From NCBI GenBank assembly GCA_049517415.1, contig JBEKSC010000003.1, positions 89,733 to 153,732 on the forward strand: a stretch of 64,000 nucleotides of DNA. The letters are read 5' to 3'. Positions 1 to 64,000 of this stretch are shown one piece after another; positions within the stretch are counted from its first letter, which is position 1; every line of letters starts with the position of its first letter. This DNA comes from Candidatus Bathyarchaeia archaeon (lineage in GTDB: Archaea; Thermoproteota; Bathyarchaeia; 40CM-2-53-6). The notes under the pieces are model-generated. The model was not told the origin of the DNA. It worked only from the letters and a program-made list of their open reading frames with translations, and searched no databases. The position numbers and the translations under genes are program-made.

Positions 1-1098
1 GCTAACGACCTCGAATGGCCTTGTTGGCTACGGCGAGGCTGTGCCTACGTTGAGAGTTCAACCAGTGATACAGTCTCTTCGTGAAGTTGCTCGAATCTAC
101 ATCGGCACTGATCCTTGTGACGTTGAGCGTAGTTGGCGTGAGTGGTACAAGCATGACTTCTACCTGCCTGTGTCCTTCGAGTCGACAACCGCGGTTAGCG
201 CATTCGACATTGCCTGCTGGGACATAATCGGAAAACAATTCGGCGCACCCCTACACAAACTGATAGGGGGGGGTCGACGAGAACGAAGGTACGCCTCTAC
301 TCAAACGGATGGTACGACAACTGCGTGATGCCAAGCCAATTTGCGGAACGCGCGAAGAAGTTTGCTGGAATGGGTTACACCGGCCTGAAGTTCGATCCCT
401 TCGGCAATTACTATGACTGGATTGATGCGAAAGGGTTGAGCTTAGCATACGAACGGGTTAAGGCCGTACGGGATGCCACTGGTGGGAAAGTGGACTTGCT
501 CATAGAGCATCACGGAAGATTCAACCCCAACTCCGCCATCATGATCGCTAAGAAACTCGGTGAATTTGACCCTCTCTTCATGGAGGAACCCGTTCACCCA
601 GAGAACATAGACGGCCTGAGAAAGTACAGAGAGGCAACCGATGTTAGAGTTGCCCTCGGTGAGAGAATATTAACCAAAGAGCAAGCGGCCAATATTCTAT
701 CGAACAACCTTACAGATTTACTTCAACCCGACATAACAAACATAGGTGGAGTAACTCAGGCGTTGAAGGTTGTGGCCATCGCTGAGGCATACGGAGTGGA
801 GATTGCATTCCACAACGCCTTCGGCCCTATTCAAAACGCGGTAACCGTTCAATTAGACGTGGCCATACCTAACTTCCTGATTCAAGAATCCTTCTATGAT
901 GTTTTTCCATCTTGGAAACGGCAATTGGTTAGGGATCAGTCAAGGGTTGAGAACGGCTACGCCGCTGTGCCAACAAAACCTGGTCTAGGTGTTGAAGTAG
1001 ACGAGAAAGTTCTAGAGGATCATAAGGTGGAAGGCCAAGAATACTTCAACCCAGACGAACCCGTCTGGGTGGTGAAGAACACATGGGAGACTCCGTAA
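1..1098 (+). pseudogene. Mandelate racemase/muconate-lactonizing (enolase superfamily) sugar-acid dehydratase, 5'-truncated by the window and frameshifted at a G8 run (266-273)
   Basis: N-part ([23 protein letters not shown]) is in the frame of ORF 41-328; the C-part (KFDPF, IEHHGRF, FMEEP, ALGER, QPDI, FHN, PGLGVE) continues in the frame of ORF 325-1098. May be a sequencing error. Confidence 0.8.
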
Positions 1099-1167
1099 GA
1101 GAGCAGATACTGCGTCCAAACTGGGAGAAAGAACGGGTTAAGTTATTGGGAATAGGCGGGATATTTC

Positions 1168-2172
1168 GTGGGGATTCGATTCGGGTATAGGGCAGAAGCT
1201 GAAGGTCATCAACCGGACGAACTTTTGAAGTTCGCCGTCCTTGCTCAAAGCTACGGGTTCGACTTCGTTCCAATAAGCGACCATTTCCATCCGTGGTTTC
1301 ACACTAACGCCGCTTGCCCATTTGCATGGTCATGGATGTCCGCTGCTGCTGCCACGATCCCTAAGATCAGACTTGGAACAATAGTCACCGCGCCGATTGG
1401 CAGATACCACCCTGCCGTAATTGCTCAAGCCTTCGCAACAATGGACGCCATGTTCCCGAACAGAATGTTCCTTGCGCTGGGGACTGGGGAAGCCATGAAT
1501 GACTCTCCGCTCGGCTACCCCTGGCCGAAATTTTCGGAAAGACTGGAGCGGTTCAAGGAATCTCTGGAGATCATTCGCAGCCTCTGGGCATCTGATTTCG
1601 TAAACTATTCGGGCGAGTACTATACGCTTAAGGACGCGAAACTTTACACGAAACCAAAAGGCCGAATACCAATCTATGTTGCGGCCAACGGCCCACATGC
1701 CGCTAGCCTAGTCGGAAAGTACGCGGATGGATATGCAACGGTCGACCCACTAATGGGCAACATCAAGAACCTCTGGCCGATAATTGACGGGGCGGCAAAT
1801 GAAGTCGGAAGGGACGCAAGCCAGCTTACCAAAAACGTCGAGCTCTTCTTCTCATATTCTCAGAACTATGACGAAGCCCTAGCCTCCGCGAGGAAATGGA
1901 AATCTGCCTTGATACCAAACATACTGAACCTACCCATCCATGACCCCAGAGAACTTGAAAGGCAGGGGAACCAAATTTCAGACGACGAACTCGCAAAAGT
2001 GTGGACCGTCACAACTGAAGCTGAACCAATAATCAAGAAAGCCGAGGAAGCCATATCGTTGGGATACAATGAAATCCAACTCCACAGTGCAAGTCCCTCC
2101 GAAGAGAATTTTCTGCAGATGTGCAACAGAGATGTTCTACCTCAACTCAAACAAGACTTCAGTTCAACTTAG
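1168..2172 (+). CDS. LLM-class (probably F420-dependent) oxidoreductase, G6PDH-F420-like
   Basis: SDHFHPW, YHPAVIAQAFAT, LGTGEAMN motifs. Confidence 0.85.
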   Translation: MGIRFGYRAEAEGHQPDELLKFAVLAQSYGFDFVPISDHFHPWFHTNAACPFAWSWMSAAAATIPKIRLGTIVTAPIGRYHPAVIAQAFATMDAMFPNRMFLALGTGEAMNDSPLGYPWPKFSERLERFKESLEIIRSLWASDFVNYSGEYYTLKDAKLYTKPKGRIPIYVAANGPHAASLVGKYADGYATVDPLMGNIKNLWPIIDGAANEVGRDASQLTKNVELFFSYSQNYDEALASARKWKSALIPNILNLPIHDPRELERQGNQISDDELAKVWTVTTEAEPIIKKAEEAISLGYNEIQLHSASPSEENFLQMCNRDVLPQLKQDFSST

Positions 2173-2325
2173 CGCTTCGTTTCACACACTCCCGAATGGT
2201 CGATGCTCCAATGAGTTCATCGAAAACAACCATTAAGGCTCAGCACGAGCGTTTACGAGAACTGAATCAGCGAACCTAATTAGGGCCCCTTCTTGTTGCG
2301 TGCTCCAGAAAAATACTGATGCGCC

Positions 2326-3321
2326 ATGAACCCTGTAGAAGTTAATGAATTGTCGAAAACCTTCGACACAAAAGAAGGACCACTGTTTCGTAAGGTTCCT
2401 AGAACAGTGGTTGCTGTAGACAGCATTAGCTTCAGTGTGCCGAAAGGCGAAATCTTCGGTCTTTTAGGCCCGAACGGTGCGGGAAAGACGACGACTATCA
2501 AAATGCTATGCACTTTGATAACTCCTACATCGGGCGATGCATACGTCGCTGGCTTCAGCGTAGCAAAGGAACAGCAGAAGGTTCGAGCCAATCTAGGGGT
2601 GATGTTAACGGGAGAGCGAACACTCTATTGGAAACTGACGGGGCGCGAGAACCTAGAATATTTTGCCGCCCTATACCATATGGAGTCGAGCTACACGAGA
2701 AACCGCATCGAAGAATTGCTCACGTTGGTAGGTCTGAAGGAACGTGAGGACACATTAGTTGAGAATTACTCAACTGGGATGCGAATACGCCTCTCCTTCG
2801 CAAAGGCACTTCTAAACGAGGCGCCAGTACTCCTCTTTGATGAACCTACAGCAAGCCTCGACCCCCAATCCTCGCACCTAATCCGAGACATTATTCGGGA
2901 TTTGAAGAAAGACGGCTATGCAATCCTTCTCACAACGCACAACATGGAAGAAGCCGACATTCTAAGCGACCGAGTCGCGATAATTGACCACGGGAAGATC
3001 GTAAGTCTCGGCCCCCCATCAGAGCTGAAGCAGAAGGTGAAGAGCAATGATGTTATCGAGATTGAGGGACGCAACTTTTCCGACCAAACCGCTGATGCAC
3101 TCGAATCGTTCAGTGAGGTTTCGAAGGCAGCATATACCTTGCCTGAGATAGCTGGCGAGAAGGGGTTACTTCGAATCCATACTGAGAAGGGCAAAGAGGT
3201 CTTGCCGAAAATTCTCGAATTCCTAGTTAGGAAGCAGGCTACTATAACCAAGGTCAGTTTCATCGAGCCTACTCTAGAAGATGTTTTCATAGCCGAAACA
3301 GGCAGGAGCCTGAGAGACTAG
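2326..3321 (+). CDS. ABC exporter ATP-binding subunit
   Basis: Walker A GPNGAGKT, signature YSTGM, DEPT, H-loop TTH. Confidence 0.92.
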   Translation: MNPVEVNELSKTFDTKEGPLFRKVPRTVVAVDSISFSVPKGEIFGLLGPNGAGKTTTIKMLCTLITPTSGDAYVAGFSVAKEQQKVRANLGVMLTGERTLYWKLTGRENLEYFAALYHMESSYTRNRIEELLTLVGLKEREDTLVENYSTGMRIRLSFAKALLNEAPVLLFDEPTASLDPQSSHLIRDIIRDLKKDGYAILLTTHNMEEADILSDRVAIIDHGKIVSLGPPSELKQKVKSNDVIEIEGRNFSDQTADALESFSEVSKAAYTLPEIAGEKGLLRIHTEKGKEVLPKILEFLVRKQATITKVSFIEPTLEDVFIAETGRSLRD

Positions 3322-3322
3322 G

Positions 3323-4162
3323 ATGCGAACAACGTCCGGGGTAAGGGCAACTTTTGGGGCTTTGGCCGCAATCTTCTGGAAGGGGATAAAGCATTACACA
3401 AGGTACCCGGGCGGATTTGTGATTTACCTAATCATGCCATTCCTTTTTACTATCTTAATCTTCGGCATGGGACAATTTGTGGGCGGCGGGAACGCCGCAT
3501 CGAATTTCGCAGCTCGAACTGGGACAACTAACATTGTGGTCTACGAAATTCTTGGCAGCGCCGTCTGGATGACCAGCTGGGTGGTTGTGGAGGATGTCGG
3601 TGTAGCCTTACGCGATGAGCAAATGAAAGGCACATTGGAGCAAAATTTCTTGGCGCCAGTCAGTCGTTTCACTCTTTTAATCGGCATGAGCCTCACTGAC
3701 ATTGTTATCACAACATTCATTTTCCTGATCGTTGTCGGCGCGACCGTTGCGATCGTTTTGCCCTCCAGCTTTCTGAACCTCATACAAGCCTTTCTCACCT
3801 TACTCATCGGTCTGGTTCCATTATTCGGAATCGGTTTTCTCTTCGCTGGGTTCGTGGTCAAATTCAAGGAACCATACGTGTTCACTCAGTTGGTCAACCT
3901 TATCTTCGCGACGTTGACCGGGACATATTATCCAGTGACCTTTCTACCCTACTGGGTTCAATTCATGTCAGGGGTACTCCCACAGACCTATGTAATCGAT
4001 GATATGCGCCGTATTGTCCTAGCTGACCAGACGCTTGTGGGCCTCTACGGCAGCCTCTTCGTACTCCTTAGCTTAGCACTAGTCTACCCTGTTCTTGGCT
4101 ACGCAGTCTTTAGGTATCTCGAGAAGAAGGCGAGTGTAACCGGTGAATTCTCAAAATACTAA
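3323..4162 (+). CDS. ABC-2 type permease
   Basis: Multi-TM protein, E..KGTLEQ..LAP motif, next to ABC ATPase. Confidence 0.85.
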   Translation: MRTTSGVRATFGALAAIFWKGIKHYTRYPGGFVIYLIMPFLFTILIFGMGQFVGGGNAASNFAARTGTTNIVVYEILGSAVWMTSWVVVEDVGVALRDEQMKGTLEQNFLAPVSRFTLLIGMSLTDIVITTFIFLIVVGATVAIVLPSSFLNLIQAFLTLLIGLVPLFGIGFLFAGFVVKFKEPYVFTQLVNLIFATLTGTYYPVTFLPYWVQFMSGVLPQTYVIDDMRRIVLADQTLVGLYGSLFVLLSLALVYPVLGYAVFRYLEKKASVTGEFSKY

Positions 4163-4973
4163 CTTCACCAAACGATTGTTTGAGGAATTCAAAGCCTCAT
4201 TTCTGAAGGATCTTCGCTCCTACGTGCGCTACCCCGCTTGGGTTTTGGGCGAATTCATCAGCACTCCGCTTTGGTTCTTCTTCTTCGCTCTAGGCGTAAC
4301 ATTGTTCGCCCCTACTACCATCTCGTCCTCTCGTAGCGGTGGTTTAGGCTTCTTCTTTTTCGGTTTCATTTTCATAATTCTATTCAGCACATCAGTCTGG
4401 GGTGTGGGTCAAAGCATTCGTAATGAACAAACCGCGGGGACACTGGAACAATTCTTCCTCGCACCTGTAAACCGAGCAACACTTATCGTTGGTAGATGGG
4501 CACGTGTCTTTCTAACTGACACACTCATAATTACGTACACAACGCTTCTGCTCTACTTGTTTGGCGGCGGACTCGTAACGCTCCTCAATCCGGCGACCTT
4601 TCTATTCTCTTTGGGGCTGTATGAAATAGCCCTAATTGGTTTCGGGTTATTCATAGCGGCCCTAACAATGCGCATCAAATCCTACAACACAATCTCCAAC
4701 CTAGTATTCTTCGGCTACATGATCCTCACGGGCGCCCTATTCCCAGTCACCGTTATCCCCATGCCGTTCCGTTATCTTTCACTGGCCATCCCCTTCACAT
4801 ACTTCAACGATCTCATGCGCCACGCAGCGTTGGGGACTCCAACACTTTTCCCAAACGTCTTAGAATTCGTCGTCGCGGTCTTCTTGTCGATCTTGATGCT
4901 GCTGGTCGGCTTTTTCACGTTCAACGAGATCGAGAAAGGAGCACGCTCTCGAGGCAGCATCGGTACAAGTTGA
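4143..4973 (+). CDS. ABC-2 type permease
   Basis: Multi-TM, EQTAGTLEQFFLAP motif, paralog of the upstream permease. Confidence 0.85.
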   Translation: MNSQNTNFTKRLFEEFKASFLKDLRSYVRYPAWVLGEFISTPLWFFFFALGVTLFAPTTISSSRSGGLGFFFFGFIFIILFSTSVWGVGQSIRNEQTAGTLEQFFLAPVNRATLIVGRWARVFLTDTLIITYTTLLLYLFGGGLVTLLNPATFLFSLGLYEIALIGFGLFIAALTMRIKSYNTISNLVFFGYMILTGALFPVTVIPMPFRYLSLAIPFTYFNDLMRHAALGTPTLFPNVLEFVVAVFLSILMLLVGFFTFNEIEKGARSRGSIGTS

Positions 4974-5093
4974 CTTGCACGTAGGCCGAGACAGCGCTAA
5001 TGCTCAAATGATAAACGTCTGCGGAGTAATGAGTTCTGGAAGCTTTAATGAATGGGATGCCATACTGAGGTCTTGATTGAAAGGCGCTTCTGA

Positions 5094-6134
5094 TTGGTGG
5101 CCACGCTTCGGCTCGGGTATTGGGCTGCGCAGGAACAGTACGACCCGGAACGCCTGTTGCAGTACGCGGTCCACGCTGAAGTTGTTGGCTTCGACATGAT
5201 AGTCACTAGTGACCATTTTCACCCTTGGAGCGACACCGGCGGTCAGTCGGGATTCCCATGGGTGTGGCTCGCATCCGCTGCAGAGAAAACTAGGAAGGTT
5301 GAAGTGGGGACCGCTGTCACGACTCCCCTCTTTCGATACCACCCTGCATTAGTCGCGCAAGCCTTTGCAACGCTCGACAACCTCTACCCCGGAAGAATTT
5401 TCGTAACCTTGGGCACCGGCCACTCCATGAACGAGACGCCGCTGGGTTTCAAGTGGCCTGGGTTTGAGGAAAAAGTTGGAAGGCTGCAGGAAGCACTTGA
5501 GATAATCCAGAAACTCTGGACAGGCGATTTTCTTACTTACGATGGGAAGTATTACCAACTCAACAAGGCCAAGCTCTACACGAAACCCAAGACCAAGATC
5601 CCAGTTTACTTGGCTACTTCGAATGAGCGAGTGGCCCGGCTCGCCGGCCAATTCAGCGATGGAATTCTCACCAACCCTAGAGGGTTGGATCGCTTCAAGA
5701 AGATCGTGAACGCCATGGAGAAAGCTGCCGCGAAAGTAGGCCGCGACCCAGCTAAGCTCAGTAAGAGTATGGAATTCAAGGTCGCCTACGACATTGATTA
5801 TGACCGAGCCCTCAAATCCGCAATGTTCTGGGCAACCACTGCCATACCACGCGAAAAACGGGAGCACGTTTGGGACCCGAGGGAATTGCAGGCGCTCGTT
5901 GGTCCTGAGGAGGAAAGGAAAATCAAAGAGTCCTGGCTCATAACAACTGACTCCGACGACATCATCACACGTCTGGGTGATTTTCTGAAAATGGGCTTCG
6001 ACCGAGTTTACATCCACAGCGCCAGCCCTATCGAGGAACGATTCTTGAACCTGCTGGGACGTGAGATACTGCCGTGGATGAGGGAGTATTATGAGAGCCT
6101 ATTTCGCCCCGTTCGCACAATAACCGTAGAATAA
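5094..6134 (+). CDS. LLM-class (probably F420-dependent) oxidoreductase
   Basis: SDHFHPW, YHPALVAQAFAT; paralog of 1168-2172. Confidence 0.85.
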   Translation: MVATLRLGYWAAQEQYDPERLLQYAVHAEVVGFDMIVTSDHFHPWSDTGGQSGFPWVWLASAAEKTRKVEVGTAVTTPLFRYHPALVAQAFATLDNLYPGRIFVTLGTGHSMNETPLGFKWPGFEEKVGRLQEALEIIQKLWTGDFLTYDGKYYQLNKAKLYTKPKTKIPVYLATSNERVARLAGQFSDGILTNPRGLDRFKKIVNAMEKAAAKVGRDPAKLSKSMEFKVAYDIDYDRALKSAMFWATTAIPREKREHVWDPRELQALVGPEEERKIKESWLITTDSDDIITRLGDFLKMGFDRVYIHSASPIEERFLNLLGREILPWMREYYESLFRPVRTITVE

Positions 6135-6357
6135 CTGACATTACCTCGCGATAGTGTTCGCAGGGTTTGTTGTAGGAAGGATCACTGACACCAGAATTCT
6201 ACTGGTCGCCATGCGCCCTCGGAAAGCACATACCTAATGTAAGCTATTCTTGAAATGAGGGCAACAGTTTGAAGTAGGGTTGCGGTGAAGACTCAGACGA
6301 TGTACTCACGCACTCGGCAAATAACTGTGTAAATTTTCGCAGCCGGGAAGGATTTTC

Positions 6358-7527
6358 TCAAGATGTGACGGAATGATGCCATCTGAGTATGTATTCGGGT
6401 AATCTTAGGCCTCGTTCTGCAACCTTCTCGACCAAGTATATCGGGAGCGGGCTAAGAGCGAAGGCGGCCTTCACGTAGAAACTGTTAGGCCTGCCCTCGC
6501 CACTATTGCCCTTTATTGTGAAGGACAGGTCGGAGGTTGCGGCTATAGTGCTGTCCGGGTTTCCCACTACAGAGGCGACGAGGGCCCCCATCCGTTTGAA
6601 GTTCTTGCACCAGCCGGCCACTATCTCCGTCTCGCCGCTCTGTGAGATTACAATTAGAACGTCACCCGCGCGTGGTGCAGGCGTATTGGATTCTCCAGCC
6701 ACGTAAATCTGGTCGCCCATGGCCCGTTTCACATGGCCAACCCGCACGGCCGTCATACGGGCGACCTCTCTACCGCTACCCAGCCCAACAAAGAAACATG
6801 AGTGTCTCTGTTCGAGGGCGTCTACAAGTGACTTGAAGAAATCTGAGGCAACAAACTCGTCTACAAGCGACCCTATTTCCATAAACAGTTCTTTGGAACG
6901 GACTATTACTCGGTCTGCCGGAGCGTTTTCGTATAGTGCTTCGGCAATGGATTGAAAGAGGACACCCGTGCCCAAAATAAACAAGTCCTCAAGAATCCCC
7001 GTCGTCCGAAATTCCTTGGATTCAGTGGGTTCCTCGTCGGGCTCCCGTCCCTTTAGCAAGAGCACATTACCATACTTAGTCGCGAGTTTCCCGATGGGTG
7101 ACTCACGGTCTGAAGTTATGGCGTCGATGCGGAAATCGCGTGGGTTTCCGTGCTGAGCAATATACATGGCCAAATGTTGGGCGTCAAGAAGCGGCATCAT
7201 CGACTTTCCGCTACCAGAGTTGATCAGCAAACAGACTTGCCCAAAACGCTGCCTCAGGATCGGTGCAGCTTCGATGAGGTTTCGTCCTGGGAATCCAATG
7301 TCTCCACGGTCGAGAACGAGTTTTCCGCCACGCATCTTAGCCATTTCACTGCAAGCGATGCTGAGCGCGCCCTTGGACCGTCCTTCGCCTGATGGGAGAA
7401 TTACTGCGGCACCCATGATATCGTGGTATAGTGCTTCGATTTCTGCCCGGTTTGCTTGGTCGAGGTTTTGGAATATCCGGTTTACGAAGGTGACGTTGCT
7501 GATTTCGCTTGGCATTTCACTCTTCAC
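6358..7527 (-). CDS. Tandem SIS-domain sugar isomerase-like protein (hexulose-6-phosphate isomerase-like)
   Basis: Two SIS repeats (GEGRS..INSGSG; GLGSG..DVLIVISQSGET). Confidence 0.7.
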   Translation of the reverse strand: MKSEMPSEISNVTFVNRIFQNLDQANRAEIEALYHDIMGAAVILPSGEGRSKGALSIACSEMAKMRGGKLVLDRGDIGFPGRNLIEAAPILRQRFGQVCLLINSGSGKSMMPLLDAQHLAMYIAQHGNPRDFRIDAITSDRESPIGKLATKYGNVLLLKGREPDEEPTESKEFRTTGILEDLFILGTGVLFQSIAEALYENAPADRVIVRSKELFMEIGSLVDEFVASDFFKSLVDALEQRHSCFFVGLGSGREVARMTAVRVGHVKRAMGDQIYVAGESNTPAPRAGDVLIVISQSGETEIVAGWCKNFKRMGALVASVVGNPDSTIAATSDLSFTIKGNSGEGRPNSFYVKAAFALSPLPIYLVEKVAERGLRLPEYILRWHHSVTS

Positions 7528-7583
7528 AGCGCATTCTGGCGTCGTTTCAACCTTGATATGAACCTCAAATAAGTGGTTTCGCC

Positions 7584-8309
7584 TTGAAAGTGAGTGATGG
7601 AGATTCTAGGATTGTATGCATAATTCGAGGAAATCAGAATCGAATATATTTTCTCTACTTTTACTCGAAAAAGCTTCTTTTCAGCCACGAGAACTATGCT
7701 GACCTCTTAAGTAGGTTCAAACGCAGTGGCCAGTTTGAGGTTCGCTTGATCTTGGCTACGCTAGGGCAGCAACAAGAGCGGACGGCCTCGACTGAAAAAT
7801 GGCAAATTCAACTGATCGAACTTCTGACCTCTTGTTCGTCGGAATCAAGGCTTGCAATAGTCGGCGTTGGTCACCCAATGCGCGCGGACGATTATGTTGG
7901 CAGCTACACCGTTAAGGCCATCATGGAAGGAACGGACGGAGCGTTGCCTGAGGGAGCCTATCTCTTCGACGCAGAAGACTCGGTGGAAGCACTTATTGGA
8001 AATCTGGCCAAGCTCGGCCTAAGGCATGTGGTATTCATCGATGCCTGCGAGATGGGGCTGCGCCCTGGTGAAGCAAGCCTGCTGTCTGTCGCAGAGACAA
8101 GTTATCCGTTCTTCACAACACATGGCATTCCGCTGAAGGTTCTGGCAGAGCGATTTCTCTCAGAGAGCAAAGTCTGGGTTCTAGCAATCCAGCCCAAACA
8201 GACAGGGTTTGATGTGAGCCTGTCCCAGGAGATTCAACTCACAGCCACGAACGTTTCAGAGTTAATCACGAGAAGTTTGATAGAGGGAGGCGAATCGATT
8301 GCTGATTAG
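7584..8309 (+). CDS. hycI: Hydrogenase maturation protease (HycI-like); true start probably downstream (~7746)
   Basis: IVGVGHPMRADDYVG, FIDA, TTHGIPL motifs; first gene of hydrogenase operon. Confidence 0.75.
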   Translation: MKVSDGDSRIVCIIRGNQNRIYFLYFYSKKLLFSHENYADLLSRFKRSGQFEVRLILATLGQQQERTASTEKWQIQLIELLTSCSSESRLAIVGVGHPMRADDYVGSYTVKAIMEGTDGALPEGAYLFDAEDSVEALIGNLAKLGLRHVVFIDACEMGLRPGEASLLSVAETSYPFFTTHGIPLKVLAERFLSESKVWVLAIQPKQTGFDVSLSQEIQLTATNVSELITRSLIEGGESIAD

Positions 8310-8646
8310 CCTTGACCTTGCTACGGTGATTTTATCGGTCGTAGTCTTCGTGCTCATCTTCTACTTTGTTGCGGGAAAGCTAGGTAAGGTTAGCACGGGT
8401 ACCGGACCGAAATATGATGCCTTTGCAGGGGGAGAAGAACTTCCGCCCGAGCGTGGAAAATACCACTCCGAGCTATTCGTTTACGCGGCTCTCTTCGTGG
8501 CATTCGAAGTAATCGGGTTACTTCTCGCAAGTTCGATCGCTGCCCGAGGGTTCCTCTGGCCGCTCCTATTCGCTTTGGCGGGAGGTTTCTCACTTTTCGT
8601 TATGATGCTTTGGTTCGTGGGAACTGGAGGCGCGGAGCTTGCTTGA
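8299..8646 (+). CDS. NuoA-like membrane subunit of hydrogenase complex
   Basis: 3 TM, KY..FAGGE and FVAFE motifs. Confidence 0.75.
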   Translation: MLISLDLATVILSVVVFVLIFYFVAGKLGKVSTGTGPKYDAFAGGEELPPERGKYHSELFVYAALFVAFEVIGLLLASSIAARGFLWPLLFALAGGFSLFVMMLWFVGTGGAELA

Positions 8647-9061
8647 ACAAATAACAACATGGGCGAGGAAACGTTCCCCTTGGGTCTACCACATAAATGC
8701 CTCCTCATGCAACGGATGCGACATCGAACTTGTCGCTAGTCTCACACCACGCTACGACATTGAAAGGTTCGGAGCCGTCTTGGTACCTAGCCCAAGGCAT
8801 GCAGACGTTCTCATGGTTACCGGAACTGTAAACGCGCAGACCAAAGACAGATTGAAGCGAGTCTACGAACAAATACCCGAACCGAAACATGTGATTGCCA
8901 TAGGAGCCTGCGCAGCCGCGGGTGGCGTATTCAAAGGCTGCTACAATGTCGGCCAAGGAGTTCAAGATGTCATACCAGTCGATATGTTCATCCCTGGATG
9001 CCCACCCCGCCCTGAGGCCATTATGTACGGAGTCCTGAAGCTTTTGGGGGAAGTGAAATGA
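8639..9061 (+). CDS. Group 4 [NiFe]-hydrogenase small subunit (NuoB-like)
   Basis: SCNGCDIE, SPRHAD, GACA, PGCPPRP. Confidence 0.92.
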   Translation: MLEQITTWARKRSPWVYHINASSCNGCDIELVASLTPRYDIERFGAVLVPSPRHADVLMVTGTVNAQTKDRLKRVYEQIPEPKHVIAIGACAAAGGVFKGCYNVGQGVQDVIPVDMFIPGCPPRPEAIMYGVLKLLGEVK

Positions 9062-9540
9062 GCGAAGTTTTGCTTCAACAACTCAAGAAACACGCCGAGA
9101 CCGCTAATGGCAAATTTACGGTTCTGAGGAAAGGCGAGGTCGCTGTTGAAGTCGACCAGGGGAAGATCAAGGGTTTCATCTCGAACCTAGTTAACGATCT
9201 GCGCGTTAGCCATCTCTCAACAATGACAGGCCTCGACCTCGGCCAGAACATTGGAATCATCTACCACTTCTCCAGGGACAAGGATATGATCGACGTGAAA
9301 ACATTCGTCCCGAAGACCCAGCCAACCGCGGTCTCAATAGTGGACATCATCCCAGGCGCAATACTCTACGAGATGGAAATTCACGATATGTTCGGAGCCA
9401 ACTTCGAAGGCAATCCATGGATGGACAGGAAACTGCTCCTCCCGGACACTTGGCCAGCGGACCTGCCACCGCCGCTTCTGAAAAGCTCGAAACCCGCTGA
9501 GATTCGCAAAAGGCTGCATTTGGAGGTTGAAAGCAAATGA
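9058..9540 (+). CDS. NuoC-like subunit
   Basis: YEMEIHDMFG..FEG..LLLPD.W motif. Confidence 0.85.
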   Translation: MSEVLLQQLKKHAETANGKFTVLRKGEVAVEVDQGKIKGFISNLVNDLRVSHLSTMTGLDLGQNIGIIYHFSRDKDMIDVKTFVPKTQPTAVSIVDIIPGAILYEMEIHDMFGANFEGNPWMDRKLLLPDTWPADLPPPLLKSSKPAEIRKRLHLEVESK

Positions 9541-10781
9541 GCGCTGAGCCCACACAACCCAAGCAACGGGAAGAATCTGCGGGTCTAATGAAATACTCAA
9601 CCGAAAACCTTGTTCCATTTGGGCCTATTCATCCTGCGCTAAAAGAGCCTGAATACTTCAAGCTGATTCTCGAAGGCGAAAGAATTGTACAGGTCATACC
9701 GAGAATCGGGTACGTTCACAGGGGGCTTGAGAAAGCAGCTGAAACGCGGCCTTGGGTGCAGAACATGTACATGTTCGAGAGGACATGCGGTATCTGCAGC
9801 TTCGTTCACAGTCTAGCCTATGGCCAAGCCGTGGAAGGCCTAACAATCTACGAAGTTCCGCGACGAGCCAAATTCATCCGGCTAATTATAGCGGAGATGG
9901 AAAGGATTCACAGCCACCTGCTCTGGGTCGGCCTAATGGGCCACTGGGCGGGGTTCGAAACGTTATTCATGTGGGTGTGGCGCGACCGCGAGGTGGTCCT
10001 CGACCTAGTGGAAGCTATCTCAGGCAATCGAGTTCACAAATCAATGAACGCCTTCGTAGGCGTCAGGCGTGACATGCCCGAAGGCATGGAAGATAGAATT
10101 GTCGAGCGCATGAAATTCCTCGTAGACCGGGCGCGGTATTACAAGGAAATCATTGACACTGAAGAAACGATGCTGGAACGAACAGAGAAAGTTGGAAAGC
10201 TAAGCCAGGACACTGCCGAAAAACTGTGCGTTGTCGGACCGATGGCCCGTTATGTGGGGCTACAAAAAGATGTTCGGTTGAACGACCCCTACGCGGCCTA
10301 TGATGAAGTACCCTTCGACATCATCATTAGAAATGAGGCCGACGTCCACGCGCTCCTCCAACTACGCCTGGACGAACTCGTAGCCTCAGCAAACATGATC
10401 AGCTACGCCGTTCAGCATCTACCGGATGGTCCAATCAGGGTTAAGATTCCACCCATAATTCCAGCGGGAGAACATTCAACGCATTGCGAAGCCCCAAGGG
10501 GCGAGATTTTCTATTACGTCAAGTCCGGCGGCGGAAGAACCCCCGAACGCGTTAAAGTCAGGACTCCTACCCTAGCTAACCTCCCTGCAGCTCTGGAGAT
10601 TCTGAAAGGACAGACAATCGCAGACGTACCAATAGTCCTCACAGCAATCGACCCTTGTTTCGGCTGCATGGATAGGATGTCCTTCTTAGACACTGAGACG
10701 AACCGCCAGTGGACATGGTCAGGTGAGGAACTGAGACAATACGGAATCAATCACTACTTCCCAGAGAGGGCTAAGAAGTGA
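9537..10781 (+). CDS. Group 4 [NiFe]-hydrogenase large subunit (NuoD-like)
   Basis: GPIHP, GYVHRGLEK, Ni-binding ERTCGIC and DPCFGCMDR plus C-terminal extension. Confidence 0.92.
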   Translation: MSAEPTQPKQREESAGLMKYSTENLVPFGPIHPALKEPEYFKLILEGERIVQVIPRIGYVHRGLEKAAETRPWVQNMYMFERTCGICSFVHSLAYGQAVEGLTIYEVPRRAKFIRLIIAEMERIHSHLLWVGLMGHWAGFETLFMWVWRDREVVLDLVEAISGNRVHKSMNAFVGVRRDMPEGMEDRIVERMKFLVDRARYYKEIIDTEETMLERTEKVGKLSQDTAEKLCVVGPMARYVGLQKDVRLNDPYAAYDEVPFDIIIRNEADVHALLQLRLDELVASANMISYAVQHLPDGPIRVKIPPIIPAGEHSTHCEAPRGEIFYYVKSGGGRTPERVKVRTPTLANLPAALEILKGQTIADVPIVLTAIDPCFGCMDRMSFLDTETNRQWTWSGEELRQYGINHYFPERAKK

Positions 10782-11767
10782 CTGTTACAGAGATCCTAGA
10801 AGCCATAATATTTCCAGGCGTACTTTTCACGATAGCAATGGGTTTTATTTTCGACTGGCTTGACAGAAAAACCGCAGCCCGTATGCAAGGCCGAATAGGC
10901 CCAAAGATCACGGGGCCATCCGGAATACTTCAACCGCTCGCCGACTTTCTGAAGCTTCTCTTCAAGGAGGAAATAATCCCCTCCCACGCAGATAAGGTGA
11001 TTTTCCTATTCGCCCCAGCATTGTACTTTCTCGCGCCTTTGCTTTCGATGCTGTTCATTCCGATAATTGCGTTGACACCGACCGCAGGTTTCGATTTTGA
11101 CTTGCTCGTCATACTGTTTCTGTTGGCCTTTGCGGCGTTCGTAGTCGCGGTTCTCAGCTATTCTTCCGCCAGCAGCTTTACCACGATCGCCACGGGAAGG
11201 CTGGTTCTACAATACGTGAGCTACGAAATTCCATTAGTCCTAGCCATAGTTACCGCTGCAATCTACTCACGAAGCCTATCCGTGGAGGGAATCGTGGCAT
11301 CTCAAACCGGGCTCTGGAATGTTTTCGTGATGCCATTCGCCTTCGGAGTATACGTCATAGCCCTCATGGCGGAGCTTGAGAAACCTCCCTTCGATATTCC
11401 CAGCGCCAAGACAGAAATCGTGGCCGGCTGGCTCACAGAATTCTCCGGCCGCGCACTTGCGTTCCTTAAACTCACGAAGGAAGTAGGTTACGTATTCGGT
11501 TCCGCACTCGCGGTGTCGCTTTTTCTCGGCGGGCCCCTCGGCCCAGAGATGGGGACCGCTATCCCAGCACCGTTCCAATACTTCATCTATTTCATGCTTA
11601 AACTTCTGGCAGTCGGATTCTTGATATTCGTCCTGAAGACTGCGTTAGCACGCGTAAAAATCGCGCAAGCGACCGAACTCTTCTGGAAAGTACTAACACC
11701 GGTCAGCCTTGCACAGCTCGCACTAGTCCTGGTTCTAATTCAAGGAGGGATTCCTCTTGCCGCGTAG
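10778..11767 (+). CDS. NuoH-like membrane subunit
   Basis: DRK..ARMQGRIGP, QPLADFLKL, PFD motifs. Confidence 0.9.
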   Translation: MTVTEILEAIIFPGVLFTIAMGFIFDWLDRKTAARMQGRIGPKITGPSGILQPLADFLKLLFKEEIIPSHADKVIFLFAPALYFLAPLLSMLFIPIIALTPTAGFDFDLLVILFLLAFAAFVVAVLSYSSASSFTTIATGRLVLQYVSYEIPLVLAIVTAAIYSRSLSVEGIVASQTGLWNVFVMPFAFGVYVIALMAELEKPPFDIPSAKTEIVAGWLTEFSGRALAFLKLTKEVGYVFGSALAVSLFLGGPLGPEMGTAIPAPFQYFIYFMLKLLAVGFLIFVLKTALARVKIAQATELFWKVLTPVSLAQLALVLVLIQGGIPLAA

Positions 11768-12146
11768 AAAGACAGGTGCCGCCATACCTGAAATGTTCCG
11801 CACACTAATTGAGAAACCAGGTACTCAAGTCTACCCATACGAGAAAGTGAACCTGCCGCAACGGTTCCGTGGCAAGCTGGACATAGACCCAGCCAAATGC
11901 ACGGGCTGCCAGGTCTGCGCAATGGTCTGCCCTGCCAGCGTTATCACAATGGTTGACTTTGGGACCCGCAAGGTTGGCGACCGCGTGCTTCCAGTCAAAC
12001 GCCCAGAGTTCAACCTGGCCACTTGCATTTTCTGCGGTGAATGCGTCGACAACTGCGCTTTCAACGCACTTGAGATGACTAAGCAGTTCGAGTTAGCTAC
12101 GCCACACAAGGAAGACTTGGTGATGAGGAAGGCTCTCGCAAAATGA
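11757..12146 (+). CDS. NuoI-like 2x[4Fe-4S] subunit
   Basis: CTGCQVCAMVCP and CIFCGECVDNC. Confidence 0.9.
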   Translation: MPRRKTGAAIPEMFRTLIEKPGTQVYPYEKVNLPQRFRGKLDIDPAKCTGCQVCAMVCPASVITMVDFGTRKVGDRVLPVKRPEFNLATCIFCGECVDNCAFNALEMTKQFELATPHKEDLVMRKALAK

Positions 12147-12655
12147 GTTTTGATGTAACCTTCATTCTGGGCACAATGTTGGTGGGTGTCACCATCGTTG
12201 CCTTAATGGTGCGCAAATTGGTTTGGTCTCTAATCCTGCTCTTTTACTCGAGCATAGTCTTCGGCCTACTACTCATAAGCTATGGCGCAACCTTCGCAGG
12301 CCTATTCCACATCATAACCTTCGCTGGAGCCGTCTCAGTGCTCTTCATGGTCATACTGATGATTGTTGGAGGGCAAGCACTCAGCGACAAAATTGGAAAA
12401 GAAAACCTCACAGGAATGATTCTCGCGGTTCTCGCCGCTATACCCCTCGTTATCATAGTCTCGAACTTCCAACCATTCCCGGTCAGGTTGGATGAGCGAA
12501 CTCAACTCCTCGGCCTAGCGATTCAACCTAACGACCCACTCAGTTTTCTGTGGGCTCTACGATCCTGGGATCTGCTACTAGTCGTGATTCTCGTAGCCGC
12601 CGCTATGCTTGGCGTGATGAACATGTTCTCCCGAGAAGGAGGCCCAGAGAAGTGA
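12143..12655 (+). CDS. NuoJ-like membrane subunit
   Basis: Hydrophobic, FAGAVSVLF motif, operon position. Confidence 0.8.
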   Translation: MSFDVTFILGTMLVGVTIVALMVRKLVWSLILLFYSSIVFGLLLISYGATFAGLFHIITFAGAVSVLFMVILMIVGGQALSDKIGKENLTGMILAVLAAIPLVIIVSNFQPFPVRLDERTQLLGLAIQPNDPLSFLWALRSWDLLLVVILVAAAMLGVMNMFSREGGPEK

Positions 12656-12960
12656 ACGAGCAGCAGCTCCTACAAGTCTTCGCAGCCCTACTCTTCGTTT
12701 CAGGGTTCGGAACAATCGCCACCACGAAGAACCTTGTCAAAATGATCATGGGCTTCCAGGTGATGATTTGGGGAGTCAACCTTGCGCTATTCGCCGGCGG
12801 CCTAGTTAACGGCCAAGTTACACTATTCTCGACCTCGCTGGTGATAATTTCAATCTCAATCGGCGCAAGTGTAGAAGCCCTCGCGCTGTCGCTCGTCATT
12901 CTAGTCTTCCGAAGATACGGAACCCTTAACCCATGGGAAATTAGGAGGCTCGCGCACTGA
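12652..12960 (+). CDS. NuoK-like membrane subunit (GTG at 12652 overlaps upstream stop)
   Basis: KNLVKMIM..N, EALAL..RRYGT pattern. Confidence 0.8.
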   Translation: MNEQQLLQVFAALLFVSGFGTIATTKNLVKMIMGFQVMIWGVNLALFAGGLVNGQVTLFSTSLVIISISIGASVEALALSLVILVFRRYGTLNPWEIRRLAH

Positions 12961-14723
12961 CCACTCTATACGCAGAATGGCTCGTTTGGGCCCTACCCTT
13001 CATAGCGATACCCTTCACCCTAGGCTTATCACGCTGGCCTAAAGTAAGAAACTGGTTCGCCGCAACAATAACCGGCCTCACATCTCTATTGGCAGTAGAT
13101 CTGCTGCTCGAAGTGCAAAATGGTGGGATAATTGATTCATCGTTTTCATGGCTGTCAGCCTACGGTTTCAAGGTGACAGTGCACGTAGATGGTTTAGCAG
13201 CTTTCTTAGCGGTAGTAGTGAATTCACTTGGTTTCTTGATTGTTGTTTATTCACAGGGCTACATGGGGCATGAGAAAGGCCTACCCAGATACTATTCGCT
13301 CGTTCAACTCTTCATTGGCGCCATGACTGGCCTAGTCCTTGCCGGAAACTTTCTCCAGCTCTACATCTTCTGGGAAATAGTAGGCATATGCTCCGCGTTC
13401 CTGATAGCCTTCTGGTATGACCGGCCGGAAGCAGTTCGTGCTGGCCTCAAGGCCTTCATTGTCACAAGGGTCGGGGACGCGGCATTGCTAATCGGGTTTG
13501 TCTGGCTCTACGTCACAACGGGGAGCGTAGACTTCCAGAAACTGAGCACACTAGCCTCACAGGGGTTCATCCCCGCGTCAATCCTTACGGCGACAGGAAT
13601 ACTGGTCCTCGTCGGCGCGATGGGTAAGTCCGCGCAGGTGCCGCTCCACGTTTGGCTACCCGACGCAATGGAAGGACCAACCACAGTTAGCGCCCTGATT
13701 CATGCTGCTACAATGGTAAACGCAGGCGTTTACTTGGTCGCTAGAACATACCCGATCTTCTCCACCAGTCAAACATGGCTCTCCGCCGTGGGCTGGGTTG
13801 GCATAATCTCAGCCCTGCTAGCCGCTAGCATAGCCACTGTTACCACGGACATAAAACGAGTCCTAGCTTACTCAACAATCAGCCAATTGGGCATAATGTT
13901 TGCAGCACTCGGAACGGGGACGGCAGGCGGATGGTTTGCCTCCCAATTCCATTTGATGAGCCAAGGCTTCTTCAAAGCACTTGGATTCTTGGCAGCGGGG
14001 TCGATCATTCACGTTCTCGGGACTCGTAACATGGAGGAAATGGGCGGCCTACGAAAGCGTATGCCCATCACTTTCCTAGCATTTCTATTCTCAACACTGG
14101 CCCTAGCTGGTGTCCCGCCGTTCGTTGGTTTCTGGAGCAAAGACCTCATCGTAACTGAACTATCTTTGGCTGGCCAGAACATACAGGCCATGCTCATTCT
14201 AGTTGTTACAGTGCTCACATCATTCTACATGTTCCGTGCGCTCTTCAAAGTGTTCTTCGGGCCTGAGAGCAAAATGGCGCAAGAGAAGAACATTCACGAA
14301 TCGCCGAAAACCATGACGATACCGCTCCTCATCCTGAGCGCTTGCGTACTCGTGTTGGGCTTTACAGAAGGCCCAGCTGCGAACTTACTCGGTATAACGG
14401 AGAACCTGACATTCGAGTTACCAATCATCGCCGCCTCTATTCTTGCGATTTTGATTGGGCTGACGCCATCCTACTTTGCGTTCTACCTGCACAAACCTGA
14501 CCCATCAACCTTCCTTAAGCAACACCCCAGCCTCGGGACATTGAGGCAAATCATGCTGACTGGCTATGGTTTTGACGCCCTTTACCAAAGAGTCTTCGTC
14601 AATCCGCTATCGAAGATTTCGAGCACGGTTAGGGAAATTCAGACTGGAATCTTGGCTAAGAATCTCTGGCCCATGCTAGCAATCCTAGTGCTGCTCGCGA
14701 TCTGGGTGGTGCTGTACCTATGA
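12957..14723 (+). CDS. NuoL/MrpA-like antiporter subunit (in-frame extension to CTG at 12957; ORF track starts 13089)
   Basis: KSAQVPLHVWLPDAMEGPTTVSALIHAATMV; DIKRVLAYSTISQLG. Confidence 0.9.
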   Translation: MTTLYAEWLVWALPFIAIPFTLGLSRWPKVRNWFAATITGLTSLLAVDLLLEVQNGGIIDSSFSWLSAYGFKVTVHVDGLAAFLAVVVNSLGFLIVVYSQGYMGHEKGLPRYYSLVQLFIGAMTGLVLAGNFLQLYIFWEIVGICSAFLIAFWYDRPEAVRAGLKAFIVTRVGDAALLIGFVWLYVTTGSVDFQKLSTLASQGFIPASILTATGILVLVGAMGKSAQVPLHVWLPDAMEGPTTVSALIHAATMVNAGVYLVARTYPIFSTSQTWLSAVGWVGIISALLAASIATVTTDIKRVLAYSTISQLGIMFAALGTGTAGGWFASQFHLMSQGFFKALGFLAAGSIIHVLGTRNMEEMGGLRKRMPITFLAFLFSTLALAGVPPFVGFWSKDLIVTELSLAGQNIQAMLILVVTVLTSFYMFRALFKVFFGPESKMAQEKNIHESPKTMTIPLLILSACVLVLGFTEGPAANLLGITENLTFELPIIAASILAILIGLTPSYFAFYLHKPDPSTFLKQHPSLGTLRQIMLTGYGFDALYQRVFVNPLSKISSTVREIQTGILAKNLWPMLAILVLLAIWVVLYL

Positions 14724-16225
14724 ACGATTGGATAACACTATTCTCAACTTTCGCCCCGGGCTTCTTTGGCGCATTCGGCATACTCATCCTAGACTTGATC
14801 TTCAAGAACAGAACGAAACATCGCTCCGCTATTGGTGGCGTAATAGCCATCGGTGCCCTCTCCCTAATCGCGTTTAGCAACTGGCAACAGGCTGCAACTG
14901 TGTTAGCGACGGGTAAGCCTATTGTGATAAGCCTTGAACCGAGCCTGTTAGCTACAACCTTCACGATAACTCTGCTAGGCGTTTACATATCCTCAATTGC
15001 ACTGTTGCTCTGTGTTCTAATCAGCCTGTACTCTATTGCATACCTTTCGAAGGAGGGTAGCTCAGCCCTCTTTCAATCTCTAATTCTTCTGCTCTACCTC
15101 AGCATATACGCGGTCACAGTCTCAGGCGACCTGCTCACTTTCTTCATAGGTTGGGAGGGTATGAGTGTCGCCGCATATGGCCTGGTAGCCTTCTACAAGC
15201 ACAGTTGGGAAGCTATCGAGGCTACAGTGAAGTACTTACTGATGAGCGGAATAGGAAGCCTCACAGCCCTTTACGGAATTGCGCTCATATACGGCCTAAC
15301 AGGTACCTTGAACATTGAGAGCTTCGTGAAAGGCTTCGCCACACCGACTTCGACTGGAACGTTGGCCCTCGTTCTCGTTTTCATGGGGTTCGGAGTTGAA
15401 GCTGCTATTGCGCCGTTACACATGTGGTTACCTGACGCTCATCCTGCAGCCCCTAGCCCTATGAGCGCTCTACTGTCTGGGATTATCATTGAAGTTGGAA
15501 GTTTCGCCTTCATTCGCCTTCTTGGCCCGATTCTAATTCTGCCAGCTTACGTGATTCTGGCTCAGCCGATAATTGCGGCCGCTGCGGTCGCAACAATGTT
15601 CGTCGGCAACCTGTCAGCATTACAGCAGGACGATTTGAAACGGTTACTAGCCTATTCGAGTATAGCGCAAGTCGGCTACATATTACTAGGAATCGCGACC
15701 CTAACCCCAGCGGGGTTCTCAGCGAGCATATTCCACATCTGGAACCACGCACTCCTGAAGGGGATGTTATTCCTCCTCGCAGGAATCGTTACCTACCAAA
15801 TTGGCACCAGAAGCTTGACTGAGATGGCCGGGTTGGGAAGGAAAAGCCCGATACTTGCAGCGCTTTTCGGGCTCAGCGCGCTAGCTATGACTGGCGTCCC
15901 ACCCTTCGGCTTATTCTGGAGCGAACTGCTGATAGTTCTCTCAAGCCTAGCCGTCGGCTCGATTGTCCTAGATGCGGCGGTCGTGTTAATGCTGCTCAAC
16001 TTACTCATCTCGATAGCGTACTACTTCCGAATAATTCGAACCATCGCTTTCGCAGAACCGAGCAGTCACCTGAACGGAAACGGGGCGACCAAAATACCGA
16101 AGCTACTGCTGATTCCATGCATTGTATTAATCGCCCTCAGTTTGATTACGGGCCTCTACCCGAACCTTTTCTACCAACCAGCAGCAAATGCTGTTAATGG
16201 GCTTCTAACCGGTTTCTCATGGTGA
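14720..16225 (+). CDS. NuoM/N/MrpD-like antiporter subunit
   Basis: PLHMWLPDAHPAAPSPMSALLSG; DLKRLLAYSSIAQ. Confidence 0.88.
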   Translation: MNDWITLFSTFAPGFFGAFGILILDLIFKNRTKHRSAIGGVIAIGALSLIAFSNWQQAATVLATGKPIVISLEPSLLATTFTITLLGVYISSIALLLCVLISLYSIAYLSKEGSSALFQSLILLLYLSIYAVTVSGDLLTFFIGWEGMSVAAYGLVAFYKHSWEAIEATVKYLLMSGIGSLTALYGIALIYGLTGTLNIESFVKGFATPTSTGTLALVLVFMGFGVEAAIAPLHMWLPDAHPAAPSPMSALLSGIIIEVGSFAFIRLLGPILILPAYVILAQPIIAAAAVATMFVGNLSALQQDDLKRLLAYSSIAQVGYILLGIATLTPAGFSASIFHIWNHALLKGMLFLLAGIVTYQIGTRSLTEMAGLGRKSPILAALFGLSALAMTGVPPFGLFWSELLIVLSSLAVGSIVLDAAVVLMLLNLLISIAYYFRIIRTIAFAEPSSHLNGNGATKIPKLLLIPCIVLIALSLITGLYPNLFYQPAANAVNGLLTGFSW

Positions 16226-16231
16226 TCTATA

Positions 16232-16570
16232 ATGAGTGAAGTGGGAAGAGAACGGATAATCAAAGATGTGGAAAGCCTCGACGAAGCAGTCAAAGCCGAG
16301 AAGGATGTGGAGTCAGGTTACCACGGCGTCATAGACGAGAACATATCGTACTGGCTAGCCGTCGAAGAGGACATCGTCGAAAGCTACACGAAGTTAGCCA
16401 AGGAAAGCAAGAATAGAAAAGTCAAAACCACTCTCAAGGGAATTATAGACGACTCCAAGAACCACATTCGAATGCTAACATCGATACGCAAAGCCTTTAA
16501 CAAAATTATGGCGGACGAACACCGCCACGCAGCGCTGCTACAAGAGTTGGCTGAAACCACGCGCAAATGA
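16232..16570 (+). CDS. Small helical protein, possibly ferritin-like
   Basis: E..Y and DE..H-type helical patterns. Confidence 0.45.
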   Translation: MSEVGRERIIKDVESLDEAVKAEKDVESGYHGVIDENISYWLAVEEDIVESYTKLAKESKNRKVKTTLKGIIDDSKNHIRMLTSIRKAFNKIMADEHRHAALLQELAETTRK

Positions 16571-16771
16571 TTCGGCCACTGAGAAAACCGATCGATTTAC
16601 CTACGCCTCTCAACCGCAAGATGCTGGAACTGGCTGAGTTTCATAAAGTGATAGTGGAGCGAAGAATTTCAAGAATGAGGTTAGACCACCCAATCGAAGG
16701 GTTCTGACGCGTTGAACTCGATGACATTTCTGAGGTAATGTCTAACAAGTAGATTCGATGCGTCAAAATCA

Positions 16772-17371
16772 TTACAGCGTGCTAGTTTCCTTTCTGTCAA
16801 GTAAGATGTTTATTATTCTAAAAGTTAATCCCCACACTGTGTTTCCGCCGTAAATGTAGCCGTCAACACTCAGTTTTCCCTCCTCGACCTTTACTTCGGT
16901 TCTCTCGACTTCGCTCACGTCCAAGATGCTGAGAGGTACCCAGAATTTCTCTGCCACCTCTTCATTCGATTTAAGGATCACACTTGTCTTCAATTGGAAG
17001 ATAAAGGGGGCAACTTGGACTTGGCGCGTGCGGGCGTACACTAGTGGGAGTTGCCCAAGGAGTTCATGCTCTCGCAGGTCGATTCCGACTTCTTCATGTG
17101 CCTCCCGGATCGCTGTTTCTAAGAAGTTTCGGTCGCTTGAGGCTTTGTGGCCGCCGGGAAAAGCTATCTGGCCTGACCATGGGTCCCCTACCCGTTCAGT
17201 TCTCTTGATGAGAAGGATTGAACCTCTTCGATCCTTAGGGTTGATGATGATTGCAACGGCCGCTTCGGGGTGTCCCTTATCCGATTCAGGAATCGCCCCC
17301 TCTCTTCGAAGACGCGCTTTGAGCGACTCAAGGTCAAAGGTATCCGTCGAGCAGCCACCTCCTTGCTGCAT
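16772..17371 (-). CDS. Nudix hydrolase (CoA pyrophosphatase-like)
   Basis: DPWSGQIAFPGG...AIREAHEEVG Nudix box, VWGLT. Confidence 0.88.
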   Translation of the reverse strand: MQQGGGCSTDTFDLESLKARLRREGAIPESDKGHPEAAVAIIINPKDRRGSILLIKRTERVGDPWSGQIAFPGGHKASSDRNFLETAIREAHEEVGIDLREHELLGQLPLVYARTRQVQVAPFIFQLKTSVILKSNEEVAEKFWVPLSILDVSEVERTEVKVEEGKLSVDGYIYGGNTVWGLTFRIINILLDRKETSTL

Positions 17372-17717
17372 TAGTGCGCATTCTATTTGAACGGTCTCTT
17401 GGGGGACGGGGCGTTTGGGGGCCGCCTACAAGGGGGGTACGCTCGCCCAGCTTGGCTCTATTACTGCGTCGGTGTTCGAACGCCCGACAGGCGTATTTCG
17501 TTAGGAAGCAATCGCGGGTAATCTTCTCCCAAGAACTAATCTGTCAACGGTGAAGAATTCTCTTAGAAAGATGCCGCAAGCAGCTGATTTTTCAGACAAA
17601 CCTGAACAGAACAACTCAAGTCGCGTTTTCGCATAGCTTCCTATGAAAGCTTAACGGGAGAAGAATTTATCAGTCGAGCACCAACTCACGCCCCCAATTG
17701 CTCTGGAGTTCTTTGAT

Positions 17718-18941
17718 TTGCCAAGTGTCGATGACGCTTTAGGTCGGATTGAGAGATCCCGTAATGACATCGAACGTTTCATGGTAGAGATGCTGAAGAT
17801 TAAAGCCGTAAATCCGGATGGCGGTGGCAAAGGCGAGTATCAACGGGCGCTCTTCGTCAAGAAGTGGCTGGAAGACCTAGGGTTCAAGGTGACGCGCCAT
17901 GATTTTCAAGATAAGCGAGTGCCGGAGGGTGTCCGCATAAACCTGACCACAATCCTTGAAGGACAAGACAAGAGTAGAACTCTCTGGTTGGCTGCACACT
18001 TAGACACCGTTCCCGAGGGCGCCCGGGATCTCTGGGCAACAGACCCCTATGACCCAGTCATAAAGGACGGCAAAATATTCGGGAGGGGTTCTGAGGATAA
18101 CGGTCAAGCCATTGGCTCTATTTTGTTCTCTGTGAAGGTGTTGAAGGAACTGGGCCTTAAACCTAGAATCAACCTCGGAGTTGCCTTTGTGTCCGACGAA
18201 GAGTCGGGCAGCAAATACGGCGTCATTCCGCTCATAGAGAAGAACGTGTTCAAACCTACAGATGTAGCCATCGTTCCAGATACGGGAAGCCCGGACGGTT
18301 CTCAGATCGAAGTCGCAGAGAAGAGCATTTTGTGGTTGAGGATTACTACGAAAGGCCGGCAAGTTCACGGAAGCACCCCTGAGAAAGGGCTTAACGCAAG
18401 CAGAATCGGAATGAAACTAGCTCTCCAAATGGACGAAATGCTCCACGCAAAGTATACTGCAACCGACCCATTGTTCGAACCACCAGTTTCAACTTTCGAA
18501 CCCACGAAACACGAAGCGAATGTGGATAACGTGAACACTGTCCCAGGCCTCGACGTGCAATACTTTGACTGCCGGGTACTTCCCAAATATCCCCTAAAGA
18601 CGGTGATGGAAGACATCGAATCCTTGAAGTCCAAAGTTCAAAAAGAAACAGGAGCAACGATTGAGATTTACCAGATACAACACGAAGATAATACTAATCC
18701 AACCCCAGCCGACAGCGAAATTGTTCAGAAATTGAAGGCTGCACTCAAGGTGATGCGCGGCATAGATGCAAAACCTATCGGCATTGGCGGTGGAACCGTG
18801 GGATTGTATTTCAGGCGCAAGGGAATCCAAACCGCCGTCTGGTCCACACTAGAAGATATGGCCCACCAACCGAATGAATACTGCAAGATCGACAACATAG
18901 TCGATGACGCGAAAGTCTTCGTCCATGTCGCAATGAACTGA
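17718..18941 (+). CDS. M20 family metallo-hydrolase (ArgE/DapE-like)
   Basis: AHLDTVP, GRGSEDNG, DEE, AHQPNE. Confidence 0.88.
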   Translation: MPSVDDALGRIERSRNDIERFMVEMLKIKAVNPDGGGKGEYQRALFVKKWLEDLGFKVTRHDFQDKRVPEGVRINLTTILEGQDKSRTLWLAAHLDTVPEGARDLWATDPYDPVIKDGKIFGRGSEDNGQAIGSILFSVKVLKELGLKPRINLGVAFVSDEESGSKYGVIPLIEKNVFKPTDVAIVPDTGSPDGSQIEVAEKSILWLRITTKGRQVHGSTPEKGLNASRIGMKLALQMDEMLHAKYTATDPLFEPPVSTFEPTKHEANVDNVNTVPGLDVQYFDCRVLPKYPLKTVMEDIESLKSKVQKETGATIEIYQIQHEDNTNPTPADSEIVQKLKAALKVMRGIDAKPIGIGGGTVGLYFRRKGIQTAVWSTLEDMAHQPNEYCKIDNIVDDAKVFVHVAMN

Positions 18942-18951
18942 CTAAGTAGCT

Positions 18952-19839
18952 ATGGGTGCGCACAGGCGCGATTGCAAATCGATGAAGCTACCACACTTGC
19001 AACTCACAGCCAGAGTCGCTAGGCCATCCGACTTTCAACTAGTCGCAAAGCTCTGCAGGCGTGCGGCCGGTCCTTCAGACTATGTGCCCTCTATTCTTAG
19101 GGAGACAATTGAATGTGGAGGTCTCTTTCTTGCATGGAACAATTCTGAACTTGTTGGCATGACAAATTTTGAGAAATGCATAGACGGAAGCGGCTGGTTA
19201 GGCATGGCACGCACAGACCCAGACTGGCGCCGAAGAGGCGTTGCGGTCTTCCTTCAAGAGCAGATAGCTGCTCACGCCAAGAAAGGAGGAATAACAACCC
19301 TTAGGTTGGTGGCTTCCTCTAGAAATACCCCTTCAATAATGGCAATCAGGAAAGGCGAATTCAAACAAGTGTGTGAAGCCGCCCATATTTCCTACCATTT
19401 CAAAACGGCCGGTAAGAACCCATCCATCCCCCCTTGTGGCCGATTGTCGGAAACTCAACTTGACGCCGTTCTTCATTCAGAATACCTCTCTCAGATGAAT
19501 GGATATTTGCCTTACAATCGGCGCTTCGTTAAAGCAAACAAACGTCTCCTCAAGATGATCTTTCGAAGAGGAGAAGTCTATACGATGGGAGGAACGGCGT
19601 TTATTCTAACGCCGCCGAAGAAAATCTTCGGCGAGCGTGCGACGAGTTTGAGTCTACTCACTGGCAAAGTAACCGATTCATTTAGGCGTTCTAAGAATGC
19701 AGCAAAAGCATTTAGAGCCCAAGCAATGCGCGCGTATATTCCGTATAACCGATACCAGATGAGAACCGCTGAGGAACTCGGATTCAGGAGAGAGCATTGG
19801 GGACGTCACTGCCTCGTGTTCGAAAGAAACATACCTTGA
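18952..19839 (+). CDS. GNAT family acetyltransferase
   Basis: RTDPDWRRRGVA acetyl-CoA motif. Confidence 0.7.
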   Translation: MGAHRRDCKSMKLPHLQLTARVARPSDFQLVAKLCRRAAGPSDYVPSILRETIECGGLFLAWNNSELVGMTNFEKCIDGSGWLGMARTDPDWRRRGVAVFLQEQIAAHAKKGGITTLRLVASSRNTPSIMAIRKGEFKQVCEAAHISYHFKTAGKNPSIPPCGRLSETQLDAVLHSEYLSQMNGYLPYNRRFVKANKRLLKMIFRRGEVYTMGGTAFILTPPKKIFGERATSLSLLTGKVTDSFRRSKNAAKAFRAQAMRAYIPYNRYQMRTAEELGFRREHWGRHCLVFERNIP

Positions 19840-19868
19840 ACCAATCGACTGAAGGATTGTGAGTCGCA

Positions 19869-20660
19869 GTGCCATTGATCAGTCTGCTCACTGATTATGG
19901 GTGGTTAGATCCTTTTGTCGGCGAGATGAAGGCAGTTATTCTTTCAATTTGCCCTGAAACTAGAATAATAGACCTCACACATCAAGTTCAGAAGTTCGAC
20001 GTTCGATTGGGAGCCTTCCTTTTGGCTGGGGCCGCTTCTTATTTTCCATCCGGGACGATTCACGTTGGAGTGGTTGACCCTGGTGTGGGGAGCAGTCGTC
20101 GTGCAATCGTAGTGCAGTCACGGCGCGCTATTTATGTCGGCCCGGACAACGGGTTGCTGGTTCCCGCTGCGCAGCGGGAACGTATTCTTCACGTTTATGA
20201 GTTAACTAATCGTTCCTTCATGCGAGATGAAATTTCCGCAACATTTCACGGAAGGGATATTTTCGCTCCAACCGCCGCACACTTAGCTTGCGGGAAGATG
20301 CCGAAGGAATGTGGGCCTGAGATTTCCGATTACGTGCGACCATCCTATTCCCAACCCACGTTCGATGGCAAGACAATTACTTGCGAAGTATTTCACATTG
20401 ATGGCTTCGGAAACATCGTGACCAATGTCTCAAATCACATCGAAAAGTTGGAGCTAAGGTTCGGGGATAAGGTTTCGCTCAAATTCAAGAAGAAGCGGAT
20501 TCCAGCACGCTTTGTCCGAACCTATTCAGACCTTAAGAGGAAAGAGTTTGGAATCCTCTTCGGGAGCCATGGGTTCCTCGAAATAGCCAGCCGAGAGGCT
20601 AGCGCGGCGAGTAGGGTTCGCGTTAGAATTGGGAGTGTTGTTCACGTCGGTGGTGTTTAG
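19869..20660 (+). CDS. SAM hydroxide adenosyltransferase (DUF62, chlorinase/fluorinase family)
   Basis: LLTDYG, VVDPGVG, GPDNG, TFHGRDIF, DGFGN. Confidence 0.9.
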   Translation: MPLISLLTDYGWLDPFVGEMKAVILSICPETRIIDLTHQVQKFDVRLGAFLLAGAASYFPSGTIHVGVVDPGVGSSRRAIVVQSRRAIYVGPDNGLLVPAAQRERILHVYELTNRSFMRDEISATFHGRDIFAPTAAHLACGKMPKECGPEISDYVRPSYSQPTFDGKTITCEVFHIDGFGNIVTNVSNHIEKLELRFGDKVSLKFKKKRIPARFVRTYSDLKRKEFGILFGSHGFLEIASREASAASRVRVRIGSVVHVGGV

Positions 20661-21183
20661 GCTCGTCGCTTAACGCGAGTTCCTTCAATCTTTCATCGCC
20701 AAATATGGTCTTGATGTAGGCTGCGACCGAGGCAGGTACGAGTTTCTCCCAACTTTCGCCGTTGACTACACGTTCGCGTATTTCAGTTGACGAGTAAGTT
20801 TCCCGGTCGTAGAAGGGTATAGGTTCGACGCGGAAGCCGGCTTCTTTGAAGAGGCGTGAGGTGACAGGTTCGTTAGAGAAAACAACTTCGAAGCGAGGCG
20901 TTTGGGAGACGAGGTGTGAAACCCAGAGGTCGTGTATTCGAAGGTCACGGACTGGGATCAGGTAATACTTGGATGGCTCAATCTTAACCTCATCTAAGGC
21001 GAGGCGAATCATCGTAACCCGTTCCCCAGCAGTGAAGGGGTTATGTAACGTGTGGCTGAACTGGGCGCTCCCTATCACAATGATAGCTTCGGACATTTTA
21101 TTCAGTATGTATTGGACGCAGTGTAGGTGGCCTAAGTGGAAGGGTTGAAAGCGCCCTATCAACAACCCGCGTTGTTTGTCCAA
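20623..21183 (-). CDS. nadM: Nicotinamide-nucleotide adenylyltransferase
   Basis: GRFQPFHLGH, GSAQ.SH...NPFTAGER, SSTEIR. Confidence 0.9.
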   Translation of the reverse strand: MDKQRGLLIGRFQPFHLGHLHCVQYILNKMSEAIIVIGSAQFSHTLHNPFTAGERVTMIRLALDEVKIEPSKYYLIPVRDLRIHDLWVSHLVSQTPRFEVVFSNEPVTSRLFKEAGFRVEPIPFYDRETYSSTEIRERVVNGESWEKLVPASVAAYIKTIFGDERLKELALSDEPKHHRREQHSQF

Positions 21184-21340
21184 GTTTCAGCTATCCTGAG
21201 TTTGTTCCGTTCCATGCCTTCAACCGCCTATTAAGAGAACGCTCTCACCCACCGCCGCGTTCGCGAGTCTGTGATGAGATGTTTAGTCTAGACAGTTCCG
21301 GGTCTAATCGTTTAGTGAAACGTGATCTCTACTCTTATCT

Positions 21341-21919
21341 TCACTCAGGTTTCCAAAGTGATTCTGCAGAAACCTTTTCGCCGCTAAATACTACACCTTC
21401 ACGTTCGAGTAATCCGCGCTTGACATAGCCGCCTTCAGAAGGTTTTCGTCCAGGCATACCATAATTTCCAACCTTCAACGAGGCTGGTACGACTCTGTGA
21501 CATGGAATGATTAGTGATATTGGATTAGTGGCCACAGCAGTCCCAACTGCACGAGCGTAACGCTTCCCGCCAACCTTCTTCGCCAAGGCACCATATGTTG
21601 CCACCTTGCCGCTAGGAATCGCCTGGAGGAGAGAGTAGACCTTTCTCCTGAACTCAGAAACCTTCGACAAATCAAAGGACTTGAGCTGCCCGGTACTTTT
21701 CCCAGAGTATGCTCTGTAGATCTCTTCGAATATGCTCGGGTCGACCGAACCGGCGGTTTCAATTTGAGATCGCGGAATCGTACCCATAACTGATTCCTCA
21801 GCATCATTCTTGCTTCTGTCCGAGAATGCGCACGCCACCAATTCATCCCTCTCATTCACAGCCAAACTGAACCAGACGCCGTCCTTCCGTTGGGACGTGA
21901 TTCGAATCATCTCGCACAC
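21341..21919 (-). CDS. ogt: Methylated-DNA-protein-cysteine methyltransferase
   Basis: IP.GKVATYG, ARAVG, NP..IPCHRVV. Confidence 0.9.
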   Translation of the reverse strand: MCEMIRITSQRKDGVWFSLAVNERDELVACAFSDRSKNDAEESVMGTIPRSQIETAGSVDPSIFEEIYRAYSGKSTGQLKSFDLSKVSEFRRKVYSLLQAIPSGKVATYGALAKKVGGKRYARAVGTAVATNPISLIIPCHRVVPASLKVGNYGMPGRKPSEGGYVKRGLLEREGVVFSGEKVSAESLWKPE

Positions 21920-22032
21920 ACCACTATCCCACCGTATGTTTCGGTATGTAGATAAATTGTGGGCCGGCGGTGGACGATTAGTTTCATTAGCCTCTCTGCC
22001 TGATTACATAGTCCCATCAGTCTCCCCTGGTA

Positions 22033-23361
22033 TTGATGGGCTTGGGTTCACTGCAAGACCTTGAGTGGATTCAGAAGAGAACAGGCCTAGACCCAGCACA
22101 GAACCATGAATCCCTTACCTTCGTCACAACAACATCCTCCACGATGTGCTTGCAGTGCCGCGGCAGTCGCATGCTTTGCGGCAAAGCATCCTGCCCGATT
22201 TTATCAAAAGCGGAATTGCTGATTAGGCATCTCCCGAATTTGGGCAAGGCAGAGATTGACGGGTCGAGCCCCCCTGGTGCTTTTGTTGGCCATGTTGGTT
22301 ACCCAAGAATTTACGTTGGCCCATTAATTCCACCAACTAAAGGGGACACGCGTCTTCTTGATACCCCTGAACTTTGGCTCGGCAAAGATATACAAACAAT
22401 TATTGACTTCAGGTTCAGTTTGATTCGCGGCAAATCGTTGCTAGATGTCCACGATGCCGTTGACCCTAACTCGTACTTGCTCGACCTACACGACCTAGCA
22501 CTTTCATCTGCATCGGTTGATGTTGATGCGAAGTTTCGTAAAAAACCGAGGATGGCTGTGACCCTAAGTGACGAAACGCAGCCGTTCGGACCTTCGGCGT
22601 TAATTGAAAAATTACAGGTCTCACCGAGCACCGGTGAGCGGCGGCTTGAGGCCGTGTATTATGACGGGGATGAGTTGGCTGTGGATGGCATGTTCGATCT
22701 TTACAGGGATGGGATTGAGGTTTCGCGGATACAGCGCACCTTAAGCCTCGGCATGTTGGGCGTACAGAAGCAAAGGAAGATTGTTCCAACCCGCTGGAGC
22801 ATCACAGCCGTCGACGACACACTCTCAAAACGGTTGCTTCAAGCGGTCAAAAATTATCCATCCATCGACAAGTACCAGGTCTACACCTACCGGTACCTCG
22901 ATAACGTGTACGAAGTTATAATGTCGCCCAGACATTGGGAGTACGAGTCAATCGAAGCTTGGTTCCCGGGAACGGCGTGGAACGAGAACGGAACAGTGCC
23001 CGCAATCATGGGGGATCATGAAGCTTACGAGGGGAGGACAACCTACGCCTCTATTGGAGGCTGTTACTACTCATGCAGGTTGGCCGCGGCTGAGGCACTC
23101 GAGAAGGTGCAGCGGCAAGCTGCAGTCCTAGTTCTCCGAGAAGCACGACCGGGCTACATCCTTCCCGTCGGCGTCTGGAATGTAAGGGAGAGCGTACGCG
23201 CCGCCCTCAGAACACAACCCGCAACCTTCGACAGCTTCCAGCAAGCACTAGAATACGCTTGCAGCAATTTCATAATCCCGCAGAAAACTTGGATTGGGAA
23301 TAGTGTGCTCATTCGTAACGAGATGTTTCAGCCCCGCCTCAGCCAATACTTTCCCAATTGA
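22033..23361 (+). CDS. nreA: Nre family archaeal DNA repair protein
   Basis: C..C.G...LCG...CP, GSSPP, VPTRWSITAVDD, C-terminal PIP-like QPRLSQYF. Confidence 0.88.
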   Translation: MMGLGSLQDLEWIQKRTGLDPAQNHESLTFVTTTSSTMCLQCRGSRMLCGKASCPILSKAELLIRHLPNLGKAEIDGSSPPGAFVGHVGYPRIYVGPLIPPTKGDTRLLDTPELWLGKDIQTIIDFRFSLIRGKSLLDVHDAVDPNSYLLDLHDLALSSASVDVDAKFRKKPRMAVTLSDETQPFGPSALIEKLQVSPSTGERRLEAVYYDGDELAVDGMFDLYRDGIEVSRIQRTLSLGMLGVQKQRKIVPTRWSITAVDDTLSKRLLQAVKNYPSIDKYQVYTYRYLDNVYEVIMSPRHWEYESIEAWFPGTAWNENGTVPAIMGDHEAYEGRTTYASIGGCYYSCRLAAAEALEKVQRQAAVLVLREARPGYILPVGVWNVRESVRAALRTQPATFDSFQQALEYACSNFIIPQKTWIGNSVLIRNEMFQPRLSQYFPN

Positions 23362-23450
23362 TTTTTCAAGGTTTTTGGAATCAGCAATAGAAAAGAATAC
23401 TCTTTTTCGTGAAGAAGCGATCCTAGTGAGCGCACGGAGGCCGCGGACTA

Positions 23451-24512
23451 TTGATCGAAATTGCCGGTGATATGCTTGAAGGTGGAGGCCAGATTGTTCG
23501 CACAACCGTTGCCCTGGCCGCTCTCACGAATAAGGAGGTCAGAATCACGAAGATTCGAGATAAACGGCCTAACCCGGGATTACAGGCTCAACATGTCACG
23601 GCGGTTCGAGCAGTTGCAGCTGTCGCAGGTGCTGAAACCGAGGGCCTTTTTCCAGGTTCTAAGGAGTTGATGTTCAGGCCTCGCGGTCATGTAGCGGGCC
23701 GGTTTAGTTTCAACGTGGGAACAGCTGGTAGCGTTCCGTTAATCCTGCAGGCTGTGATGCCCTCAGCCGCCTACGCTCCGGGCCAAGTTGAATTCGAGCT
23801 GATCGGAGGAACCGACGTGCCTTGGAGCCCAACGGTCGACTATGTTCGACTCGTCGAGCTTCCGGTACTACAGTTGATGGGTTACGGAGCAACTTTGACG
23901 GTTCACCGAAGGGGACATTATCCGAAGGGGGGCGGCCGCGTAACGATGTTGGTTGACCCGCCCAGAACCTTGAATGCAGTTAACCTTCTTGAACGCGGTG
24001 TTGGGACAGATGTGAAAGGCATTAGTCACTGCGTGAAACTTCCCAGCCATGTCGCGCAGAGACAGGCAGACGCTGCGAAGGAGAAGTTGAGCGTCAGGGG
24101 TATTCACGAGGTAAACATCGCCATTGAAACCTATCCATCAACCCAAGACCCGCACCTCGCTCCGGGAAGCGGCATAGCGCTAGCCATGAGATTCACAAAC
24201 GGTTCTATTCTCGGCGCCGATAGCATTGGTGAAAGAGGAAAGCCTGCAGAACGAGTAGGCGACGAAGCCGCAAGTAAATTGCTCAAAGAATTCGATTCCA
24301 AAGCCGCCCTAGACCGGCATATGGGTGACATGATCATTCCATACCTGGCTGTGGCCGAAGGACGATCTGAAATTGAAGTCTCGGCAATTACGACGCACAC
24401 ACTGACCAACATCAAGGTGTCCGAGATTCTAGCGGGCGTTAAGTTCCAAATTGAAGGATCGTTGAATGAACCAGGAAGAATCAGCGTTGAAGGAATCGGA
24501 TTGAAGGCCTGA
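23451..24512 (+). CDS. rtcA: RNA 3'-terminal phosphate cyclase
   Basis: EGGGQIVRT, RPNPGL..QH, GGTDV, YPKGGG, DRHMGD. Confidence 0.92.
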   Translation: MIEIAGDMLEGGGQIVRTTVALAALTNKEVRITKIRDKRPNPGLQAQHVTAVRAVAAVAGAETEGLFPGSKELMFRPRGHVAGRFSFNVGTAGSVPLILQAVMPSAAYAPGQVEFELIGGTDVPWSPTVDYVRLVELPVLQLMGYGATLTVHRRGHYPKGGGRVTMLVDPPRTLNAVNLLERGVGTDVKGISHCVKLPSHVAQRQADAAKEKLSVRGIHEVNIAIETYPSTQDPHLAPGSGIALAMRFTNGSILGADSIGERGKPAERVGDEAASKLLKEFDSKAALDRHMGDMIIPYLAVAEGRSEIEVSAITTHTLTNIKVSEILAGVKFQIEGSLNEPGRISVEGIGLKA

Positions 24513-24584
24513 CGTTGACGAGCGATTTCAAGGCAGCAATAAAATAGCAGCCGATGGTAGCGAAGGCTGCAAGGAGAAAGCTAG

Positions 24585-25013
24585 ATGCTAGAAGCCTTTC
24601 TTAGAGTCGTGATCGTGATCTTACTAGGATTCCTGTTCGCGTATCTGTATGGCTTCATCGAGCACGGCTACATTCCCCCCGCAGAGCATCTCAAGCTGCG
24701 ATTTTTCAACCACTTCGCGAATTACCATATCATCATGTTCGGCTTGTTTTCAGCGATACCCTTGGTGGTTTTGGTGTTCAGTACGAACGTCTCAGGGGTT
24801 CTGTCAAGTCTTGGATTGTGGACGTACCTCCCGGTTGGAGAAGACATTGCCTGGTACCATTTCGCTGGTACGTGGCCTAAGCCTGAAGATTGGACCTCTT
24901 GGGGTGGGGGATACTACCTTCGAGGAAGATGGTTGCCACGATGGTATATCATCAATCTTGGGTTAACGGTCGTGTTTTTCGGCTTGGCCTTAGCTCTCAG
25001 CCTATACAGCTGA
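24585..25013 (+). CDS. Hypothetical membrane protein
   Basis: Hydrophobic ORF with AGGAG-like SD upstream. Confidence 0.6.
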   Translation: MLEAFLRVVIVILLGFLFAYLYGFIEHGYIPPAEHLKLRFFNHFANYHIIMFGLFSAIPLVVLVFSTNVSGVLSSLGLWTYLPVGEDIAWYHFAGTWPKPEDWTSWGGGYYLRGRWLPRWYIINLGLTVVFFGLALALSLYS

Positions 25014-25153
25014 GCCTTTAGACCAGAATTTAACATGGTTTAGAGGAGAAATCAAAAAGGACGAATATTCCGCATTTCTACCAAGTAGACGCTTTTGTCT
25101 TGTGTTGGGTTACTCCCACCTGCTAGGTTGCACAATCAAGGGTGGGGCCAGGT

Positions 25154-25354
25154 CTACAGCTTTCTTATGATTTCGGCGTGTGCGTGGCGTGCTGCGCAGC
25201 TTGTTATTCGGGCCTTGATCTTGTCCCCTGGTTTTGCGTTCTTTACGAAGACTATGCAGCCATTTACGCGCCCTACTCCTTCACCTAAGCGGGAGGTTTC
25301 TTTGATTTCCAGCTCTACTTCATCGCCTGGCTTCAACTCATGCCAAGTAGCCAA
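25154..25354 (-). CDS. Single TRAM-domain protein
   Basis: GEGVGRVNG.IVFV..AKPGD pattern. Confidence 0.8.
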   Translation of the reverse strand: MATWHELKPGDEVELEIKETSRLGEGVGRVNGCIVFVKNAKPGDKIKARITSCAARHAHAEIIRKL

Positions 25355-25465
25355 TCAGCTACGCTCCTGCGCATTATGCCACAGACTTGCATTTGTATCA
25401 ACCTATCCCTAGATTGTGATGCAGGCGGACGACTTTAAGGAAGAATCTAGCAGATACTGGAAGTA

Positions 25466-26377
25466 GTGAAAGAGTTGACTAGTTTCGGAGTACACCTGCC
25501 AGGGTTTTCGGAGAGCCCTCAAAAATTCGGCGAACTTTGCCGGAAGGTCGAGGAGTGGGGCTTTGACTCGGTTTGGTTAGCGGATGGACTCACGCGGAAT
25601 ACGGTCGAGCCGTTACCTGCCCTAGCGTATGCGTCAGCGTTTACGCACCGCGTCAAGTTAGGCACGTGTATCTACGTCGTTCCAGTTCGCCACCCACTAA
25701 TTACTGCCAAACTAACATCGACTCTGGATAGAACATCAGAGGGCCGCTTTGTTCTTGGGGTCGGCGTGGGATGGAGGGAAGACGAGTTCAAAGCTACGGG
25801 GATCCCGTTCGAGAATAGGGGCAAAGTCACAGACGAATGCTTACAAATAATCCGCCAAGCCTGGGAAACTGGCAAAGTTGACTTCAAAGGAGATTTCTAT
25901 GACATACCAGGAGTGAAAATGGAGTACCAACCTGTACAGAAGTCTCGCCCACAACTTTGGATAGGGGGTAATGGGTTCCAAGCAATAACTAGGGCGGCCC
26001 GATTCGGAGATTGTTGGATCCCCACAGACTACACCGTCGAGGAGTACAAACAGGGCGTTCCACGTTTGGCAAAAGCATGCAAGCAGTTCGCAAGAGCATC
26101 TGAACAAGTTAAGGTTGCGTCCCATTTGATGGTGATAGTTGACAAGAGCAAGAACGAAGCCGAGTCTATGGCAAAGAATATCGCGGAATCGCTACATAGT
26201 GAGACTGATGAACTGAAAGAATGGGCGCTGGTCGGTGACCTTCAAGAAGTAACCAATCGAATCGAAGCGTACAATCATGCGGGCGTAAGCTACCATGTGC
26301 TAAACTTTGGAACCAAGGTTCGAGACGAATCAAAAATGGAACTTTTCGCGCGAGAAGTGCTCCCAAGCTTCACTTGA
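25466..26377 (+). CDS. LLM-class flavin/F420-dependent oxidoreductase
   Basis: GFDSVW, RHP...AK..TLD..SEGRFVLGVGVGW...EF. Confidence 0.85.
   Translation: MKELTSFGVHLPGFSESPQKFGELCRKVEEWGFDSVWLADGLTRNTVEPLPALAYASAFTHRVKLGTCIYVVPVRHPLITAKLTSTLDRTSEGRFVLGVGVGWREDEFKATGIPFENRGKVTDECLQIIRQAWETGKVDFKGDFYDIPGVKMEYQPVQKSRPQLWIGGNGFQAITRAARFGDCWIPTDYTVEEYKQGVPRLAKACKQFARASEQVKVASHLMVIVDKSKNEAESMAKNIAESLHSETDELKEWALVGDLQEVTNRIEAYNHAGVSYHVLNFGTKVRDESKMELFAREVLPSFT
26339..26372 (+). repeat. 34-bp direct repeat copy 1 (3' end of LLM gene)
   Basis: GAACTTTTCGCGCGAGAAGTGCTCCCAAGCTTCA; 33/34 identical to 29557-29590. Confidence 0.9.
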
Positions 26378-26459
26378 AGGATCTACGACATACCAGGATG
26401 CGATGGTTTGAATAGTTGTTCCAGTAGTTGATACTAGCGAAGTATTCGTAAACGGCAGG

Positions 26460-29201
26460 TTGGAATCTATGGAACGATCTGGGCCGCCTCCGCGTCTTTT
26501 CGGGTTGGTCGGCTGGATTATTGTAGCATTAGTTTCCATTGGTGTGACCGTTTATGGGCTGTCAGTTTACTTAGACTGGGTCGTTTTCCAGTCCATGTAT
26601 GCTTCCAAGGCAGGCCTCGACTGGTTCGCGATAAACTTCTATCACAATAACACATTCATCGTCGCCGGTGTTCTCGCACTTCTCTTCATCAACCCGGTTC
26701 CCAGAAGGAGCCATCTCTTTGAGGGGCTTTCTGCGTTGGGAGGAGCATTCGCGCGTGTTAGAGGGGAGGAAGATGCAGTCTCGCTCGGCCCTGGCAGGGT
26801 TGCATGGTTGTTTTGGCAGATAGCAAAGTGGGCTGTCGCCTTCTGGATTATCGCGACGGCGAACGGGATACCGGGCCTTGGCAACCTGACGATGGTAGTC
26901 ACGATGCTCCAGAGCGGGCTGGGTAACTGGGGCGAAGTCCTGAGGGTCTTTCAGCTCCCGTTGGCTTCTGCTTCCGGAACTGAACTTGTTGCGTTGATGC
27001 CTACTATGGAGGTGCAGTACGCCCTCATCTTCAACGTCGTCTCTGCGGTCGTACTCGTGGCAGTCCTCAGACTCATTTTGATGCTCGTCCGCGATTTCGC
27101 TCAACTCAAGACGAATGCGTGGGGGAGAGATCTATTCCTCATTCTCACTCTAGCTGTGCTGGTGGCGATCTTCGATGCACCCTATTGGTCTATGAACATT
27201 GCGACGCCCAACGACTACCTGATCGCTGTCACCGTTTTCTTTAGCTTCTTGGCCATCGCGGCTTCTTTTCAGTTCGGAGTTATTCGACGAACAATAGGCA
27301 TGGCGCGTCGAAAACGATGGCTTGTCTACCTCATGGGGCTATTCTTGTTAGCCATACTCATTGTAAACTTGGGTTTTGTGGTCGGCTACTCGCTAAACTG
27401 GAACAACAACTGGGTTGACTATGAATGGCAGCCTATGACTATGAAGGAGATTCAGGTCACACGATGGGCCGCGGGTTTAGAAAACGTAACGACGGAACCT
27501 CTCTCAAGTCTCCCCGCCGGAAACACCAGCACGATCGTATCGCTGGTTCGACAATGGGATCACGACGCGTCCTACACGAAAATGAAGAATCAGATAGGCG
27601 TCAACTGGATGCAGTTGAGCGATTCGCAAATAATCTACCTCAACGGCCACGAATACTGGGTTGCCCCCACAACAATCAACTATCCAGCCGACGACTGGAT
27701 CAGCCATCACCTCATCTACACTCACGCCGCCAGAATAGTCGTGATCGACAGCCACACGGGCGACTACGTTTCGGTCCAGCAGGCATTCGGAGTTAAGTCG
27801 GAACCCCCAATCTACTACGGTGAGAGTCTCACCGACGACGTTTACGTGCATGTTAGAGGAGTCGAGGAAATAGGAAACGCGTCTTACACCGGAGAGCCTG
27901 ACTATGTTCTCTCAGGCTGGCAGAGGGCTCTATGGTTCCTTGTGAAAGAAGGTCAAGTCGGCTTCGCCTTCACTCCTCCCCAAGACCAAATCATGATGCT
28001 TCATAACCGAGATGTTCATCAGAGAATCCAGGATTTCCTCATCGATGGGCTGACGACCGACAGCGCAAGCTACCTTGTCACAGACGGAAACCGAATCTAC
28101 TACCTCGTCCAAGTCTACACGGACTATCCAATTCACTCTGGATTCTCCGGCAGCAACTACCTCCGATTCTTCGGAGTGGTCTTGGTCGATATAGAAGACG
28201 GCCGCATGTACCCATACGTCATAGCTAAACCGGATGGCTTTCTAGTCGACTTCTATAGACAATACTACTCGTCATGGAAAGCGCCGCCGGACTGGCTCGT
28301 CAACCAACTACGCTATCCTGAGGACTTGCTCGGAACCCAAAACCTGCCGGGACAGCTTGATGTCTCTTTCACATATCATGTGAACGACCCATTCGTTTGG
28401 AGATCAGGTTCTGACTTCTACGAGCGGCCAGAAGCCACAGAGGTACTTTACGTGCTATTGAGTTCAGGGAATCGAGTTGACTTCGTAGGAATGCAGCTTG
28501 TAGAGTATCAGGCATCCCCAGGCCGCAACCTCGCTGGCATGTACATAGCCTATGGCACCGATCAGCTTGGAAGGTTGAACCTTTACAGAATATCCAATTC
28601 GACAACCCAACTAATTGGGCCTTCCGCTGCGCTGCAGGCCGTTGAAACCGACGACTATGTACGCCAGCAGTTAACGCTGCTGCCGAACTACCGACTTGGA
28701 AACATCCTATTGTACCTCATCGGAGACCACCTCTACTACTTCATTCCAGTCTATATCAACACGCAAGTCGAAAATGCCGTCATTACAAAGATGGCCTTCG
28801 TCACGGTCGTCGACGCGACAACAGGAGCCAGGGTCGCGGTTGGAGCAGACTCATCCCAAGCATACTACGCCATATCCGGAGGAATTCCCACCATATTGGG
28901 ATCGGCGGAACGTGAGAAGAAGCTCAACTCGCTATTCACGAACAAAGGATACTCACTAGTCAACCCAACCAGCATCAACGCGAACGTGGAGATTCGAATC
29001 GCAAACATCACCTACACTGACGAAACCCAATGGACCTCTGTTAATGCCACAGTGAATAATTTCATCACCAGCTATGGCCAGAAGTACGGCGTGACGGAAG
29101 TCTACTATTGGACCGAGCCGAACGGTGACCTCAGCTTCGGCGTGCTCGTCTCTAATGCCGGGGTTGTGAAACTCTACTACATAACCATCCAGATCAGCTA
29201 G
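26460..29201 (+). CDS. UPF0182 family membrane protein
   Basis: N-terminal TM region then VRQWD, HLIYTH, IYYGE, LRYPEDL, YHV motifs. Confidence 0.75.
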   Translation: MESMERSGPPPRLFGLVGWIIVALVSIGVTVYGLSVYLDWVVFQSMYASKAGLDWFAINFYHNNTFIVAGVLALLFINPVPRRSHLFEGLSALGGAFARVRGEEDAVSLGPGRVAWLFWQIAKWAVAFWIIATANGIPGLGNLTMVVTMLQSGLGNWGEVLRVFQLPLASASGTELVALMPTMEVQYALIFNVVSAVVLVAVLRLILMLVRDFAQLKTNAWGRDLFLILTLAVLVAIFDAPYWSMNIATPNDYLIAVTVFFSFLAIAASFQFGVIRRTIGMARRKRWLVYLMGLFLLAILIVNLGFVVGYSLNWNNNWVDYEWQPMTMKEIQVTRWAAGLENVTTEPLSSLPAGNTSTIVSLVRQWDHDASYTKMKNQIGVNWMQLSDSQIIYLNGHEYWVAPTTINYPADDWISHHLIYTHAARIVVIDSHTGDYVSVQQAFGVKSEPPIYYGESLTDDVYVHVRGVEEIGNASYTGEPDYVLSGWQRALWFLVKEGQVGFAFTPPQDQIMMLHNRDVHQRIQDFLIDGLTTDSASYLVTDGNRIYYLVQVYTDYPIHSGFSGSNYLRFFGVVLVDIEDGRMYPYVIAKPDGFLVDFYRQYYSSWKAPPDWLVNQLRYPEDLLGTQNLPGQLDVSFTYHVNDPFVWRSGSDFYERPEATEVLYVLLSSGNRVDFVGMQLVEYQASPGRNLAGMYIAYGTDQLGRLNLYRISNSTTQLIGPSAALQAVETDDYVRQQLTLLPNYRLGNILLYLIGDHLYYFIPVYINTQVENAVITKMAFVTVVDATTGARVAVGADSSQAYYAISGGIPTILGSAEREKKLNSLFTNKGYSLVNPTSINANVEIRIANITYTDETQWTSVNATVNNFITSYGQKYGVTEVYYWTEPNGDLSFGVLVSNAGVVKLYYITIQIS

Positions 29202-29209
29202 GTGGAAGC

Positions 29210-29503
29210 ATGTCAATGCTGCAAGAGGAATTCGATTTGTGGCTGAGCAGCAAATACTCGAATCCCTTCTGGGTCGGGCACCATAGATTCGAGAAGAGCG
29301 TGACCGGTGAGATTCGAGTGGACAATGGAGTATTTAGGAGAGAAGAGGCCGCCATACTCTTTCGGATGCTCAGGTCACGCGGCCCCTTCACGCGACTTAA
29401 CGCGAATTTCGTCATATGGGAGAGAAACCGAAGCCTACTAGTTATACTAGTAATTGTCACGGTCATAATGCTCGCATTAGTAATCATAAGAATCCGGGAA
29501 TGA
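29210..29503 (+). CDS. Hypothetical protein with C-terminal TM
   Basis: ORF with GGTGG SD, 8 bp after UPF0182 gene. Confidence 0.6.
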   Translation: MSMLQEEFDLWLSSKYSNPFWVGHHRFEKSVTGEIRVDNGVFRREEAAILFRMLRSRGPFTRLNANFVIWERNRSLLVILVIVTVIMLALVIIRIRE

Positions 29504-29556
29504 CCCGTCAGGAAAGCTGAGCGAACCGAGTCGGTTTGCAGTTGGCCCCGGAAATC

Positions 29557-29590
29557 GAACTTTTCGCGCGAGAAGTACTCCCAAGCTTCA
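29557..29590 (+). repeat. 34-bp direct repeat copy 2 (displaced LLM gene 3' end, reads ..ELFAREVLPSFKNA*)
   Basis: GAACTTTTCGCGCGAGAAGTACTCCCAAGCTTCA. Confidence 0.9.
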
Positions 29591-29879
29591 AGAATGCCTA
29601 GACGGGCCGCTGAATGGCCCTGCAGTGCAATGAAGGCTGACACCAGGATATTTCACCGTCCCCCAGTAGTGTATAGAATATTCTCGACACCTTTTTGCGG
29701 GAAGCCTTCGCTTTAGCTTCAGAAGCAGCCTTCTGCAGTTGATTGCCGAAGATGGATTTTGGCTGTTGTTCCCTAACGAGTAGATATTCACGTATTGCGC
29801 AAGGCCGAGTGTGAGGAGGTCCCGCGTTACGGCGCTTGCGGTGCCGACCCAACTGAGGAAAGGCTCTGTCTTAACGCGT

Positions 29880-30830
29880 TTACTTCTTGGGGCCCTTGTA
29901 GGTTAGCACTCTGCCCCACAGGTCTTTTGTTCCCCAGATTCCTCTGCGCAGCGTTTCTAGGTGGACGATCTGGCTGTGGTCGACGAACAGGTTCACTTCA
30001 GGTCCGTAGTTCTTGATGTACCAGCCAAACACTTCGGGGTCGGCGGCTTCGAACATAACCTTATCCAACCCTAATGCATCAATTATTTTCGGCGGCACGT
30101 CGGTGCGCCAAGTCTTTACATTCTCTGTGATTCCTTCTGATTCAATCATGATCATGTAGGCGCCTGCATCAAGGAAACGTTTCGCTTCCGAGATTGCCCA
30201 AGCTGGGTCCTTCGTTCCCTCAGCCTCGAGTTCTGCGATTGATGTGGCCCCGCCGGAACCGAACTGAATTCCCACCTCAGGCTTCGGCTTCAACCCCGCC
30301 CTCTTCACTAACTCCACAAGCTGAACCCAATCGTCGACGGGTATTGTGATGAAGCCGCTGGAGATTTCGATAATGTCGAAGCCCACATCCTTGCATTCCT
30401 TAACGTAGCGTTCCACCGCTTCAGGGCCCTGCGTCAGAACGTACTCAATCCACCCGCCTGTCGAGACCAGTACGTTGTACCGGTGCGCTGTGTCGATAAT
30501 CTCCTTGAGCACGTCCCGTTTCATGAGGCTGAATGATCCGGCTGCGAACTTCAGGGCGTCAACGTACTCGCCCATTGTTTCCAGAATGTCTTCGAGGTAG
30601 CGCTTCCCCATCACGGTGTAGTAGGGGCCGCGAATCTCAGTGACGCCTTTTGTTCGTGGCTTTCCAGGTCGTTCGTTCATTCTGATAAAGGAAAATGCTT
30701 TGCTACTCAACTGTTTTTCCTCGTTTGGGGTCAGGAATATTTGCGAGCAGCTTCGTGAGGTCTGTGACATATAGGTCTTCCATTTGATGCACACAATCCA
30801 CGATTTGCTTTCGCAAATTCTTGTCAACAT
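29880..30830 (-). CDS. comA: Phosphosulfolactate synthase-like (ComA family); true start probably near 30700
   Basis: KPR.KGVT, YVD.LKF, GFD.IEISSG, KPEVG, IESEG, FEA, NLFVD. Confidence 0.8.
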   Translation of the reverse strand: MLTRICESKSWIVCIKWKTYMSQTSRSCSQIFLTPNEEKQLSSKAFSFIRMNERPGKPRTKGVTEIRGPYYTVMGKRYLEDILETMGEYVDALKFAAGSFSLMKRDVLKEIIDTAHRYNVLVSTGGWIEYVLTQGPEAVERYVKECKDVGFDIIEISSGFITIPVDDWVQLVELVKRAGLKPKPEVGIQFGSGGATSIAELEAEGTKDPAWAISEAKRFLDAGAYMIMIESEGITENVKTWRTDVPPKIIDALGLDKVMFEAADPEVFGWYIKNYGPEVNLFVDHSQIVHLETLRRGIWGTKDLWGRVLTYKGPKK

Positions 30831-32118
30831 AGCGCGCGCTTAGGCTGTCAAATTTCTCCACTGCCCTCTCCCAGCGCATGGGGCGCGTAAAGAAGCCCTC
30901 GTAGTCTCGTTTCTCTTTCTCAACGATCCGCCCGCCTTTGAGATGAACTACCAAGTGGGACGGCATTTCATTCGGAAATCTTTGACTGTAATCCTCTCTA
31001 GGCTTGACGCTGATTTTTTGCAGAAGGTTCTGAACATCGCTCCTCGTGATTCTGTCAGGGTAATATTGTTCAGGCATTACAGTTCCATCTAGGATCGCTA
31101 CGGCGACAATGTAAGGGAGGCTATGGTCGGCCTCTTCCTTCCTTCGCACATGTTTCTTCTCCCCCTCCTCACCCCCGCCGATTATATTGTAGGCTACGTC
31201 GAAGACCTCTATCTCGAGCTTTTCAATCTCTTCCGGCTTGAAGCCCTGTTCTCCCTTAAGCTCTAAGATGCCTTCAATCGAAGATTGTGAATGAACCTCG
31301 GCATTGTACTTCTTCAGTATGCTCCGTGTAACTCGTTCTAGGTTCTCCTTCGACCAGTCAATGTCGAATTTTCCCGCAATCGATTCCATGAAGCCTTTGT
31401 TTCCCTCAAAAACCTCCGGCGGCCCAGTGATGCCACGCATGGCCAAGAATCCAGCGTGGGTGGCGCCGAAGCCGGTGAAGGGGTAGGCTAACCCTTTCCA
31501 GTGTGAAAGTTTCCCTGTACGCGTTACTCTAAGCGCATTAAGCGCCGTGCCGCTGATAGCGATCGCATTCGCCGTCTTCTCAACATCTAAGCCCAAAGCT
31601 TTGGAGACTCCTGCGGCTGCAGCGTAGGATCCCTGTGTTGTGTGGTCGAAGCCTTTGCTTCGTACTGGGGCTACGTCGCTGAGGCGGCATTGCACTTGGT
31701 AGGCTACAGCTAGTGCGAGCAGGAAATCGCTTCCCTTCGCTTTCGCGTACTCTGAGGCGGCTAGCACGGCGCCAACGTTATCGTTCGGATGGCAAGTCTC
31801 CCCCTTGGCTAGGTAGCTGTCGTTGAAGTCCAAATACCGGATCAATGCTCCATTGTATAGTGCGACGAGGTCCGGGGCTGTCTTTCCTCCGCCAATGAGC
31901 GTGCAGTGCGGTTTTCCACCAAAGTCATCTAGCTGCGCTTGGAGCATTCGTATTGGTTCGCCTTCAAGGGCGCCGATTGCACAACCAAGCGCGTCCAGCA
32001 CTCGAATCTTTAGCTCCTGCTTGGCCGCTGAGGACAATATTTGGAACGAGGTTCCAACTACGAACTGGGCAAGTTCGTTGACGAGGGTTCTCTGTTCTGG
32101 CAAGTTTCGGGTCGCCAA
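30703..32118 (-). CDS. MmgE/PrpD family protein
   Basis: RYLDFND, CHPNDN, GFDH, LSHWKG, ADHSLPY. Confidence 0.88.
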   Translation of the reverse strand: MATRNLPEQRTLVNELAQFVVGTSFQILSSAAKQELKIRVLDALGCAIGALEGEPIRMLQAQLDDFGGKPHCTLIGGGKTAPDLVALYNGALIRYLDFNDSYLAKGETCHPNDNVGAVLAASEYAKAKGSDFLLALAVAYQVQCRLSDVAPVRSKGFDHTTQGSYAAAAGVSKALGLDVEKTANAIAISGTALNALRVTRTGKLSHWKGLAYPFTGFGATHAGFLAMRGITGPPEVFEGNKGFMESIAGKFDIDWSKENLERVTRSILKKYNAEVHSQSSIEGILELKGEQGFKPEEIEKLEIEVFDVAYNIIGGGEEGEKKHVRRKEEADHSLPYIVAVAILDGTVMPEQYYPDRITRSDVQNLLQKISVKPREDYSQRFPNEMPSHLVVHLKGGRIVEKEKRDYEGFFTRPMRWERAVEKFDSLSARYVDKNLRKQIVDCVHQMEDLYVTDLTKLLANIPDPKRGKTVE

Positions 32119-32621
32119 CAGTTATTGGCTCTCATCTATGTTTGTTACTTTTCGGTTGGCCCGTGTATAACATATGCTAGACATCAATTCTGCGTGTTCG
32201 TTTTGACTTCAATGGTGTTCTGAACGGGTCTTACTGGTTTACTATGTCTTGCCGCATGTCTTCTCATGTTCCGTCAGGCAGGCTTCGCACATGGTGTTTC
32301 CACAGTTCTTGCACATTTTGAGCGGGCCTTCTAGTGGTTGACCGCAGAAGCCGCAATAACTACCCGAGAACAAATCGTGACTCCTTTGAAAGTCAACGGG
32401 TGTGATTTAGGCCTAATAACCTGCCTTTTAATCGCGGCAAAAACAGCCGAGATCGATTTTCGTGTTCTAAACGCCTTGTCTGTTAGGAAATAGGCCGTTT
32501 GTTGCCTTCGCTTGGCACCGTTTGGCACCACCCCTTGATGGGTGGATCCACCCTAGCCTATGCCACTAGAACACGTCAGAATCATCTCCAAGAGCCTTGG
32601 GGAATTGATGGGTTGAGATGA

Positions 32622-32894
32622 TTAGGGTCTGGTTTTTCGGCTTACCCAAAGAATCGAGTCGTCCCGCGTATTGCGTATCTCTAAGATTCTGTGGAACGGG
32701 ATCAATGATTCTTCACCCGCAGGGTCTTCCTGTATTGTAAAATAGGATTTGCCAAGCGTTCGAATCCTGGATGCGTTGATCTGCTTCGCGTCGCCTGGCA
32801 CGCCCCGGTGGCGGTACGTGATCACGTAATCCTCAGGGTTCTCCTTTTCGTCCCAGCGAAGCCTGTTGAGAATATTCCTGAGAGGATGAACCAT
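32622..32894 (-). CDS. DUF504/MJ1316-like RNA-repair domain protein
   Basis: ILNRLRWD..., IPFHRI motif. Confidence 0.8.
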   Translation of the reverse strand: MVHPLRNILNRLRWDEKENPEDYVITYRHRGVPGDAKQINASRIRTLGKSYFTIQEDPAGEESLIPFHRILEIRNTRDDSILWVSRKTRP

Positions 32895-33016
32895 CTTCAG
32901 CCTGACCTATGTGGCTAGTTTAGGTGTTGGTGATGTGGATATTGGTCTCGAAATTGGTTGTTGTCAAGTCAGCTTAAAACCCTGACTAGCGCAGGGGGTG
33001 TTGAGTTTAGAGAGCG

Positions 33017-33433
33017 TTGGCTAGCCAGAAACTTCTTGACATGTTGAACAAAGCAATTGCTGGAGAGCTTCAAGCCATAATTCAGTACATGTGGCAACAT
33101 ATCCAGTGGAAAGGAATTGAGCACTACGCGGTCAGCAAAGGATTCGAGGAAACCGCGATCGAAGAAATGAAGCATGCCGAGAAGATTGCGGAGAGGCTCT
33201 GGTACTTGGGAGCTAAGCCAACAATACAGCCCGCCCCCATCTTCGTTGGAAACACCCTCGAAGAAATGATCCAATCCGATGTCAAAGCAGAGCTAGAAAC
33301 AATTGCCCTGTACAAGGAAATCATGGAACAGGCACAAAAGGAAGGCGACGCGGCCACAAAAGAGATCTTTGAAGAGATAGAAGAGGACGAAGAAGAACAC
33401 CACGACTTCTTCTCAAGCCTACTCGAAAAATAA
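33017..33433 (+). CDS. Ferritin-like (bacterioferritin-type) protein
   Basis: LNKAIAGELQAIIQY, EEMKHAE, DEEEH. Confidence 0.88.
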   Translation: MASQKLLDMLNKAIAGELQAIIQYMWQHIQWKGIEHYAVSKGFEETAIEEMKHAEKIAERLWYLGAKPTIQPAPIFVGNTLEEMIQSDVKAELETIALYKEIMEQAQKEGDAATKEIFEEIEEDEEEHHDFFSSLLEK

Positions 33434-33732
33434 ATGAACAAATACGTACCGCAAGCTTTTCTTCAAGAAGCCCCCTAGAAAGGCGATAGCTTTGTACCCT
33501 GAATCTTCCCGTCGCAATTGCCCCAAATGCGCCCGATGCGGCGGATGCACGCAATGGTCAAACGGTAGATGGTTCTGCCTCTTCTGTAGAATCTATTACT
33601 GAGCGTCGATTTGGTGCTTGTTTTCTGTTAGGGTGGGATGTGGTTTACGTTAACTTTGAGTGTGACTAGGTTTGAGAGTTGCAATACCTTATTAGTCCGC
33701 TCGCGTGGGGTTTTCCGAACTGGTGTTTCTGA

Positions 33733-34338
33733 TTGAGTGAATACTACCTTCCAGGCGCGACAACCGTCGGTATCGTCTGTAAAGACGGCGTGATATTAGC
33801 GGCCGAACGACGTGTCACATACGGATATTTCGTTATGAGCAAAAGCGGTAAGAAAGTCTTCAAGATCGCTGACAAGATTGGCGCAGCATGCGCCGGCATC
33901 GTTGCCGACATGCAAATTCTAACACGCGAGGTAGGCGCCTACCTAAACCTCTACACCTACGAACGCGAGCAAAGCGTCACGGTCCATACGGCTGCTAAGC
34001 TGATGGGCAGCATGCTCTTCGAGCGACGCTACTTCCCATACATAACGCAAACAATCGTTGGCGGAATCGACGAGGGCGGAGCCAGGTTGTTCGTTCTCGA
34101 CCCGTTGGGCTCAGTAATCGAGGACAAGTTTACAGCAGTAGGCTCAGGGTCGGAAATTGCCATGGGCCTTCTTGAAACCGAATTCAAGGAGGGCATGTCC
34201 ATTGAAGAAGGGAAGAGCCTCGCACGGAAGGCGGTGAAGGCTGCGTCTGCGCGCGACATAGGTAGCGGTGAAGGCCTCGACATGCTCGTGATAACCAACA
34301 CCGGTATCCGTGAAGAACAAGAACTACCCGCCAAGTAA
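33733..34338 (+). CDS. psmB: Proteasome beta subunit
   Basis: ATTVGIVCKDGVILAAERR, GSGS, ARD..SG. Confidence 0.92.
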   Translation: MSEYYLPGATTVGIVCKDGVILAAERRVTYGYFVMSKSGKKVFKIADKIGAACAGIVADMQILTREVGAYLNLYTYEREQSVTVHTAAKLMGSMLFERRYFPYITQTIVGGIDEGGARLFVLDPLGSVIEDKFTAVGSGSEIAMGLLETEFKEGMSIEEGKSLARKAVKAASARDIGSGEGLDMLVITNTGIREEQELPAK

Positions 34339-34391
34339 CCACCACGCATACCAAGTTCACGAAGCTTCTTTGCGGACGGCCAGCAAGCTTT

Positions 34392-35042
34392 ATGCTCTCG
34401 AAGAGCGACAGCGAAAAAATTCAGGCCGAGTTGCTTTCCTACGATAAGGCGAGAGAAAAACTTCAAACATTAACCCGAAACGCGACGAGGCTATGCAGTT
34501 GGGCGATAGTTCAAGTCCATCGCGGAAAGCTTGGTGAAGCCACCAAAACCCTCAACGAAGCAAAACGTTCACTCGACGAACTCCAAAACCTCCTCACAGC
34601 CCACACTGAGCTGCCGCAGTTCGGGCAAGTTCTCGTGGCCTTCCAAGAGTATGCGGAAGCGAAGCTTCTCTTTCATCTGAAAAAGAACGGCACAATAGCC
34701 TCCATGCGCGAAGTTGGGACTAGTAGCACAGCCTACCTTCTTGGCATGTTGGATTTCCTCGGCGAAATGCGGCGAATGATTCTCGACGCGCTCAGGCACG
34801 GGAACGTGGACGTAGCGCAGAACCTGCTCACTAAGATGGAGGGCTTGTACGAGGAGCTCATGTCCCTCGACCGAACATCTATCCTCCCGAACTTTCGAAG
34901 AAAACTCGACGCGGACCGGAGGATATTGGAGGCTACACGTGGCGATGTCGCGACTGATCTGCGGCGGGTCTCCTTGGAAAAAGCACTGCGCAGCGTAGAG
35001 CGCAAACTTGCTTCTGGTGGCAAGGCCGCCAAACGCGGTTGA
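34392..35042 (+). CDS. Translin family protein
   Basis: RE, QEYAEA, YLLG.LD..GE.RR, FRRKLD. Confidence 0.85.
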   Translation: MLSKSDSEKIQAELLSYDKAREKLQTLTRNATRLCSWAIVQVHRGKLGEATKTLNEAKRSLDELQNLLTAHTELPQFGQVLVAFQEYAEAKLLFHLKKNGTIASMREVGTSSTAYLLGMLDFLGEMRRMILDALRHGNVDVAQNLLTKMEGLYEELMSLDRTSILPNFRRKLDADRRILEATRGDVATDLRRVSLEKALRSVERKLASGGKAAKRG

Positions 35043-35703
35043 AATGCCAGTTCGCATTCCCAGCAGAATCTCTCCCCGCGCAGCCATCGCCCTTCAGAAG
35101 AAACTCGCGCCACTCGTCAGTCAAACCAGCGACCTCCCGAAGGAGGTTACTCGCTTGGTGGGTTGCGATGCCTACTTCAATAAAACGACCGTGTCGGCGG
35201 CTACCCTAGTTGACTACGATAGCCTAGAGCTTCTCGCAACCAAATTCCTCAAAGAACGGACTAGGTTCCCCTACATTCCAGGATTGCTTGCATTTAGGGA
35301 AGGGCCGGCTGTCCTGCGGACAATTCGCGCGTTGAGAGTTAAGTCGTACGTTTGTTTGGTTGACGCACATGGGCTAGCTCATCCCCGAAAGTTCGGTCTA
35401 GCCTGCCTGGTGGGCGTGGCTTTGAACCGGCCTACAATTGGTGTGGCGAAGAGCCTGCTTTATGGTTGGGTGCAGGGTAAGGAAGTGATAGATAGCGATG
35501 GTTATCCTATTGCTCAGCTTGTGCAATTACCCCATAGTGGGAAAACCATCTATGTTAGTGTTGGACACAAAGTATCCTTAAGGGATGCCGTGGAAATTGT
35601 TAAACACTGTCTCACACCTCGCGGCCCCGCACCCATCAACTTCGCCCACGATGAAGTGAGTAAGCAAAGATGGCTCCTCAAGAAATCAAACCCAGCCTCC
35701 TGA
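35043..35703 (+). CDS. nfi: Endonuclease V
   Basis: FPYIPGLLAFRE, VDAHGLAHPR.FGLA, IGVAKS, YVSVGH. Confidence 0.9.
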
Positions 35704-36374
35704 TCACGCTCTACAAACTAATTGAGGTGGGCGCTTACCCGGACGAAGTCATATTCACGACAACCGAGCTTGCAAAACTTCTTGGCGCATCCCAACAAAC
35801 GGCCTCCCGGCATTTGATTGAACTTGAAAAGATGGGTTTGATTCACCGCGTCCGACTCGGCAGGCGGGAATCAATCAAGATTACGGCTGGCGGCGTGAAA
35901 CATCTAGATAATATGTTCCTCACCCTAAAGCGGGCTTTCGAGATGAAGAAAACCGAAATCGTATTCGAAGGCGCCGTCTTTTCCGGTTTGGGCGAAGGGG
36001 CTTATTACATGAACCAGGAGGGTTATGTGAAACAGTTCATAGAGAAACTGGGCTTTGAACCCTACCCTGGAACACTGAATCTTCGAGTGCGGAAAGAGGA
36101 CCAAGAGGAAGTACGTATGCTTGAGGCTTCACCATTCGTACTCATCGAAGGTTTCACCGACGGGAAGAGAAGCTTCGGCCCAGCAAAGTGTTTCCACGGA
36201 AAAGTTGCCGACAAAATAGATTGCGCGCTAATCTCCCCCGTTAGAACCCATTATTCAGGCGATGTGGTTGAACTCATCGCACCCGAATACTTGCGAAAGG
36301 CATTGCACGCAAAAGACGGCGACCCAATCAAAGTCAGGGCGTTTACCTCAGTTCCGCAAACAGCTTCTACCTGA
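35670..36374 (+). CDS. ribK: CTP-dependent riboflavin kinase with N-terminal wHTH (RbkR-type)
   Basis: SQQTASR HTH; SGLGEG.YY, PYPGTLN, ELIAP.YLR. Confidence 0.9.
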   Translation: MAPQEIKPSLLITLYKLIEVGAYPDEVIFTTTELAKLLGASQQTASRHLIELEKMGLIHRVRLGRRESIKITAGGVKHLDNMFLTLKRAFEMKKTEIVFEGAVFSGLGEGAYYMNQEGYVKQFIEKLGFEPYPGTLNLRVRKEDQEEVRMLEASPFVLIEGFTDGKRSFGPAKCFHGKVADKIDCALISPVRTHYSGDVVELIAPEYLRKALHAKDGDPIKVRAFTSVPQTAST

Positions 36375-36524
36375 CTTCAACGTACTCTCATTGGAAACGA
36401 TGGAGCTCTTCGAGTCCGAATGTGCTGGCCAGCATACACATTCGATGAGTAAATGTCATCACCCGTACACCATGGGCGCTAAGATTGAACGTCAGCCCAG
36501 GTTCAATCGCAGCCGACTGGGCGG

Positions 36525-37154
36525 CTAACGGAGTTCTTCAGAGAGCTTCCGCCTTACCGATGAGGAACTCGCAAATTTCTCGTGGTCGAACTTTGAAAGT
36601 TTCACTATCTGAACTTTCAAGTTGCGCTTTTCAATGATCTCGCGCACCGTCTTCTCTAGGTTCTCTTGGTCATAGCCGAAGGCAACTATGTCTGGCATGA
36701 CCTCCGTCAAGACTTGCTCAAAACCGAACCCCACGTCCTCGTACCCTAAGATCGCCTTATCAACGGGCTTCAGGCCTTCGACCAGCGCCTGTCTATCCTT
36801 TTCCGGAAACAGGGGTTTTCGCCCCTTCAACATCTCAACCGTAATATCCGTCGCAACAACGGCAACCAACAGATCACCAAGAGACTTAGCTTCGTAAAGT
36901 GCCGCCAAATGGCCTAGGTGAAGCACATCGTAAACACCACCAGCCAGAACTACTTTGATTTGGCTGCGGCCCTTCTCTGTCAACGAGTAGCGGACTTCGC
37001 CACTGTCATGTTTCGCCAAATACCCTAGGTTGAGGAGATGTTGAAGCTCAGTTACCTCAGCCGATATTTCGAATTCTTCCTGGGTGAAGGGGCCATGCCT
37101 GAGCTGCAAGAGGTAGGCCGTTTTGATGTACTGCTTCAGGTTCTCTGAGTTCAT
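36525..37154 (-). CDS. ribL: FAD synthase (cytidylyltransferase fold) with N-terminal extension
   Basis: GGVYDVLHLGH, PD..AFGYDQ, SSS; convergent with ribK. Confidence 0.8.
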   Translation of the reverse strand: MNSENLKQYIKTAYLLQLRHGPFTQEEFEISAEVTELQHLLNLGYLAKHDSGEVRYSLTEKGRSQIKVVLAGGVYDVLHLGHLAALYEAKSLGDLLVAVVATDITVEMLKGRKPLFPEKDRQALVEGLKPVDKAILGYEDVGFGFEQVLTEVMPDIVAFGYDQENLEKTVREIIEKRNLKVQIVKLSKFDHEKFASSSSVRRKLSEELR

Positions 37155-37211
37155 TGTGTCCCAGCCGTCACGAGTATCTTCACGGTGGAAACAAACCCTT
37201 GACTAATGGGC

Positions 37212-37496
37212 TTATTGGGTTTCTGACTCAATGGTCTTGGTGAGGTTTAGGAATTTCAATGCGTCAAGTAGGCCTTCAGCGTATGCGATTGATGCTAGAG
37301 ATGTTGTGGGTTTACCGTTGTCGATATAGAATCGTGCGTCCTGCAAGTAGCGGTGTATGGCGTCTGAGACCTTCATAATGCCAGCTTCTCCGACCATCGT
37401 GCCTTCTTTCAGTGGGCTATGTTGCAGGAGAGCTTTCTCTAGGATTGTGATGTACCTGCTGGCGCGTTCCGCTGGGTCTTCGCTCATGTTGCTCAT
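37212..37496 (-). CDS. DUF357 protein
   Basis: YL.DA.FY, YAEGLLDAL motif; next to dph5. Confidence 0.8.
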   Translation of the reverse strand: MSNMSEDPAERASRYITILEKALLQHSPLKEGTMVGEAGIMKVSDAIHRYLQDARFYIDNGKPTTSLASIAYAEGLLDALKFLNLTKTIESETQ

Positions 37497-38296
37497 GCTT
37501 TTCCAGCCACCAGTTCTTTGCGTGCACCGCAGAATAGTTCGAGGGCTTCTGCTTCCACAAAATGGAGTTCACCTGGGAATATGACGGCGTACGGTGGATC
37601 CCCGAAGTCAATCTGGATTAGTTCTTCGACGGTGCCAGCTTTTACCTGCATGTCGGGCGCTTCGAGACGGGATACTCCCACAACCAACGTTTCGGGTACT
37701 ATTGCGGTTTCTGATTTTCCCTTTGAGACGGCCAAGAGTTGTTTCAGGCCTTCGGGGATGCTTATGTGGCGCTCGTTTTCAGCATCCACTTCCAAGAGCA
37801 CAAGCGAATGAAGCCCTGAAGATAAGTTGCGTTTGATGGCTAGGTAGACGCTTTCAGGAAATTCCCCCTGCCAAGAAGCAGGGATTGTTGCAGTTCTCCC
37901 AAACTTGTAAGATTGCAGCCCTGTCACACCTGCCGCCGCGGACCCAACCGACGCCGCGTGGATTATGCTGGTTCGAATCCCTGCCTTGTGTGCGCGTAAC
38001 CGGAGGTCAACATGTGTGGTCGCAATCATAGGATCCCCTGGAACCAGGAACCCAACCTTTTCCGCCTTAGCCTTGGACAGTATCACCTGCTCAGCCCTTT
38101 CTTCAACCTCAAGGCGCGAGAGTACCCGCACAGATTTGCCAACAATCTTCTTCAGGTTCTCTAGGTTTAGGCCGGGCATTACACTGGTGTAGAATTCCGC
38201 AAAGAGACGGGCGCACGATTTTGCTTCCGTTTGGCCTCGAAGTGACATGCCATGTTCGTCGTGCAGCCCTAAACCGATGAAGACTAGCTTCCCCAA
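37493..38296 (-). CDS. dph5: Diphthine synthase
   Basis: FIGLGL, EFYTS, GDP..ATTH.DL, GLQSYKFG, HF.EAE. Confidence 0.92.
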   Translation of the reverse strand: MGKLVFIGLGLHDEHGMSLRGQTEAKSCARLFAEFYTSVMPGLNLENLKKIVGKSVRVLSRLEVEERAEQVILSKAKAEKVGFLVPGDPMIATTHVDLRLRAHKAGIRTSIIHAASVGSAAAGVTGLQSYKFGRTATIPASWQGEFPESVYLAIKRNLSSGLHSLVLLEVDAENERHISIPEGLKQLLAVSKGKSETAIVPETLVVGVSRLEAPDMQVKAGTVEELIQIDFGDPPYAVIFPGELHFVEAEALELFCGARKELVAGKA

Positions 38297-38370
38297 CGTG
38301 AACCGCTCTGGGTTGGCCTTTGTGCGAACAAGGCTTTAATTTGTGAGGAAACTTTCAGAAGCTTCCGGGT

Positions 38371-38509
38371 GGGTCCGTAGCTCAGCCAGGTAGAGCGGCG
38401 GATTGGGCACGTGTTTGCCAAGGCCGAAGCTCTTAACAGCCCGAGGGAGACCCGAAGGTCGAGAACCACAACAGTGGCCGACAAGGTTCAAATCCCTCCG
38501 GACCCGCCA
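38371..38509 (+). tRNA. tRNA-Lys(CTT) with three introns (38402-38428, 38436-38449, 38464-38484) and encoded CCA
   Basis: Removing three BHB-like introns gives GGGTCCGTAGCTCAGCCAGGTAGAGCG GCGGG CTCTTAA CCCGA AGGTC GAGGG TTCAAAT CCCTC CGGACCC G CCA; acceptor, D, anticodon and T stems pair. Confidence 0.88.
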
Positions 38510-38598
38510 CATCAACGGTTCCAGACCACGGTCTGGCAAATATCGGAAAAATCGTTTCCAGATTAACGTCGATTATAGGTGCGTGCACCGTTTTTGCA

Positions 38599-38641
38599 GG
38601 TTCAAATCCGATTGCCCGCACCACCAGACCCACACACACAC
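38599..38641 (+). repeat. Site A: tRNA-3' mimic + 14-bp core (38617-38630, inverted relative to B-H) + (CA)n terminus
   Basis: GGTTCAAATCCGATTGCC|CGCACCACCAGACC|CACACACACAC; inverted counterpart of site H. Confidence 0.9.
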
Positions 38642-39299
38642 TTTCAAATGCCCGAACGACGACGGTTTAACCAAAGAATCAAAGCAAAATCAGGACTTCA
38701 GTTGGCCCCAAATTCCTTGGCTAAGAATTCGGTTCCACTGTAGTAGTCCGCATCCTTCATGTCTTTTCGGATCAAGTCAATGTAATCTCGGATCTCCTTG
38801 TTTTCATAAGATACAACGATATAGTAGCCAAACATGTCATCGACCATCTTCTTCTCAAGAAGACCCTTCTTGATATACAGATCTAAGAGCTCAATGATTC
38901 CAAGAAAATCATCGAGGTCCTCGTCATCAAATTTCCCTCCGTTCCCCTTCAGCACAGGTTGATGCTCTTCAATTGCCCTGATGATTTCTGAATTCCTTCT
39001 GCGAAAGAAGAAATCATTATGAAATCTTAGGATGAGATCCCCAAGCGTACTTTGAGCCGATTTTCGGATTTGCCAATAGATCAAGAGCGCCGTAACGAGG
39101 GTTCCGATAGCCGCTAGCAAAGTTGAGAAAGCAGTGACGTCGATGCCAGGCGAACCGCCTATCTCGAAGATCGCCAAATCTACAAACCCGGTCCGTTTTG
39201 ACTTCATCGCTGTAAAGGAGTCAACTAGCTCATTTGCCTTTGCCAGGCCTGACTCGATACTTCCCCTAACAGCAAACAGCTACCGTTTCAGTGTGTGTG
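38631..39299. mobile_element. Cassette I (669 bp), (CA)n...(TG)n ended, single gene
   Basis: Bounded by cores A and B. Confidence 0.65.
38698..39207 (-). CDS. TM-anchored helical protein, DUF4760-like
   Basis: N-terminal TM, L..E.L...IKKG...YI..IRK..YY..E.L pattern. Confidence 0.6.
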   Translation of the reverse strand: MKSKRTGFVDLAIFEIGGSPGIDVTAFSTLLAAIGTLVTALLIYWQIRKSAQSTLGDLILRFHNDFFFRRRNSEIIRAIEEHQPVLKGNGGKFDDEDLDDFLGIIELLDLYIKKGLLEKKMVDDMFGYYIVVSYENKEIRDYIDLIRKDMKDADYYSGTEFLAKEFGAN

Positions 39300-39320
39300 G
39301 GTCTAATGGTGCGCACACTC
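39291..39320 (+). repeat. Site B junction (core 39300-39313)
   Basis: GTGTGTGTG|GGTCTAATGGTGCG|CACACTC. Confidence 0.9.
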
Positions 39321-39382
39321 ATGAAAGATGTTGTGGTCTAGGCTGGTGATCCTTGGGGTTCTGTTGCCAGTGGATTGTTCTT

Positions 39383-39505
39383 TCACGCTGCGACTGAGTT
39401 AAGTTTTTGCTGGTAGCGTTTCTCGTTTCTGGACTCGTACGGTTCTCGTCTGGTCAGCATGAACCATGTTATCTTGAGCATCTTGTTCGCGACGGCTATG
39501 ATCTT
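39383..39505 (-). pseudogene. IS110-family transposase C-terminal remnant
   Basis: Translates KIIAVANKMLKITWFMLTRREPYESRNEKRYQQKLNSVAA*, like the IS110 'AVARKL...W.ML....Y' tail. Confidence 0.6.
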
Positions 39506-39514
39506 TCATAAAGT

Positions 39515-39545
39515 CACACACACCAGATCGACGACGGTTCAGATT
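39515..39545 (+). repeat. Site C: orphan element end lacking the core
   Basis: CACACACACCAGATCGACGACGGTTCAGATT vs reverse complement of D-left CACACACACCTAGACGTACGACGACGGTTCAAATT. Confidence 0.75.
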
Positions 39546-40489
39546 TGCTCAGGCAGCAGGCTCCAGAGCGCTGCGATTTCGGCGACGAACAAAACAATGA
39601 CGAGGGCCGTTCCATAGATGTTGACCATCTGGCGCGACTCTTTCTTGGGCAAAAGCCACCAACGGAAAGCTCGGATGAATACCGGCATCGTGCCCCAGGT
39701 GGTGACGGCCACGCTCAAAACAAGGCTCAAGAAACTAGCTGGAGAGGGATGGAGACTTTTAATCAACGGGGCTAGAAAACGAATTTCCAGCATGACGGTC
39801 GGAAACAATCCGAGCAACACGAGCATTGCTGATTTCCAGTTCGCTGGCGGTTCTCCTGTTTCGTCGGTGGGAAACCAGCCAGGGAACGAGCTTTTCATAG
39901 TTTTGAACTGAGTTGCAGTGACAAAATTTTGCGCCTGTAGCACAAGTTGTTTGCGTTCGTCCGAGGCAAACCATTTTTCCAGTGTTTGAGGCGTGTCAAA
40001 ACGGACGAGTGTAATCCACTTTGCGTGTGAGCCTGACGCCGGTGGCTGGAAGTAATTGCCACGATAGCCGGGAAATCTTGCCTGTGCGGTCTGGATGTTT
40101 TCTTCCCAGGCGAAGTACTGGTCCTCCATGCCGGGTTTGATATCGGTAACGATTGCAGTTCCTACGTTGCCGGAAGTCGGAGCGTCCCTAGTTATTTCGC
40201 TTAAAGGGCTGACTGTTTTGGTGTCGGAGACTTCTTTCAAAAGTTCGCGGTGTCTATCTGATTGTTTGAAGGCTTTTGCTTGATCGGTGTTGGTGAATCG
40301 TTGTACCAGAGTCCAATCTTTATTCTGGGTGCTCGGCGGTATAATTTCTCCACTCATGAACCCGGGAAATTTTGCGCCAGACATCAGCAGTTTTACGAGC
40401 CAAGTAGTCAGATGTGCTGTATCCGAATCGTCAGTCGTTTCCAACCTTGTTACTAGTGCAGCGACATCACTTGTGGCTGTTTCAGTCAT
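39539..40489 (-). CDS. Tandem ABM (antibiotic biosynthesis monooxygenase)-like domains + C-terminal TMs
   Basis: Two repeats with FPGF/FPGY..RF, W..S.ER; C-terminal PP.WK..L..FP TM region. Confidence 0.7.
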   Translation of the reverse strand: MTETATSDVAALVTRLETTDDSDTAHLTTWLVKLLMSGAKFPGFMSGEIIPPSTQNKDWTLVQRFTNTDQAKAFKQSDRHRELLKEVSDTKTVSPLSEITRDAPTSGNVGTAIVTDIKPGMEDQYFAWEENIQTAQARFPGYRGNYFQPPASGSHAKWITLVRFDTPQTLEKWFASDERKQLVLQAQNFVTATQFKTMKSSFPGWFPTDETGEPPANWKSAMLVLLGLFPTVMLEIRFLAPLIKSLHPSPASFLSLVLSVAVTTWGTMPVFIRAFRWWLLPKKESRQMVNIYGTALVIVLFVAEIAALWSLLPEQI

Positions 40490-40632
40490 TGGATCTCTCT
40501 TCTTTTGTCGGATTTCGGTGGATTAGGTCAAATCTCCAACTCTGCAGATGTTTTACAGTGATCGTTTTGTCCATGATTTCCACGGGTTTATAGGGGGTAG
40601 CGACTCTGCCGGCGCAGGTTCCTTCGCAGTCT

Positions 40633-42033
40633 TTACCACGATCGTTTGTACGCTTGTTTACCCATGATCCATGTTTCGTCGACGTTGCGGTCGTCCCCAA
40701 CTACCATGATTGAGAACAACAGATCCGTCGCCTCTTGCATTGTGGTCGGCCCTTTCTTGCCGACCAAGAGGGACCCGCGCCAGACCATGGCTCTTTGACC
40801 GCCTTCCCAATCGAGTGCAACAAAGTCTGCTTCTTTGCCCGGCTCGAAGTTTCCGATGCGGTCGTCTATATACAGACCGTGGGCACCCCCCAGGGTAACT
40901 GAATAGAATGCCCTGTAAGGCGATAGCTTGTTCCGCTCAGACTCCTCAGGGTCTTCCCAGCGCGGATCGACGCTGCCGTCGAGCAACGTATTGTTGACCA
41001 TGCCGACCTTGTACGCCTCGTCAAGCACGTTGATCATCGAGAAACGATTGCCGCCGCCCATATCGGTACCAAACGAAAGTCTAACGCGATGATCCGGATC
41101 AGTGGCGCGACCGAGTCTAAACAGACCGCTGCCCAAGAACAGATTCGAGAGTGGACAGAAGGTGATCGAAGCATCGGCTCTAGCAACGCGACGGAATTCG
41201 GCATCGGACAACCAAACGCCATGGCCGCCAGAGAATTTCTTGCCAACCAGACCATATTTTTCGTAGACGGAGAGATAATCCTGACATTGATGGAATTCTT
41301 TCACGCCTCGGATTTCCGACGGGTTCTCGGAAATATGAGTGTTTACCCAACAATCGGGATGCTCCTGCTTCAGGCGTTGACATGCTTTCATCAAATCTGG
41401 AGTGGCGCCGAGCGCGAACCTCGGCGTGATGGCATAAAGATTTCTTCCTTTGCGATGATATTTCTCAATCAAACGCTTGCTATCCTTGTAGAAGTTTTCG
41501 GCGCTGTCCATAGAGTCGGGAGGCGCAAAGCGGTCCATACCAGTCAATCCCCCGAGAACCAGCATGTTGCGCCGAGTTGCTTCTTCAAAGAACTCTTCGG
41601 TGGCAACCGCGGATATGGTCGTGAATGCCTGACAGGTTGTGGTTCCCGAAGCAATCAGATTCTCGAAGAATCCGCGGGTGCCTTCTTTAGCGTACTCGCG
41701 ATCTTTATACTTCTTTTCTTCCGGGAAGACCCATTTGTTGAGCCATGGCAAGAGTTGTTGTCCGAATGCACCCAGAACCCGCGTCTGTGGGACGTGTATG
41801 TGACCGTCGACAAAGCCGGGTAGTATCAAGCGTTCTTTCAGATGTGTGATGGAAACCCCCGGGTACTTTGGCGAAATTTGATCATATGGGCCGAAGGCCT
41901 TGATTTTGCCGTCCTCGATAACCAGAAGGCCGTCCGGATGGAACCTCGCCGACGTCTCTTCGTGCCCAACGTGTTTCCAAGGATCGTCTATGAAATCAAA
42001 AAACGCGCCTCTAATCGCAACAACATTTACCAT
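40633..42033 (-). CDS. guaD: Guanine deaminase
   Basis: PGFVDGHIH.PQ, LLPWL...FPEE, AITPRFA, THISE, FCP.SN.FLGSG, GTD.GGG, GDDR. Confidence 0.9.
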   Translation of the reverse strand: MVNVVAIRGAFFDFIDDPWKHVGHEETSARFHPDGLLVIEDGKIKAFGPYDQISPKYPGVSITHLKERLILPGFVDGHIHVPQTRVLGAFGQQLLPWLNKWVFPEEKKYKDREYAKEGTRGFFENLIASGTTTCQAFTTISAVATEEFFEEATRRNMLVLGGLTGMDRFAPPDSMDSAENFYKDSKRLIEKYHRKGRNLYAITPRFALGATPDLMKACQRLKQEHPDCWVNTHISENPSEIRGVKEFHQCQDYLSVYEKYGLVGKKFSGGHGVWLSDAEFRRVARADASITFCPLSNLFLGSGLFRLGRATDPDHRVRLSFGTDMGGGNRFSMINVLDEAYKVGMVNNTLLDGSVDPRWEDPEESERNKLSPYRAFYSVTLGGAHGLYIDDRIGNFEPGKEADFVALDWEGGQRAMVWRGSLLVGKKGPTTMQEATDLLFSIMVVGDDRNVDETWIMGKQAYKRSW

Positions 42034-42149
42034 ACAACAAGTTCTCCTAACTCTGATTAGAGCATTTACAGATATCTACGCGTATTTATCATATATCCCC
42101 GAGGATGTTACTAATCGACGTTAACAACCATAAACAGATCTTGGTGTAA

Positions 42150-43565
42150 TTGAGACAAATTGATGTCGATGCGCTCAGGAGTCGACTGAAGGGACGGGCC
42201 TTCACTCCCGCTGATTCTGAGTTTAATGAAATCGCTTTTGGTGGTCTCTGGAACGAACTTCGACCCGATCGGCATCCCCAACTGATCGTGCGTGTTGTCA
42301 ACGACAATGATGTTATTGAAACGATAAATTTCGCTCGGTCGAACGGCATAAAAGTTGTAGTACGTGGCGGCGGACACAACTGGTGCGCTCCATCATTGAG
42401 AAACAGTGGCATAATGATCGATCTGCACAATCTCAATCAGGTTGTATCCATTGATCCTGATGCGCGAAAGGCTGTGGTTCAACCGATCATTAGCAACCGC
42501 GAGATGATCCAATATTTGAGCAAATACAACCTTGCCTACCCGAACGGACACTGCCCCGAGGTCAAGTTGAGTGGCTATCTGCTCAGCGGTGGCATGTCGT
42601 GGAATCAGGGAGAATGGGGCCCGGCTATCGGCAGTGTAGAAGCCATTGAGATGGTTACAGCCAACGGGGAGTTGATCACTGCTTCGAAAGATCAGAATAC
42701 TGATTATTTCTGGGCAGCGAGGGGCGCAGGTCCAGGGTTGTTCGCAGTTGCTTTAAGATATCACCTGAAATTGTATCCGCTCCCGAAAGCGATCACGACG
42801 AGCGCCTACTATTATCCGATGGAAAATCTTGTAGAAGTCGCGGATTGGCTTGGCTCAGTTACACACAGATTACCAAATAATGTCGAGCTGAGTTTCTTCT
42901 TGCTAAATGCTCCAGCAGAAATTGCCGACAAATGCAAGGCGAGCAACGGAAAAGTCTCCATGATCACCGCCACCATGTTCGCCGAAACACCGGATGAAGC
43001 GAAACCAGTATTGGCTATTCTCGAAGAATGCCCATTGTTGTCGAAGTGCATAAAGAAGGATGTTTGCAAACCCGCTACGTTCGAACAGCTCTTCGATGCT
43101 TCCGGTGCCTTATGGCCGGCACATCTGCGCAACACGGTCGATGCAATGTTCTCGAACGCCACATTACCAGAAATTTGTGGTTCGGTGCGTGATCACTTCG
43201 AAGCGTCACCTTCGAACCTAAATCTTCTCTTGTTCACCGTATTTACGGGCGAGAATGTTCCGGCGAAACTTCCCGACGCGGCCTTTTCGATGACCGCCAA
43301 GTTCTACGGCGGACCGTGGACAATGTGGGAAAATGCGGCCGATGATAAGACGAACATTGCCTGGCATCGCAAGTGCGTTGACCTGCTTGAACCGCATATG
43401 ATGGGACATTACGTGTCGGAGTCGAACACTGTTCAGTTCCCTGAATTCGTGGAGAAGTCATACACGAAATCGAATTGGGATCGCTTGGCTGAGTTGAGGA
43501 AAAAGTATGATCCCACCGGAGTATTCTTCGCATACTCAGATGGATTGACTGCGAACGCGGAATGA
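42150..43565 (+). CDS. FAD-linked oxidase (VAO/BBE family)
   Basis: RGGGH FAD site, WAARGAG, RL..L.KKYDP.G.F tail. Confidence 0.88.
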   Translation: MRQIDVDALRSRLKGRAFTPADSEFNEIAFGGLWNELRPDRHPQLIVRVVNDNDVIETINFARSNGIKVVVRGGGHNWCAPSLRNSGIMIDLHNLNQVVSIDPDARKAVVQPIISNREMIQYLSKYNLAYPNGHCPEVKLSGYLLSGGMSWNQGEWGPAIGSVEAIEMVTANGELITASKDQNTDYFWAARGAGPGLFAVALRYHLKLYPLPKAITTSAYYYPMENLVEVADWLGSVTHRLPNNVELSFFLLNAPAEIADKCKASNGKVSMITATMFAETPDEAKPVLAILEECPLLSKCIKKDVCKPATFEQLFDASGALWPAHLRNTVDAMFSNATLPEICGSVRDHFEASPSNLNLLLFTVFTGENVPAKLPDAAFSMTAKFYGGPWTMWENAADDKTNIAWHRKCVDLLEPHMMGHYVSESNTVQFPEFVEKSYTKSNWDRLAELRKKYDPTGVFFAYSDGLTANAE

Positions 43566-43726
43566 CCGCGGCCACAAGAAATCACAAAGGGAATTAACGA
43601 AGCCCTGAAAGAACAGGAATAACGATAGTCTGCGTGAGTACTACACGCAAGTTGCGAGTTTGTCGTATTCTTTTTGGACGGCTATAGCTTCGTCAAGTTT
43701 GTCTCTCACTGTAGTGAGTATGTCGA

Positions 43727-44026
43727 GTGGTCCTTGAATTGGAATTTGTTGACAACGCGCTCTTGGCGATGCATGGAATGCAAGCAAAGACAGATACAAG
43801 TACACCAGTTCTTCACCCGATAAAATGTCCACGATGCAGCCAGTCAAACGTAGCTGAATCGGGTTTTTGCTCAAAGTGTGGGTTGCCGCTGCAATTGAAA
43901 GTTGCCATGGAAGCTGAACAAAAACGAACAGAGGCGGACAGGTTGATGTCGCTCCTGCTTGATGATAATGAGGTGCGGCAGCTCATCGTCTCAAAATTGC
44001 GTGGAATGAACTTGACAAACATCTAG
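43727..44026 (+). pseudogene. C-terminal remnant of an archaeal tyrosine integrase (Zn-ribbon tail)
   Basis: VDNALLAMHG followed by CPRC...N......CSKCGLPL, resembling the tail after the catalytic Tyr of archaeal XerC-like integrases; no catalytic core upstream. Confidence 0.55.
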
Positions 44027-44302
44027 GCGAAAAGATGACTCAGCAGAGTAGGTTTCATTATTTTCGCTACGATCTGTCAAGTGTGGCGGACATAATTGCG
44101 CGACTTGAATCGCACTCAAAGTTCAACTCCAGCCGAGAAAAGGTGACGTTACCTTAACGGTTGACCGTCGAAGGTAAAACGCCTGCTGAGCAAGCGGGGA
44201 TAGAGGAACTGAGGAGTCTCTCAATCTCCGTACATTAATGTCCCATAATGCGAACACTAATATACCAGCGTCCATGCAATATAGTGCAGGAGAAATGTTA
44301 CT

Positions 44303-44776
44303 TTGAACACGGAAACCAGAAAGCTTACGCTTGCAGTCCTGCTCGCAGTCGTTTCAATCCTCGCGATTCAGCCTGCTTTGGTTCACGCGACCTCGCAAAC
44401 GGTAACGATCATAGCCCGAGGCAGCGCGACCTCGACAACCAGCACCGTTTCACCCAGCGCAAGAATCTACCTGAGAGGGATGGCGAACCTAAACGGTGGA
44501 AATATACAGCTCACCCAAATGAGCGGTATATTGCAAATCGGCCCAGTGTTTTACACGGTAATCAGAGGCCAGGGCCAAACCAACAGCCAGACCAACACTT
44601 TTCAGCTCAATTTGCAGGTAGGCGGAAATAATCCCGGGTCACTCGTACTTCAAGGGTACGCGACCCTAGGAGAAGGATACACCGTACTATTCACTCCACA
44701 ACAGAGCAACCTAGAAGGCCAATACTCACTCTGGCTGTACGGAGACCTTTTGATCACCCAGACGCCCTACAGCTAG
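44303..44776 (+). CDS. Secreted beta-rich hypothetical protein
   Basis: Signal peptide (RKLTLAVLLAVVSILA..VHA). Confidence 0.65.
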   Translation: MNTETRKLTLAVLLAVVSILAIQPALVHATSQTVTIIARGSATSTTSTVSPSARIYLRGMANLNGGNIQLTQMSGILQIGPVFYTVIRGQGQTNSQTNTFQLNLQVGGNNPGSLVLQGYATLGEGYTVLFTPQQSNLEGQYSLWLYGDLLITQTPYS

Positions 44777-44802
44777 AAGTCTCAGACTTAGCTTCGTTTC
44801 CC

Positions 44803-44823
44803 CTATTTTTTCTCCTTTTTTTT
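44803..44823 (+). terminator. T-rich archaeal-type terminator
   Basis: TATTTTTTCTCCTTTTTTTT just downstream of ORF 44303-44776. Confidence 0.5.
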
Positions 44824-44955
44824 ACGAGCCTCTATCTCGCTGGGTTTCGAGGTTTTCGGTTATCAACGGATTGGTAACAGCCACAAGAATTTCGGCCGTC
44901 AACCGACAACCTTACGTTACCCCTTTTCGCACAGAGCCCTTAGGCTTTCACGCGG

Positions 44956-45159
44956 TTACTTTCTTCTCGCACCGACGACGGTCAATGTAAGACCGCCTAA
45001 CAGGAGGAATATCCACTCCGTATCGACATGCTTTACGGTTCCTGTAAGGCCCGCCAACAGTAGTAATACCCCTGCTACCATGATCCCCTTATCCATATGC
45101 AAACCAATTTCGTGTAACCAAGAGTAGTTATTTACCGATGCCTTTGAAGCGTTCAACAA
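44956..45159 (-). CDS. Small membrane protein
   Basis: Two TM segments. Confidence 0.45.
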   Translation of the reverse strand: MLNASKASVNNYSWLHEIGLHMDKGIMVAGVLLLLAGLTGTVKHVDTEWIFLLLGGLTLTVVGARRK

Positions 45160-45390
45160 CTGGGATTATCGGCGTAACTGCGAACCATTTTCTTCTGTTT
45201 ATTCGATAACGTCCGTCGAAAACATTGACCTGGACACTGAGAGAACGTTCGTCATCTACGAACCCCGTAATCCTATCTAAATTCAATCTCAGTCACGAAA
45301 CCAACGACAAGTGGTTTCTGGTATAGAAAAATTGGGGGGGCGGTATCACTGATGCGACCGTCCAAATTTGAACCGTCGTCGTACGTCTAG

Positions 45391-45428
45391 GTGTGTGTGG
45401 GTATAGTGGTGCGCGCACACACACACAC
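45391..45428 (+). repeat. Site D junction (core 45400-45413)
   Basis: GTGTGTGTG|GGTATAGTGGTGCG|CGCACACACACACAC. Confidence 0.92.
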
Positions 45429-45447
45429 TTTCTGACGTAGGAACGAC

Positions 45448-45486
45448 GATCCTAATTACGATGGCCGCACCAATAGATACACACAC
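45448..45486 (+). repeat. Site E: internal degenerate tRNA mimic + core + CA tract
   Basis: GATCCTAATTACGATGGC|CGCACCAATAGATA|CACACAC. Confidence 0.75.
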
Positions 45487-45524
45487 GAAAGAGCGGTTAC
45501 CCGTCTTTGCCGGTTACGATGACT

Positions 45525-47264
45525 CTAGATAGGTGACGATTTCTCAGTCACTTCGAAGTCGGCGATGAATCCTGATTCTTTGAGGGCATTAAGAACTTTC
45601 GTCATTTCCTCACTGTGGGTACCTGCGTAAGCAGTCTTTCTTAATTGAAAAGCGATATGATATATCGTTTCATCAGCTGTCCGAGAGTAAGAAGCTAAGA
45701 TCATCTTTCTCCCTTTGGCGGGTCTTAGCCATTTGCCATTTTCACTCCCCATGTGTGCCCTAAAGGAGTCACTTCCTCCTAGCAAAGGTGCAATTCTGGG
45801 AAAGAATACACTGTGCAAAACGCTTGCTATGGGGTCTCCAAATACCCGGATTCCACCGAAGGTAGGTTTTAATCCTAATTCAATGTCGACGTCTGATCGA
45901 AGGGTCGCAGAATACTTGAAGTATGATGCAATCCATCGATCTTCTACTTGGTAAAGAGATCTTTTAGTGAAGCCTGACCTCAGAACATGGATCGAAAGAC
46001 GTGAACCCTTCAGGACGATTGAGGCCATAATATCATCTATTTTGTTGGCTGAAATGGATACTTCCTGGATCCTCTCGATAATCGTACCGATTGGAACGTC
46101 TTGAAGCTTGTCTCCCAGTTCATTGAGCACCGTAAGAAGCGCAATCTCGTTGACTGTAGCACCGAATTGGCACGCAGATAGAATCCTCATTACAACTGCT
46201 TCGTTAACGTCGAGAACACTTACGAATGAATCATATTCTTTTGTTCCCCTGAGCTGCTTCATGGCTTCATCTAACAGTGGCTTTTCGAATTTCATGAAGA
46301 GAGTAACATGCTTAGGACCAACCTCGATCCTCTCAACCGCAATATCATATGCGAAATGACAGAGCAAATTGATTTCAAATGGCATTCGATCTGTCGTTCT
46401 CTTGACTATACCGTCAAAGCCGCCATGAACTACTTCGAACGTAAGACCTTGCTTTACGAACTCGGCTCGTGGGAAAGCTAATGGCTTACTGATTGCATCG
46501 TCGACTATGCTCTCATTTGGATACGGTCCTAGCTCGATTTTATAAAAGAATCGGGGAAACGGCGAGAAGACATCACTTGCTTGCTCCAACAGTTTTGTGC
46601 TACCTGCAATCGTAAGACACATTCCAGGCATGTCCTGGAACACATTTCTGAGAATTTCCATCAGTGTCCTATTTGTAGTCAAATGATCGCCTTCGTCGAA
46701 CATTAGAACCACTCCTTTGCGATTCACGGTATCCTCTTTCAGCAACTTCACGAAATCGGTTAGACCGTCTCGCAAGATGATGTATGGAAATTGAGTGTTC
46801 TGAATTTCTTTGGCCTTCACAAGAAATGAGATTCCGGGAATCTGAATGCCGACCTCGTCTACGGAAGCGATGCCCTTCAGCGCCTCCCAAATCTTTGTAC
46901 CTGTAGTCTTGTCAATTAGTCCAGTTTCCGATGCTACTCTACTAAGTTCCGTCAATATAGTTCTGAAGAGCCGTAGTTCCTCTCCAGGTTTTACCATGTC
47001 TTCAGATAGGGGAAGCCGAGCGTAAGCTACTTTTCTTTCGGAAAGGTCCCGGGACAATGCGTCCAAGAAACTTGTCTTGCCTGAGCCTCTTCCGCCAATG
47101 ACAAGCAACCCGCCAACGGTGCCCCTTAATATCTGCTCACAGGCTATCACTGCATTCTTTATTTCGATCTCGCGATCAAAGAAAAGCTCTTTGCGGCTAA
47201 GCGGACCTAGATACTGGTAAGGATTCGCTATCCTAACCGATTCGATCAGATTGTTGAGTGACAG
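45525..47264 (-). CDS. Archaeal-ATPase/STAND-like P-loop NTPase (frame open upstream to CTG at 47264; ORF track starts 47150)
   Basis: Upstream in-frame NPY...FFDRE.E, Walker A GGRGSGKTS, Walker B LMFDEGD. Confidence 0.75.
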   Translation of the reverse strand: MSLNNLIESVRIANPYQYLGPLSRKELFFDREIEIKNAVIACEQILRGTVGGLLVIGGRGSGKTSFLDALSRDLSERKVAYARLPLSEDMVKPGEELRLFRTILTELSRVASETGLIDKTTGTKIWEALKGIASVDEVGIQIPGISFLVKAKEIQNTQFPYIILRDGLTDFVKLLKEDTVNRKGVVLMFDEGDHLTTNRTLMEILRNVFQDMPGMCLTIAGSTKLLEQASDVFSPFPRFFYKIELGPYPNESIVDDAISKPLAFPRAEFVKQGLTFEVVHGGFDGIVKRTTDRMPFEINLLCHFAYDIAVERIEVGPKHVTLFMKFEKPLLDEAMKQLRGTKEYDSFVSVLDVNEAVVMRILSACQFGATVNEIALLTVLNELGDKLQDVPIGTIIERIQEVSISANKIDDIMASIVLKGSRLSIHVLRSGFTKRSLYQVEDRWIASYFKYSATLRSDVDIELGLKPTFGGIRVFGDPIASVLHSVFFPRIAPLLGGSDSFRAHMGSENGKWLRPAKGRKMILASYSRTADETIYHIAFQLRKTAYAGTHSEEMTKVLNALKESGFIADFEVTEKSSPI

Positions 47265-47465
47265 ATGCTTTCACGCAAGGTTATTCGTATACGTGCAATC
47301 CTTTTTCTCTTTCGGAACGGGTAAATCCTGAGAGGACTTCCAGGCTCCGTAAGTACGACAGGAATGAAATACATCGTTCAGGATGCTCTGCTGAAACTAT
47401 TAGCACCTGTGTATCATTACTGCCGCGACGGGGGTTATTTGGCCAAGCGTCGTCAGTCGTTCTTT

Positions 47466-47497
47466 GTGTGTGTGGGTCCAATGGTGCGCACACACAC
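47466..47497 (+). repeat. Site F junction (core 47475-47488)
   Basis: GTGTGTGTG|GGTCCAATGGTGCG|CACACACAC. Confidence 0.92.
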
Positions 47498-47642
47498 AAT
47501 AACGGCATGAACGAAGGGTCCGATTTCTGACGCTCGCACCAGTGATGACATACACTAAAGGAGAAAAATGAAGCATCGCATGAGATAATTGCAGGTAACC
47601 ATCATTTCGCTCGCCTGATATCAAAAAACGACTTCGGATAGA

Positions 47643-48296
47643 CTAATCACGTACGCGTGCCCGTTCGAACAGCTTCAGTAGCAAATCGACAGTCAGGATG
47701 ATCTCAAAGCTCTCGACGTCGCTTTCGTTACCGGTTAGGTGATGCGAACTTGGATTTCTAAAGGACCCGAATATTCCTCTTAGTATTAGAAAGTATGATT
47801 CCCTCTCGCTTTCAGTTTCTCCAACGTATAGTCTTCCGGACTTTGGGTTAAATGCATAATCAATCAGTTGCTGCCCATAGACATCGAATTGGGCGCCGGA
47901 CTTGGCACGAATTTTCTCCTCTAAGACTACGAAGGCATTCGTGATAACGTCGTGGTAGTCCTTATCTTTACAACGTTCGAAAAGTAAAGAATCTATAATG
48001 CTCCGGTATTGCCGCAGTGCCGCTCCTGTTAATGGAGGCGCCTTCAGGTCTACTTCGAAATTAGTATTTTGCGTAACTTGGACTGACTTGACATAACCTC
48101 GGATAGGTGGATTAAGATCTGTAGGTCCTCGTGACATAGTCGCCCCTTCGATTCGACTTCGATAATCTACTCCCGTCGTAATATTCCTGACAAGAGTTGC
48201 TCTCAACTCCATGCCGCTAGATTGAATCCCTCGCACAATCTCTATTTCATCTCCTACGCTAATCCTAAGGTCAGTGCCATCCCACATTACTTTCAT
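47643..48296 (-). CDS. TIGR02391-like domain protein
   Basis: AF..LE.KIR, G..L...AF, G.FG.FRNP.SH motif. Confidence 0.7.
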   Translation of the reverse strand: MKVMWDGTDLRISVGDEIEIVRGIQSSGMELRATLVRNITTGVDYRSRIEGATMSRGPTDLNPPIRGYVKSVQVTQNTNFEVDLKAPPLTGAALRQYRSIIDSLLFERCKDKDYHDVITNAFVVLEEKIRAKSGAQFDVYGQQLIDYAFNPKSGRLYVGETESERESYFLILRGIFGSFRNPSSHHLTGNESDVESFEIILTVDLLLKLFERARVRD

Positions 48297-48364
48297 TTGA
48301 CCTACCCCGCAGTGGAAAGTTCCTCGTAATCTACGATCGGTCCATAAATTTCCAAAGCAGTCAC

Positions 48365-49606
48365 CTACTGATCCGATTTTCGTAAGTCTTGCTCAACTTC
48401 GAAGTATGCTAGGGCATGACTCTTCTTACCCAACTTAGAAAGTACCTCAGCAGATTGCTCCACAAAGGGGATCGCAACAAGACCACCGAGGGCAGCGCCT
48501 GTCAGCAATCCGATATAACCCGGTAGAGCATTGCCTACTGCTCCACCAAGGATGCCTAGCGATGCATGAATCATCCTTGTTGATAGTTTTCTGGTTCTAG
48601 CGATCTCAGCAGAAGCAGCTCGCGCTTCTTCAAAGGCCTTTTCTACGGCTTCTTGTCGGGGAAGTTTCTCAAATTGCCCAGAGGATGCAAAACGATCTAT
48701 CTCGAAAAGCAGCTTTCTGAGTTCTGCGGTCTTTCCCCGAAGTTCCACTACCTGCTCCGAACCAATGTCTTTGATCCATAGTATCTCTAGTTCTCTTACC
48801 AATAGTTTGGCTACCTCAACCGGGAATCTTTCAGCACGAGTAGCGAGGCCGATCTCGGTAGCTAAATGAAAATCCGAAGGCTGAAGAGTTACTACCCCCT
48901 CCATAGCCCTGAATTTCGGGTAGAAAATGAGGAGTTCGTCGAATTTCAGAAGCTCCTCCATCGACAAACGGCTAAGTCGCGAAAGCAGACCTGTGGCTAG
49001 ATCTTCATATCCGAATCCGCATAGAGATGCGTAAGCCGTTGCGAATAGTGGGATAAAGTCTTCCTTTTTCATGGTGCGATAACTAAGTCTCGGCATTGTA
49101 TCTGGAATCAATGATTCCACGAGCGATTTGTTCGTGCGGATCTTCTCAGCAGCCATTTCGAGACATGATTCGAAATAGCCCTCTCCTTTGTTCAAGTCAC
49201 ATATGTTCTTGAGGAAAACCTCTCCGATCATTTCCAAATAGAGAGGCTCTTTTTCTAGAATGGGGTCGAGATAATCTAGACCTACGTATCGTTCAGGGTT
49301 TAGAGTAGTTACAAGTAGGCGTTTCTGACGCCACAAGTCTAACACCAATTCGACTGAAAACCCGTATTCCTTCTTGAAATCCGCTTCCGTATGGTACGGA
49401 CGAAGAACCATGATTAGTTGTTCGAAGAAGGGCATCTGAACTGATATGGGAAGATCAATGAGGCAATTAGAATATGGTGCTTTGAAATCCCAACCAATTA
49501 GGTTCATTATGTTAAATTCTCTATAATCTCGGATGCCTCTCTCCGCCTGTTTTGTTGCGGCGTCTACTTGTTTGTTCACATATTCTTCGACCCATTTCTT
49601 ATCCAT
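48365..49606 (-). CDS. Hypothetical protein with C-terminal hydrophobic hairpin
   Basis: 413-aa ORF. Confidence 0.7.
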   Translation of the reverse strand: MDKKWVEEYVNKQVDAATKQAERGIRDYREFNIMNLIGWDFKAPYSNCLIDLPISVQMPFFEQLIMVLRPYHTEADFKKEYGFSVELVLDLWRQKRLLVTTLNPERYVGLDYLDPILEKEPLYLEMIGEVFLKNICDLNKGEGYFESCLEMAAEKIRTNKSLVESLIPDTMPRLSYRTMKKEDFIPLFATAYASLCGFGYEDLATGLLSRLSRLSMEELLKFDELLIFYPKFRAMEGVVTLQPSDFHLATEIGLATRAERFPVEVAKLLVRELEILWIKDIGSEQVVELRGKTAELRKLLFEIDRFASSGQFEKLPRQEAVEKAFEEARAASAEIARTRKLSTRMIHASLGILGGAVGNALPGYIGLLTGAALGGLVAIPFVEQSAEVLSKLGKKSHALAYFEVEQDLRKSDQ

Positions 49607-49906
49607 TTGCTAACCTACCCAATCTAACAATTATGAGATTTGTCCAGTGCAGAGAATCGAATGAAATATGATCGATCGCCAGCATTAACGATGATGTTTC
49701 GTTGGATATCTGTCAGGGCATCTCTATCATGCCCTGCTCGACATTGCGCACAAGCAGCGCTAGCAGCTCTTTGAGAGCGCCATAAGTGTGATCCTCATAG
49801 TTCTTTGCAATCCATTAGGTAGTCAACTGCGCGTTGGGATCTCCTTAAGAAACGATTTTTGATATCGAGCTTACTGGGTTCGGGCTGAACCTCAAAACAT
49901 CCATTC

Positions 49907-50695
49907 CTAGGTTAGGTTCAATCGCCTCTTCAGATACTTCTCACAATGCATCTCGCTCATGGCAGCCACGCGATCGCGAGTGGCCCTTATTTTTGCTATC
50001 GTCGGACTGAATTCCGTTGTCCTCGTCTCGACCTGCTCAACGAGCGACCTGAGCAACTCTATGCGAGTGGGTCTTCCACCGGCAATGATTTTCTGCACAA
50101 TCTCATCAATGAAAAACGTGGACATCTGCGTATGAGACGTAACACTCGTGAAAGATATCCCGAGAGAAGTTAAGGCTGCTTCAAGCGAAGGTCTGTGCCC
50201 GTATCCTCTAATCACGAGGATCTTGGAGGTAAGATTCTGACTACTAACCTCGGCTAATTGTTGAGCCAACTCTTCATCGCGCGTCTTGTTGAAAGTGGCT
50301 TGCTTGGACAGATTCTCTGTGAGCAATCGGCAAGCTTTTGCTAGTGGCATGTCTTGAAACTTTTGGAGAAAGAGCGGGTAGAATTGAGTGGATACAGCAT
50401 ATAGGGAGTATGGTGAGCGTTCGAGTAAGATGTGTTTTCCACTCCGATAGACCAGGGGCAGCAATCCGTTCGTGAAACCTTGATGAAATTGACCATATCG
50501 TCCTGAGGTGACTTGGAGTACATCGTCAACGATCAGATTCCCTCGTGACAATTCATTAAGTAAATTTAGGTTGCGATCATCCTCCTCTCTGAAATCTTGT
50601 TCAAGCAACACGATGTTCGCATCATCGAAGAGTTGCTTTAGCCTCGGAGTAATTGCTTCCGCTTCATGTGTCGAGAAATAAATGATGATGCTCAA
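49907..50695 (-). CDS. Hypothetical protein
   Basis: 262-aa ORF; IRGYGH motif. Confidence 0.6.
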   Translation of the reverse strand: MSIIIYFSTHEAEAITPRLKQLFDDANIVLLEQDFREEDDRNLNLLNELSRGNLIVDDVLQVTSGRYGQFHQGFTNGLLPLVYRSGKHILLERSPYSLYAVSTQFYPLFLQKFQDMPLAKACRLLTENLSKQATFNKTRDEELAQQLAEVSSQNLTSKILVIRGYGHRPSLEAALTSLGISFTSVTSHTQMSTFFIDEIVQKIIAGGRPTRIELLRSLVEQVETRTTEFSPTIAKIRATRDRVAAMSEMHCEKYLKRRLNLT

Positions 50696-50796
50696 GGATG
50701 CTCACATTTGTCAGGATGAGGTTCACGTTCGTATGTACCATCAGCAAATAACAAACAACATTGAGAGGGAGAGCAAAACTGGTGAACGGTTGGCCG

Positions 50797-52611
50797 TTAG
50801 TTCTTGGACTCTTTCATCTCAGTGATGCAGCCGTGAAGCGCGCCTTCGAGTTCTTCATAGATGAAGTCAAACATCGCCAGTTCGTCATATTTGAATCTCA
50901 TAACTCCAGAGCTGTTCGTAACGTATTCGTAGCTTTTTCCGTCAAGCTCGATATGGTGGTCCTTGAATGCTCGATCTAGTTTAGTCTCAAAATCTTTGTC
51001 TTGACCAGCTTTAAACAATTCAATACGCAAGCCGTTCTCATCTTTGCATCTCAAATAGCATAATGTGATTGATGCAATTGACCCAATTTGATCTTTAGCA
51101 TCGAAGAATGCAATCACTCTCGTAGCGCCCAAAAATGGCAATAGGTTTCCCTTCAGTTGGGGAAAGTTTTGCTCGACAATTCCAGAATATGCTGGAGGTA
51201 GGTTAGTGAAGAGCGCTTGCAAATTTCTTTGAACGCTTTCTGGAGAGTAAGCATCCCAGAAGTATCCGCCGTGAGGGATCCTGGAGTAGTCTGGTGGGTC
51301 ATAGAGACGATGAATTTCTGTAATGTCATTAGAGATCAAGTAGGAATGATATTCCTCGAATAACCCAAGTGGGATGTCTTTGTAGCCGATAGGAATCTTT
51401 GGAACAGGGCCATGGCGCTCTATTCTTGTCGTCACAAGCTCGTCTAATTTCTTCATTTCCTCGGGCATAATGTGATGGCTCAGCATATCGGGATTGAAGT
51501 ATGGTTTGCGGTACAAGCAGTCGAGGGGCGACTTCACTCCATTCCTATTTTCGCGCACCATGAGTCGAACAGCTTCTTCAACCCAGATCGGCAAACGACT
51601 ATAGAACGCAGTTTCTATCTCGGCCAGTGTGTAAGAGCCTTTTTTCTCTAATCCCAACTGCTCTGTGAATCTGTCAATGATCGCGAACATGAACTCTCTG
51701 GCTAAAGCATCGCTCCCTTTATGATCGAGTAGTTTTCCTTCGAATATTTGTCTCATCGATTCCTCTATTACTTCTACTGCATGTTGCTTCGGATGGATCT
51801 TGATCGGATTCTCAACAAAGTATCCCCTAATGCCGTCGATAGACAGCAGGTCTTGGGTTGCATCTATTGTCCTTATCTGCACAGAGTTTTCTTCAGGCTG
51901 GATGGGGTACAGGGTGTAGGTAATTGATTTAGAGGAAAAATCGCGATATGCAAGACCAACCTTCCAAGACCCGGGATAGAATCTTCTCTTTACCAGAGAG
52001 AATGGCCCATCCAGCAAAGCGTTCAACTCGTCCAAGAATTCGTGAATCTCACGAAATCCAGGGCTTGCGGAGCCGGCTGTTGTAAGAGTTGATCTCTTTG
52101 ACAGTTGGCTTAAGGTTACCTGAAGTTTGTCATATTCTCTTAGTTTCCTGTGATGCTCTTGCGAGATAGCAAGCCACTCCACGACATATCTTGTGTCTCT
52201 CCTGTCGATGACTTGAGTCAATGGGAAATGAACTGTAACGGTCTCCTGCCCGCTTGGTGGATTTACGTTCATGGGGACATGGTACCAGTAGGCTTTCTTT
52301 TGATGAACGTTCACGCCGACCAGTAGTACAGGATTGCTTGTTGTTATGGAAGCATACCCAAAGATAGACAATCGAATCTGAAGCTTTGGACTAGTACCAT
52401 AATCGTCCGGTAGTTTCTTGACTTGGATTTCGAGCTTTCCAATTGGACGATGATCTTGGTCGAGTATGTCCAAGTCGCCATCTATATCGGGAACAGTATC
52501 TTGCTGCCGGATATGAAGCATAACCTGATTTTCATCAACCAATTCCCTGAGAGTGTTTATGGCCATCACTTCTTTGATAGCTGTGGGTGGATAAGGCGCG
52601 GGTTTAGTCAA
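50797..52611 (-). CDS. DUF4365-like PD-(D/E)xK nuclease-domain protein
   Basis: N-terminal PDIDG.L...EIQVK, PVLLV.V....AYW. Confidence 0.65.
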   Translation of the reverse strand: MTKPAPYPPTAIKEVMAINTLRELVDENQVMLHIRQQDTVPDIDGDLDILDQDHRPIGKLEIQVKKLPDDYGTSPKLQIRLSIFGYASITTSNPVLLVGVNVHQKKAYWYHVPMNVNPPSGQETVTVHFPLTQVIDRRDTRYVVEWLAISQEHHRKLREYDKLQVTLSQLSKRSTLTTAGSASPGFREIHEFLDELNALLDGPFSLVKRRFYPGSWKVGLAYRDFSSKSITYTLYPIQPEENSVQIRTIDATQDLLSIDGIRGYFVENPIKIHPKQHAVEVIEESMRQIFEGKLLDHKGSDALAREFMFAIIDRFTEQLGLEKKGSYTLAEIETAFYSRLPIWVEEAVRLMVRENRNGVKSPLDCLYRKPYFNPDMLSHHIMPEEMKKLDELVTTRIERHGPVPKIPIGYKDIPLGLFEEYHSYLISNDITEIHRLYDPPDYSRIPHGGYFWDAYSPESVQRNLQALFTNLPPAYSGIVEQNFPQLKGNLLPFLGATRVIAFFDAKDQIGSIASITLCYLRCKDENGLRIELFKAGQDKDFETKLDRAFKDHHIELDGKSYEYVTNSSGVMRFKYDELAMFDFIYEELEGALHGCITEMKESKN

Positions 52612-53303
52612 TGCAGTATTCGCTCGGTGACCTTGCTATAGGTCTTGAATTGCGCCTCATCTCCAGCCTTCTTGCGGAGATAGTGAAGTGTACTCTTTCC
52701 AATCCCACGCTTTTTGGCCTCAGACTGCGTTAGTCCAAGAATCAAATTCCTAAGCGCTCGACTATCGTCCCTGTCAAGAACGGGTGAGGGTTCGGAGAAA
52801 TCAAGCGCACGAGACTTACCAGTCAAATATCTCCCCAATTCGCTTGTTTTCTCTTGAATCGCCGTATTCCACTTCATTCTTCTACCCTTGTGCACCACGC
52901 CGGAGTTGAATCGCTCACGTAACACTTCGATGAATCGCTGTCTAGCTTCAGGTTCAAAGCGATACCGGTAGTCGTCCCCAGTGAAATAGAAATCATGCAA
53001 CTCAAGAGCCTTCGATTCAAACGACTGAATCACGGATAGGTCGACTAGCCATCTGATCGGTTCCTGAAGATCGTAAACTAAACTTTCCTTTGTCTGGTAA
53101 GCACTGAAATCATGCAAGAATCCGACCGCAGGCTCCAAGCCAACCGCGTTAATGGCGATACGGCATTCACCCTCAAGAAAACCGTAGCCATAGTTCAAAG
53201 CGGCATTGAATGGGTCGGAAGTATTATTTTGATGACTCGAAGTCATCCGACCTTGAAACTCCAGCCACTCAGGCAGAGTCTTGCTAAGCGTATCTCTCCA
53301 GTA
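52608..53303 (-). pseudogene. cas1: 5'-truncated casposase-type Cas1 (about the first 175 codons missing)
   Basis: YWRDTLSKTLPEWLEFQGRMTSSHQNN..LNYGY..GFLH..LVYDLQEP..GIGKSTLHY; clear paralog of 55434-56666; in-frame stop upstream. Confidence 0.88.
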
Positions 53304-53395
53304 AAACTCCGGGATATGCTATCTTATCGTTTAGTGTGCCGCTTGCCGAGCATTGGAGGCAATGTAATTTGAACCGTCGTCCGTCGTTAGTAAAA

Positions 53396-53431
53396 GTGTG
53401 TGTGTGTGGGTATAGTGGTGCGCACACACAC
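53396..53431 (+). repeat. Site G junction (core 53409-53422)
   Basis: GTGTGTGTGTGTG|GGTATAGTGGTGCG|CACACACAC. Confidence 0.92.
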
Positions 53432-53493
53432 CTAGAGACTTCGTCCCTTCACACGAGAAAACGGAACTCTCGTGAAAGTCTACGGAGTTGACC

Positions 53494-54720
53494 TCATGCT
53501 AGCCATGATTCGATTTCTCTCCATTCTTTCGCAATGATGATCCTTCTGTCCTCTACGAGAGATTGTATTCGTCCTATCTTCTTCTCATTCCATGGTTGGA
53601 GAAGCAGAATACCATATTTGCGTCGAGCGAGTAGATTATCCCACTTTCGTCTCTTAGCGGTAACAAAGCTCGTTATATTGTCAATGTTATCGTCAATGAG
53701 CATATCGGCGTCTGTCGCTGCCTTACCTGAATTCGTAGTATTAACGAATTCCACTCCATCGAACTGGAATTTGCTCCGAAGCCAGCCTTCTGTATCCACT
53801 TGAGTTTCGTATGGTCGACTACTTGCAACCTTAATGTTTGCTCTCATGCGCATTGTTTCGATAGGTCCTTTTGCGCCCTCCATTTCCGGCATGCTCGCCA
53901 CAAACTTCGGTTCCTTTAGATAACGAAGAATCAAATCTGTAAACCGCTCATCCCCGACCATAGTATCCCATTCAGTGATGTCCGATTTGGTCATGTTCAA
54001 GTGTTTCTCTGGATTAGCGCGTGCCAAGACATGTGGGACTTGGTCAGCAAGCACGCCATCTACGTCAAGTGCGACTGTCGGAGTCCTTTGCAACTTTAGT
54101 TTCCTTAGGGCGCTGGTGGTTAAGAGCTCATATTTTCCATGTCGCAAATATCTCGAAGCGAAAATTCCCACAAAATATGCGACTAGAGCTAGAAGATTTC
54201 CAAGCTGAAACCCAGATAGAGAATCGAAGAGTGACCATGGCAAATATGCTATTGCAATGAAGTATACGGAAAATAACGCCCAAAACATTGGTACACTGTT
54301 TGGCTTCAACGTTTTTGGGTTGAACCAACCGTGCTCTAGGACGGTAGAAAAGCCGTGAATGCAGTACATGAAGTAAATGACTGCCAACACCAAACCAAAA
54401 TCGCGTATAGAGTCAACGGATAAGACCAGACCTGTGTAAGACAATGCTATGAGAGAATCCAAAAGAAACCGGATCCAAGTCCAATTTGACCTCAAGTAAG
54501 GTAGGCTCTGGACCGATCTATGGTAATAGACCCAGCTAACAGCAATCACGAAAAAGGAAACCATCAAGGTGGCAAGAGGAACGAAATTAACCAAGAGATA
54601 AGTGGCGTAAGGATGTTGGAACAACCTCGCTCGAGTTTCGACGCCTAATGCTAGAACTACAACGAATAATAGCTCAACAAACTGAGAATAGTTCTTCGAA
54701 CGTTCATTTACCGACAACAA
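53494..54720 (-). CDS. Multi-TM domain fused to HAD 5'(3')-deoxyribonucleotidase-like domain
   Basis: About 6 TMs, then ALDVDGVLAD, SSR, T..WL, K...DMLIDDN, QPWN. Confidence 0.75.
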   Translation of the reverse strand: MLSVNERSKNYSQFVELLFVVVLALGVETRARLFQHPYATYLLVNFVPLATLMVSFFVIAVSWVYYHRSVQSLPYLRSNWTWIRFLLDSLIALSYTGLVLSVDSIRDFGLVLAVIYFMYCIHGFSTVLEHGWFNPKTLKPNSVPMFWALFSVYFIAIAYLPWSLFDSLSGFQLGNLLALVAYFVGIFASRYLRHGKYELLTTSALRKLKLQRTPTVALDVDGVLADQVPHVLARANPEKHLNMTKSDITEWDTMVGDERFTDLILRYLKEPKFVASMPEMEGAKGPIETMRMRANIKVASSRPYETQVDTEGWLRSKFQFDGVEFVNTTNSGKAATDADMLIDDNIDNITSFVTAKRRKWDNLLARRKYGILLLQPWNEKKIGRIQSLVEDRRIIIAKEWREIESWLA

Positions 54721-54751
54721 ATGTCAGTCCTCGCTTTCAATTCAGTTTCCG

Positions 54752-55444
54752 TTAAGGGGGCTTGCCGATTATAATCGACTGGATGATTAACGTCGCGCCT
54801 AAAGTGAGCAGGGGAACATATGCGAGCCAATGGTTACGCCGCAACCACATCATTAGACCGAATCCATGCCGGTCTTGGTAGAAGTCGTGTAGCACACGGG
54901 CTGCTCCATCATTAGCGATCAACCGCATGTCGGAATCAACATCATCCATCAATCGAGTGGACAGTTGAACCAAGAACAGCCAGAGTACATACAATACAGG
55001 TGCTGATGCCGCCAATGCAACTCTAGCTGACTGGGAAATAAATTCTGAAGATGTGGCAGCTGCTCCAAGCAGCACGAAAGCCGTTGGTATGAAGAGACTC
55101 CCCATCGCTATCATTGATTGTTCACGCCCTCGGCGAGAAACATCCAAGAATCTATCCTTGTCCTTCCCTTGTAGATGCTGAATATCGCCTCGCAGGTTTT
55201 CCAGTCTTCTTTTCCAATTCGCAAGCGCCACTTCGTATGCTACGAGATATGCGAATAGAATCAAAGAACCAAGAACTAGTCCTATCCCAACTGCAGGCGA
55301 CAACAGGCCGAATAGACAAAACCCCGAAATTGTGCACAGAATTAGACTGCAAAAGAAGTAAACGGCTGATAGAACAAGCAATGCATAGCCTACTGTAACT
55401 GCATTCAACCTAAGTATTGTGGTTGCTCTCAAGTCATGTTGCAC
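54752..55444 (-). CDS. Hypothetical membrane protein
   Basis: Several TMs; start overlaps cas1 stop. Confidence 0.6.
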   Translation of the reverse strand: MQHDLRATTILRLNAVTVGYALLVLSAVYFFCSLILCTISGFCLFGLLSPAVGIGLVLGSLILFAYLVAYEVALANWKRRLENLRGDIQHLQGKDKDRFLDVSRRGREQSMIAMGSLFIPTAFVLLGAAATSSEFISQSARVALAASAPVLYVLWLFLVQLSTRLMDDVDSDMRLIANDGAARVLHDFYQDRHGFGLMMWLRRNHWLAYVPLLTLGATLIIQSIIIGKPP

Positions 55445-56666
55445 CTATTGGAACCAGTCTATCACGAATGCTCGCATGAATCCGGAACTGTTTTCGATGG
55501 ACATTCTTGCGTAGATAATGAAGGGTACTCTTTCCGATTCCGCGCTTTTGAGCTTCGGACTGTGTCAAGGTCAGAATTGCTTTTGTAATTGCTCGATTAT
55601 CGACCTTCTCAAGGAAAGGCGCTGGCTCGCAGAAATCCACTTTGCGAGATCGTCCATTCATGAATCTTGCCAGTTCAATTGTTTTCTCTTGAATTACGGT
55701 GTCCCATTTCATGGTGCGATTCTTGTAGACTACTCCTGAGTTGAATTTCTCTCGCAGAACCGCGATGAATCGCTGCTTAGCGTCGGGCTCAAAACGGTAC
55801 CGGTAATCGTCTCCCGTGAAGTAGAAATCTGATAGCTTCAACGCTTCAGACTCAAATGCCTCGATGACCGATACGTCGGTTAGCCATCTAAACGGCTCCT
55901 GAAGATCATAAACCAAAGACTGCTTTGTCTGATAATCGCTGAAATCATGCAAGAAGCCAACTGACGGTTCAAGGCCTACGGCATTGATGGCTTTTCGGCA
56001 TTCGGCTTCAAGGAAACCATAACTGTAGTTTAGGGTTAAGTTTACGGGATCTGAAGCATTGTTCTGGTGACTTGAAGTCATTCGTCCCTGAAAATCAAGA
56101 TGCTCAGGCAGAACCTTCCCGAACGTCTCCCAATACCTCCTAGCCACACGCCCCTCAACCACGCGAATGTCCGGTGCAGTTGTAGCTCTACTCAGCTTGG
56201 AAGATTCAAGTCTTGTGAGCCGAATTTCCTTTTGGATATCATAACGTTCACCGAGCCAATCTAGAACCTGCAAACTCCTCGCAATCTTAGCTTGGACTAG
56301 GGCTCTGGCTATCGTGAACTTCTTCTTCGTGTCACTTGCTGCTTGAATCTGCGCAGCCCTAAGATCAGCCTTAACGGGCATCGGTGGGAGAATACTCGAA
56401 ATCAAAGTTCCATCGAAGCTCATTACGAAAACTGGAACCTTGTTCCTCGAAAGCCAATGTAAGGCACGTAGGGAAATGTAGCCACTGTGCCCGTCGATCA
56501 CTATGCTACTGTACGGGAATCGTCTAGGTTTGAACCTCAGAGTGGTCGCGAGTTTGTCGTCTTCGCGTCCATCGGTGATTACGAGTTCGGAACGCGATTT
56601 CAAATCCTGAACAGTAATCTTGACGCCCCAACCGGAAAGATGAAGCGGATTCAAGCGTCTCAGCAC
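55434..56666 (-). CDS. cas1: Cas1-solo, casposase type (C-terminal HTH)
   Basis: NPL..SG.G, IDG..G.IS..A..WL, EGRVA..YW, ASD..N..LNYSY, AVGL.PS.GFLH, LVYDLQE.FRW, C-terminal GIGKSTLHY HTH as in archaeal family-2 casposases; catalytic E/H/E positions present. Confidence 0.92.
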   Translation of the reverse strand: MLRRLNPLHLSGWGVKITVQDLKSRSELVITDGREDDKLATTLRFKPRRFPYSSIVIDGHSGYISLRALHWLSRNKVPVFVMSFDGTLISSILPPMPVKADLRAAQIQAASDTKKKFTIARALVQAKIARSLQVLDWLGERYDIQKEIRLTRLESSKLSRATTAPDIRVVEGRVARRYWETFGKVLPEHLDFQGRMTSSHQNNASDPVNLTLNYSYGFLEAECRKAINAVGLEPSVGFLHDFSDYQTKQSLVYDLQEPFRWLTDVSVIEAFESEALKLSDFYFTGDDYRYRFEPDAKQRFIAVLREKFNSGVVYKNRTMKWDTVIQEKTIELARFMNGRSRKVDFCEPAPFLEKVDNRAITKAILTLTQSEAQKRGIGKSTLHYLRKNVHRKQFRIHASIRDRLVPIGAT

Positions 56667-56671
56667 CTGAG

Positions 56672-56962
56672 TTATCCTATGTACTTATCTTCGATTCCCC
56701 TGCGTACCTTCTCCATGTATTCTGCGATTATGTCTTCCTTCGCAATCTCGCTAAGCGTTGCCGTGTCTTCCAGGAAGGCTCGTAACAACTCCTCGCGACG
56801 TTTCTTTCCGTAGATTGTGTTGAATACGTTGTACAATACCATGTAGTTCAGCGCGGTCGAGTAAGTAGCGTTCCGTCCTTTCTCAACAAGAATGGCCTGA
56901 AGCTTCCTAACATAATGGTCCATTATGGGATGAAGAGCGACCGTTTTCTTCACAACTGGCAT
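56672..56962 (-). CDS. Small DNA-binding protein (RHH-like), co-transcribed with cas1
   Basis: N-terminal KKTVAL strand followed by helices. Confidence 0.55.
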   Translation of the reverse strand: MPVVKKTVALHPIMDHYVRKLQAILVEKGRNATYSTALNYMVLYNVFNTIYGKKRREELLRAFLEDTATLSEIAKEDIIAEYMEKVRRGIEDKYIG

Positions 56963-57065
56963 CAGATATCACATTTGGTATGCTAGTCATACCGTCATAC
57001 TCTACGTTGACTTATAAGTGTGGCCATAAAAAGCGCCCCCCGCAGGTAAAACGCCAAAAACTGAG

Positions 57066-57097
57066 TTTGCCAAAAACATCTCGGTAGGATTGGCAAA
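57066..57097. promoter_or_regulatory. Inverted repeat in divergent promoter (candidate operator)
   Basis: TTTGCCAA-N16-TTGGCAAA between divergent operons. Confidence 0.4.
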
Positions 57098-57153
57098 TCA
57101 TGGGGACATTCGATTAAATATCGGTCGAGCATCGGCATTACTTTCGACAAAAC

Positions 57154-57429
57154 ATGCAAAAAGACGATCCAAAACTCGCTATCTTAGATGAGATTCGCAA
57201 GAGCGAATTGCCGCTAGCGGTGGAGAATATTCGCACTGCCTGCAAGATTGCGAACTGGAATACTGTGCTGAAGCACTGTCTTGAGCTACTTCTTGCGGAC
57301 GAGATCCGAGGAGCTAAGACCTCGAAGAGTTGGGTCTTCTGGGATAAGTCACTCTACGACAAGGCAGACAAGAAAACTCTCGGCGGAAGATCCGAGAAAA
57401 CGAACGGGCGAGGAGGTGATTGTGATTGA
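57154..57429 (+). CDS. Winged-HTH-like protein
   Basis: IL..I.....V..I......NW.TV.KH..EL...I...KT...W.FW. Confidence 0.55.
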   Translation: MQKDDPKLAILDEIRKSELPLAVENIRTACKIANWNTVLKHCLELLLADEIRGAKTSKSWVFWDKSLYDKADKKTLGGRSEKTNGRGGDCD

Positions 57430-57734
57430 CAGACCTTCAAGTGAACGTGCTGAAATCGATTAAACAAGTCAGCGAAAACGGACGATACACGATCAAGGGC
57501 GTTTCAGACCCACGCAGCACCAAGTTCGGAGAAGCAATAGTCCTAACCTTGCTCGATTCAAATGGAGAGGAGCGAATTCTCTTTGCGCCATATTCCCGAG
57601 ACGCGAGCGATCAATCGAATCTGGGAAGACTCGTTAAAGCTTTCACTTCAAACACAGCTCTGTGGATAAAGAGGAAGATAGACATCGAAATTGGCCCTGA
57701 CAAGAGACGTACCGTCAAACCAGTAGCAAAGTGA
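57426..57734 (+). CDS. Small beta-rich protein, possibly OB-fold ssDNA-binding
   Basis: TIK.V....TKFGE.IV pattern; SNL.RL...F....W. Confidence 0.45.
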   Translation: MTDLQVNVLKSIKQVSENGRYTIKGVSDPRSTKFGEAIVLTLLDSNGEERILFAPYSRDASDQSNLGRLVKAFTSNTALWIKRKIDIEIGPDKRRTVKPVAK

Positions 57735-57784
57735 GAAGCTGACCAGCCGAATGGTTCACTTCTCAACTCCCCCATTTTTCCATA

Positions 57785-58675
57785 ATGAGCTGTCTGCCGG
57801 GAAATACCCCACCCCAGATGGGGTATATCGGTAAAGGGGGGGTGGTATTCTCCGTGAAGGATCTTGAGCCTTTAGCCGATATTGTGACACTTGCACTTTA
57901 CACTGCATACATTGAGAATGTGCAGAAAAGCGACAGCTTATTGATCATCGCGAAACCTGAGAGCGGTAAGACTGAGCTGCTGAAGAAGTTCATCGTGAAC
58001 AAGAACATCGCTTACATTAGCGACCTGACAGCCTTCGGACTTGAACGAGACTACCTGCCCAAGATCGAAGCGGGTGAGATCAGGCATATCGTGATCCCTG
58101 ACTTGCTGAAGCCGCTTTCGCGTAAGGAGTCCACGGTTAACACGCTGATCACATCGCTTAACGCCCTCATAGAGGAAGGGTTGGCGTCCATCTCAACCTA
58201 CGCGACTAGGCGAATTGCTGAGAAGCATGTGAAATGCGGAATAATCACCGCAATCACAGGTGAGGAATTGGCGGATCAGAGGCATCATTGGAGTAGGCTT
58301 GGGTTTCTTTCGCGTGTAATTCCGTTCAGTTACTCTTACGGGATGCAAAGCGTCAAGAAAGTCTTCGACTACGTCTTAGGATTAGACTACCTCAAGGAAC
58401 ATGACATAGAGCTGAAACGCATCCCGAAGCAAGATCGGAAGATCAGTCTTCCACGCAGATACGCTCAGGCAATTCTGCCCACAACTACAACCATCGCTAG
58501 AGCTCAGAACACGTATGGTTTCCGGTTGCAGAAGCAGTTTCAGGCGTTATTGCAAGCATCCGCTCTCGAACGAGGGCGAACAACCGTAAACTCTCGTGAC
58601 GTGGAGCGGGTTCTTCGCTTGATGAACTGGGTGAACTTCAACATGCACCCTATCTCGTCGCGGGACCAACAATGA
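57785..58675 (+). CDS. AAA+ ATPase with MCM/chelatase-like lid (start probably GTG 57854)
   Basis: Walker A AKPESGKT, IVIPD, GFLSR Arg-finger, R.....LL.A.A...GR..V...DV lid. Confidence 0.7.
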   Translation: MSCLPGNTPPQMGYIGKGGVVFSVKDLEPLADIVTLALYTAYIENVQKSDSLLIIAKPESGKTELLKKFIVNKNIAYISDLTAFGLERDYLPKIEAGEIRHIVIPDLLKPLSRKESTVNTLITSLNALIEEGLASISTYATRRIAEKHVKCGIITAITGEELADQRHHWSRLGFLSRVIPFSYSYGMQSVKKVFDYVLGLDYLKEHDIELKRIPKQDRKISLPRRYAQAILPTTTTIARAQNTYGFRLQKQFQALLQASALERGRTTVNSRDVERVLRLMNWVNFNMHPISSRDQQ

Positions 58676-59121
58676 AAGTACGACTGTACCGAATGACATT
58701 GTCCACTGGCAGCTTATACGATAAGGGAAATCGGGAGGCGAGAAGTTTCGAAGGCCACTTCAAAGCCTACCTCCGCGGCAAGATTCGCCATAATAGGAAA
58801 CGACTCACAGACTTCGCTATTCCTAGGTTTCAAACGCAAGTTCGCCGCGAGCTGGGAATCCGAATTAGCCGCGCAAGAAGCCGGGTTGGGATTGAACGTG
58901 AAGAACCGGCATTATCGTCCAGTAAACGTGTTGACGCAGAGTTTCTGGTCATAACTTACCGCGGGAAGAAACATGTAGCAAGAAAGTTGCCACCGCGCAC
59001 ATTCAAGTTAGGGAGAGCAAGACGAGCCGCGCCAAAGACCAGAAAAAGACGTAGAGTGAAACATCGAAAGGAACCCCATCAACCTAAGGCATCGGTTAAG
59101 GGAAGATCACAGCGTGAATAA
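58672..59121 (+). CDS. Highly basic hypothetical protein
   Basis: R/K-rich, translationally coupled. Confidence 0.6.
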   Translation: MKVRLYRMTLSTGSLYDKGNREARSFEGHFKAYLRGKIRHNRKRLTDFAIPRFQTQVRRELGIRISRARSRVGIEREEPALSSSKRVDAEFLVITYRGKKHVARKLPPRTFKLGRARRAAPKTRKRRRVKHRKEPHQPKASVKGRSQRE

Positions 59122-59443
59122 TGTAGCATTGCTAAAGATCGATAAAGATTGCCACGTGGATGTAGCGCTGGAAAAGGAATACGTCCGCCAATCGATCGAA
59201 ACCCTATCTAAGCATAATCTTAGAGTTGAGTGGATCAAGGCAACAAGAACGTGGAATGGGACGCACTATTACATTCAGATTGACCCACCAGTGGAAGCCC
59301 ATACTGCGAACCGTTTACAGTACCTGCTTGGGGATGACGCGAAGCGGGTGAGTTTGAATGAAGCCCGTATCAACACAGGCTTATCGGAATGGAACAAACT
59401 CTTCGAAGCGGTCGGCAGAAAACTCAGAACAGTCTACCCATGA
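59114..59443 (+). CDS. Minimal AEP/prim-pol-like protein (putative)
   Basis: LKIDKD (hhDxD), TWNGTHYY (TxxGxH), LGDD. Confidence 0.5.
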   Translation: MNNVALLKIDKDCHVDVALEKEYVRQSIETLSKHNLRVEWIKATRTWNGTHYYIQIDPPVEAHTANRLQYLLGDDAKRVSLNEARINTGLSEWNKLFEAVGRKLRTVYP

Positions 59444-59710
59444 ACAGAGCTTGACCAAGGAGTGGGGATTGTTCTGGTGGGAGGAGAGAGCTTAGGAAGA
59501 GACTGAATTTACCTCCCGTAACTCTCCCATTTAAGGCAAATCGTTTCAGGTAACGGTACCTTGTCGGTTGATACGTCTAAATCTTCTGACTGTTACTTTT
59601 CGGTTGATGGAAGGGCACTGTAAAGTCTCGGGGACACGGTTCCGAGCGTCAAATGTCGGGACACGGCTTGGGAGTCTGTTCATAAATAGGCTAGGTGAGA
59701 ATCGCAGTCT

Positions 59711-60373
59711 ATGGCAGTATCTCGGCTCACTCTCTCAATCACTGGCGCTATCGCGGGGGCGTTGCTAGAACTGTTGCTCTTTCTGCCTGGGAGTCCTGCG
59801 GGCCTATACTTGGAAGCTACATTTGGAGTATCAAATGTCGTCATCATTACGGTACTCGTAGCGGCATTGGGTATCATCATTTTGTTTGCGTCCATTCTTG
59901 TTATAGCAATGGCTGTTGCAAAGTGGCGGCGAACATTCGATGCTGAGATTGTTGAAAAGAAGCGTTTTTTGTTGGGGGAAAGCGTACTTTTCAAGGCTTT
60001 CTTCAAAGGCAAATTGGCGCAAGGCTTCTTCACCTGCAAGGTTTCTCTTCCTAATGGCAGACAGGAATGGTGGCCTGCCTATGATACATTTCAACGCTCC
60101 GAGGAAGGGGATCTGGGTGTTCTTAGTGGACAGGATGTTCACGAGGCGAAATGGGGCTTTCAGATTCCAAGAGACTTTCCTACTGGAGAATATCGTGTGC
60201 AAATCGGAGTCTGGGATAGAAAAGATTCTAGTGCAGACAACGCTCCTGTGAAGGAAAAATCAGCTTCATTCTGGGTGCTTTCACCCGGCTATAAGGGTTC
60301 ACCAAGTGTAAGCACAGTAATTCCAGATGACGGTAAGTTAGTTCAGACCCTGAAAGGAATGGAAGTTATCTAG
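59711..60373 (+). CDS. Membrane-anchored protein with Ig-like C-terminal domain
   Basis: 2 TMs, then IP.D.P.G.Y.V.I.V pattern. Confidence 0.55.
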   Translation: MAVSRLTLSITGAIAGALLELLLFLPGSPAGLYLEATFGVSNVVIITVLVAALGIIILFASILVIAMAVAKWRRTFDAEIVEKKRFLLGESVLFKAFFKGKLAQGFFTCKVSLPNGRQEWWPAYDTFQRSEEGDLGVLSGQDVHEAKWGFQIPRDFPTGEYRVQIGVWDRKDSSADNAPVKEKSASFWVLSPGYKGSPSVSTVIPDDGKLVQTLKGMEVI

Positions 60374-61229
60374 TTCTGTCGGAAAATGGGAAAATCTTGG
60401 GTATTTTCGCTTTCGCAGATGTTCGAAGCGCAGCTAAAACAAACATCAGGGAAACGATTAGGATAGGGAGTGGAGTAGTTGGAAATTCTGGGACTGGAGT
60501 CGTCCCGACTTCAAATGAGGTTCCCGTTTGATTCAAACCTTGAGGTGTAACAATTATGTTACCATTGCTGTCAGTCATGCTCCATGACGAGGCTTGGTTC
60601 TGAAGGATTGACCCCGCTACATTGTTCACTGCTGCGCTACAATCGCTAAAGGTAACTGGTTGAAATGTTGGCAGGCTAATGTAATTGCCAGTTTTTGTGT
60701 CCCAAGGGTCCTCAACAATCCATTCTGCTGAAGCTCTAGCAGTATTAGAAATAATTACGGTGAATGTCCGGTTATCCCCTTCTTGTGCGTCTGCAATACT
60801 CAATCGAAACTGATTCTTTCCTAAGTAAGCTATTGAAGCGGTTATGTGTTCACCATAGTAAATCTCTGGAAATACTATTTGGGCTCCAGGACTGGCGAGG
60901 CTTGGATCTTCTTCCCACGCGAAATACCTTGGCGAACCATAGGCACAGAGTCCATAAGTTCCTACTTGTTCAGGTATAGCTGTGCCCAGTCCGTCAATTC
61001 CAATCCACACGCTTACGGCTTGCGAAACGATCTCCTTAGACCCTGTGCTTTGGCATTGAATTTTTGGTACAGTCCAACTGGCGCTAATGGCTGTTATGCC
61101 ATTTGAGTTTATGACGTATCCTGCCCAATTTCTCGAAGTCTGCTGGCTTGACGCGGTTTTCACGGTCGCTAACACTAGGGACGAGACTAAGAAGAGGAGA
61201 AGGATTTTCCGAACGATGCGTGGTTTCAA
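60366..61229 (-). CDS. G1-family glutamic peptidase with PEF-CTERM-like sorting tail
   Basis: Signal peptide, SRNWAGYV, WIGIDG, EQVGT, SAEWIVEDP; C-terminal VPEFP+TM+basic. Confidence 0.82.
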   Translation of the reverse strand: MKPRIVRKILLLFLVSSLVLATVKTASSQQTSRNWAGYVINSNGITAISASWTVPKIQCQSTGSKEIVSQAVSVWIGIDGLGTAIPEQVGTYGLCAYGSPRYFAWEEDPSLASPGAQIVFPEIYYGEHITASIAYLGKNQFRLSIADAQEGDNRTFTVIISNTARASAEWIVEDPWDTKTGNYISLPTFQPVTFSDCSAAVNNVAGSILQNQASSWSMTDSNGNIIVTPQGLNQTGTSFEVGTTPVPEFPTTPLPILIVSLMFVLAALRTSAKAKIPKIFPFSDRTR

Positions 61230-61265
61230 AGGTGAAACGGAGTTAGGAGAGGGTAGCGTGGGGGT

Positions 61266-61505
61266 TTAAGACTTGACAATTTTACGGCTCGCATTTTGAA
61301 TTATCGTTAACCACTTGTTATCTCCTTTCACTTTAATACCAGCGGTTTCAGCAGGTGTTTTCCCGTCTAGGGCTTCGTGTGGTCGTACATAGTTATGGAA
61401 AATCTGCATTCCTTTCAAAATCGGGGTGTCAGTCTTCTCCAAGGTTCGCGTGACACGTTCTCTATCTCGGATTTCTCCGTTCATGCGTTCCATCTTATTG
61501 TTGTG
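61266..61505 (-). pseudogene. DDE (IS6-like) transposase C-terminal remnant
   Basis: NNKMERMNGEIRDRE...HNYVRPHEALDGKTPAE.AGI. Confidence 0.7.
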
Positions 61506-61544
61506 AACCTGGCCAGGTAGCCGAGCTTGGCCTAGCGTACTAAC

Positions 61545-61940
61545 GATTTTTCCCTGTCAATTTCTCACTTTGACATTTCCTCCACTTTTCCATCCCGATT
61601 TTCTCTGTTTCTGTGTCAAATGCGCTTCTTGCATTGGGAAATGGAAAACACCCAATGACACAGGAAATTCACAATGACAATTCCTGTCACAGGGGTTTTT
61701 CTTTTCTCATTTTTCCGTGACATTTCATGCTTTTTCTCATGTCATTTCCGGTATCTTTTCGATTCGCTGTCCAAATCGTGAAAATGACGTGGAATGAGCT
61801 GGAATTTGAACTTGAAAATTCACTCAATGACGGTATGTTCCGGAATTTTGACAGTGACATTGACAATGATCTGGCTGACTTTCCGCGCACATCTCATCTT
61901 TCACTAAAATCGGAGTGACAGCACAAGGAATCGCTGACCA
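61545..61940. repeat. Non-coding tract dense in TGACA/TGTCA pentamers
   Basis: About 11 TGACA/TGTCA copies counted by eye in ~370 bp, interleaved with TTTC/GAAA runs. Confidence 0.55.
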
Positions 61941-62026
61941 AACAATGAAATAACGGCGGAAAGAGAAGCTAGACTCTCCAGCCCATCGATCCTACGTTCC
62001 GTTTGTGGAGTCCGGCCCCGTTTTTC

Positions 62027-62069
62027 GTGTGTGTGTGGGTATAGTGGTGCGGGCATCCAGATTTGAACT
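62027..62069 (-). repeat. Site H: tRNA-3' mimic leader + core (62038-62051) + (CA)n terminus
   Basis: Minus strand AGTTCAAATCTGGATGCC|CGCACCACTATACC|CACACACACAC. Confidence 0.92.
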
Positions 62070-62133
62070 GCTATATTGACGCGTCTTAGGTCATTGCACG
62101 AGCTTTGCCAAACCCATCAGTTTCTCCGCTGGC

Positions 62134-62158
62134 GGTTCAATTACCTCCGGACCCGCCA
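62134..62158 (+). repeat. attR-like copy of tRNA-Lys 3' end
   Basis: GGTTCAATTACCTCCGGACCCGCCA. Confidence 0.88.
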
Positions 62159-62243
62159 TCAATTCACAGTGGGTCTTCGGCTCATTTTCCAAGACAGGGA
62201 TCATCCATTAACTGTAAATACTTAGATGTTCAAATAATTTAGC

Positions 62244-62726
62244 TTGCGAACGAAAATGCAAGCGAGCACGACACGGTCTTCTGTAGGAGAGTGCGCACAC
62301 GAAGTCCTAGACGTTGTGCCAATGGTCTTCCGAGTGATTCGAGCCGAGTTGCGAAAGCACGGTGCCAGGGAAATGTCTGTCCCGCAGTTTCGAACGTTGG
62401 GTTTTGTATACAGAAACGAGGGTGCATCGCTATCCGAAGTAGGTGACCACATTGGATTAACTCTTCCAACCATGTCATTGCTCGTCGATGGATTGGTTGC
62501 TCGTGGATTAGTCAGCCGTCGAACAGACGCTGAGGATCGACGGCGTATGACGCTGACGCTTACGGAGGCTGGGCGCGCCAGACTTGAATCAGCGCGTGCG
62601 GCGACCATGGCTAACTTGGAAGAGATGCTCCGCCAGCTTTCCGCATCTGACCGGGCGACTATTACACTGGCTATGCGAATGCTCAGCGAACTCTTTACCG
62701 GAGGGAAAGACTCTGCAAAGAATTGA
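62244..62726 (+). CDS. MarR family regulator
   Basis: LV.RGLV.R.....DRR...L.LT.AG. Confidence 0.9.
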   Translation: MRTKMQASTTRSSVGECAHEVLDVVPMVFRVIRAELRKHGAREMSVPQFRTLGFVYRNEGASLSEVGDHIGLTLPTMSLLVDGLVARGLVSRRTDAEDRRRMTLTLTEAGRARLESARAATMANLEEMLRQLSASDRATITLAMRMLSELFTGGKDSAKN

Positions 62727-63549
62727 GTCAGTAACCCAACAAGAGAGCAAAGATCGTTTCATACTTCAAACCCAGTCGCTCACTAAACGTTTCGGCGATT
62801 TTACTGCTGTTGACGAGTTAACAATTTCGATTGAGCCTGCGGAAATATTCGGGCTAGTTGGACCCAATGGAGCAGGTAAGACTACCGTAATCAAGATGCT
62901 TACAACTCTACTGCCTCCAACCGCTGGAAATGCTTCCGTCGACGGGAACAGTATTACCCGTGAAGCGGTGGGAGTGAGAAGAGTCATCGGATATGTTCCA
63001 CAGTTTCTCTCGGCCGACGGCGCCCTAACAGGCTACGAGAATCTGTTAATATTCTCTAAACTCTATGATATCCCACGCAAAGAACGCAAACAACGAATTA
63101 GCGATGTTCTCAACTTCATGGGACTATCAGGGTTCTCAGGTAAGCTTGTGCGGACATATTCCGGCGGCATGATTAGGCGGCTGGAAATCGCGCAAGCCAT
63201 GCTACATAGACCCAAAGTCCTATTCTTAGACGAACCTACTATAGGCTTAGATCCGGTGGCTCGCAAGGCAGTATGGCAACACATTCAGCAATTGCGAGCG
63301 GATTACGGGACCACCCTCTTTCTAACTACGCATTACATGGATGAGGCTGACCTACTGTGTGGTCGCATTGCAATAATGCACCTTGGCAAAGTCGCGGCGA
63401 TTGGTAGCCCGTCCGAACTGAAGTCGTCTGTCGGAGATGGTGCCACTCTGGATGATGTATTTGCTTACTACTCAGGTGCTGAGGTTGACTCAGGCGGAGG
63501 TTATCGTGAGACATCGAGAGTAAGGCGAATAGTGAGGAGGGTGGGTTAA
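62584..63549 (+). CDS. ABC exporter ATP-binding subunit (DrrA-like; true start likely ~62700)
   Basis: GPNGAGKT, YSGGM, DEPT.GLD, TTHYMDEA. Confidence 0.9.
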   Translation: MNQRVRRPWLTWKRCSASFPHLTGRLLHWLCECSANSLPEGKTLQRIESVTQQESKDRFILQTQSLTKRFGDFTAVDELTISIEPAEIFGLVGPNGAGKTTVIKMLTTLLPPTAGNASVDGNSITREAVGVRRVIGYVPQFLSADGALTGYENLLIFSKLYDIPRKERKQRISDVLNFMGLSGFSGKLVRTYSGGMIRRLEIAQAMLHRPKVLFLDEPTIGLDPVARKAVWQHIQQLRADYGTTLFLTTHYMDEADLLCGRIAIMHLGKVAAIGSPSELKSSVGDGATLDDVFAYYSGAEVDSGGGYRETSRVRRIVRRVG

Positions 63550-64000
63550 TGCAAAGGCTCGGAATCATCGACTATTTTGGTGGCATTACTAATTTCATAG
63601 GGAAAACCCTGACGATCGCTGAACTGGAAGCCCGTAAGCTTCATCACGACTCCACTGAACTGCTTACCCGTGCGGTGCAGCCGGCTCTCTGGCTGTTAAT
63701 TTTCGGGGAGGTATTGGCACAGGTCAGGGCCATCCCAACCGGCAATCTGCCGTATATTGATTTCATGGCTCCTGGAATCTTAGCGCAAAGCGTCCTCTTC
63801 ATCGCCATCTTCTACGGTATAGCGATCATTTGGGAGCGTGATCTCGGTATCGTTCACAAATTCTTGGCTACGCCGACTCCTCGATCAGCGTTAGTTCTCG
63901 GGAAAGCGCTTTCCGCGGGAGAGCGAGGCCTAGCTCAGGCAGCTATCGTCTACGCTCTCGCTCTTGCCCTCGGTGTACACTTGAGTTGGAATATTATTTC
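63549..64000 (+). CDS. ABC-2 permease (partial, runs off window)
   Basis: ATG overlapping upstream TAA; reads ..AVQPALWLLIFG..YIDFMAPGILAQS..WERDLG. Confidence 0.85.
   Translation, partial: MQRLGIIDYFGGITNFIGKTLTIAELEARKLHHDSTELLTRAVQPALWLLIFGEVLAQVRAIPTGNLPYIDFMAPGILAQSVLFIAIFYGIAIIWERDLGIVHKFLATPTPRSALVLGKALSAGERGLAQAAIVYALALALGVHLSWNII

Follow-up and report, generated by a model that had tools for sequence, protein, structure and literature searches.

The window analysed here, a stretch of 64,000 nucleotides from a Bathyarchaeia archaeon of peat soil, harbours an island of about 23 kb, closed by two inverted tRNA-T-arm-like leaders. Its parts are listed below, the strand of each 14-bp core being that of the reading CGCACCA-N4-ACC.

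38371..38509 (+): intron-containing tRNA gene, a real one (Rfam tRNA model, 26.8 bits, E 0.0015); its 3' end forms the island's left border
38510..38595: left arm of an imperfect inverted frame of ~110 nt, carrying leader A; the matching right arm lies at 62073-62133
38596..38616 (+): leader A, T-loop-like GCAGGTTCAAATCCGATTGCC, with tRNA spacing and no 5' half; inverted repeat of leader H
38617..38630 (+): core A, CGCACCACCAGACC, the 14-bp target in + orientation (motif search)
38631..39299: unit 1, 669 bp, between inverted cores; left terminal repeat good, right end weak
38698-39207 (-): DUF4760 gene, the sole gene of unit 1 (domain search)
39300..39313 (-): core B, GGTCTAATGGTGCG (motif search)
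39314..39515: end fragment of another element, ~200 bp; its first 189 bp recur beside cores in three genomes of the genus (G001, G021, G019)
39516..45399: element W, with terminal repeats 39516-39547 and 45357-45399; left end without core
45342..45356 (-): degenerate core-like 15-mer, GGTATCACTGATGCG, abutting the leader-like motif inside the right terminal repeat of W
45400..45413 (-): core D, GGTATAGTGGTGCG (motif search)
45414..45465 (+): solo left terminal repeat with CA tip, ACGACG-like part and leader-like GATCCTAATTACGATGGC
45466..45479 (+): core in opposite orientation, CGCACCAATAGATA; a new CA tip comes next
45480..47474: unit 3, 1995 bp, with one AAA-ATPase gene at 45525-47150 (-)
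47475..47488 (-): core F, GGTCCAATGGTGCG (motif search)
47489..47534 (+): solo left terminal repeat (end comparison)
47535..47548 (+): core in opposite orientation, CGCACCAGTGATGA (motif search)
47549..53408: unit 4, decayed Cas1 element; right terminal repeat canonical
52614..53327 (-): truncated Cas1 pseudogene, sharing 67% identity with the intact copy; limited to residues ~170-405 and interrupted by a single internal TAG
53409..53422 (-): core G, GGTATAGTGGTGCG, same sequence as core H
53423..62037: unit 5 (G-H), autonomous element of 8615 bp adjoining leader H; its tips are CA/TG, and a perfect direct duplication of 14 bp flanks it
55434..56666 (-): intact Cas1-family integrase, casposase-like, 410 aa (Pfam Cas_Cas1, E 5e-52)
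62038..62051 (-): core H, resident target beside the leader; its ATAG variant is also present at the homologous site in genome G014
62052..62072 (-): leader H, on the - strand GCAGTTCAAATCTGGATGCC and then CGCACCA; 87% conserved in G014
62134..62158 (+): direct repeat of the tRNA 3' end (D5; 23/25 nt, last 15 nt exact), the right border of the island

The tRNA at the left border is also called by ARAGORN when introns are allowed (C3:128103-128241). The two arms of the frame give a global alignment score of 100, against 44.2 +/- 6.9 (maximum 62.5) in 200 shuffles, and segments A (38596-38630) and H (62038-62072) form 42-nt inverted repeats (I2) that are 88% complementary. Both leaders are, as had been described, tRNA-T-arm-like, a feature shared with the A. 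boonei (PMC9939771) and M. mazei (PMC6977970) systems. Since leader A has no 5' half, it represents a pseudo-tRNA end; tRNA searches, including one with the Rfam model, called no tRNA there, and sites A and H are both pseudo-tRNA ends, not real tRNA genes.

The initial annotation of this DNA had located six copies of a 14-mer, and exactly six matches to GGTNNNNTGGTGCG (the pattern GGT-N4-TGGTGCG) are present in the window, with the N4 letters given there. They lie at 38617 (-) and at 39300, 45400, 47475, 53409 and 62038 (all +), versus a mean of 0.07 in shuffled windows, none of 100 reaching six. A (TG)n run precedes every + strand core. The tract that follows is CACAC at B (2.5 units only), CG(CA)6 at D and (CA)4-5 at F and G, and core H is followed by leader GGCATCCAGATTTGAAC. 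These CA/TG tracts, already proposed to be TIRs, form the tips of the elements' terminal inverted repeats. On the opposite strand the 14-mer reads CGCACCA-N4-ACC, a CCA-encoding tRNA 3' terminus and 7 further nt. The five intervals between the junctions indeed measure 669, 6086, 2061, 5920 and 8615 bp, but the idea of one unit per interval does not hold: further junctions lie inside, namely the degenerate core 45342-45356, the opposite-orientation cores 45466-45479 and 47535-47548, both preceded by a solo terminal repeat (46-52 bp), and an internal left end at 39516. The 'cassettes' are therefore not all single units.

The only intact integrase is, as previously recognised, a Cas1 of the casposase type. 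Its best PDB match is the M. mazei family 2 casposase 6OPM (E 7e-71, residues 9-404), aligned over chain residues 22-411 including the C-terminal part, compared with E 3e-25 for the best-matching CRISPR Cas1. The other Cas1 is truncated, and neither a tyrosine-recombinase nor any other recombinase domain was found in the 25 island ORFs scanned. PolB is absent from these 25 ORFs and from 27 ORFs around three further full-length Cas1 genes, and Pfam searches of the same two sets found no HNH nuclease or HTH-HEAT protein. The four PolB matches of the genome lie outside the elements; the copy on C8, the only one inspected closely, sits among housekeeping genes. By BLASTP, autonomous elements have only Cas1 and one 149-aa ORF in common, and the cassettes of the window are single-copy in the genome, except for Cas1; copy number is therefore no proof that cargo units move. 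The terminal repeats of element W constitute inverted repeat I14 (95% complementary), and its cargo codes for an ABM-like membrane protein, a guanine deaminase, a FAD/BBE oxidase, a Zn-ribbon protein and a secreted protein (Pfam, NCBIfam). Besides the Cas1 pseudogene, unit 4 carries genes for a Ymh-family protein, a DUF4365 protein and two unknowns. Gene orientation is mixed within units. The island is an accretion, both tandem and nested, made up of one autonomous element, one with a truncated Cas1, cargo-only elements and solo terminal repeats.

That the 14-mer is a duplicated casposase target, as first proposed, is supported by perfect duplications at two intact Cas1 elements. Identical cores flank G-H, and in the relative G004, GGTCAGCTGGTGCG stands on either side of a Cas1 element whose tips are (CCG)n; this element abuts a leader, an older TG-tipped one lying behind it. 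The GGTATAG variant is specific to this locus: of the genome's 30 cores, D, G and H alone have it, a distribution that fits repeated insertion at leader H. With regard to the 13 simple start-to-end units of the genome, flanking cores are direct and identical in one, direct but different in six and inverted in six; the mixed flanks of these 12 units are not predicted by a simple cut-and-paste history. Contigs of four runs showed neither insertion nor excision polymorphism. Comparison with the relative G014 reveals turnover, since both leaders and the outer frame are kept (87% identity to this genome, G000) around ~13 kb without similarity to the G000 cassettes. The B-D cassette body (element W) is absent from the 22 other genomes of the genus, and at two arrays synteny with relatives is broken.

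The genome as a whole contains at least 55 junctions. Exact cores number 30, versus 5 for the reversed control, and TGGTGCG followed by a leader occurs 29 times versus 0; one of these sites is a real tRNA-Arg, two are CA-tip artefacts and 26 are pseudo-tRNA sites, of which 20 hold a TG tip. Core and leader also exist without any element tip, for instance at C8:85762 and at the real tRNA-Arg. Among the 61 CA-tipped ends beside a core, compared with 727 other (CA)3 sites, ACGACG-like subterminal repeats are found in 27 versus 47, GTTCAA[AT]T in 16 versus 10, and leader plus CGCAC in 9 versus 7. CA/TG tips are present on all units and a ~50-bp consensus end on many, whose match to G-H is confined to the tips and a short inner motif. 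When related genomes were searched, as had been suggested, 37 of 105 in the order contained the junction motif; it also occurs in 7 of 20 relatives where Cas1 was not found, among them G018 (98% complete), with 16 matches.

We interpret the island as a place where members of a casposon-like transposon family of Bathyarchaeia, devoid of polymerase, have both landed and decayed, a reading to which we assign a probability of roughly 0.8. The Cas1-family integrase would catalyse the joining of (CA)n-tipped element ends to a bipartite target, composed of a tRNA-T-arm-like leader (GGTTCAAAT-N5-TGCC), on which insertion probably depends, and the directly adjoining 14-bp core CGCACCA-N4-ACC. The core would be duplicated at each insertion, leader and core being thereby rebuilt, so that later elements could hit the same spot. 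The newest unit would lie nearest the leader, presumably the autonomous 8.6-kb G-H in this case, with the Cas1-dead F-G behind it. Many ~50-bp element ends carry a leader-like motif, in some cases with a core-like CGCA sequence after it; the elements already in place would thus offer further targets, allowing nested as well as tandem insertions, and a nested insertion would leave solo terminal repeats between two cores. Cargo-only units were probably mobilised in trans, and the flanks may have been scrambled afterwards by decay and by recombination between the numerous short repeats, which may also have given rise to the inverted ones.

An open-ended array appears unlikely. In such an array, the casposase of this Bathyarchaeia lineage would no longer serve a self-replicating transposon, and a conserved leader and 14-bp repeat would take up kb-sized, single-copy gene cassettes as well as 36-52-bp 'spacers' from terminal repeats leader-proximally, each insert re-creating the target via a new leader-like motif; if true, the system would be an extant transitional form between casposon and CRISPR array, and an equivalent of the integron built on Cas1. 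Quite improbable, too, is a domesticated integron-like or proto-CRISPR capture system, in which a host-kept leader and 14-bp repeat would be loaded by the casposase with single-copy cassettes and terminal-repeat 'spacers' of ~36-52 bp. The single-copy cassettes do share only their ends, G000 and G014 have conserved leaders and a conserved outer frame with replaced content, and mini-arrays of core, 36-52 bp and core exist (for example three consecutive at C2:856-990, pairs on C39); in PMC6977970, it is speculated that M. mazei solo-TIRs may be spacer-like integrations. However, TRF detected no short regular repeat-spacer array in 36000-64000 and no Cas2 was found in the genome, so that the integron- or CRISPR-like cargo array with kb-sized 'spacers', as initially envisaged, is not supported. 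In addition, the cargo has no common theme (one weak defence-family match among 16 proteins), arrays are spread over at least 20 contigs and often decayed, genes are in mixed orientation, and selfish accretion accounts for the same facts.

The 14-mer might also belong to the elements themselves, as an extended terminal repeat or att-like core, units being exchanged by site-specific or homologous recombination without target duplication. We consider this very improbable, even though identical direct flanks are missing in 12 of the 13 simple units, where the inverted 14-mers of six would merely extend the inverted repeat, a few N4 variants recur on many contigs (CTAA nine times), and two arrays coincide with synteny breakpoints. 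The same core type flanks both (CA)n- and (CCG)n-tipped elements, core and leader are also found tipless (C8:85762), GGTATAG is restricted to one array beside its leader, and the 25 ORFs revealed no alternative recombinase; recombination after transposition explains the mixed flanks equally well. Finally, contigs misjoined at GT/CA tracts are hardly credible as the origin of the island: many cores lie less than 1 kb from contig ends and run contigs break at F and often at G, but single contigs bridge D (X1, X7, X20), the X1 contig spanning 51801-62300 bridges G, H and the right border, both with 0-1 differing letters, and relatives show the same architecture on contigs of megabase size.

The adaptation module of CRISPR is held to descend from casposons; to our knowledge, those few that have been studied possess a polymerase, with one or two copies in each genome. 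In the Bathyarchaeia family, Cas1 is the sole conserved gene, junctions number in the tens per genome, the family is found in a third of the sampled genomes of the order, and up to five units are stacked behind one leader, with ends bearing the leader motif. Stacking of casposons on one site is already known, and tandem casposon integration at one target is described in PMC4779613, PMC6563490 and PMC10359463; what is new is the lack of PolB in any element examined, the abundance of junctions in one genome, the distribution of the motif in the order and the leader-like motifs within element ends. Cas1-only content, abundance and stacking therefore provide a natural setting for questions on Cas1 integrases, such as leader-proximal site choice, the movement of foreign cargo and very short DNA, and the growth of a repeat-insert array from a transposon. 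Given the two arrays at synteny breaks, the elements may also reshape Bathyarchaeia chromosomes.

By the definition reportedly given by Krupovic in 2014, a casposon is a self-synthesizing transposon with Cas1 and PolB. The elements described here have a Cas1 not tied to CRISPR or Cas2, terminal inverted repeats and a 14-bp duplication (in 1 of 13 simple units in G000), and the ORFs searched lack PolB inside the element as well as the HNH nuclease and HTH-HEAT core genes of family 2; their site is the CGCA-led 14-bp core of that family, though at pseudo-tRNA ends. In PMC4779613 and PMC6977970, Methanosarcina family 2 casposons are described with 14-bp CGCA-led duplications at a tRNA 3' end (MetMaz-C1, Met2HT1A3-C1/C2 and Met2HA1B4-C1/C2; Krupovic et al. 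2016, PMC4779613), tandem integration and solo terminal repeats; tandems split only by the duplicated site and assemblies breaking at the elements are further likenesses. As they are portrayed there, they differ by their PolB, HNH and HTH-HEAT genes, by a real tRNA-Leu gene as landing site (versus 26 pseudo-tRNA ends in this genome) and by two units in a row (versus five or more), whereas (CA)n/(CCG)n tips, a leader-like motif inside terminal repeats and tens of junctions per genome set the Bathyarchaeia family apart.

AciBoo-C1 of A. boonei (Beguin et al. 2016, 2019) is similar in its bipartite target, a 14-15-bp duplicated segment with an upstream T-psi-C-loop leader; according to PMC6614799 and PMC9939771, only the extreme element tips matter and tandem integration occurs in vitro. 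It differs in its real tRNA-Pro target and its PolB. The thaumarchaeal NitNF5-C1/C2 are two casposons in tandem at one target, variable cargo being reported for casposons in the same source (Krupovic et al. 2019, PMC6563490); unlike the island elements, they belong to family 1, with a protein-primed PolB and an ef-2 gene as target. For the TIR-only mini-casposon of M. mazei, PMC10359463 describes mobilisation in trans and tandem formation in vivo; this TIR-cargo-TIR construct without Cas1 or PolB is an experimental analogue of the cargo-only units, the former being artificial and the latter natural and presumably mobile. A comparison of casposons with Tn7 appears in Krupovic 2016 (PMC4779613). 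As in integrons and Tn7-type islands, single-copy cassettes accumulate beside one fixed site, but tyrosine recombinase, attC and TnsABCD were not found in the island, whose units have TIRs and a duplicated target. CRISPR arrays differ from the island, where the repeat is 14 bp, the inserts are element-derived and range from 36 bp to 8.6 kb, and Cas2, effector genes and regular spacing are lacking; what both share is a Cas1-family integrase, a leader beside a duplicated repeat and an apparent leader-proximal order.

The window contains six copies of the motif GGTNNNNTGGTGCG, against a mean of 0.07 in dinucleotide-shuffled sequences. A search of the window placed its 14-bp cores exactly where the initial annotation had them, namely A (inverted) at 38617, B at 39300, D at 45400, F at 47475, G at 53409 and H at 62038. 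Reading of the junctions also bore out the described surroundings: (TG)n upstream of every plus-strand core, (CA)n downstream of B, D, F and G (with CACAC only at B), a T-arm-like leader after H, and an inverted leader on which core A sits. The intervals measured were the same as those claimed (669, 6086, 2061, 5920 and 8615 bp), and the array layout as a whole is confirmed as an observation. A and H belong to one 42-nt inverted repeat, 88% complementary. With a probability of about 0.78, judged from sequence, we propose that in this island a polymerase-less, family-2-like lineage of Cas1 transposons would have accumulated both in tandem and by nesting.

On the opposite strand, the core reads CGCACCA-N4-ACC, of which CGCACCA gives, by its sequence, the final acceptor-stem bases, discriminator base and encoded CCA of a tRNA. 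The leader upstream of it consists of GGTTCAAAT, 5 nt and TGCC, with exactly the spacing of a tRNA T-loop, T-stem and acceptor; the 5' tRNA half is absent at both A and H. ARAGORN in default mode and Rfam at the gathering threshold called no tRNA in the window, and a permissive Rfam scan called none at H; A was rejected as a tRNA gene, the permissive scan having returned only the neighbouring real tRNA. A and H are therefore not functional tRNA genes. The sole real tRNA near the island is an intron-containing gene (38371–38509), missed by default ARAGORN and by Rfam at the gathering threshold; most of the 28 tRNA calls in the window's genome need introns to be allowed, some of them of about 1.2 kb. 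Elsewhere in this genome, a genuine tRNA-Arg ends in CGCACCA and is unoccupied. TGGTGCG joined to a leader is found at 29 sites, compared with 0 in the reversed control, comprising that tRNA-Arg, two CA-tip look-alikes and 26 pseudo-tRNA ends, 20 of which carry a TG tip and two a G/C-rich tip.

With regard to the integrase, the ORF at 55434–56666 (minus strand) encodes a full Cas1 (Pfam E 5e-52). Its best solved relative, over residues 9–404, is 6OPM (E 7e-71), identified in PMC6977970 as the Methanosarcina mazei casposase, whereas CRISPR Cas1 structures match at E 3e-25 or worse. A second Cas1 of the window (52614–53327) lacks the first ~170 residues and contains an internal stop; in the same genome, contig C8 carries a further full Cas1 (72% identical), and contigs C9 and C37 carry fragments. 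The closest Cas1 loci are in Candidatus Bathyarchaeota/Bathyarchaeia MAGs. No Cas2 was found in the genome, and no repeat-spacer array in the 36–64 kb part of the window. PolB was detected neither among the 25 island ORFs nor in 27 ORFs that surround three other complete Cas1 genes (two from a Bathyarchaeota MAG, one from the related genome G004). All four PolB matches of the window's genome lie outside elements, three of them judged so solely by the absence of nearby junctions; the PolB near the C8 Cas1 was rejected as an element gene, its neighbours being housekeeping genes (arginase, RsmB, F420 ligase, OMP decarboxylase). By BLASTP, the only proteins common to the compared autonomous elements are Cas1 and one 149-aa ORF. 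This basic ORF (58672–59121) shows 44% identity to a 152-aa ORF (L044:7349–7807) beside another Cas1 element. As for defence cargo, PADLOC returned for 16 proteins a single weak match, PD-Lambda-3_B to a Ymh protein.

Alignment of all 61 CA-tipped ends adjoining a core in this genome gave a consensus of about 50 bp, made of (CA)4-6, TTTT, ACGACGAACGACGACG, GTTCAAAT, N5 and TGCC, sometimes followed by CGCACCA-N7. The ACGACG-like part is present in 27 of the 61 core-side ends versus 47 of 727 other (CA)3 sites, GTTCAA[AT]T in 16 versus 10, and leader plus CGCAC in 9 versus 7, which places the leader motif within the elements' own ends. The anatomy of the island was refined as follows.

Refined anatomy of the island (window positions; features marked "added" are absent from the initial annotation)
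39516: internal left end of the element W, pairing with the right repeat at 45357–45399 (95% over 19 nt); added
39516–45399: W, cargo-only element (guanine deaminase, FAD oxidase)
45342–45356: degenerate core inside a right terminal repeat; added
45414–45465: solo left terminal repeat, followed by an opposite-orientation core and a new tip; added
45466–45479: opposite-orientation core after the preceding solo repeat; added
47489–47534: solo left terminal repeat, followed by an opposite-orientation core and a new tip; added
47535–47548: opposite-orientation core after the preceding solo repeat; added
Most of F–G: Cas1-dead element
53423–62037 (G–H): autonomous element
2-kb unit: cargo-only, AAA-ATPase
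669-bp unit: cargo-only, DUF4760

Given these extra cores, solo repeats and internal left end, the "cassettes" hold as measured intervals but not all as single units, being a mixture of elements, end fragments and solo repeats. A poly-G run at 45334 was discarded as the tip of a nested element, as no matching C-rich end was found, and a search for the left ends of the Cas1 elements at loci L043 and L044 fixed none. A search of the genome for second cassette copies returned only Cas1 similarity and a ~250-bp repeat. This repeat lies near the right end of G–H (61235–61516), with 68–77% copies on contigs C23 (two), C4 and C14, and contigs from several sequencing runs branch within it (61471–61507).

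Other arrangements were noticed in the same genome. Contig C12 (2150–4140) bears four consecutive 600–700-bp units, each opening with a leader directly after a core and closing with a (TG)n tip; these one-tipped units are at odds with a simple two-ended transposon. Mini-arrays of core, 36–52-bp terminal-repeat unit and core occur at C2:856–990 (three in a row), C39:269–348 and C39:4436–4515, and relatives have similar core pairs 46–64 bp apart. A second element subfamily shares the 14-bp core and leader but has tips of (CCG)n/(GGC)n or G-rich sequence; it is found at L036:15585 and L037:2842 (contig C45 of G004), and at C9:21018 and C39:5157 of the window's genome.

That the 14-mer is a target duplication finds support at several sites. 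G–H is flanked by identical cores in direct orientation, and GGTATAG is confined to D, G and H among the 30 exact cores of the genome; in G014, the closest relative, the site homologous to H also has ATAG, a pattern expected if every insertion had copied the resident core at leader H. A Cas1 element of G004 whose tips are quite different, (CCG)n/(GGC)n, has GGTCAGCTGGTGCG at both sides and adjoins a leader, with an older TG-tipped element behind it. Among 13 simple start-to-end units of the window's genome, counting as one a C8 unit that really spans two (its tip escaped the search pattern), the flanking cores are identical and direct in one, direct but different in six, and inverted in six. 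The mostly non-identical or inverted flanks (12/13) are evidence against a simple duplication picture. Targets carried on element ends would receive nested insertions, giving mixed flanks, which recombination or aberrant transposition among many short repeats may then scramble.

The genome contains 30 exact cores, versus 5 for the reversed control, and about 55–60 looser junctions, many near contig ends. Within the order, core plus CACAC is present in 37 of 105 sampled genomes, the control giving 0 in every genome, and is concentrated in the window's genus (19/22) and a sister genus (10/10). Among 40 relatives searched for both the motif and Cas1, which as kin are not independent, the motif was found in 14 of the 20 that have a Cas1 match, and also in 7 of the 20 that have none; outside the genus, weak Cas1 matches may stem from CRISPR Cas1. 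The relative G018 (98% complete) has 16 motif matches and no Cas1 match. Such occurrences imply that relics outlast the enzyme, or that the enzyme is supplied from elsewhere.

In G014, whose flanks are 87–92% identical, the tRNA, both leaders and a ~110-nt inverted frame (alignment score 100, compared with 44 ± 7 in shuffles) are kept, while the ~13 kb between the leaders shows no similarity to the window's cassettes. None of the other 22 genomes in the genus has the body of B–D; three of them share its first 189 bp, beside cores, and two more share one ORF-sized piece. The island is bordered by the tRNA's 3'-terminal 25 nt and their direct repeat (38485–38509 and 62134–62158; 23/25 nt, the last 15 exact), these 15 nt equalling a casposon-like duplication length. 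Inside this border lies the imperfect inverted frame (38510–38630 versus 62038–62133), which holds leaders A and H; border repeat and frame are both kept in G014. Together they may form an older element's shell, with which both landing sites arrived.

The island and the C8 Cas1 array both sit at synteny breaks (window ~62159–62176 and C8:~17200–23100) relative to G014 and G018. In these two genomes, the sequences of their right and left flanks lie on separate contigs or are parted by hundreds of kb, and no junctions lie within 1.5 kb of the flanks in 10 relatives' loci, so no clean empty-site comparison is available. Misassembly at GT tracts, raised in the initial annotation, is countered at D, bridged by contigs of the public peat/wetland runs X1, X7 and X20, and at G, H and the right border, bridged by an X1 contig, each differing in no more than one letter; at F, contig ends overlap the junction but none bridges it. 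The run contigs over the island revealed no length polymorphism, and the insertion polymorphism anticipated at the cores was not seen in them. All 20 runs that contain this sequence carry a flag as possible sources, and hence provide neither independent support nor information on habitat range. Joints from 47488/47499 to 53358 were dismissed as deletions, having sides of only 24–30 letters, and were taken as cross-links between similar ends; a loose end of X1 at 62134 was dismissed as an island-less allele, being a contig of the real tRNA (114 nt, 38371–38484) aligned to the 25-nt repeat.

In Methanosarcina, according to Krupovic et al. (2016, PMC4779613), casposon duplications are 14 bp long and begin with a conserved CGCA; the elements target tRNA-Leu 3' ends or intergenic sites, occur as pairs parted only by the shared duplication, with one partner often dead, and leave solo-TIRs; assemblies break at them. 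Other reports describe tandem family 1 casposons (PMC6563490), in-vitro tandem integration in A. boonei with dependence on a leader, the segment of the T-psi-C loop (PMC9939771), and a TIR-only mini-casposon mobilised in vivo and forming tandems (PMC10359463). In the light of these features, the junction grammar is casposon grammar. The initial interpretation is supported in part; its further reading of the layout, as an integron-like array between transposon and CRISPR, is unlikely and superfluous, since the data are explained without it. Four features appear new here, none of which was found in the literature searched, subscription papers and supplements aside: a lineage of casposases lacking PolB, single-copy cargo in arrays of at least five units, dispersed pseudo-tRNA ends as landing sites, and terminal repeats that themselves contain leader motifs. 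The same search found nothing on such elements among casposon papers naming Bathyarchaea. Tandem integration, the 14-bp CGCA-led duplication, the leader requirement, solo-TIRs and in-trans-type movement of mini-casposons are, by comparison, already known.

Follow-up and report, generated by a model that had tools for sequence, protein, structure and literature searches.

Tandem cassettes bounded by CA/GT tracts lie beside a host tRNA gene in the 64,000-nucleotide stretch of Candidatus Bathyarchaeia DNA analysed here (the window), and six short stretches among them, A and D to H, resemble the 3' end of a tRNA. The question is whether these stretches are remains of tRNA genes or target sites, some of which the mobile cassettes bring with them. 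We think that the second answer is probably right, namely that they are casposase sites, that H leads an array of cassettes, and that copies of the site inside element ends (hereafter pads) are reused by sibling elements and give rise to composite units that are mobilised as one.

The first-pass annotation described the stretches as 25-nt units with the T-loop-to-CCA spacing of a tRNA. Our reading of the sequence confirms all six positions and the spacing, which is the same as at the 3' ends of genuine tRNAs of the genome, e.g. GGTTCGAATCCCCTTCCCCGCACCA of a tRNA-Leu. Since the gap between CCA and the next CA tract is 7 nt in every case, the unit is 32 nt rather than 25, with an 18-nt T-loop leader (GGTTCAAAT plus 9 nt) and a 14-nt segment that opens with CGCA(CCA). 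A 32-nt weight matrix was trained on 13 distinct occupied sites outside the window (scores in Table 1). The six stretches are far from chance: sites of at least 18 bits number 71 in the genome and 0, 1 and 0 in three shuffles. In agreement with the first-pass annotation, ARAGORN and Rfam call no tRNA at any of the six. Across the window ARAGORN reports 0 tRNA genes, or only the host tRNA when introns are allowed, and Rfam reports 0 matches; the sites have no cloverleaf with a 5' half and match no tRNA or Rfam model, and by eye no pairing is seen between the bases on the two sides of the T-loop box. These results support casposase target sites rather than tRNA genes.

Another source of tRNA 3' fragments could be tyrosine-integrase elements inserting at tRNA genes, which leave such fragments behind as attachment-site scars. 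A direct repeat of the host tRNA 3' end, 25 nt long, encloses the island (38485 and 62134), an arrangement that spans 22.4 kb in the relative G004, where tRNA-Leu-like and tRNA-Lys-like 3' fragments lie beside the array; copies of the tRNA-Lys tail are moreover dispersed across the genus genomes. We nevertheless regard scars as a very improbable origin of the six sites, whose T-stem and acceptor part is AT-rich (TNNNNTGCC) whereas all tRNA tails of the genome are GC-rich. Intact sites score 31-46 bits against 18-31 bits for these tails, they keep fixed distances from CA tips in one orientation, and no integrase domain was found in the 32 island ORFs. The array is not integron-like either, with no integrase domain among these ORFs and with junctions that read tip, 14-mer, tip rather than attC. 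No empty locus could be reconstructed, since the two flanks are not neighbours in relatives: in G014 they are inverted and separated by 560 kb, in G018 by 390 kb.

Table 1. Features of the island, in window coordinates (bits: score with the 32-nt matrix).
Feature	Position	Strand	Remarks
Host tRNA gene with intron	38371..38509	+	ARAGORN with introns, contig C3:128103-128241; 3' end GGTTCAAATCCCTCCGGACCCGCCA, 14.5 bits
Site A	38599..38630	+	leader and 14-mer CGCACCACCAGACC, then CA tip of cassette C1; core GGTTCAAATCCGATTGCCCGCACCA at 38599-38623 (+), then CCAGACC, then CA tract; 42.3 bits
Cassette C1	38631..39298	.	DUF4760 gene 38698-39207 (-); left end ACGACGACGG, then decayed T-loop box
Junction 14-mer CGCACCATTAGACC, C1/C2	39300..39313	-	target-site-duplication type
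Cassette C2	39314..45399	.	200-bp piece, then second CA tip 39515 and decayed pad 39536; amidohydrolase and FAD-oxidase genes
Pad D, right end of C2	45343..45374	-	16 nt inside CA tract, after ACGACGACG; core is reverse complement of 45350-45374, then GTGATACC; 14-mer CGCATCAGTGATAC, then CCGCCCCCCC; 31.4 bits
Junction 14-mer CGCACCACTATACC, C2/C3	45400..45413	-	read from the sequence
Outer left-end module of C3	45416..45479	+	CA tip, AACGAC, pad E 45448-45479; core 45448-45472 (+), then ATAGATA, then CACACAC; 14-mer CGCACCAATAGATA; 24.3 bits
Inner unit of C3	45480..47413	.	opens with second CA tip 45480-45486; P-loop ATPase gene 45525-47150 (-)
Right-end module of C3	47414..47474	-	CA tip, ACGAC repeats, decayed pad (TTGGCCAAAT...), 14-mer CGCGGCAGTAATGA, then TACACAG
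Junction 14-mer CGCACCATTGGACC, C3/C4	47475..47488	-	read from the sequence
Outer left-end module of C4	47489..47548	+	CA tip and pad F 47517-47548; core 47517-47541 (+), then GTGATGA, then CATACAC; 14-mer CGCACCAGTGATGA; 20.4 bits
Inner unit of C4	47549..53341	.	left tip CATACAC TAAAGG, right tip CACAC TAAACG (reverse complement); Hypoth_Ymh, DUF4365 and truncated Cas1 (52608-53246, -) genes
Pad G, right end of C4	53344..53375	-	leader intact, 14-mer decayed; core is reverse complement of 53358-53375, CGCACCA part gone; 15.3 bits
Junction 14-mer CGCACCACTATACC, C4/C5	53409..53422	-	read from the sequence
Cassette C5	53423..62036	.	adjoins leader H; identical 14-mers on both sides; intact casposase gene; no pad in either end
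Casposase, Cas1 with C-terminal extension, 410 aa	55434..56666	-	Pfam Cas_Cas1 5e-52
Site H	62038..62069	-	leader AGTTCAAATCTGGATGCC and 14-mer CGCACCACTATACC; core is reverse complement of 62045-62069, then CTATACC, then CA tract; heads tandem array; 39.0 bits
Second copy of host tRNA 3' end	62134..62158	+	23/25 nt; direct repeat with 38485-38509

The array headed by H holds five cassettes, separated by 14-mers of the form CGCACCA-N5-CC, and the terminal inverted repeats consist of CA/GT tracts and ACGACG repeats at both ends. C5 is presumably the newest element, being intact and beside the leader. By its sequence the C5 Cas1 is a predicted family 2 casposon enzyme, C-terminal part included: residues 9-404 align with residues 22-411 of 431 in the Methanosarcina mazei casposase chain 6opm_A (E 7e-71), and the alignment takes in the C-terminal tail. 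Perfect 14-mers flank C5 and also the Cas1 elements of the loci L017 and L019 in relatives, i.e. true duplications at the same kind of site. The further family 2 traits found here are terminal inverted repeats with a 14-15-bp duplication and insertion at a tRNA 3' end or a look-alike; a PolB gene was not found. C5 has no ORF longer than 410 aa and hence no PolB. A PolB domain is also absent from the 32 island ORFs, 20 of them examined with NCBIfam as well, and from the 22 ORFs of the L017 and L019 elements, the largest of which encodes a 487-aa TPR protein. Profile searches of the genome (G000) with PF03175 (PolB) and PF12942 (amoA) gave 0 matches, as did the controls.

The array-junction 14-mers vary in their middle five letters (CTATA, CTATA, TTGGA, CTATA and TTAGA), and apart from those flanking C5 they differ at 2-3 letters. 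Repeated duplication of one site does not predict these differences. Site A points the opposite way to the remainder of the array, and no (+) copy of its 14-mer occurs where the two meet. The anticodon loop CTCTTAA suggests that the host tRNA is a tRNA-Lys with anticodon CTT. Site A keeps its position in G014, the nearest relative, where it and the preceding 90 nt are conserved beside the tRNA-Lys; A appears to be free-standing, and to count it as a cassette-borne pad, as the first-pass annotation did, was an overstatement. H, too, is free-standing, as the leader of the array. We also tried and dropped a decayed module upstream of A that rested on TATAGGTGCGTGCACC; the conservation of this stretch in G014 neither supports nor excludes it.

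The remaining four, D, E, F and G, lie where the first-pass annotation had them, inside element ends, after ACGACG-type repeats and facing inward; they start 16-20 nt past the CA tract. The matrix trained outside the window finds subterminal inward-facing copies in this genome and in relatives. Across the genome 23 subterminal sites face inward and 1 is of the outward-facing type. An intact T-loop box lies within 60 nt of the tip in 17 of 58 genome tips, where our own arithmetic gives an expectation of ~0.3. This share, together with C5, which has no pad at either end, contradicts the idea that each element brings new targets, and the padless state of the intact C5 is also a point against our own explanation. 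The relatives contribute 14 subterminal sites across 12 loci, 7 of them occupied. Of 105 genomes of the order, 39 show the occupied-site pattern, whereas the control gave 0 matches. The pads thus recur in homologous ends, both within this genome and in relatives.

We counted the spacing between the leader and the first CA tract for 87 non-tRNA sites of at least 20 bits in G000 and 18 loci of relatives. It is exactly 14 nt in 37 sites, 12-18 nt in 50 and 36 nt in 1, and 36 sites have no CA tract within 52 nt. Of the 41 subterminal sites, 25 (~60%) have a second tip 12-18 nt on, and in 18 of these the distance is exactly 14 nt. This supports use as a landing pad.

The subterminal copy might instead be a docking site of the casposase for excision or synapsis, with the second CA tract as part of a two-part repeat and no nested insertion. 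The pad is constantly joined to the ACGACG repeats, a comparable AACGCAACGC repeat occurs in Methanosarcina ends, and the unoccupied pads at contig C4:127538 and contig C2:167476 continue into homologous element sequence (...AAAGAAAA...). C4 has an inner CAyAC TAAAsG on both sides and can equally be read as bounded by a long two-part inverted repeat. Moreover, only 5 terminal nt are needed for integration in the experiments described by Béguin 2019, which means that the remainder of the repeat must have its role in a different step. We still consider docking unlikely, because the tip-to-pad distance varies from 9 to 26 nt whereas the distance from pad to inner tip is fixed at 14 nt, similar pads precede CA-type or GC-type tips, and C5 is intact and padless. 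Stacked modules also argue against it, up to three of them in contig C2 (positions 1035-856), as do two identical 66-bp outer modules in contig C39 that run into unrelated sequence (upstream 20/20, downstream 3/30). Stacking is seen in the order as well, with at least 8 same-strand pairs 51-66 bp apart among the 150 listed matches to the occupied-site pattern. Pairs of similar sites (84 at >=27/32) have a downstream identity near chance, 2-12 of 30 among the pairs listed, and the homologous pads of D, F and the right end of C3 have the 14-mer CGCAyCAGTGATrm in common and diverge beyond it.

Our preferred explanation, reuse of the pads by siblings, would work as follows. The casposase is encoded in C5 and in related copies. 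In its site the T-loop box TTCAAAT[C/T] lies within the 18-bp leader, 8 bp before the cut, and the 14-bp CGCA(CCA) segment is duplicated upon insertion. The site itself stands free and imitates the 3' end of a tRNA gene of Leu type, and H is the array leader, with the presumably newest element beside it. Many elements of the family carry a copy of the site in their terminal inverted repeats, just past the ACGACG repeats and reading inward. Since the enzyme would read one and the same box in target and end, a sibling could insert 14 bp past the leader of a pad. We infer that pads are used as targets in this way, E and F having been occupied by it, and that the outer tip and the far tip of the inner element would then be mobile as one composite unit. 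Such a unit would lead to the doubled ends of C3 and C4, to the array 14-mers flanking them and to a pad 14-mer that is not duplicated. Reuse of end-borne pads by siblings seems to lie behind the stacked, nested cassette ends and would explain them.

The window has no direct second copy of the E or F 14-mer; a search for second copies of the E, F, A, H and D 14-mers with up to 3 mismatches found none in direct orientation after a GT tract. What stands on either side of the inner units of C3 and C4 is a pair of inverted 14-mer-like segments, which are parts of the two pads. Homologous recombination across ~32-45 bp (pad, 14-mer and CA tip), between a subterminal pad and an occupied free-standing site, could graft an outer module without any casposase step and would account both for the absent second copy and for inner units lying between two pads. 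Dozens of near-identical sites exist in the genome (the 84 pairs above). We consider this quite unlikely, since the pad would have to bear a matching 14-mer and tip beforehand, the homology is short and interrupted at variable positions, and the presence of pads in ends is left unexplained.

We also looked for loci before and after insertion into a pad. BLAST of the 120 nt past 13 unoccupied pads against the genome gave no pair, only self-hits, one match to a Cas1 paralogue and one duplicate contig end. The search across the genus gave none either. The D end has homology in 18 of 22 genus genomes over the tip-to-pad part only (query 329-400), stopping at the inner edge of D, and the inner unit of C3 has a DNA homologue in 0 of 22. 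D had been called apparently empty, and indeed no CA tract follows it; however, CCGCCCCCCC, which does follow, looks like a tip of GC type, as a second type of element has it, so that the empty status of D is uncertain. We searched for the partner end and for the next motif of that family (GATTAACTTTACGACG) and found neither. Twenty public read runs contain the stretch, each flagged as one of its possible sources, and the contigs of 4 runs are identical to the window, bridging 43001-47495. The joints in read contigs have sides of 21-40 nt; those between cassette junctions are short (21-33 nt) and 90% alike, and thus come from other copies of the repeats. The T-loop boxes of E and F are degenerate (GATCCTAAT and GGTCCGATT), which would make them poor targets in their present state. 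Nested capture of cargo is therefore favoured by the second tips at 14-nt spacing in ~60% of subterminal copies, and not by a 14-mer copy or a before/after pair.

A more speculative possibility comes from the relative locus L014, an empty 'shell' element in which two inward-facing sites stand head to head with only CACACACA between them. The same paired inward arrangement surrounds the inner unit of C3, that of C4 and the array as a whole (A...H). Pads might act in pairs as a symmetric dock for a casposase tetramer, with inner cassettes inserted or swapped without classical duplication, i.e. a Cas1-driven cassette exchange, and the stacked 50-66-bp modules of site and short tip might be an extant link from a casposon end to a CRISPR leader-repeat-spacer unit. 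We think this improbable.

Independence from host tRNAs was claimed as well. It fits this genome, where most sites are look-alikes rather than tRNA genes and 0 of 9 tRNA-overlapping sites are occupied, but it does not extend to relatives, where three ARAGORN-called tRNA genes, a tRNA-Leu(CAG) in L027 and two intron-bearing tRNAs, precede 7 nt and a CA tract at site spacing.

If our explanation is true, this is a transposon with built-in copies of the site at which it integrates, and it is freed from the host tRNA gene. New sites would be seeded at each landing and relatives would pile into the ends, which would account for the arrays and the doubled ends. The elements are a casposase lineage of soil and peat archaea that lacks PolB and whose varied cargo includes defence-like genes. 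The CRISPR adaptation module is proposed to descend from casposons, and ends that hold a copy of the leader and of the duplicated unit bear directly on how a transposon end may have turned into a leader-repeat array. With a site of only 32 bp that is easily transferred, the claim lends itself to tests in vitro.

In CRISPR arrays the newest unit lies beside the leader. Spacer integration by Cas1-Cas2 is leader-dependent and polarised and takes place beside the duplicated unit, comparable to C5 beside H; unlike spacers, the units here are kilobase cassettes with their own tips, and no Cas2, repeat hairpin or CRISPR array was found (0 Rfam matches in the window). The site geometry matches the published family 2 casposase target. 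The Aciduliprofundum boonei casposase depends on a TCAAATC located 8 bp upstream of the duplication, which is 14-15 bp long (PMC6614799), and the M. mazei duplication, 14 bp long, opens with CGCA, which is conserved and makes up the final 4 bp of tRNA-Leu (PMC4779613, PMC6977970). According to Béguin et al. 2016, 2019, AciBoo-C1 has the same box, the 14-15-bp yardstick and little need for tip sequence; its site is the host tRNA-Pro gene, whereas the sites here are mostly non-tRNA and many lie within the elements themselves. A close likeness is to the Methanosarcina family 2 casposons (MetMaz-C1 and relatives), which target tRNA-Leu and look-alike intergenic sites. As predicted here, they have a Cas1 with a C-terminal HTH; they also share the 14-bp CGCA duplication at a tRNA tail, an ACG-type repeat ~20-30 bp inside the tip, a free tRNA-like site (L034) and tandem arrays with a common duplication, one copy of which is decayed (PMC4779613). 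They differ in that PolB is lacking here (C5, L017 and L019) and that the tips here are CA or GC tracts rather than GGGATATAGG. In four Methanosarcina ends no target copy was found: inward matches reach at best 10-11 of 22, with a shuffle p of 0.29-0.78, while a single outward match reaches 13/22 (p 0.004). The literature passages searched mention neither copies of the target site within the ends of casposons nor casposons that lack PolB. The SarPi solo-TIRs of M. mazei are short end-only units adjoining CGCA sites, as here, and the same reports propose a circular casposon intermediate that bears its own target site and describe a casposon whose 14-mer came along with it to a new location, in reversed orientation (PMC4779613; PMC10359463). 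As these reports describe it, the carried piece is the 14-mer only, without leader and outside the inverted repeat, unlike the pads; its carriage in reverse orientation nevertheless resembles the unequal and inverted 14-mers of the array described here.

The six tRNA-3'-end look-alikes, i.e. A and H, which bracket the whole array, and the four "pads" D, E, F and G inside cassette ends, were all confirmed where the first-pass annotation had placed them. No tRNA is called at any of the six sites by ARAGORN, with or without introns, or by Rfam in the window. The true unit is 32 nt long, an 18-nt leader followed by a 14-nt segment starting with CGCACCA. The leader consists of GGTTCAAAT plus 9 nt, mostly ending in GCC or GCT; its box TTCAAAT[C/T] ends 8 nt ahead of CGCA, and the next tip (a CA- or GC-tract element end) lies 14 nt past the leader/CGCA boundary. 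A weight matrix 32 nt long was derived from 13 different occupied sites, i.e. sites followed by a tip, which all belong to the whole genome (G000) but lie outside the window. At a threshold of at least 18 bits it finds 71 sites in the genome, whereas three shuffles gave 0, 1 and 0. Of the 87 non-tRNA sites with at least 20 bits in the genome and in 18 loci of relatives, 50 have their first CA tract 12-18 nt after the leader, including 37 at exactly 14 nt; in one it lies at 36 nt, and 36 sites have no CA tract within 52 nt. Coordinates and scores are collected in the table.

Features of the array, its sites and related elements (locations are in the window unless a contig or locus is named)
Feature	Location	Content	Matrix score (bits)
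Intron-bearing host tRNA gene	38371-38509	end of host part	
Host tRNA tail			14.5
Direct repeats of host tRNA 3' end	38485-38509, 62134-62158	23/25 identical	
Site A			42.3
Site H			39.0
Pad D			31.4
Pad E			24.3
Pad F			20.4
Pad G			15.3
Five-cassette array	38631-62036		
Cassette C1	38631-39298	DUF4760 gene	
Cassette C2	39314-45399	amidohydrolase and FAD-oxidase genes	
200-bp piece in C2	39314-39514	inverted ends	
Metabolic genes of C2	39539-44776	amidohydrolase, FAD/BBE oxidase, ABM-like	
Cassette C3	45416-47474	P-loop ATPase gene	
Cassette C4	47489-53407	truncated Cas1, DUF4365, Hypoth_Ymh	
Defence-like cargo of C4	47643-52611	Hypoth_Ymh (TIGR02391), 604-aa DUF4365 protein, two proteins without family match	
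Cassette C5	53423-62036	intact 410-aa Cas1; no PolB gene	
Transposase remnant in C5	61266-61493	75 aa, rve-type (IS481/IS3-like)	
Other Cas1 elements	G000 contig C8:18847-22869; L017 6079-17044; L019 7591-14735	family-2-type casposase; no PolB gene	
Second tip type, G000	contig C9:21031 (-); contig C39:5157 (+)		
Second tip type, relatives	L017 6065/17076; L019 7577/14767	perfect 14-bp duplications in both	

The enzyme and the sites both point to the casposase family. The intact Cas1, encoded at 55434-56666 on the minus strand, aligns over residues 9-404 with chain 6opm_A, the casposase of Methanosarcina mazei (E 7e-71), and the alignment takes in the C-terminal part that is absent from CRISPR Cas1. 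The A. boonei casposase is reported to require TCAAATC, 8 bp upstream of the duplicated segment of 14-15 bp (PMC6614799), and the 14-bp duplication of M. mazei is described as having a conserved CGCA at its start, which corresponds to the final four bases of tRNA-Leu (PMC4779613, PMC6977970). The sites described here fit these published rules letter for letter. Identical 14-mers stand on either side of C5, a classical duplication, and also flank the GC-tract-tipped Cas1 elements in two loci of relatives (L017 and L019). Tips of a second type read CCGCCCCCGCCG... and then GATTAACTTTAyGACGCTG; they use the same 32-bp sites. The cargo of the Cas1 elements varies, with an NT5C-like membrane protein and peptidase A4 in C5 and HNH, TIR-domain and TPR proteins in L017.

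Genuine tRNA genes followed by 7 nt and a CA tract were found in relatives, namely a tRNA-Leu(CAG) in L027 and intron-bearing tRNAs in L025 and L026, and hence the earlier guess that the look-alikes are Leu-like was apt. None of the nine tRNA-overlapping sites in G000 is occupied. Most tRNA genes of this genome have introns, and their CCA is encoded; several tails look tRNA-like and score 18-25 bits but get no tRNA call. At a contig end of Methanosarcina sp. UBA10923 (L034), a casposon end is flanked by GGTTCGAATTTCACAACT and CGCACTATACCACC, a free-standing tRNA-tail look-alike and not a tRNA gene.

At the end of the host part stands a tRNA gene with the anticodon loop CTCTTAA, which ARAGORN detects only if introns are permitted. 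A CA tract opens each of the five tandem cassettes and a GT tract closes it, and their G+C is ~0.46, versus 0.50 in the host part. At all the junctions GG-N5-TGGTGCG follows a GT tract and precedes a CA tract; seen from the minus strand, consecutive cassettes are separated by the 14-mer CGCACCA-N5-CC, and the order there is leader H, 14-mer, C5, 14-mer, C4, 14-mer, C3, 14-mer, C2, 14-mer, C1. C5, the intact element with identical flanks, adjoins the leader, and C4, whose Cas1 is truncated, lies farther off, an order that agrees with repeated insertion at the leader-proximal unit. The central five letters of the 14-mers vary (CTATA, CTATA, TTGGA, CTATA, TTAGA), which simple re-duplication does not predict. 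For the M. mazei casposon, in vivo work from 2023 reported an element that had taken its own 14-mer along to the new site, where it lay in reverse orientation, and an intermediate bearing its target site was proposed (PMC10359463). Such transport would agree with the unequal 14-mers as well as with the inverted A end.

The 200-bp piece in C2, with the inverted ends CACAC TCATGAAAGAT ... ATCTTTCATAAAGT, directly abuts the next CA tip without an intervening 14-mer, and its ATCTTTCATAAAGT+CACACACA recurs on contig C48 of the genome. The metabolic genes of C2 look ordinary and lie between transposon tips; no DNA homologue of this cargo was found beside pad D in the genus. Word depth over 43001-63000 (runs X1, X2, X6 and X19) is 1.4-5 times higher at the junctions than in neighbouring bins, which agrees with multi-copy junction sequences in those communities. 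The source organism comes from peat, wetland or soil samples and probably belongs to Nitrososphaerota, judging by the nearest protein cluster, for which there are few records.

The internal pads lie 16-20 nt inward of the outer CA tract, past ACGAC-type repeats, and all four read inward as first described. Across G000, 23 matrix sites are subterminal and inward-facing and one is of the outward-facing type, and 17 of the 58 tips are followed within 60 nt by a T-loop box with no more than one mismatch, which lies 9-26 nt from the tract. Subterminal sites occur in relatives as well (14/31, in 12 loci of four other genomes), and the D end matches 18 of the 22 genus genomes, with the homology confined to the tip and the sequence up to the pad's inner edge. 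The subterminal inward site is a trait of the element family. The claim that each element brings its own targets does not hold, as the C5 ends have no pad and 41 of the 58 tips have no intact box. Pad D and the L021 pad at 3334 are examples of intact subterminal pads. Four Methanosarcina casposon ends compared have no inward target copy, and carry a AACGCAACGC repeat at the equivalent position.

Many pads look occupied. A second CA tract follows at 12-18 nt in 25 of the 41 subterminal sites, in 18 of them at exactly 14 nt, and pads of similar sequence precede either CA-type or GC-type tips. Identical 66-bp outer modules on contig C39 continue into unrelated sequences, and contig C2 has a stack of as many as three consecutive modules at positions 1035-856. 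In an order-wide search the occupied pattern was found in 39 of 105 genomes, with no control matches, and there are eight stacked pairs among the 150 matches listed. We infer that a sibling element would insert into a pad, and that the outer tip and the far tip of the inner element would then be mobilised as one, leaving the second 14-mer behind. Such joint mobilisation is conceivable because casposase integration reportedly needs only a few terminal bases of the element (PMC6614799), and it fits the array's own 14-mers that flank the composites of C3, C4 and C39. The nested capture proposed in the first-pass annotation is backed by the second tips. Against it, a second copy of a pad's own 14-mer was never found beyond the inner unit, nor was a pair of pads with and without the inner unit in G000 or the genus genomes, and in C3 and C4 the inner unit is flanked by inverted, 14-mer-like segments because a pad stands on either side of it. 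Grafting of the doubled ends by homologous recombination between conserved stretches of 32-45 bp is a live alternative to insertion into pads, and so is the use of pads as pure docking sites.

Sites A and H differ from the pads in setting. H stands free as a leader. Between A and the tRNA lie 90 nt, and both A and these 90 nt are conserved in G014, the nearest relative, where a second site 64 nt beyond A heads an array, and hence an origin of A from a cassette is not borne out. The whole island lies between direct repeats of the host tRNA 3' end, and in another relative (G004) the same tail is found in a full tRNA and again as a fragment 22.4 kb away; a similar island lies in between, with an H-like leader adjoining. 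An older integrative island may possibly harbour the sites; no integrase was found in the island. Host tRNA tail fragments are also dispersed across the genus genomes. At 2930-3001 of one locus of a relative (L014) two pads stand face to face, separated by CACACACA alone, and a similar structure occurs at position 167339 of contig C2 in G000; the inner units of C3 and C4 are likewise enclosed by two pads that face inward, and A and H form such a pair around the array.

The PolB that serves as a criterion of family-2 casposons is lacking: C5 in the window has no ORF longer than 410 aa, and no PolB domain was found in the two Cas1 elements of relatives (L017 and L019), their largest ORF being a 487-aa TPR protein. 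Repeated insertion at the leader-proximal unit would resemble that described for the tandem casposons of Methanosarcina (PMC4779613), and, with C5 next to leader H, can also be likened to that in CRISPR arrays. No description of integration-site copies within casposon ends was found in the casposon texts available to us, and these copies are an added feature here relative to the described casposons. In its enzyme, target rules, duplication and tandem arrays, the system in the window belongs to the family-2 type of casposase systems, but it lacks PolB.
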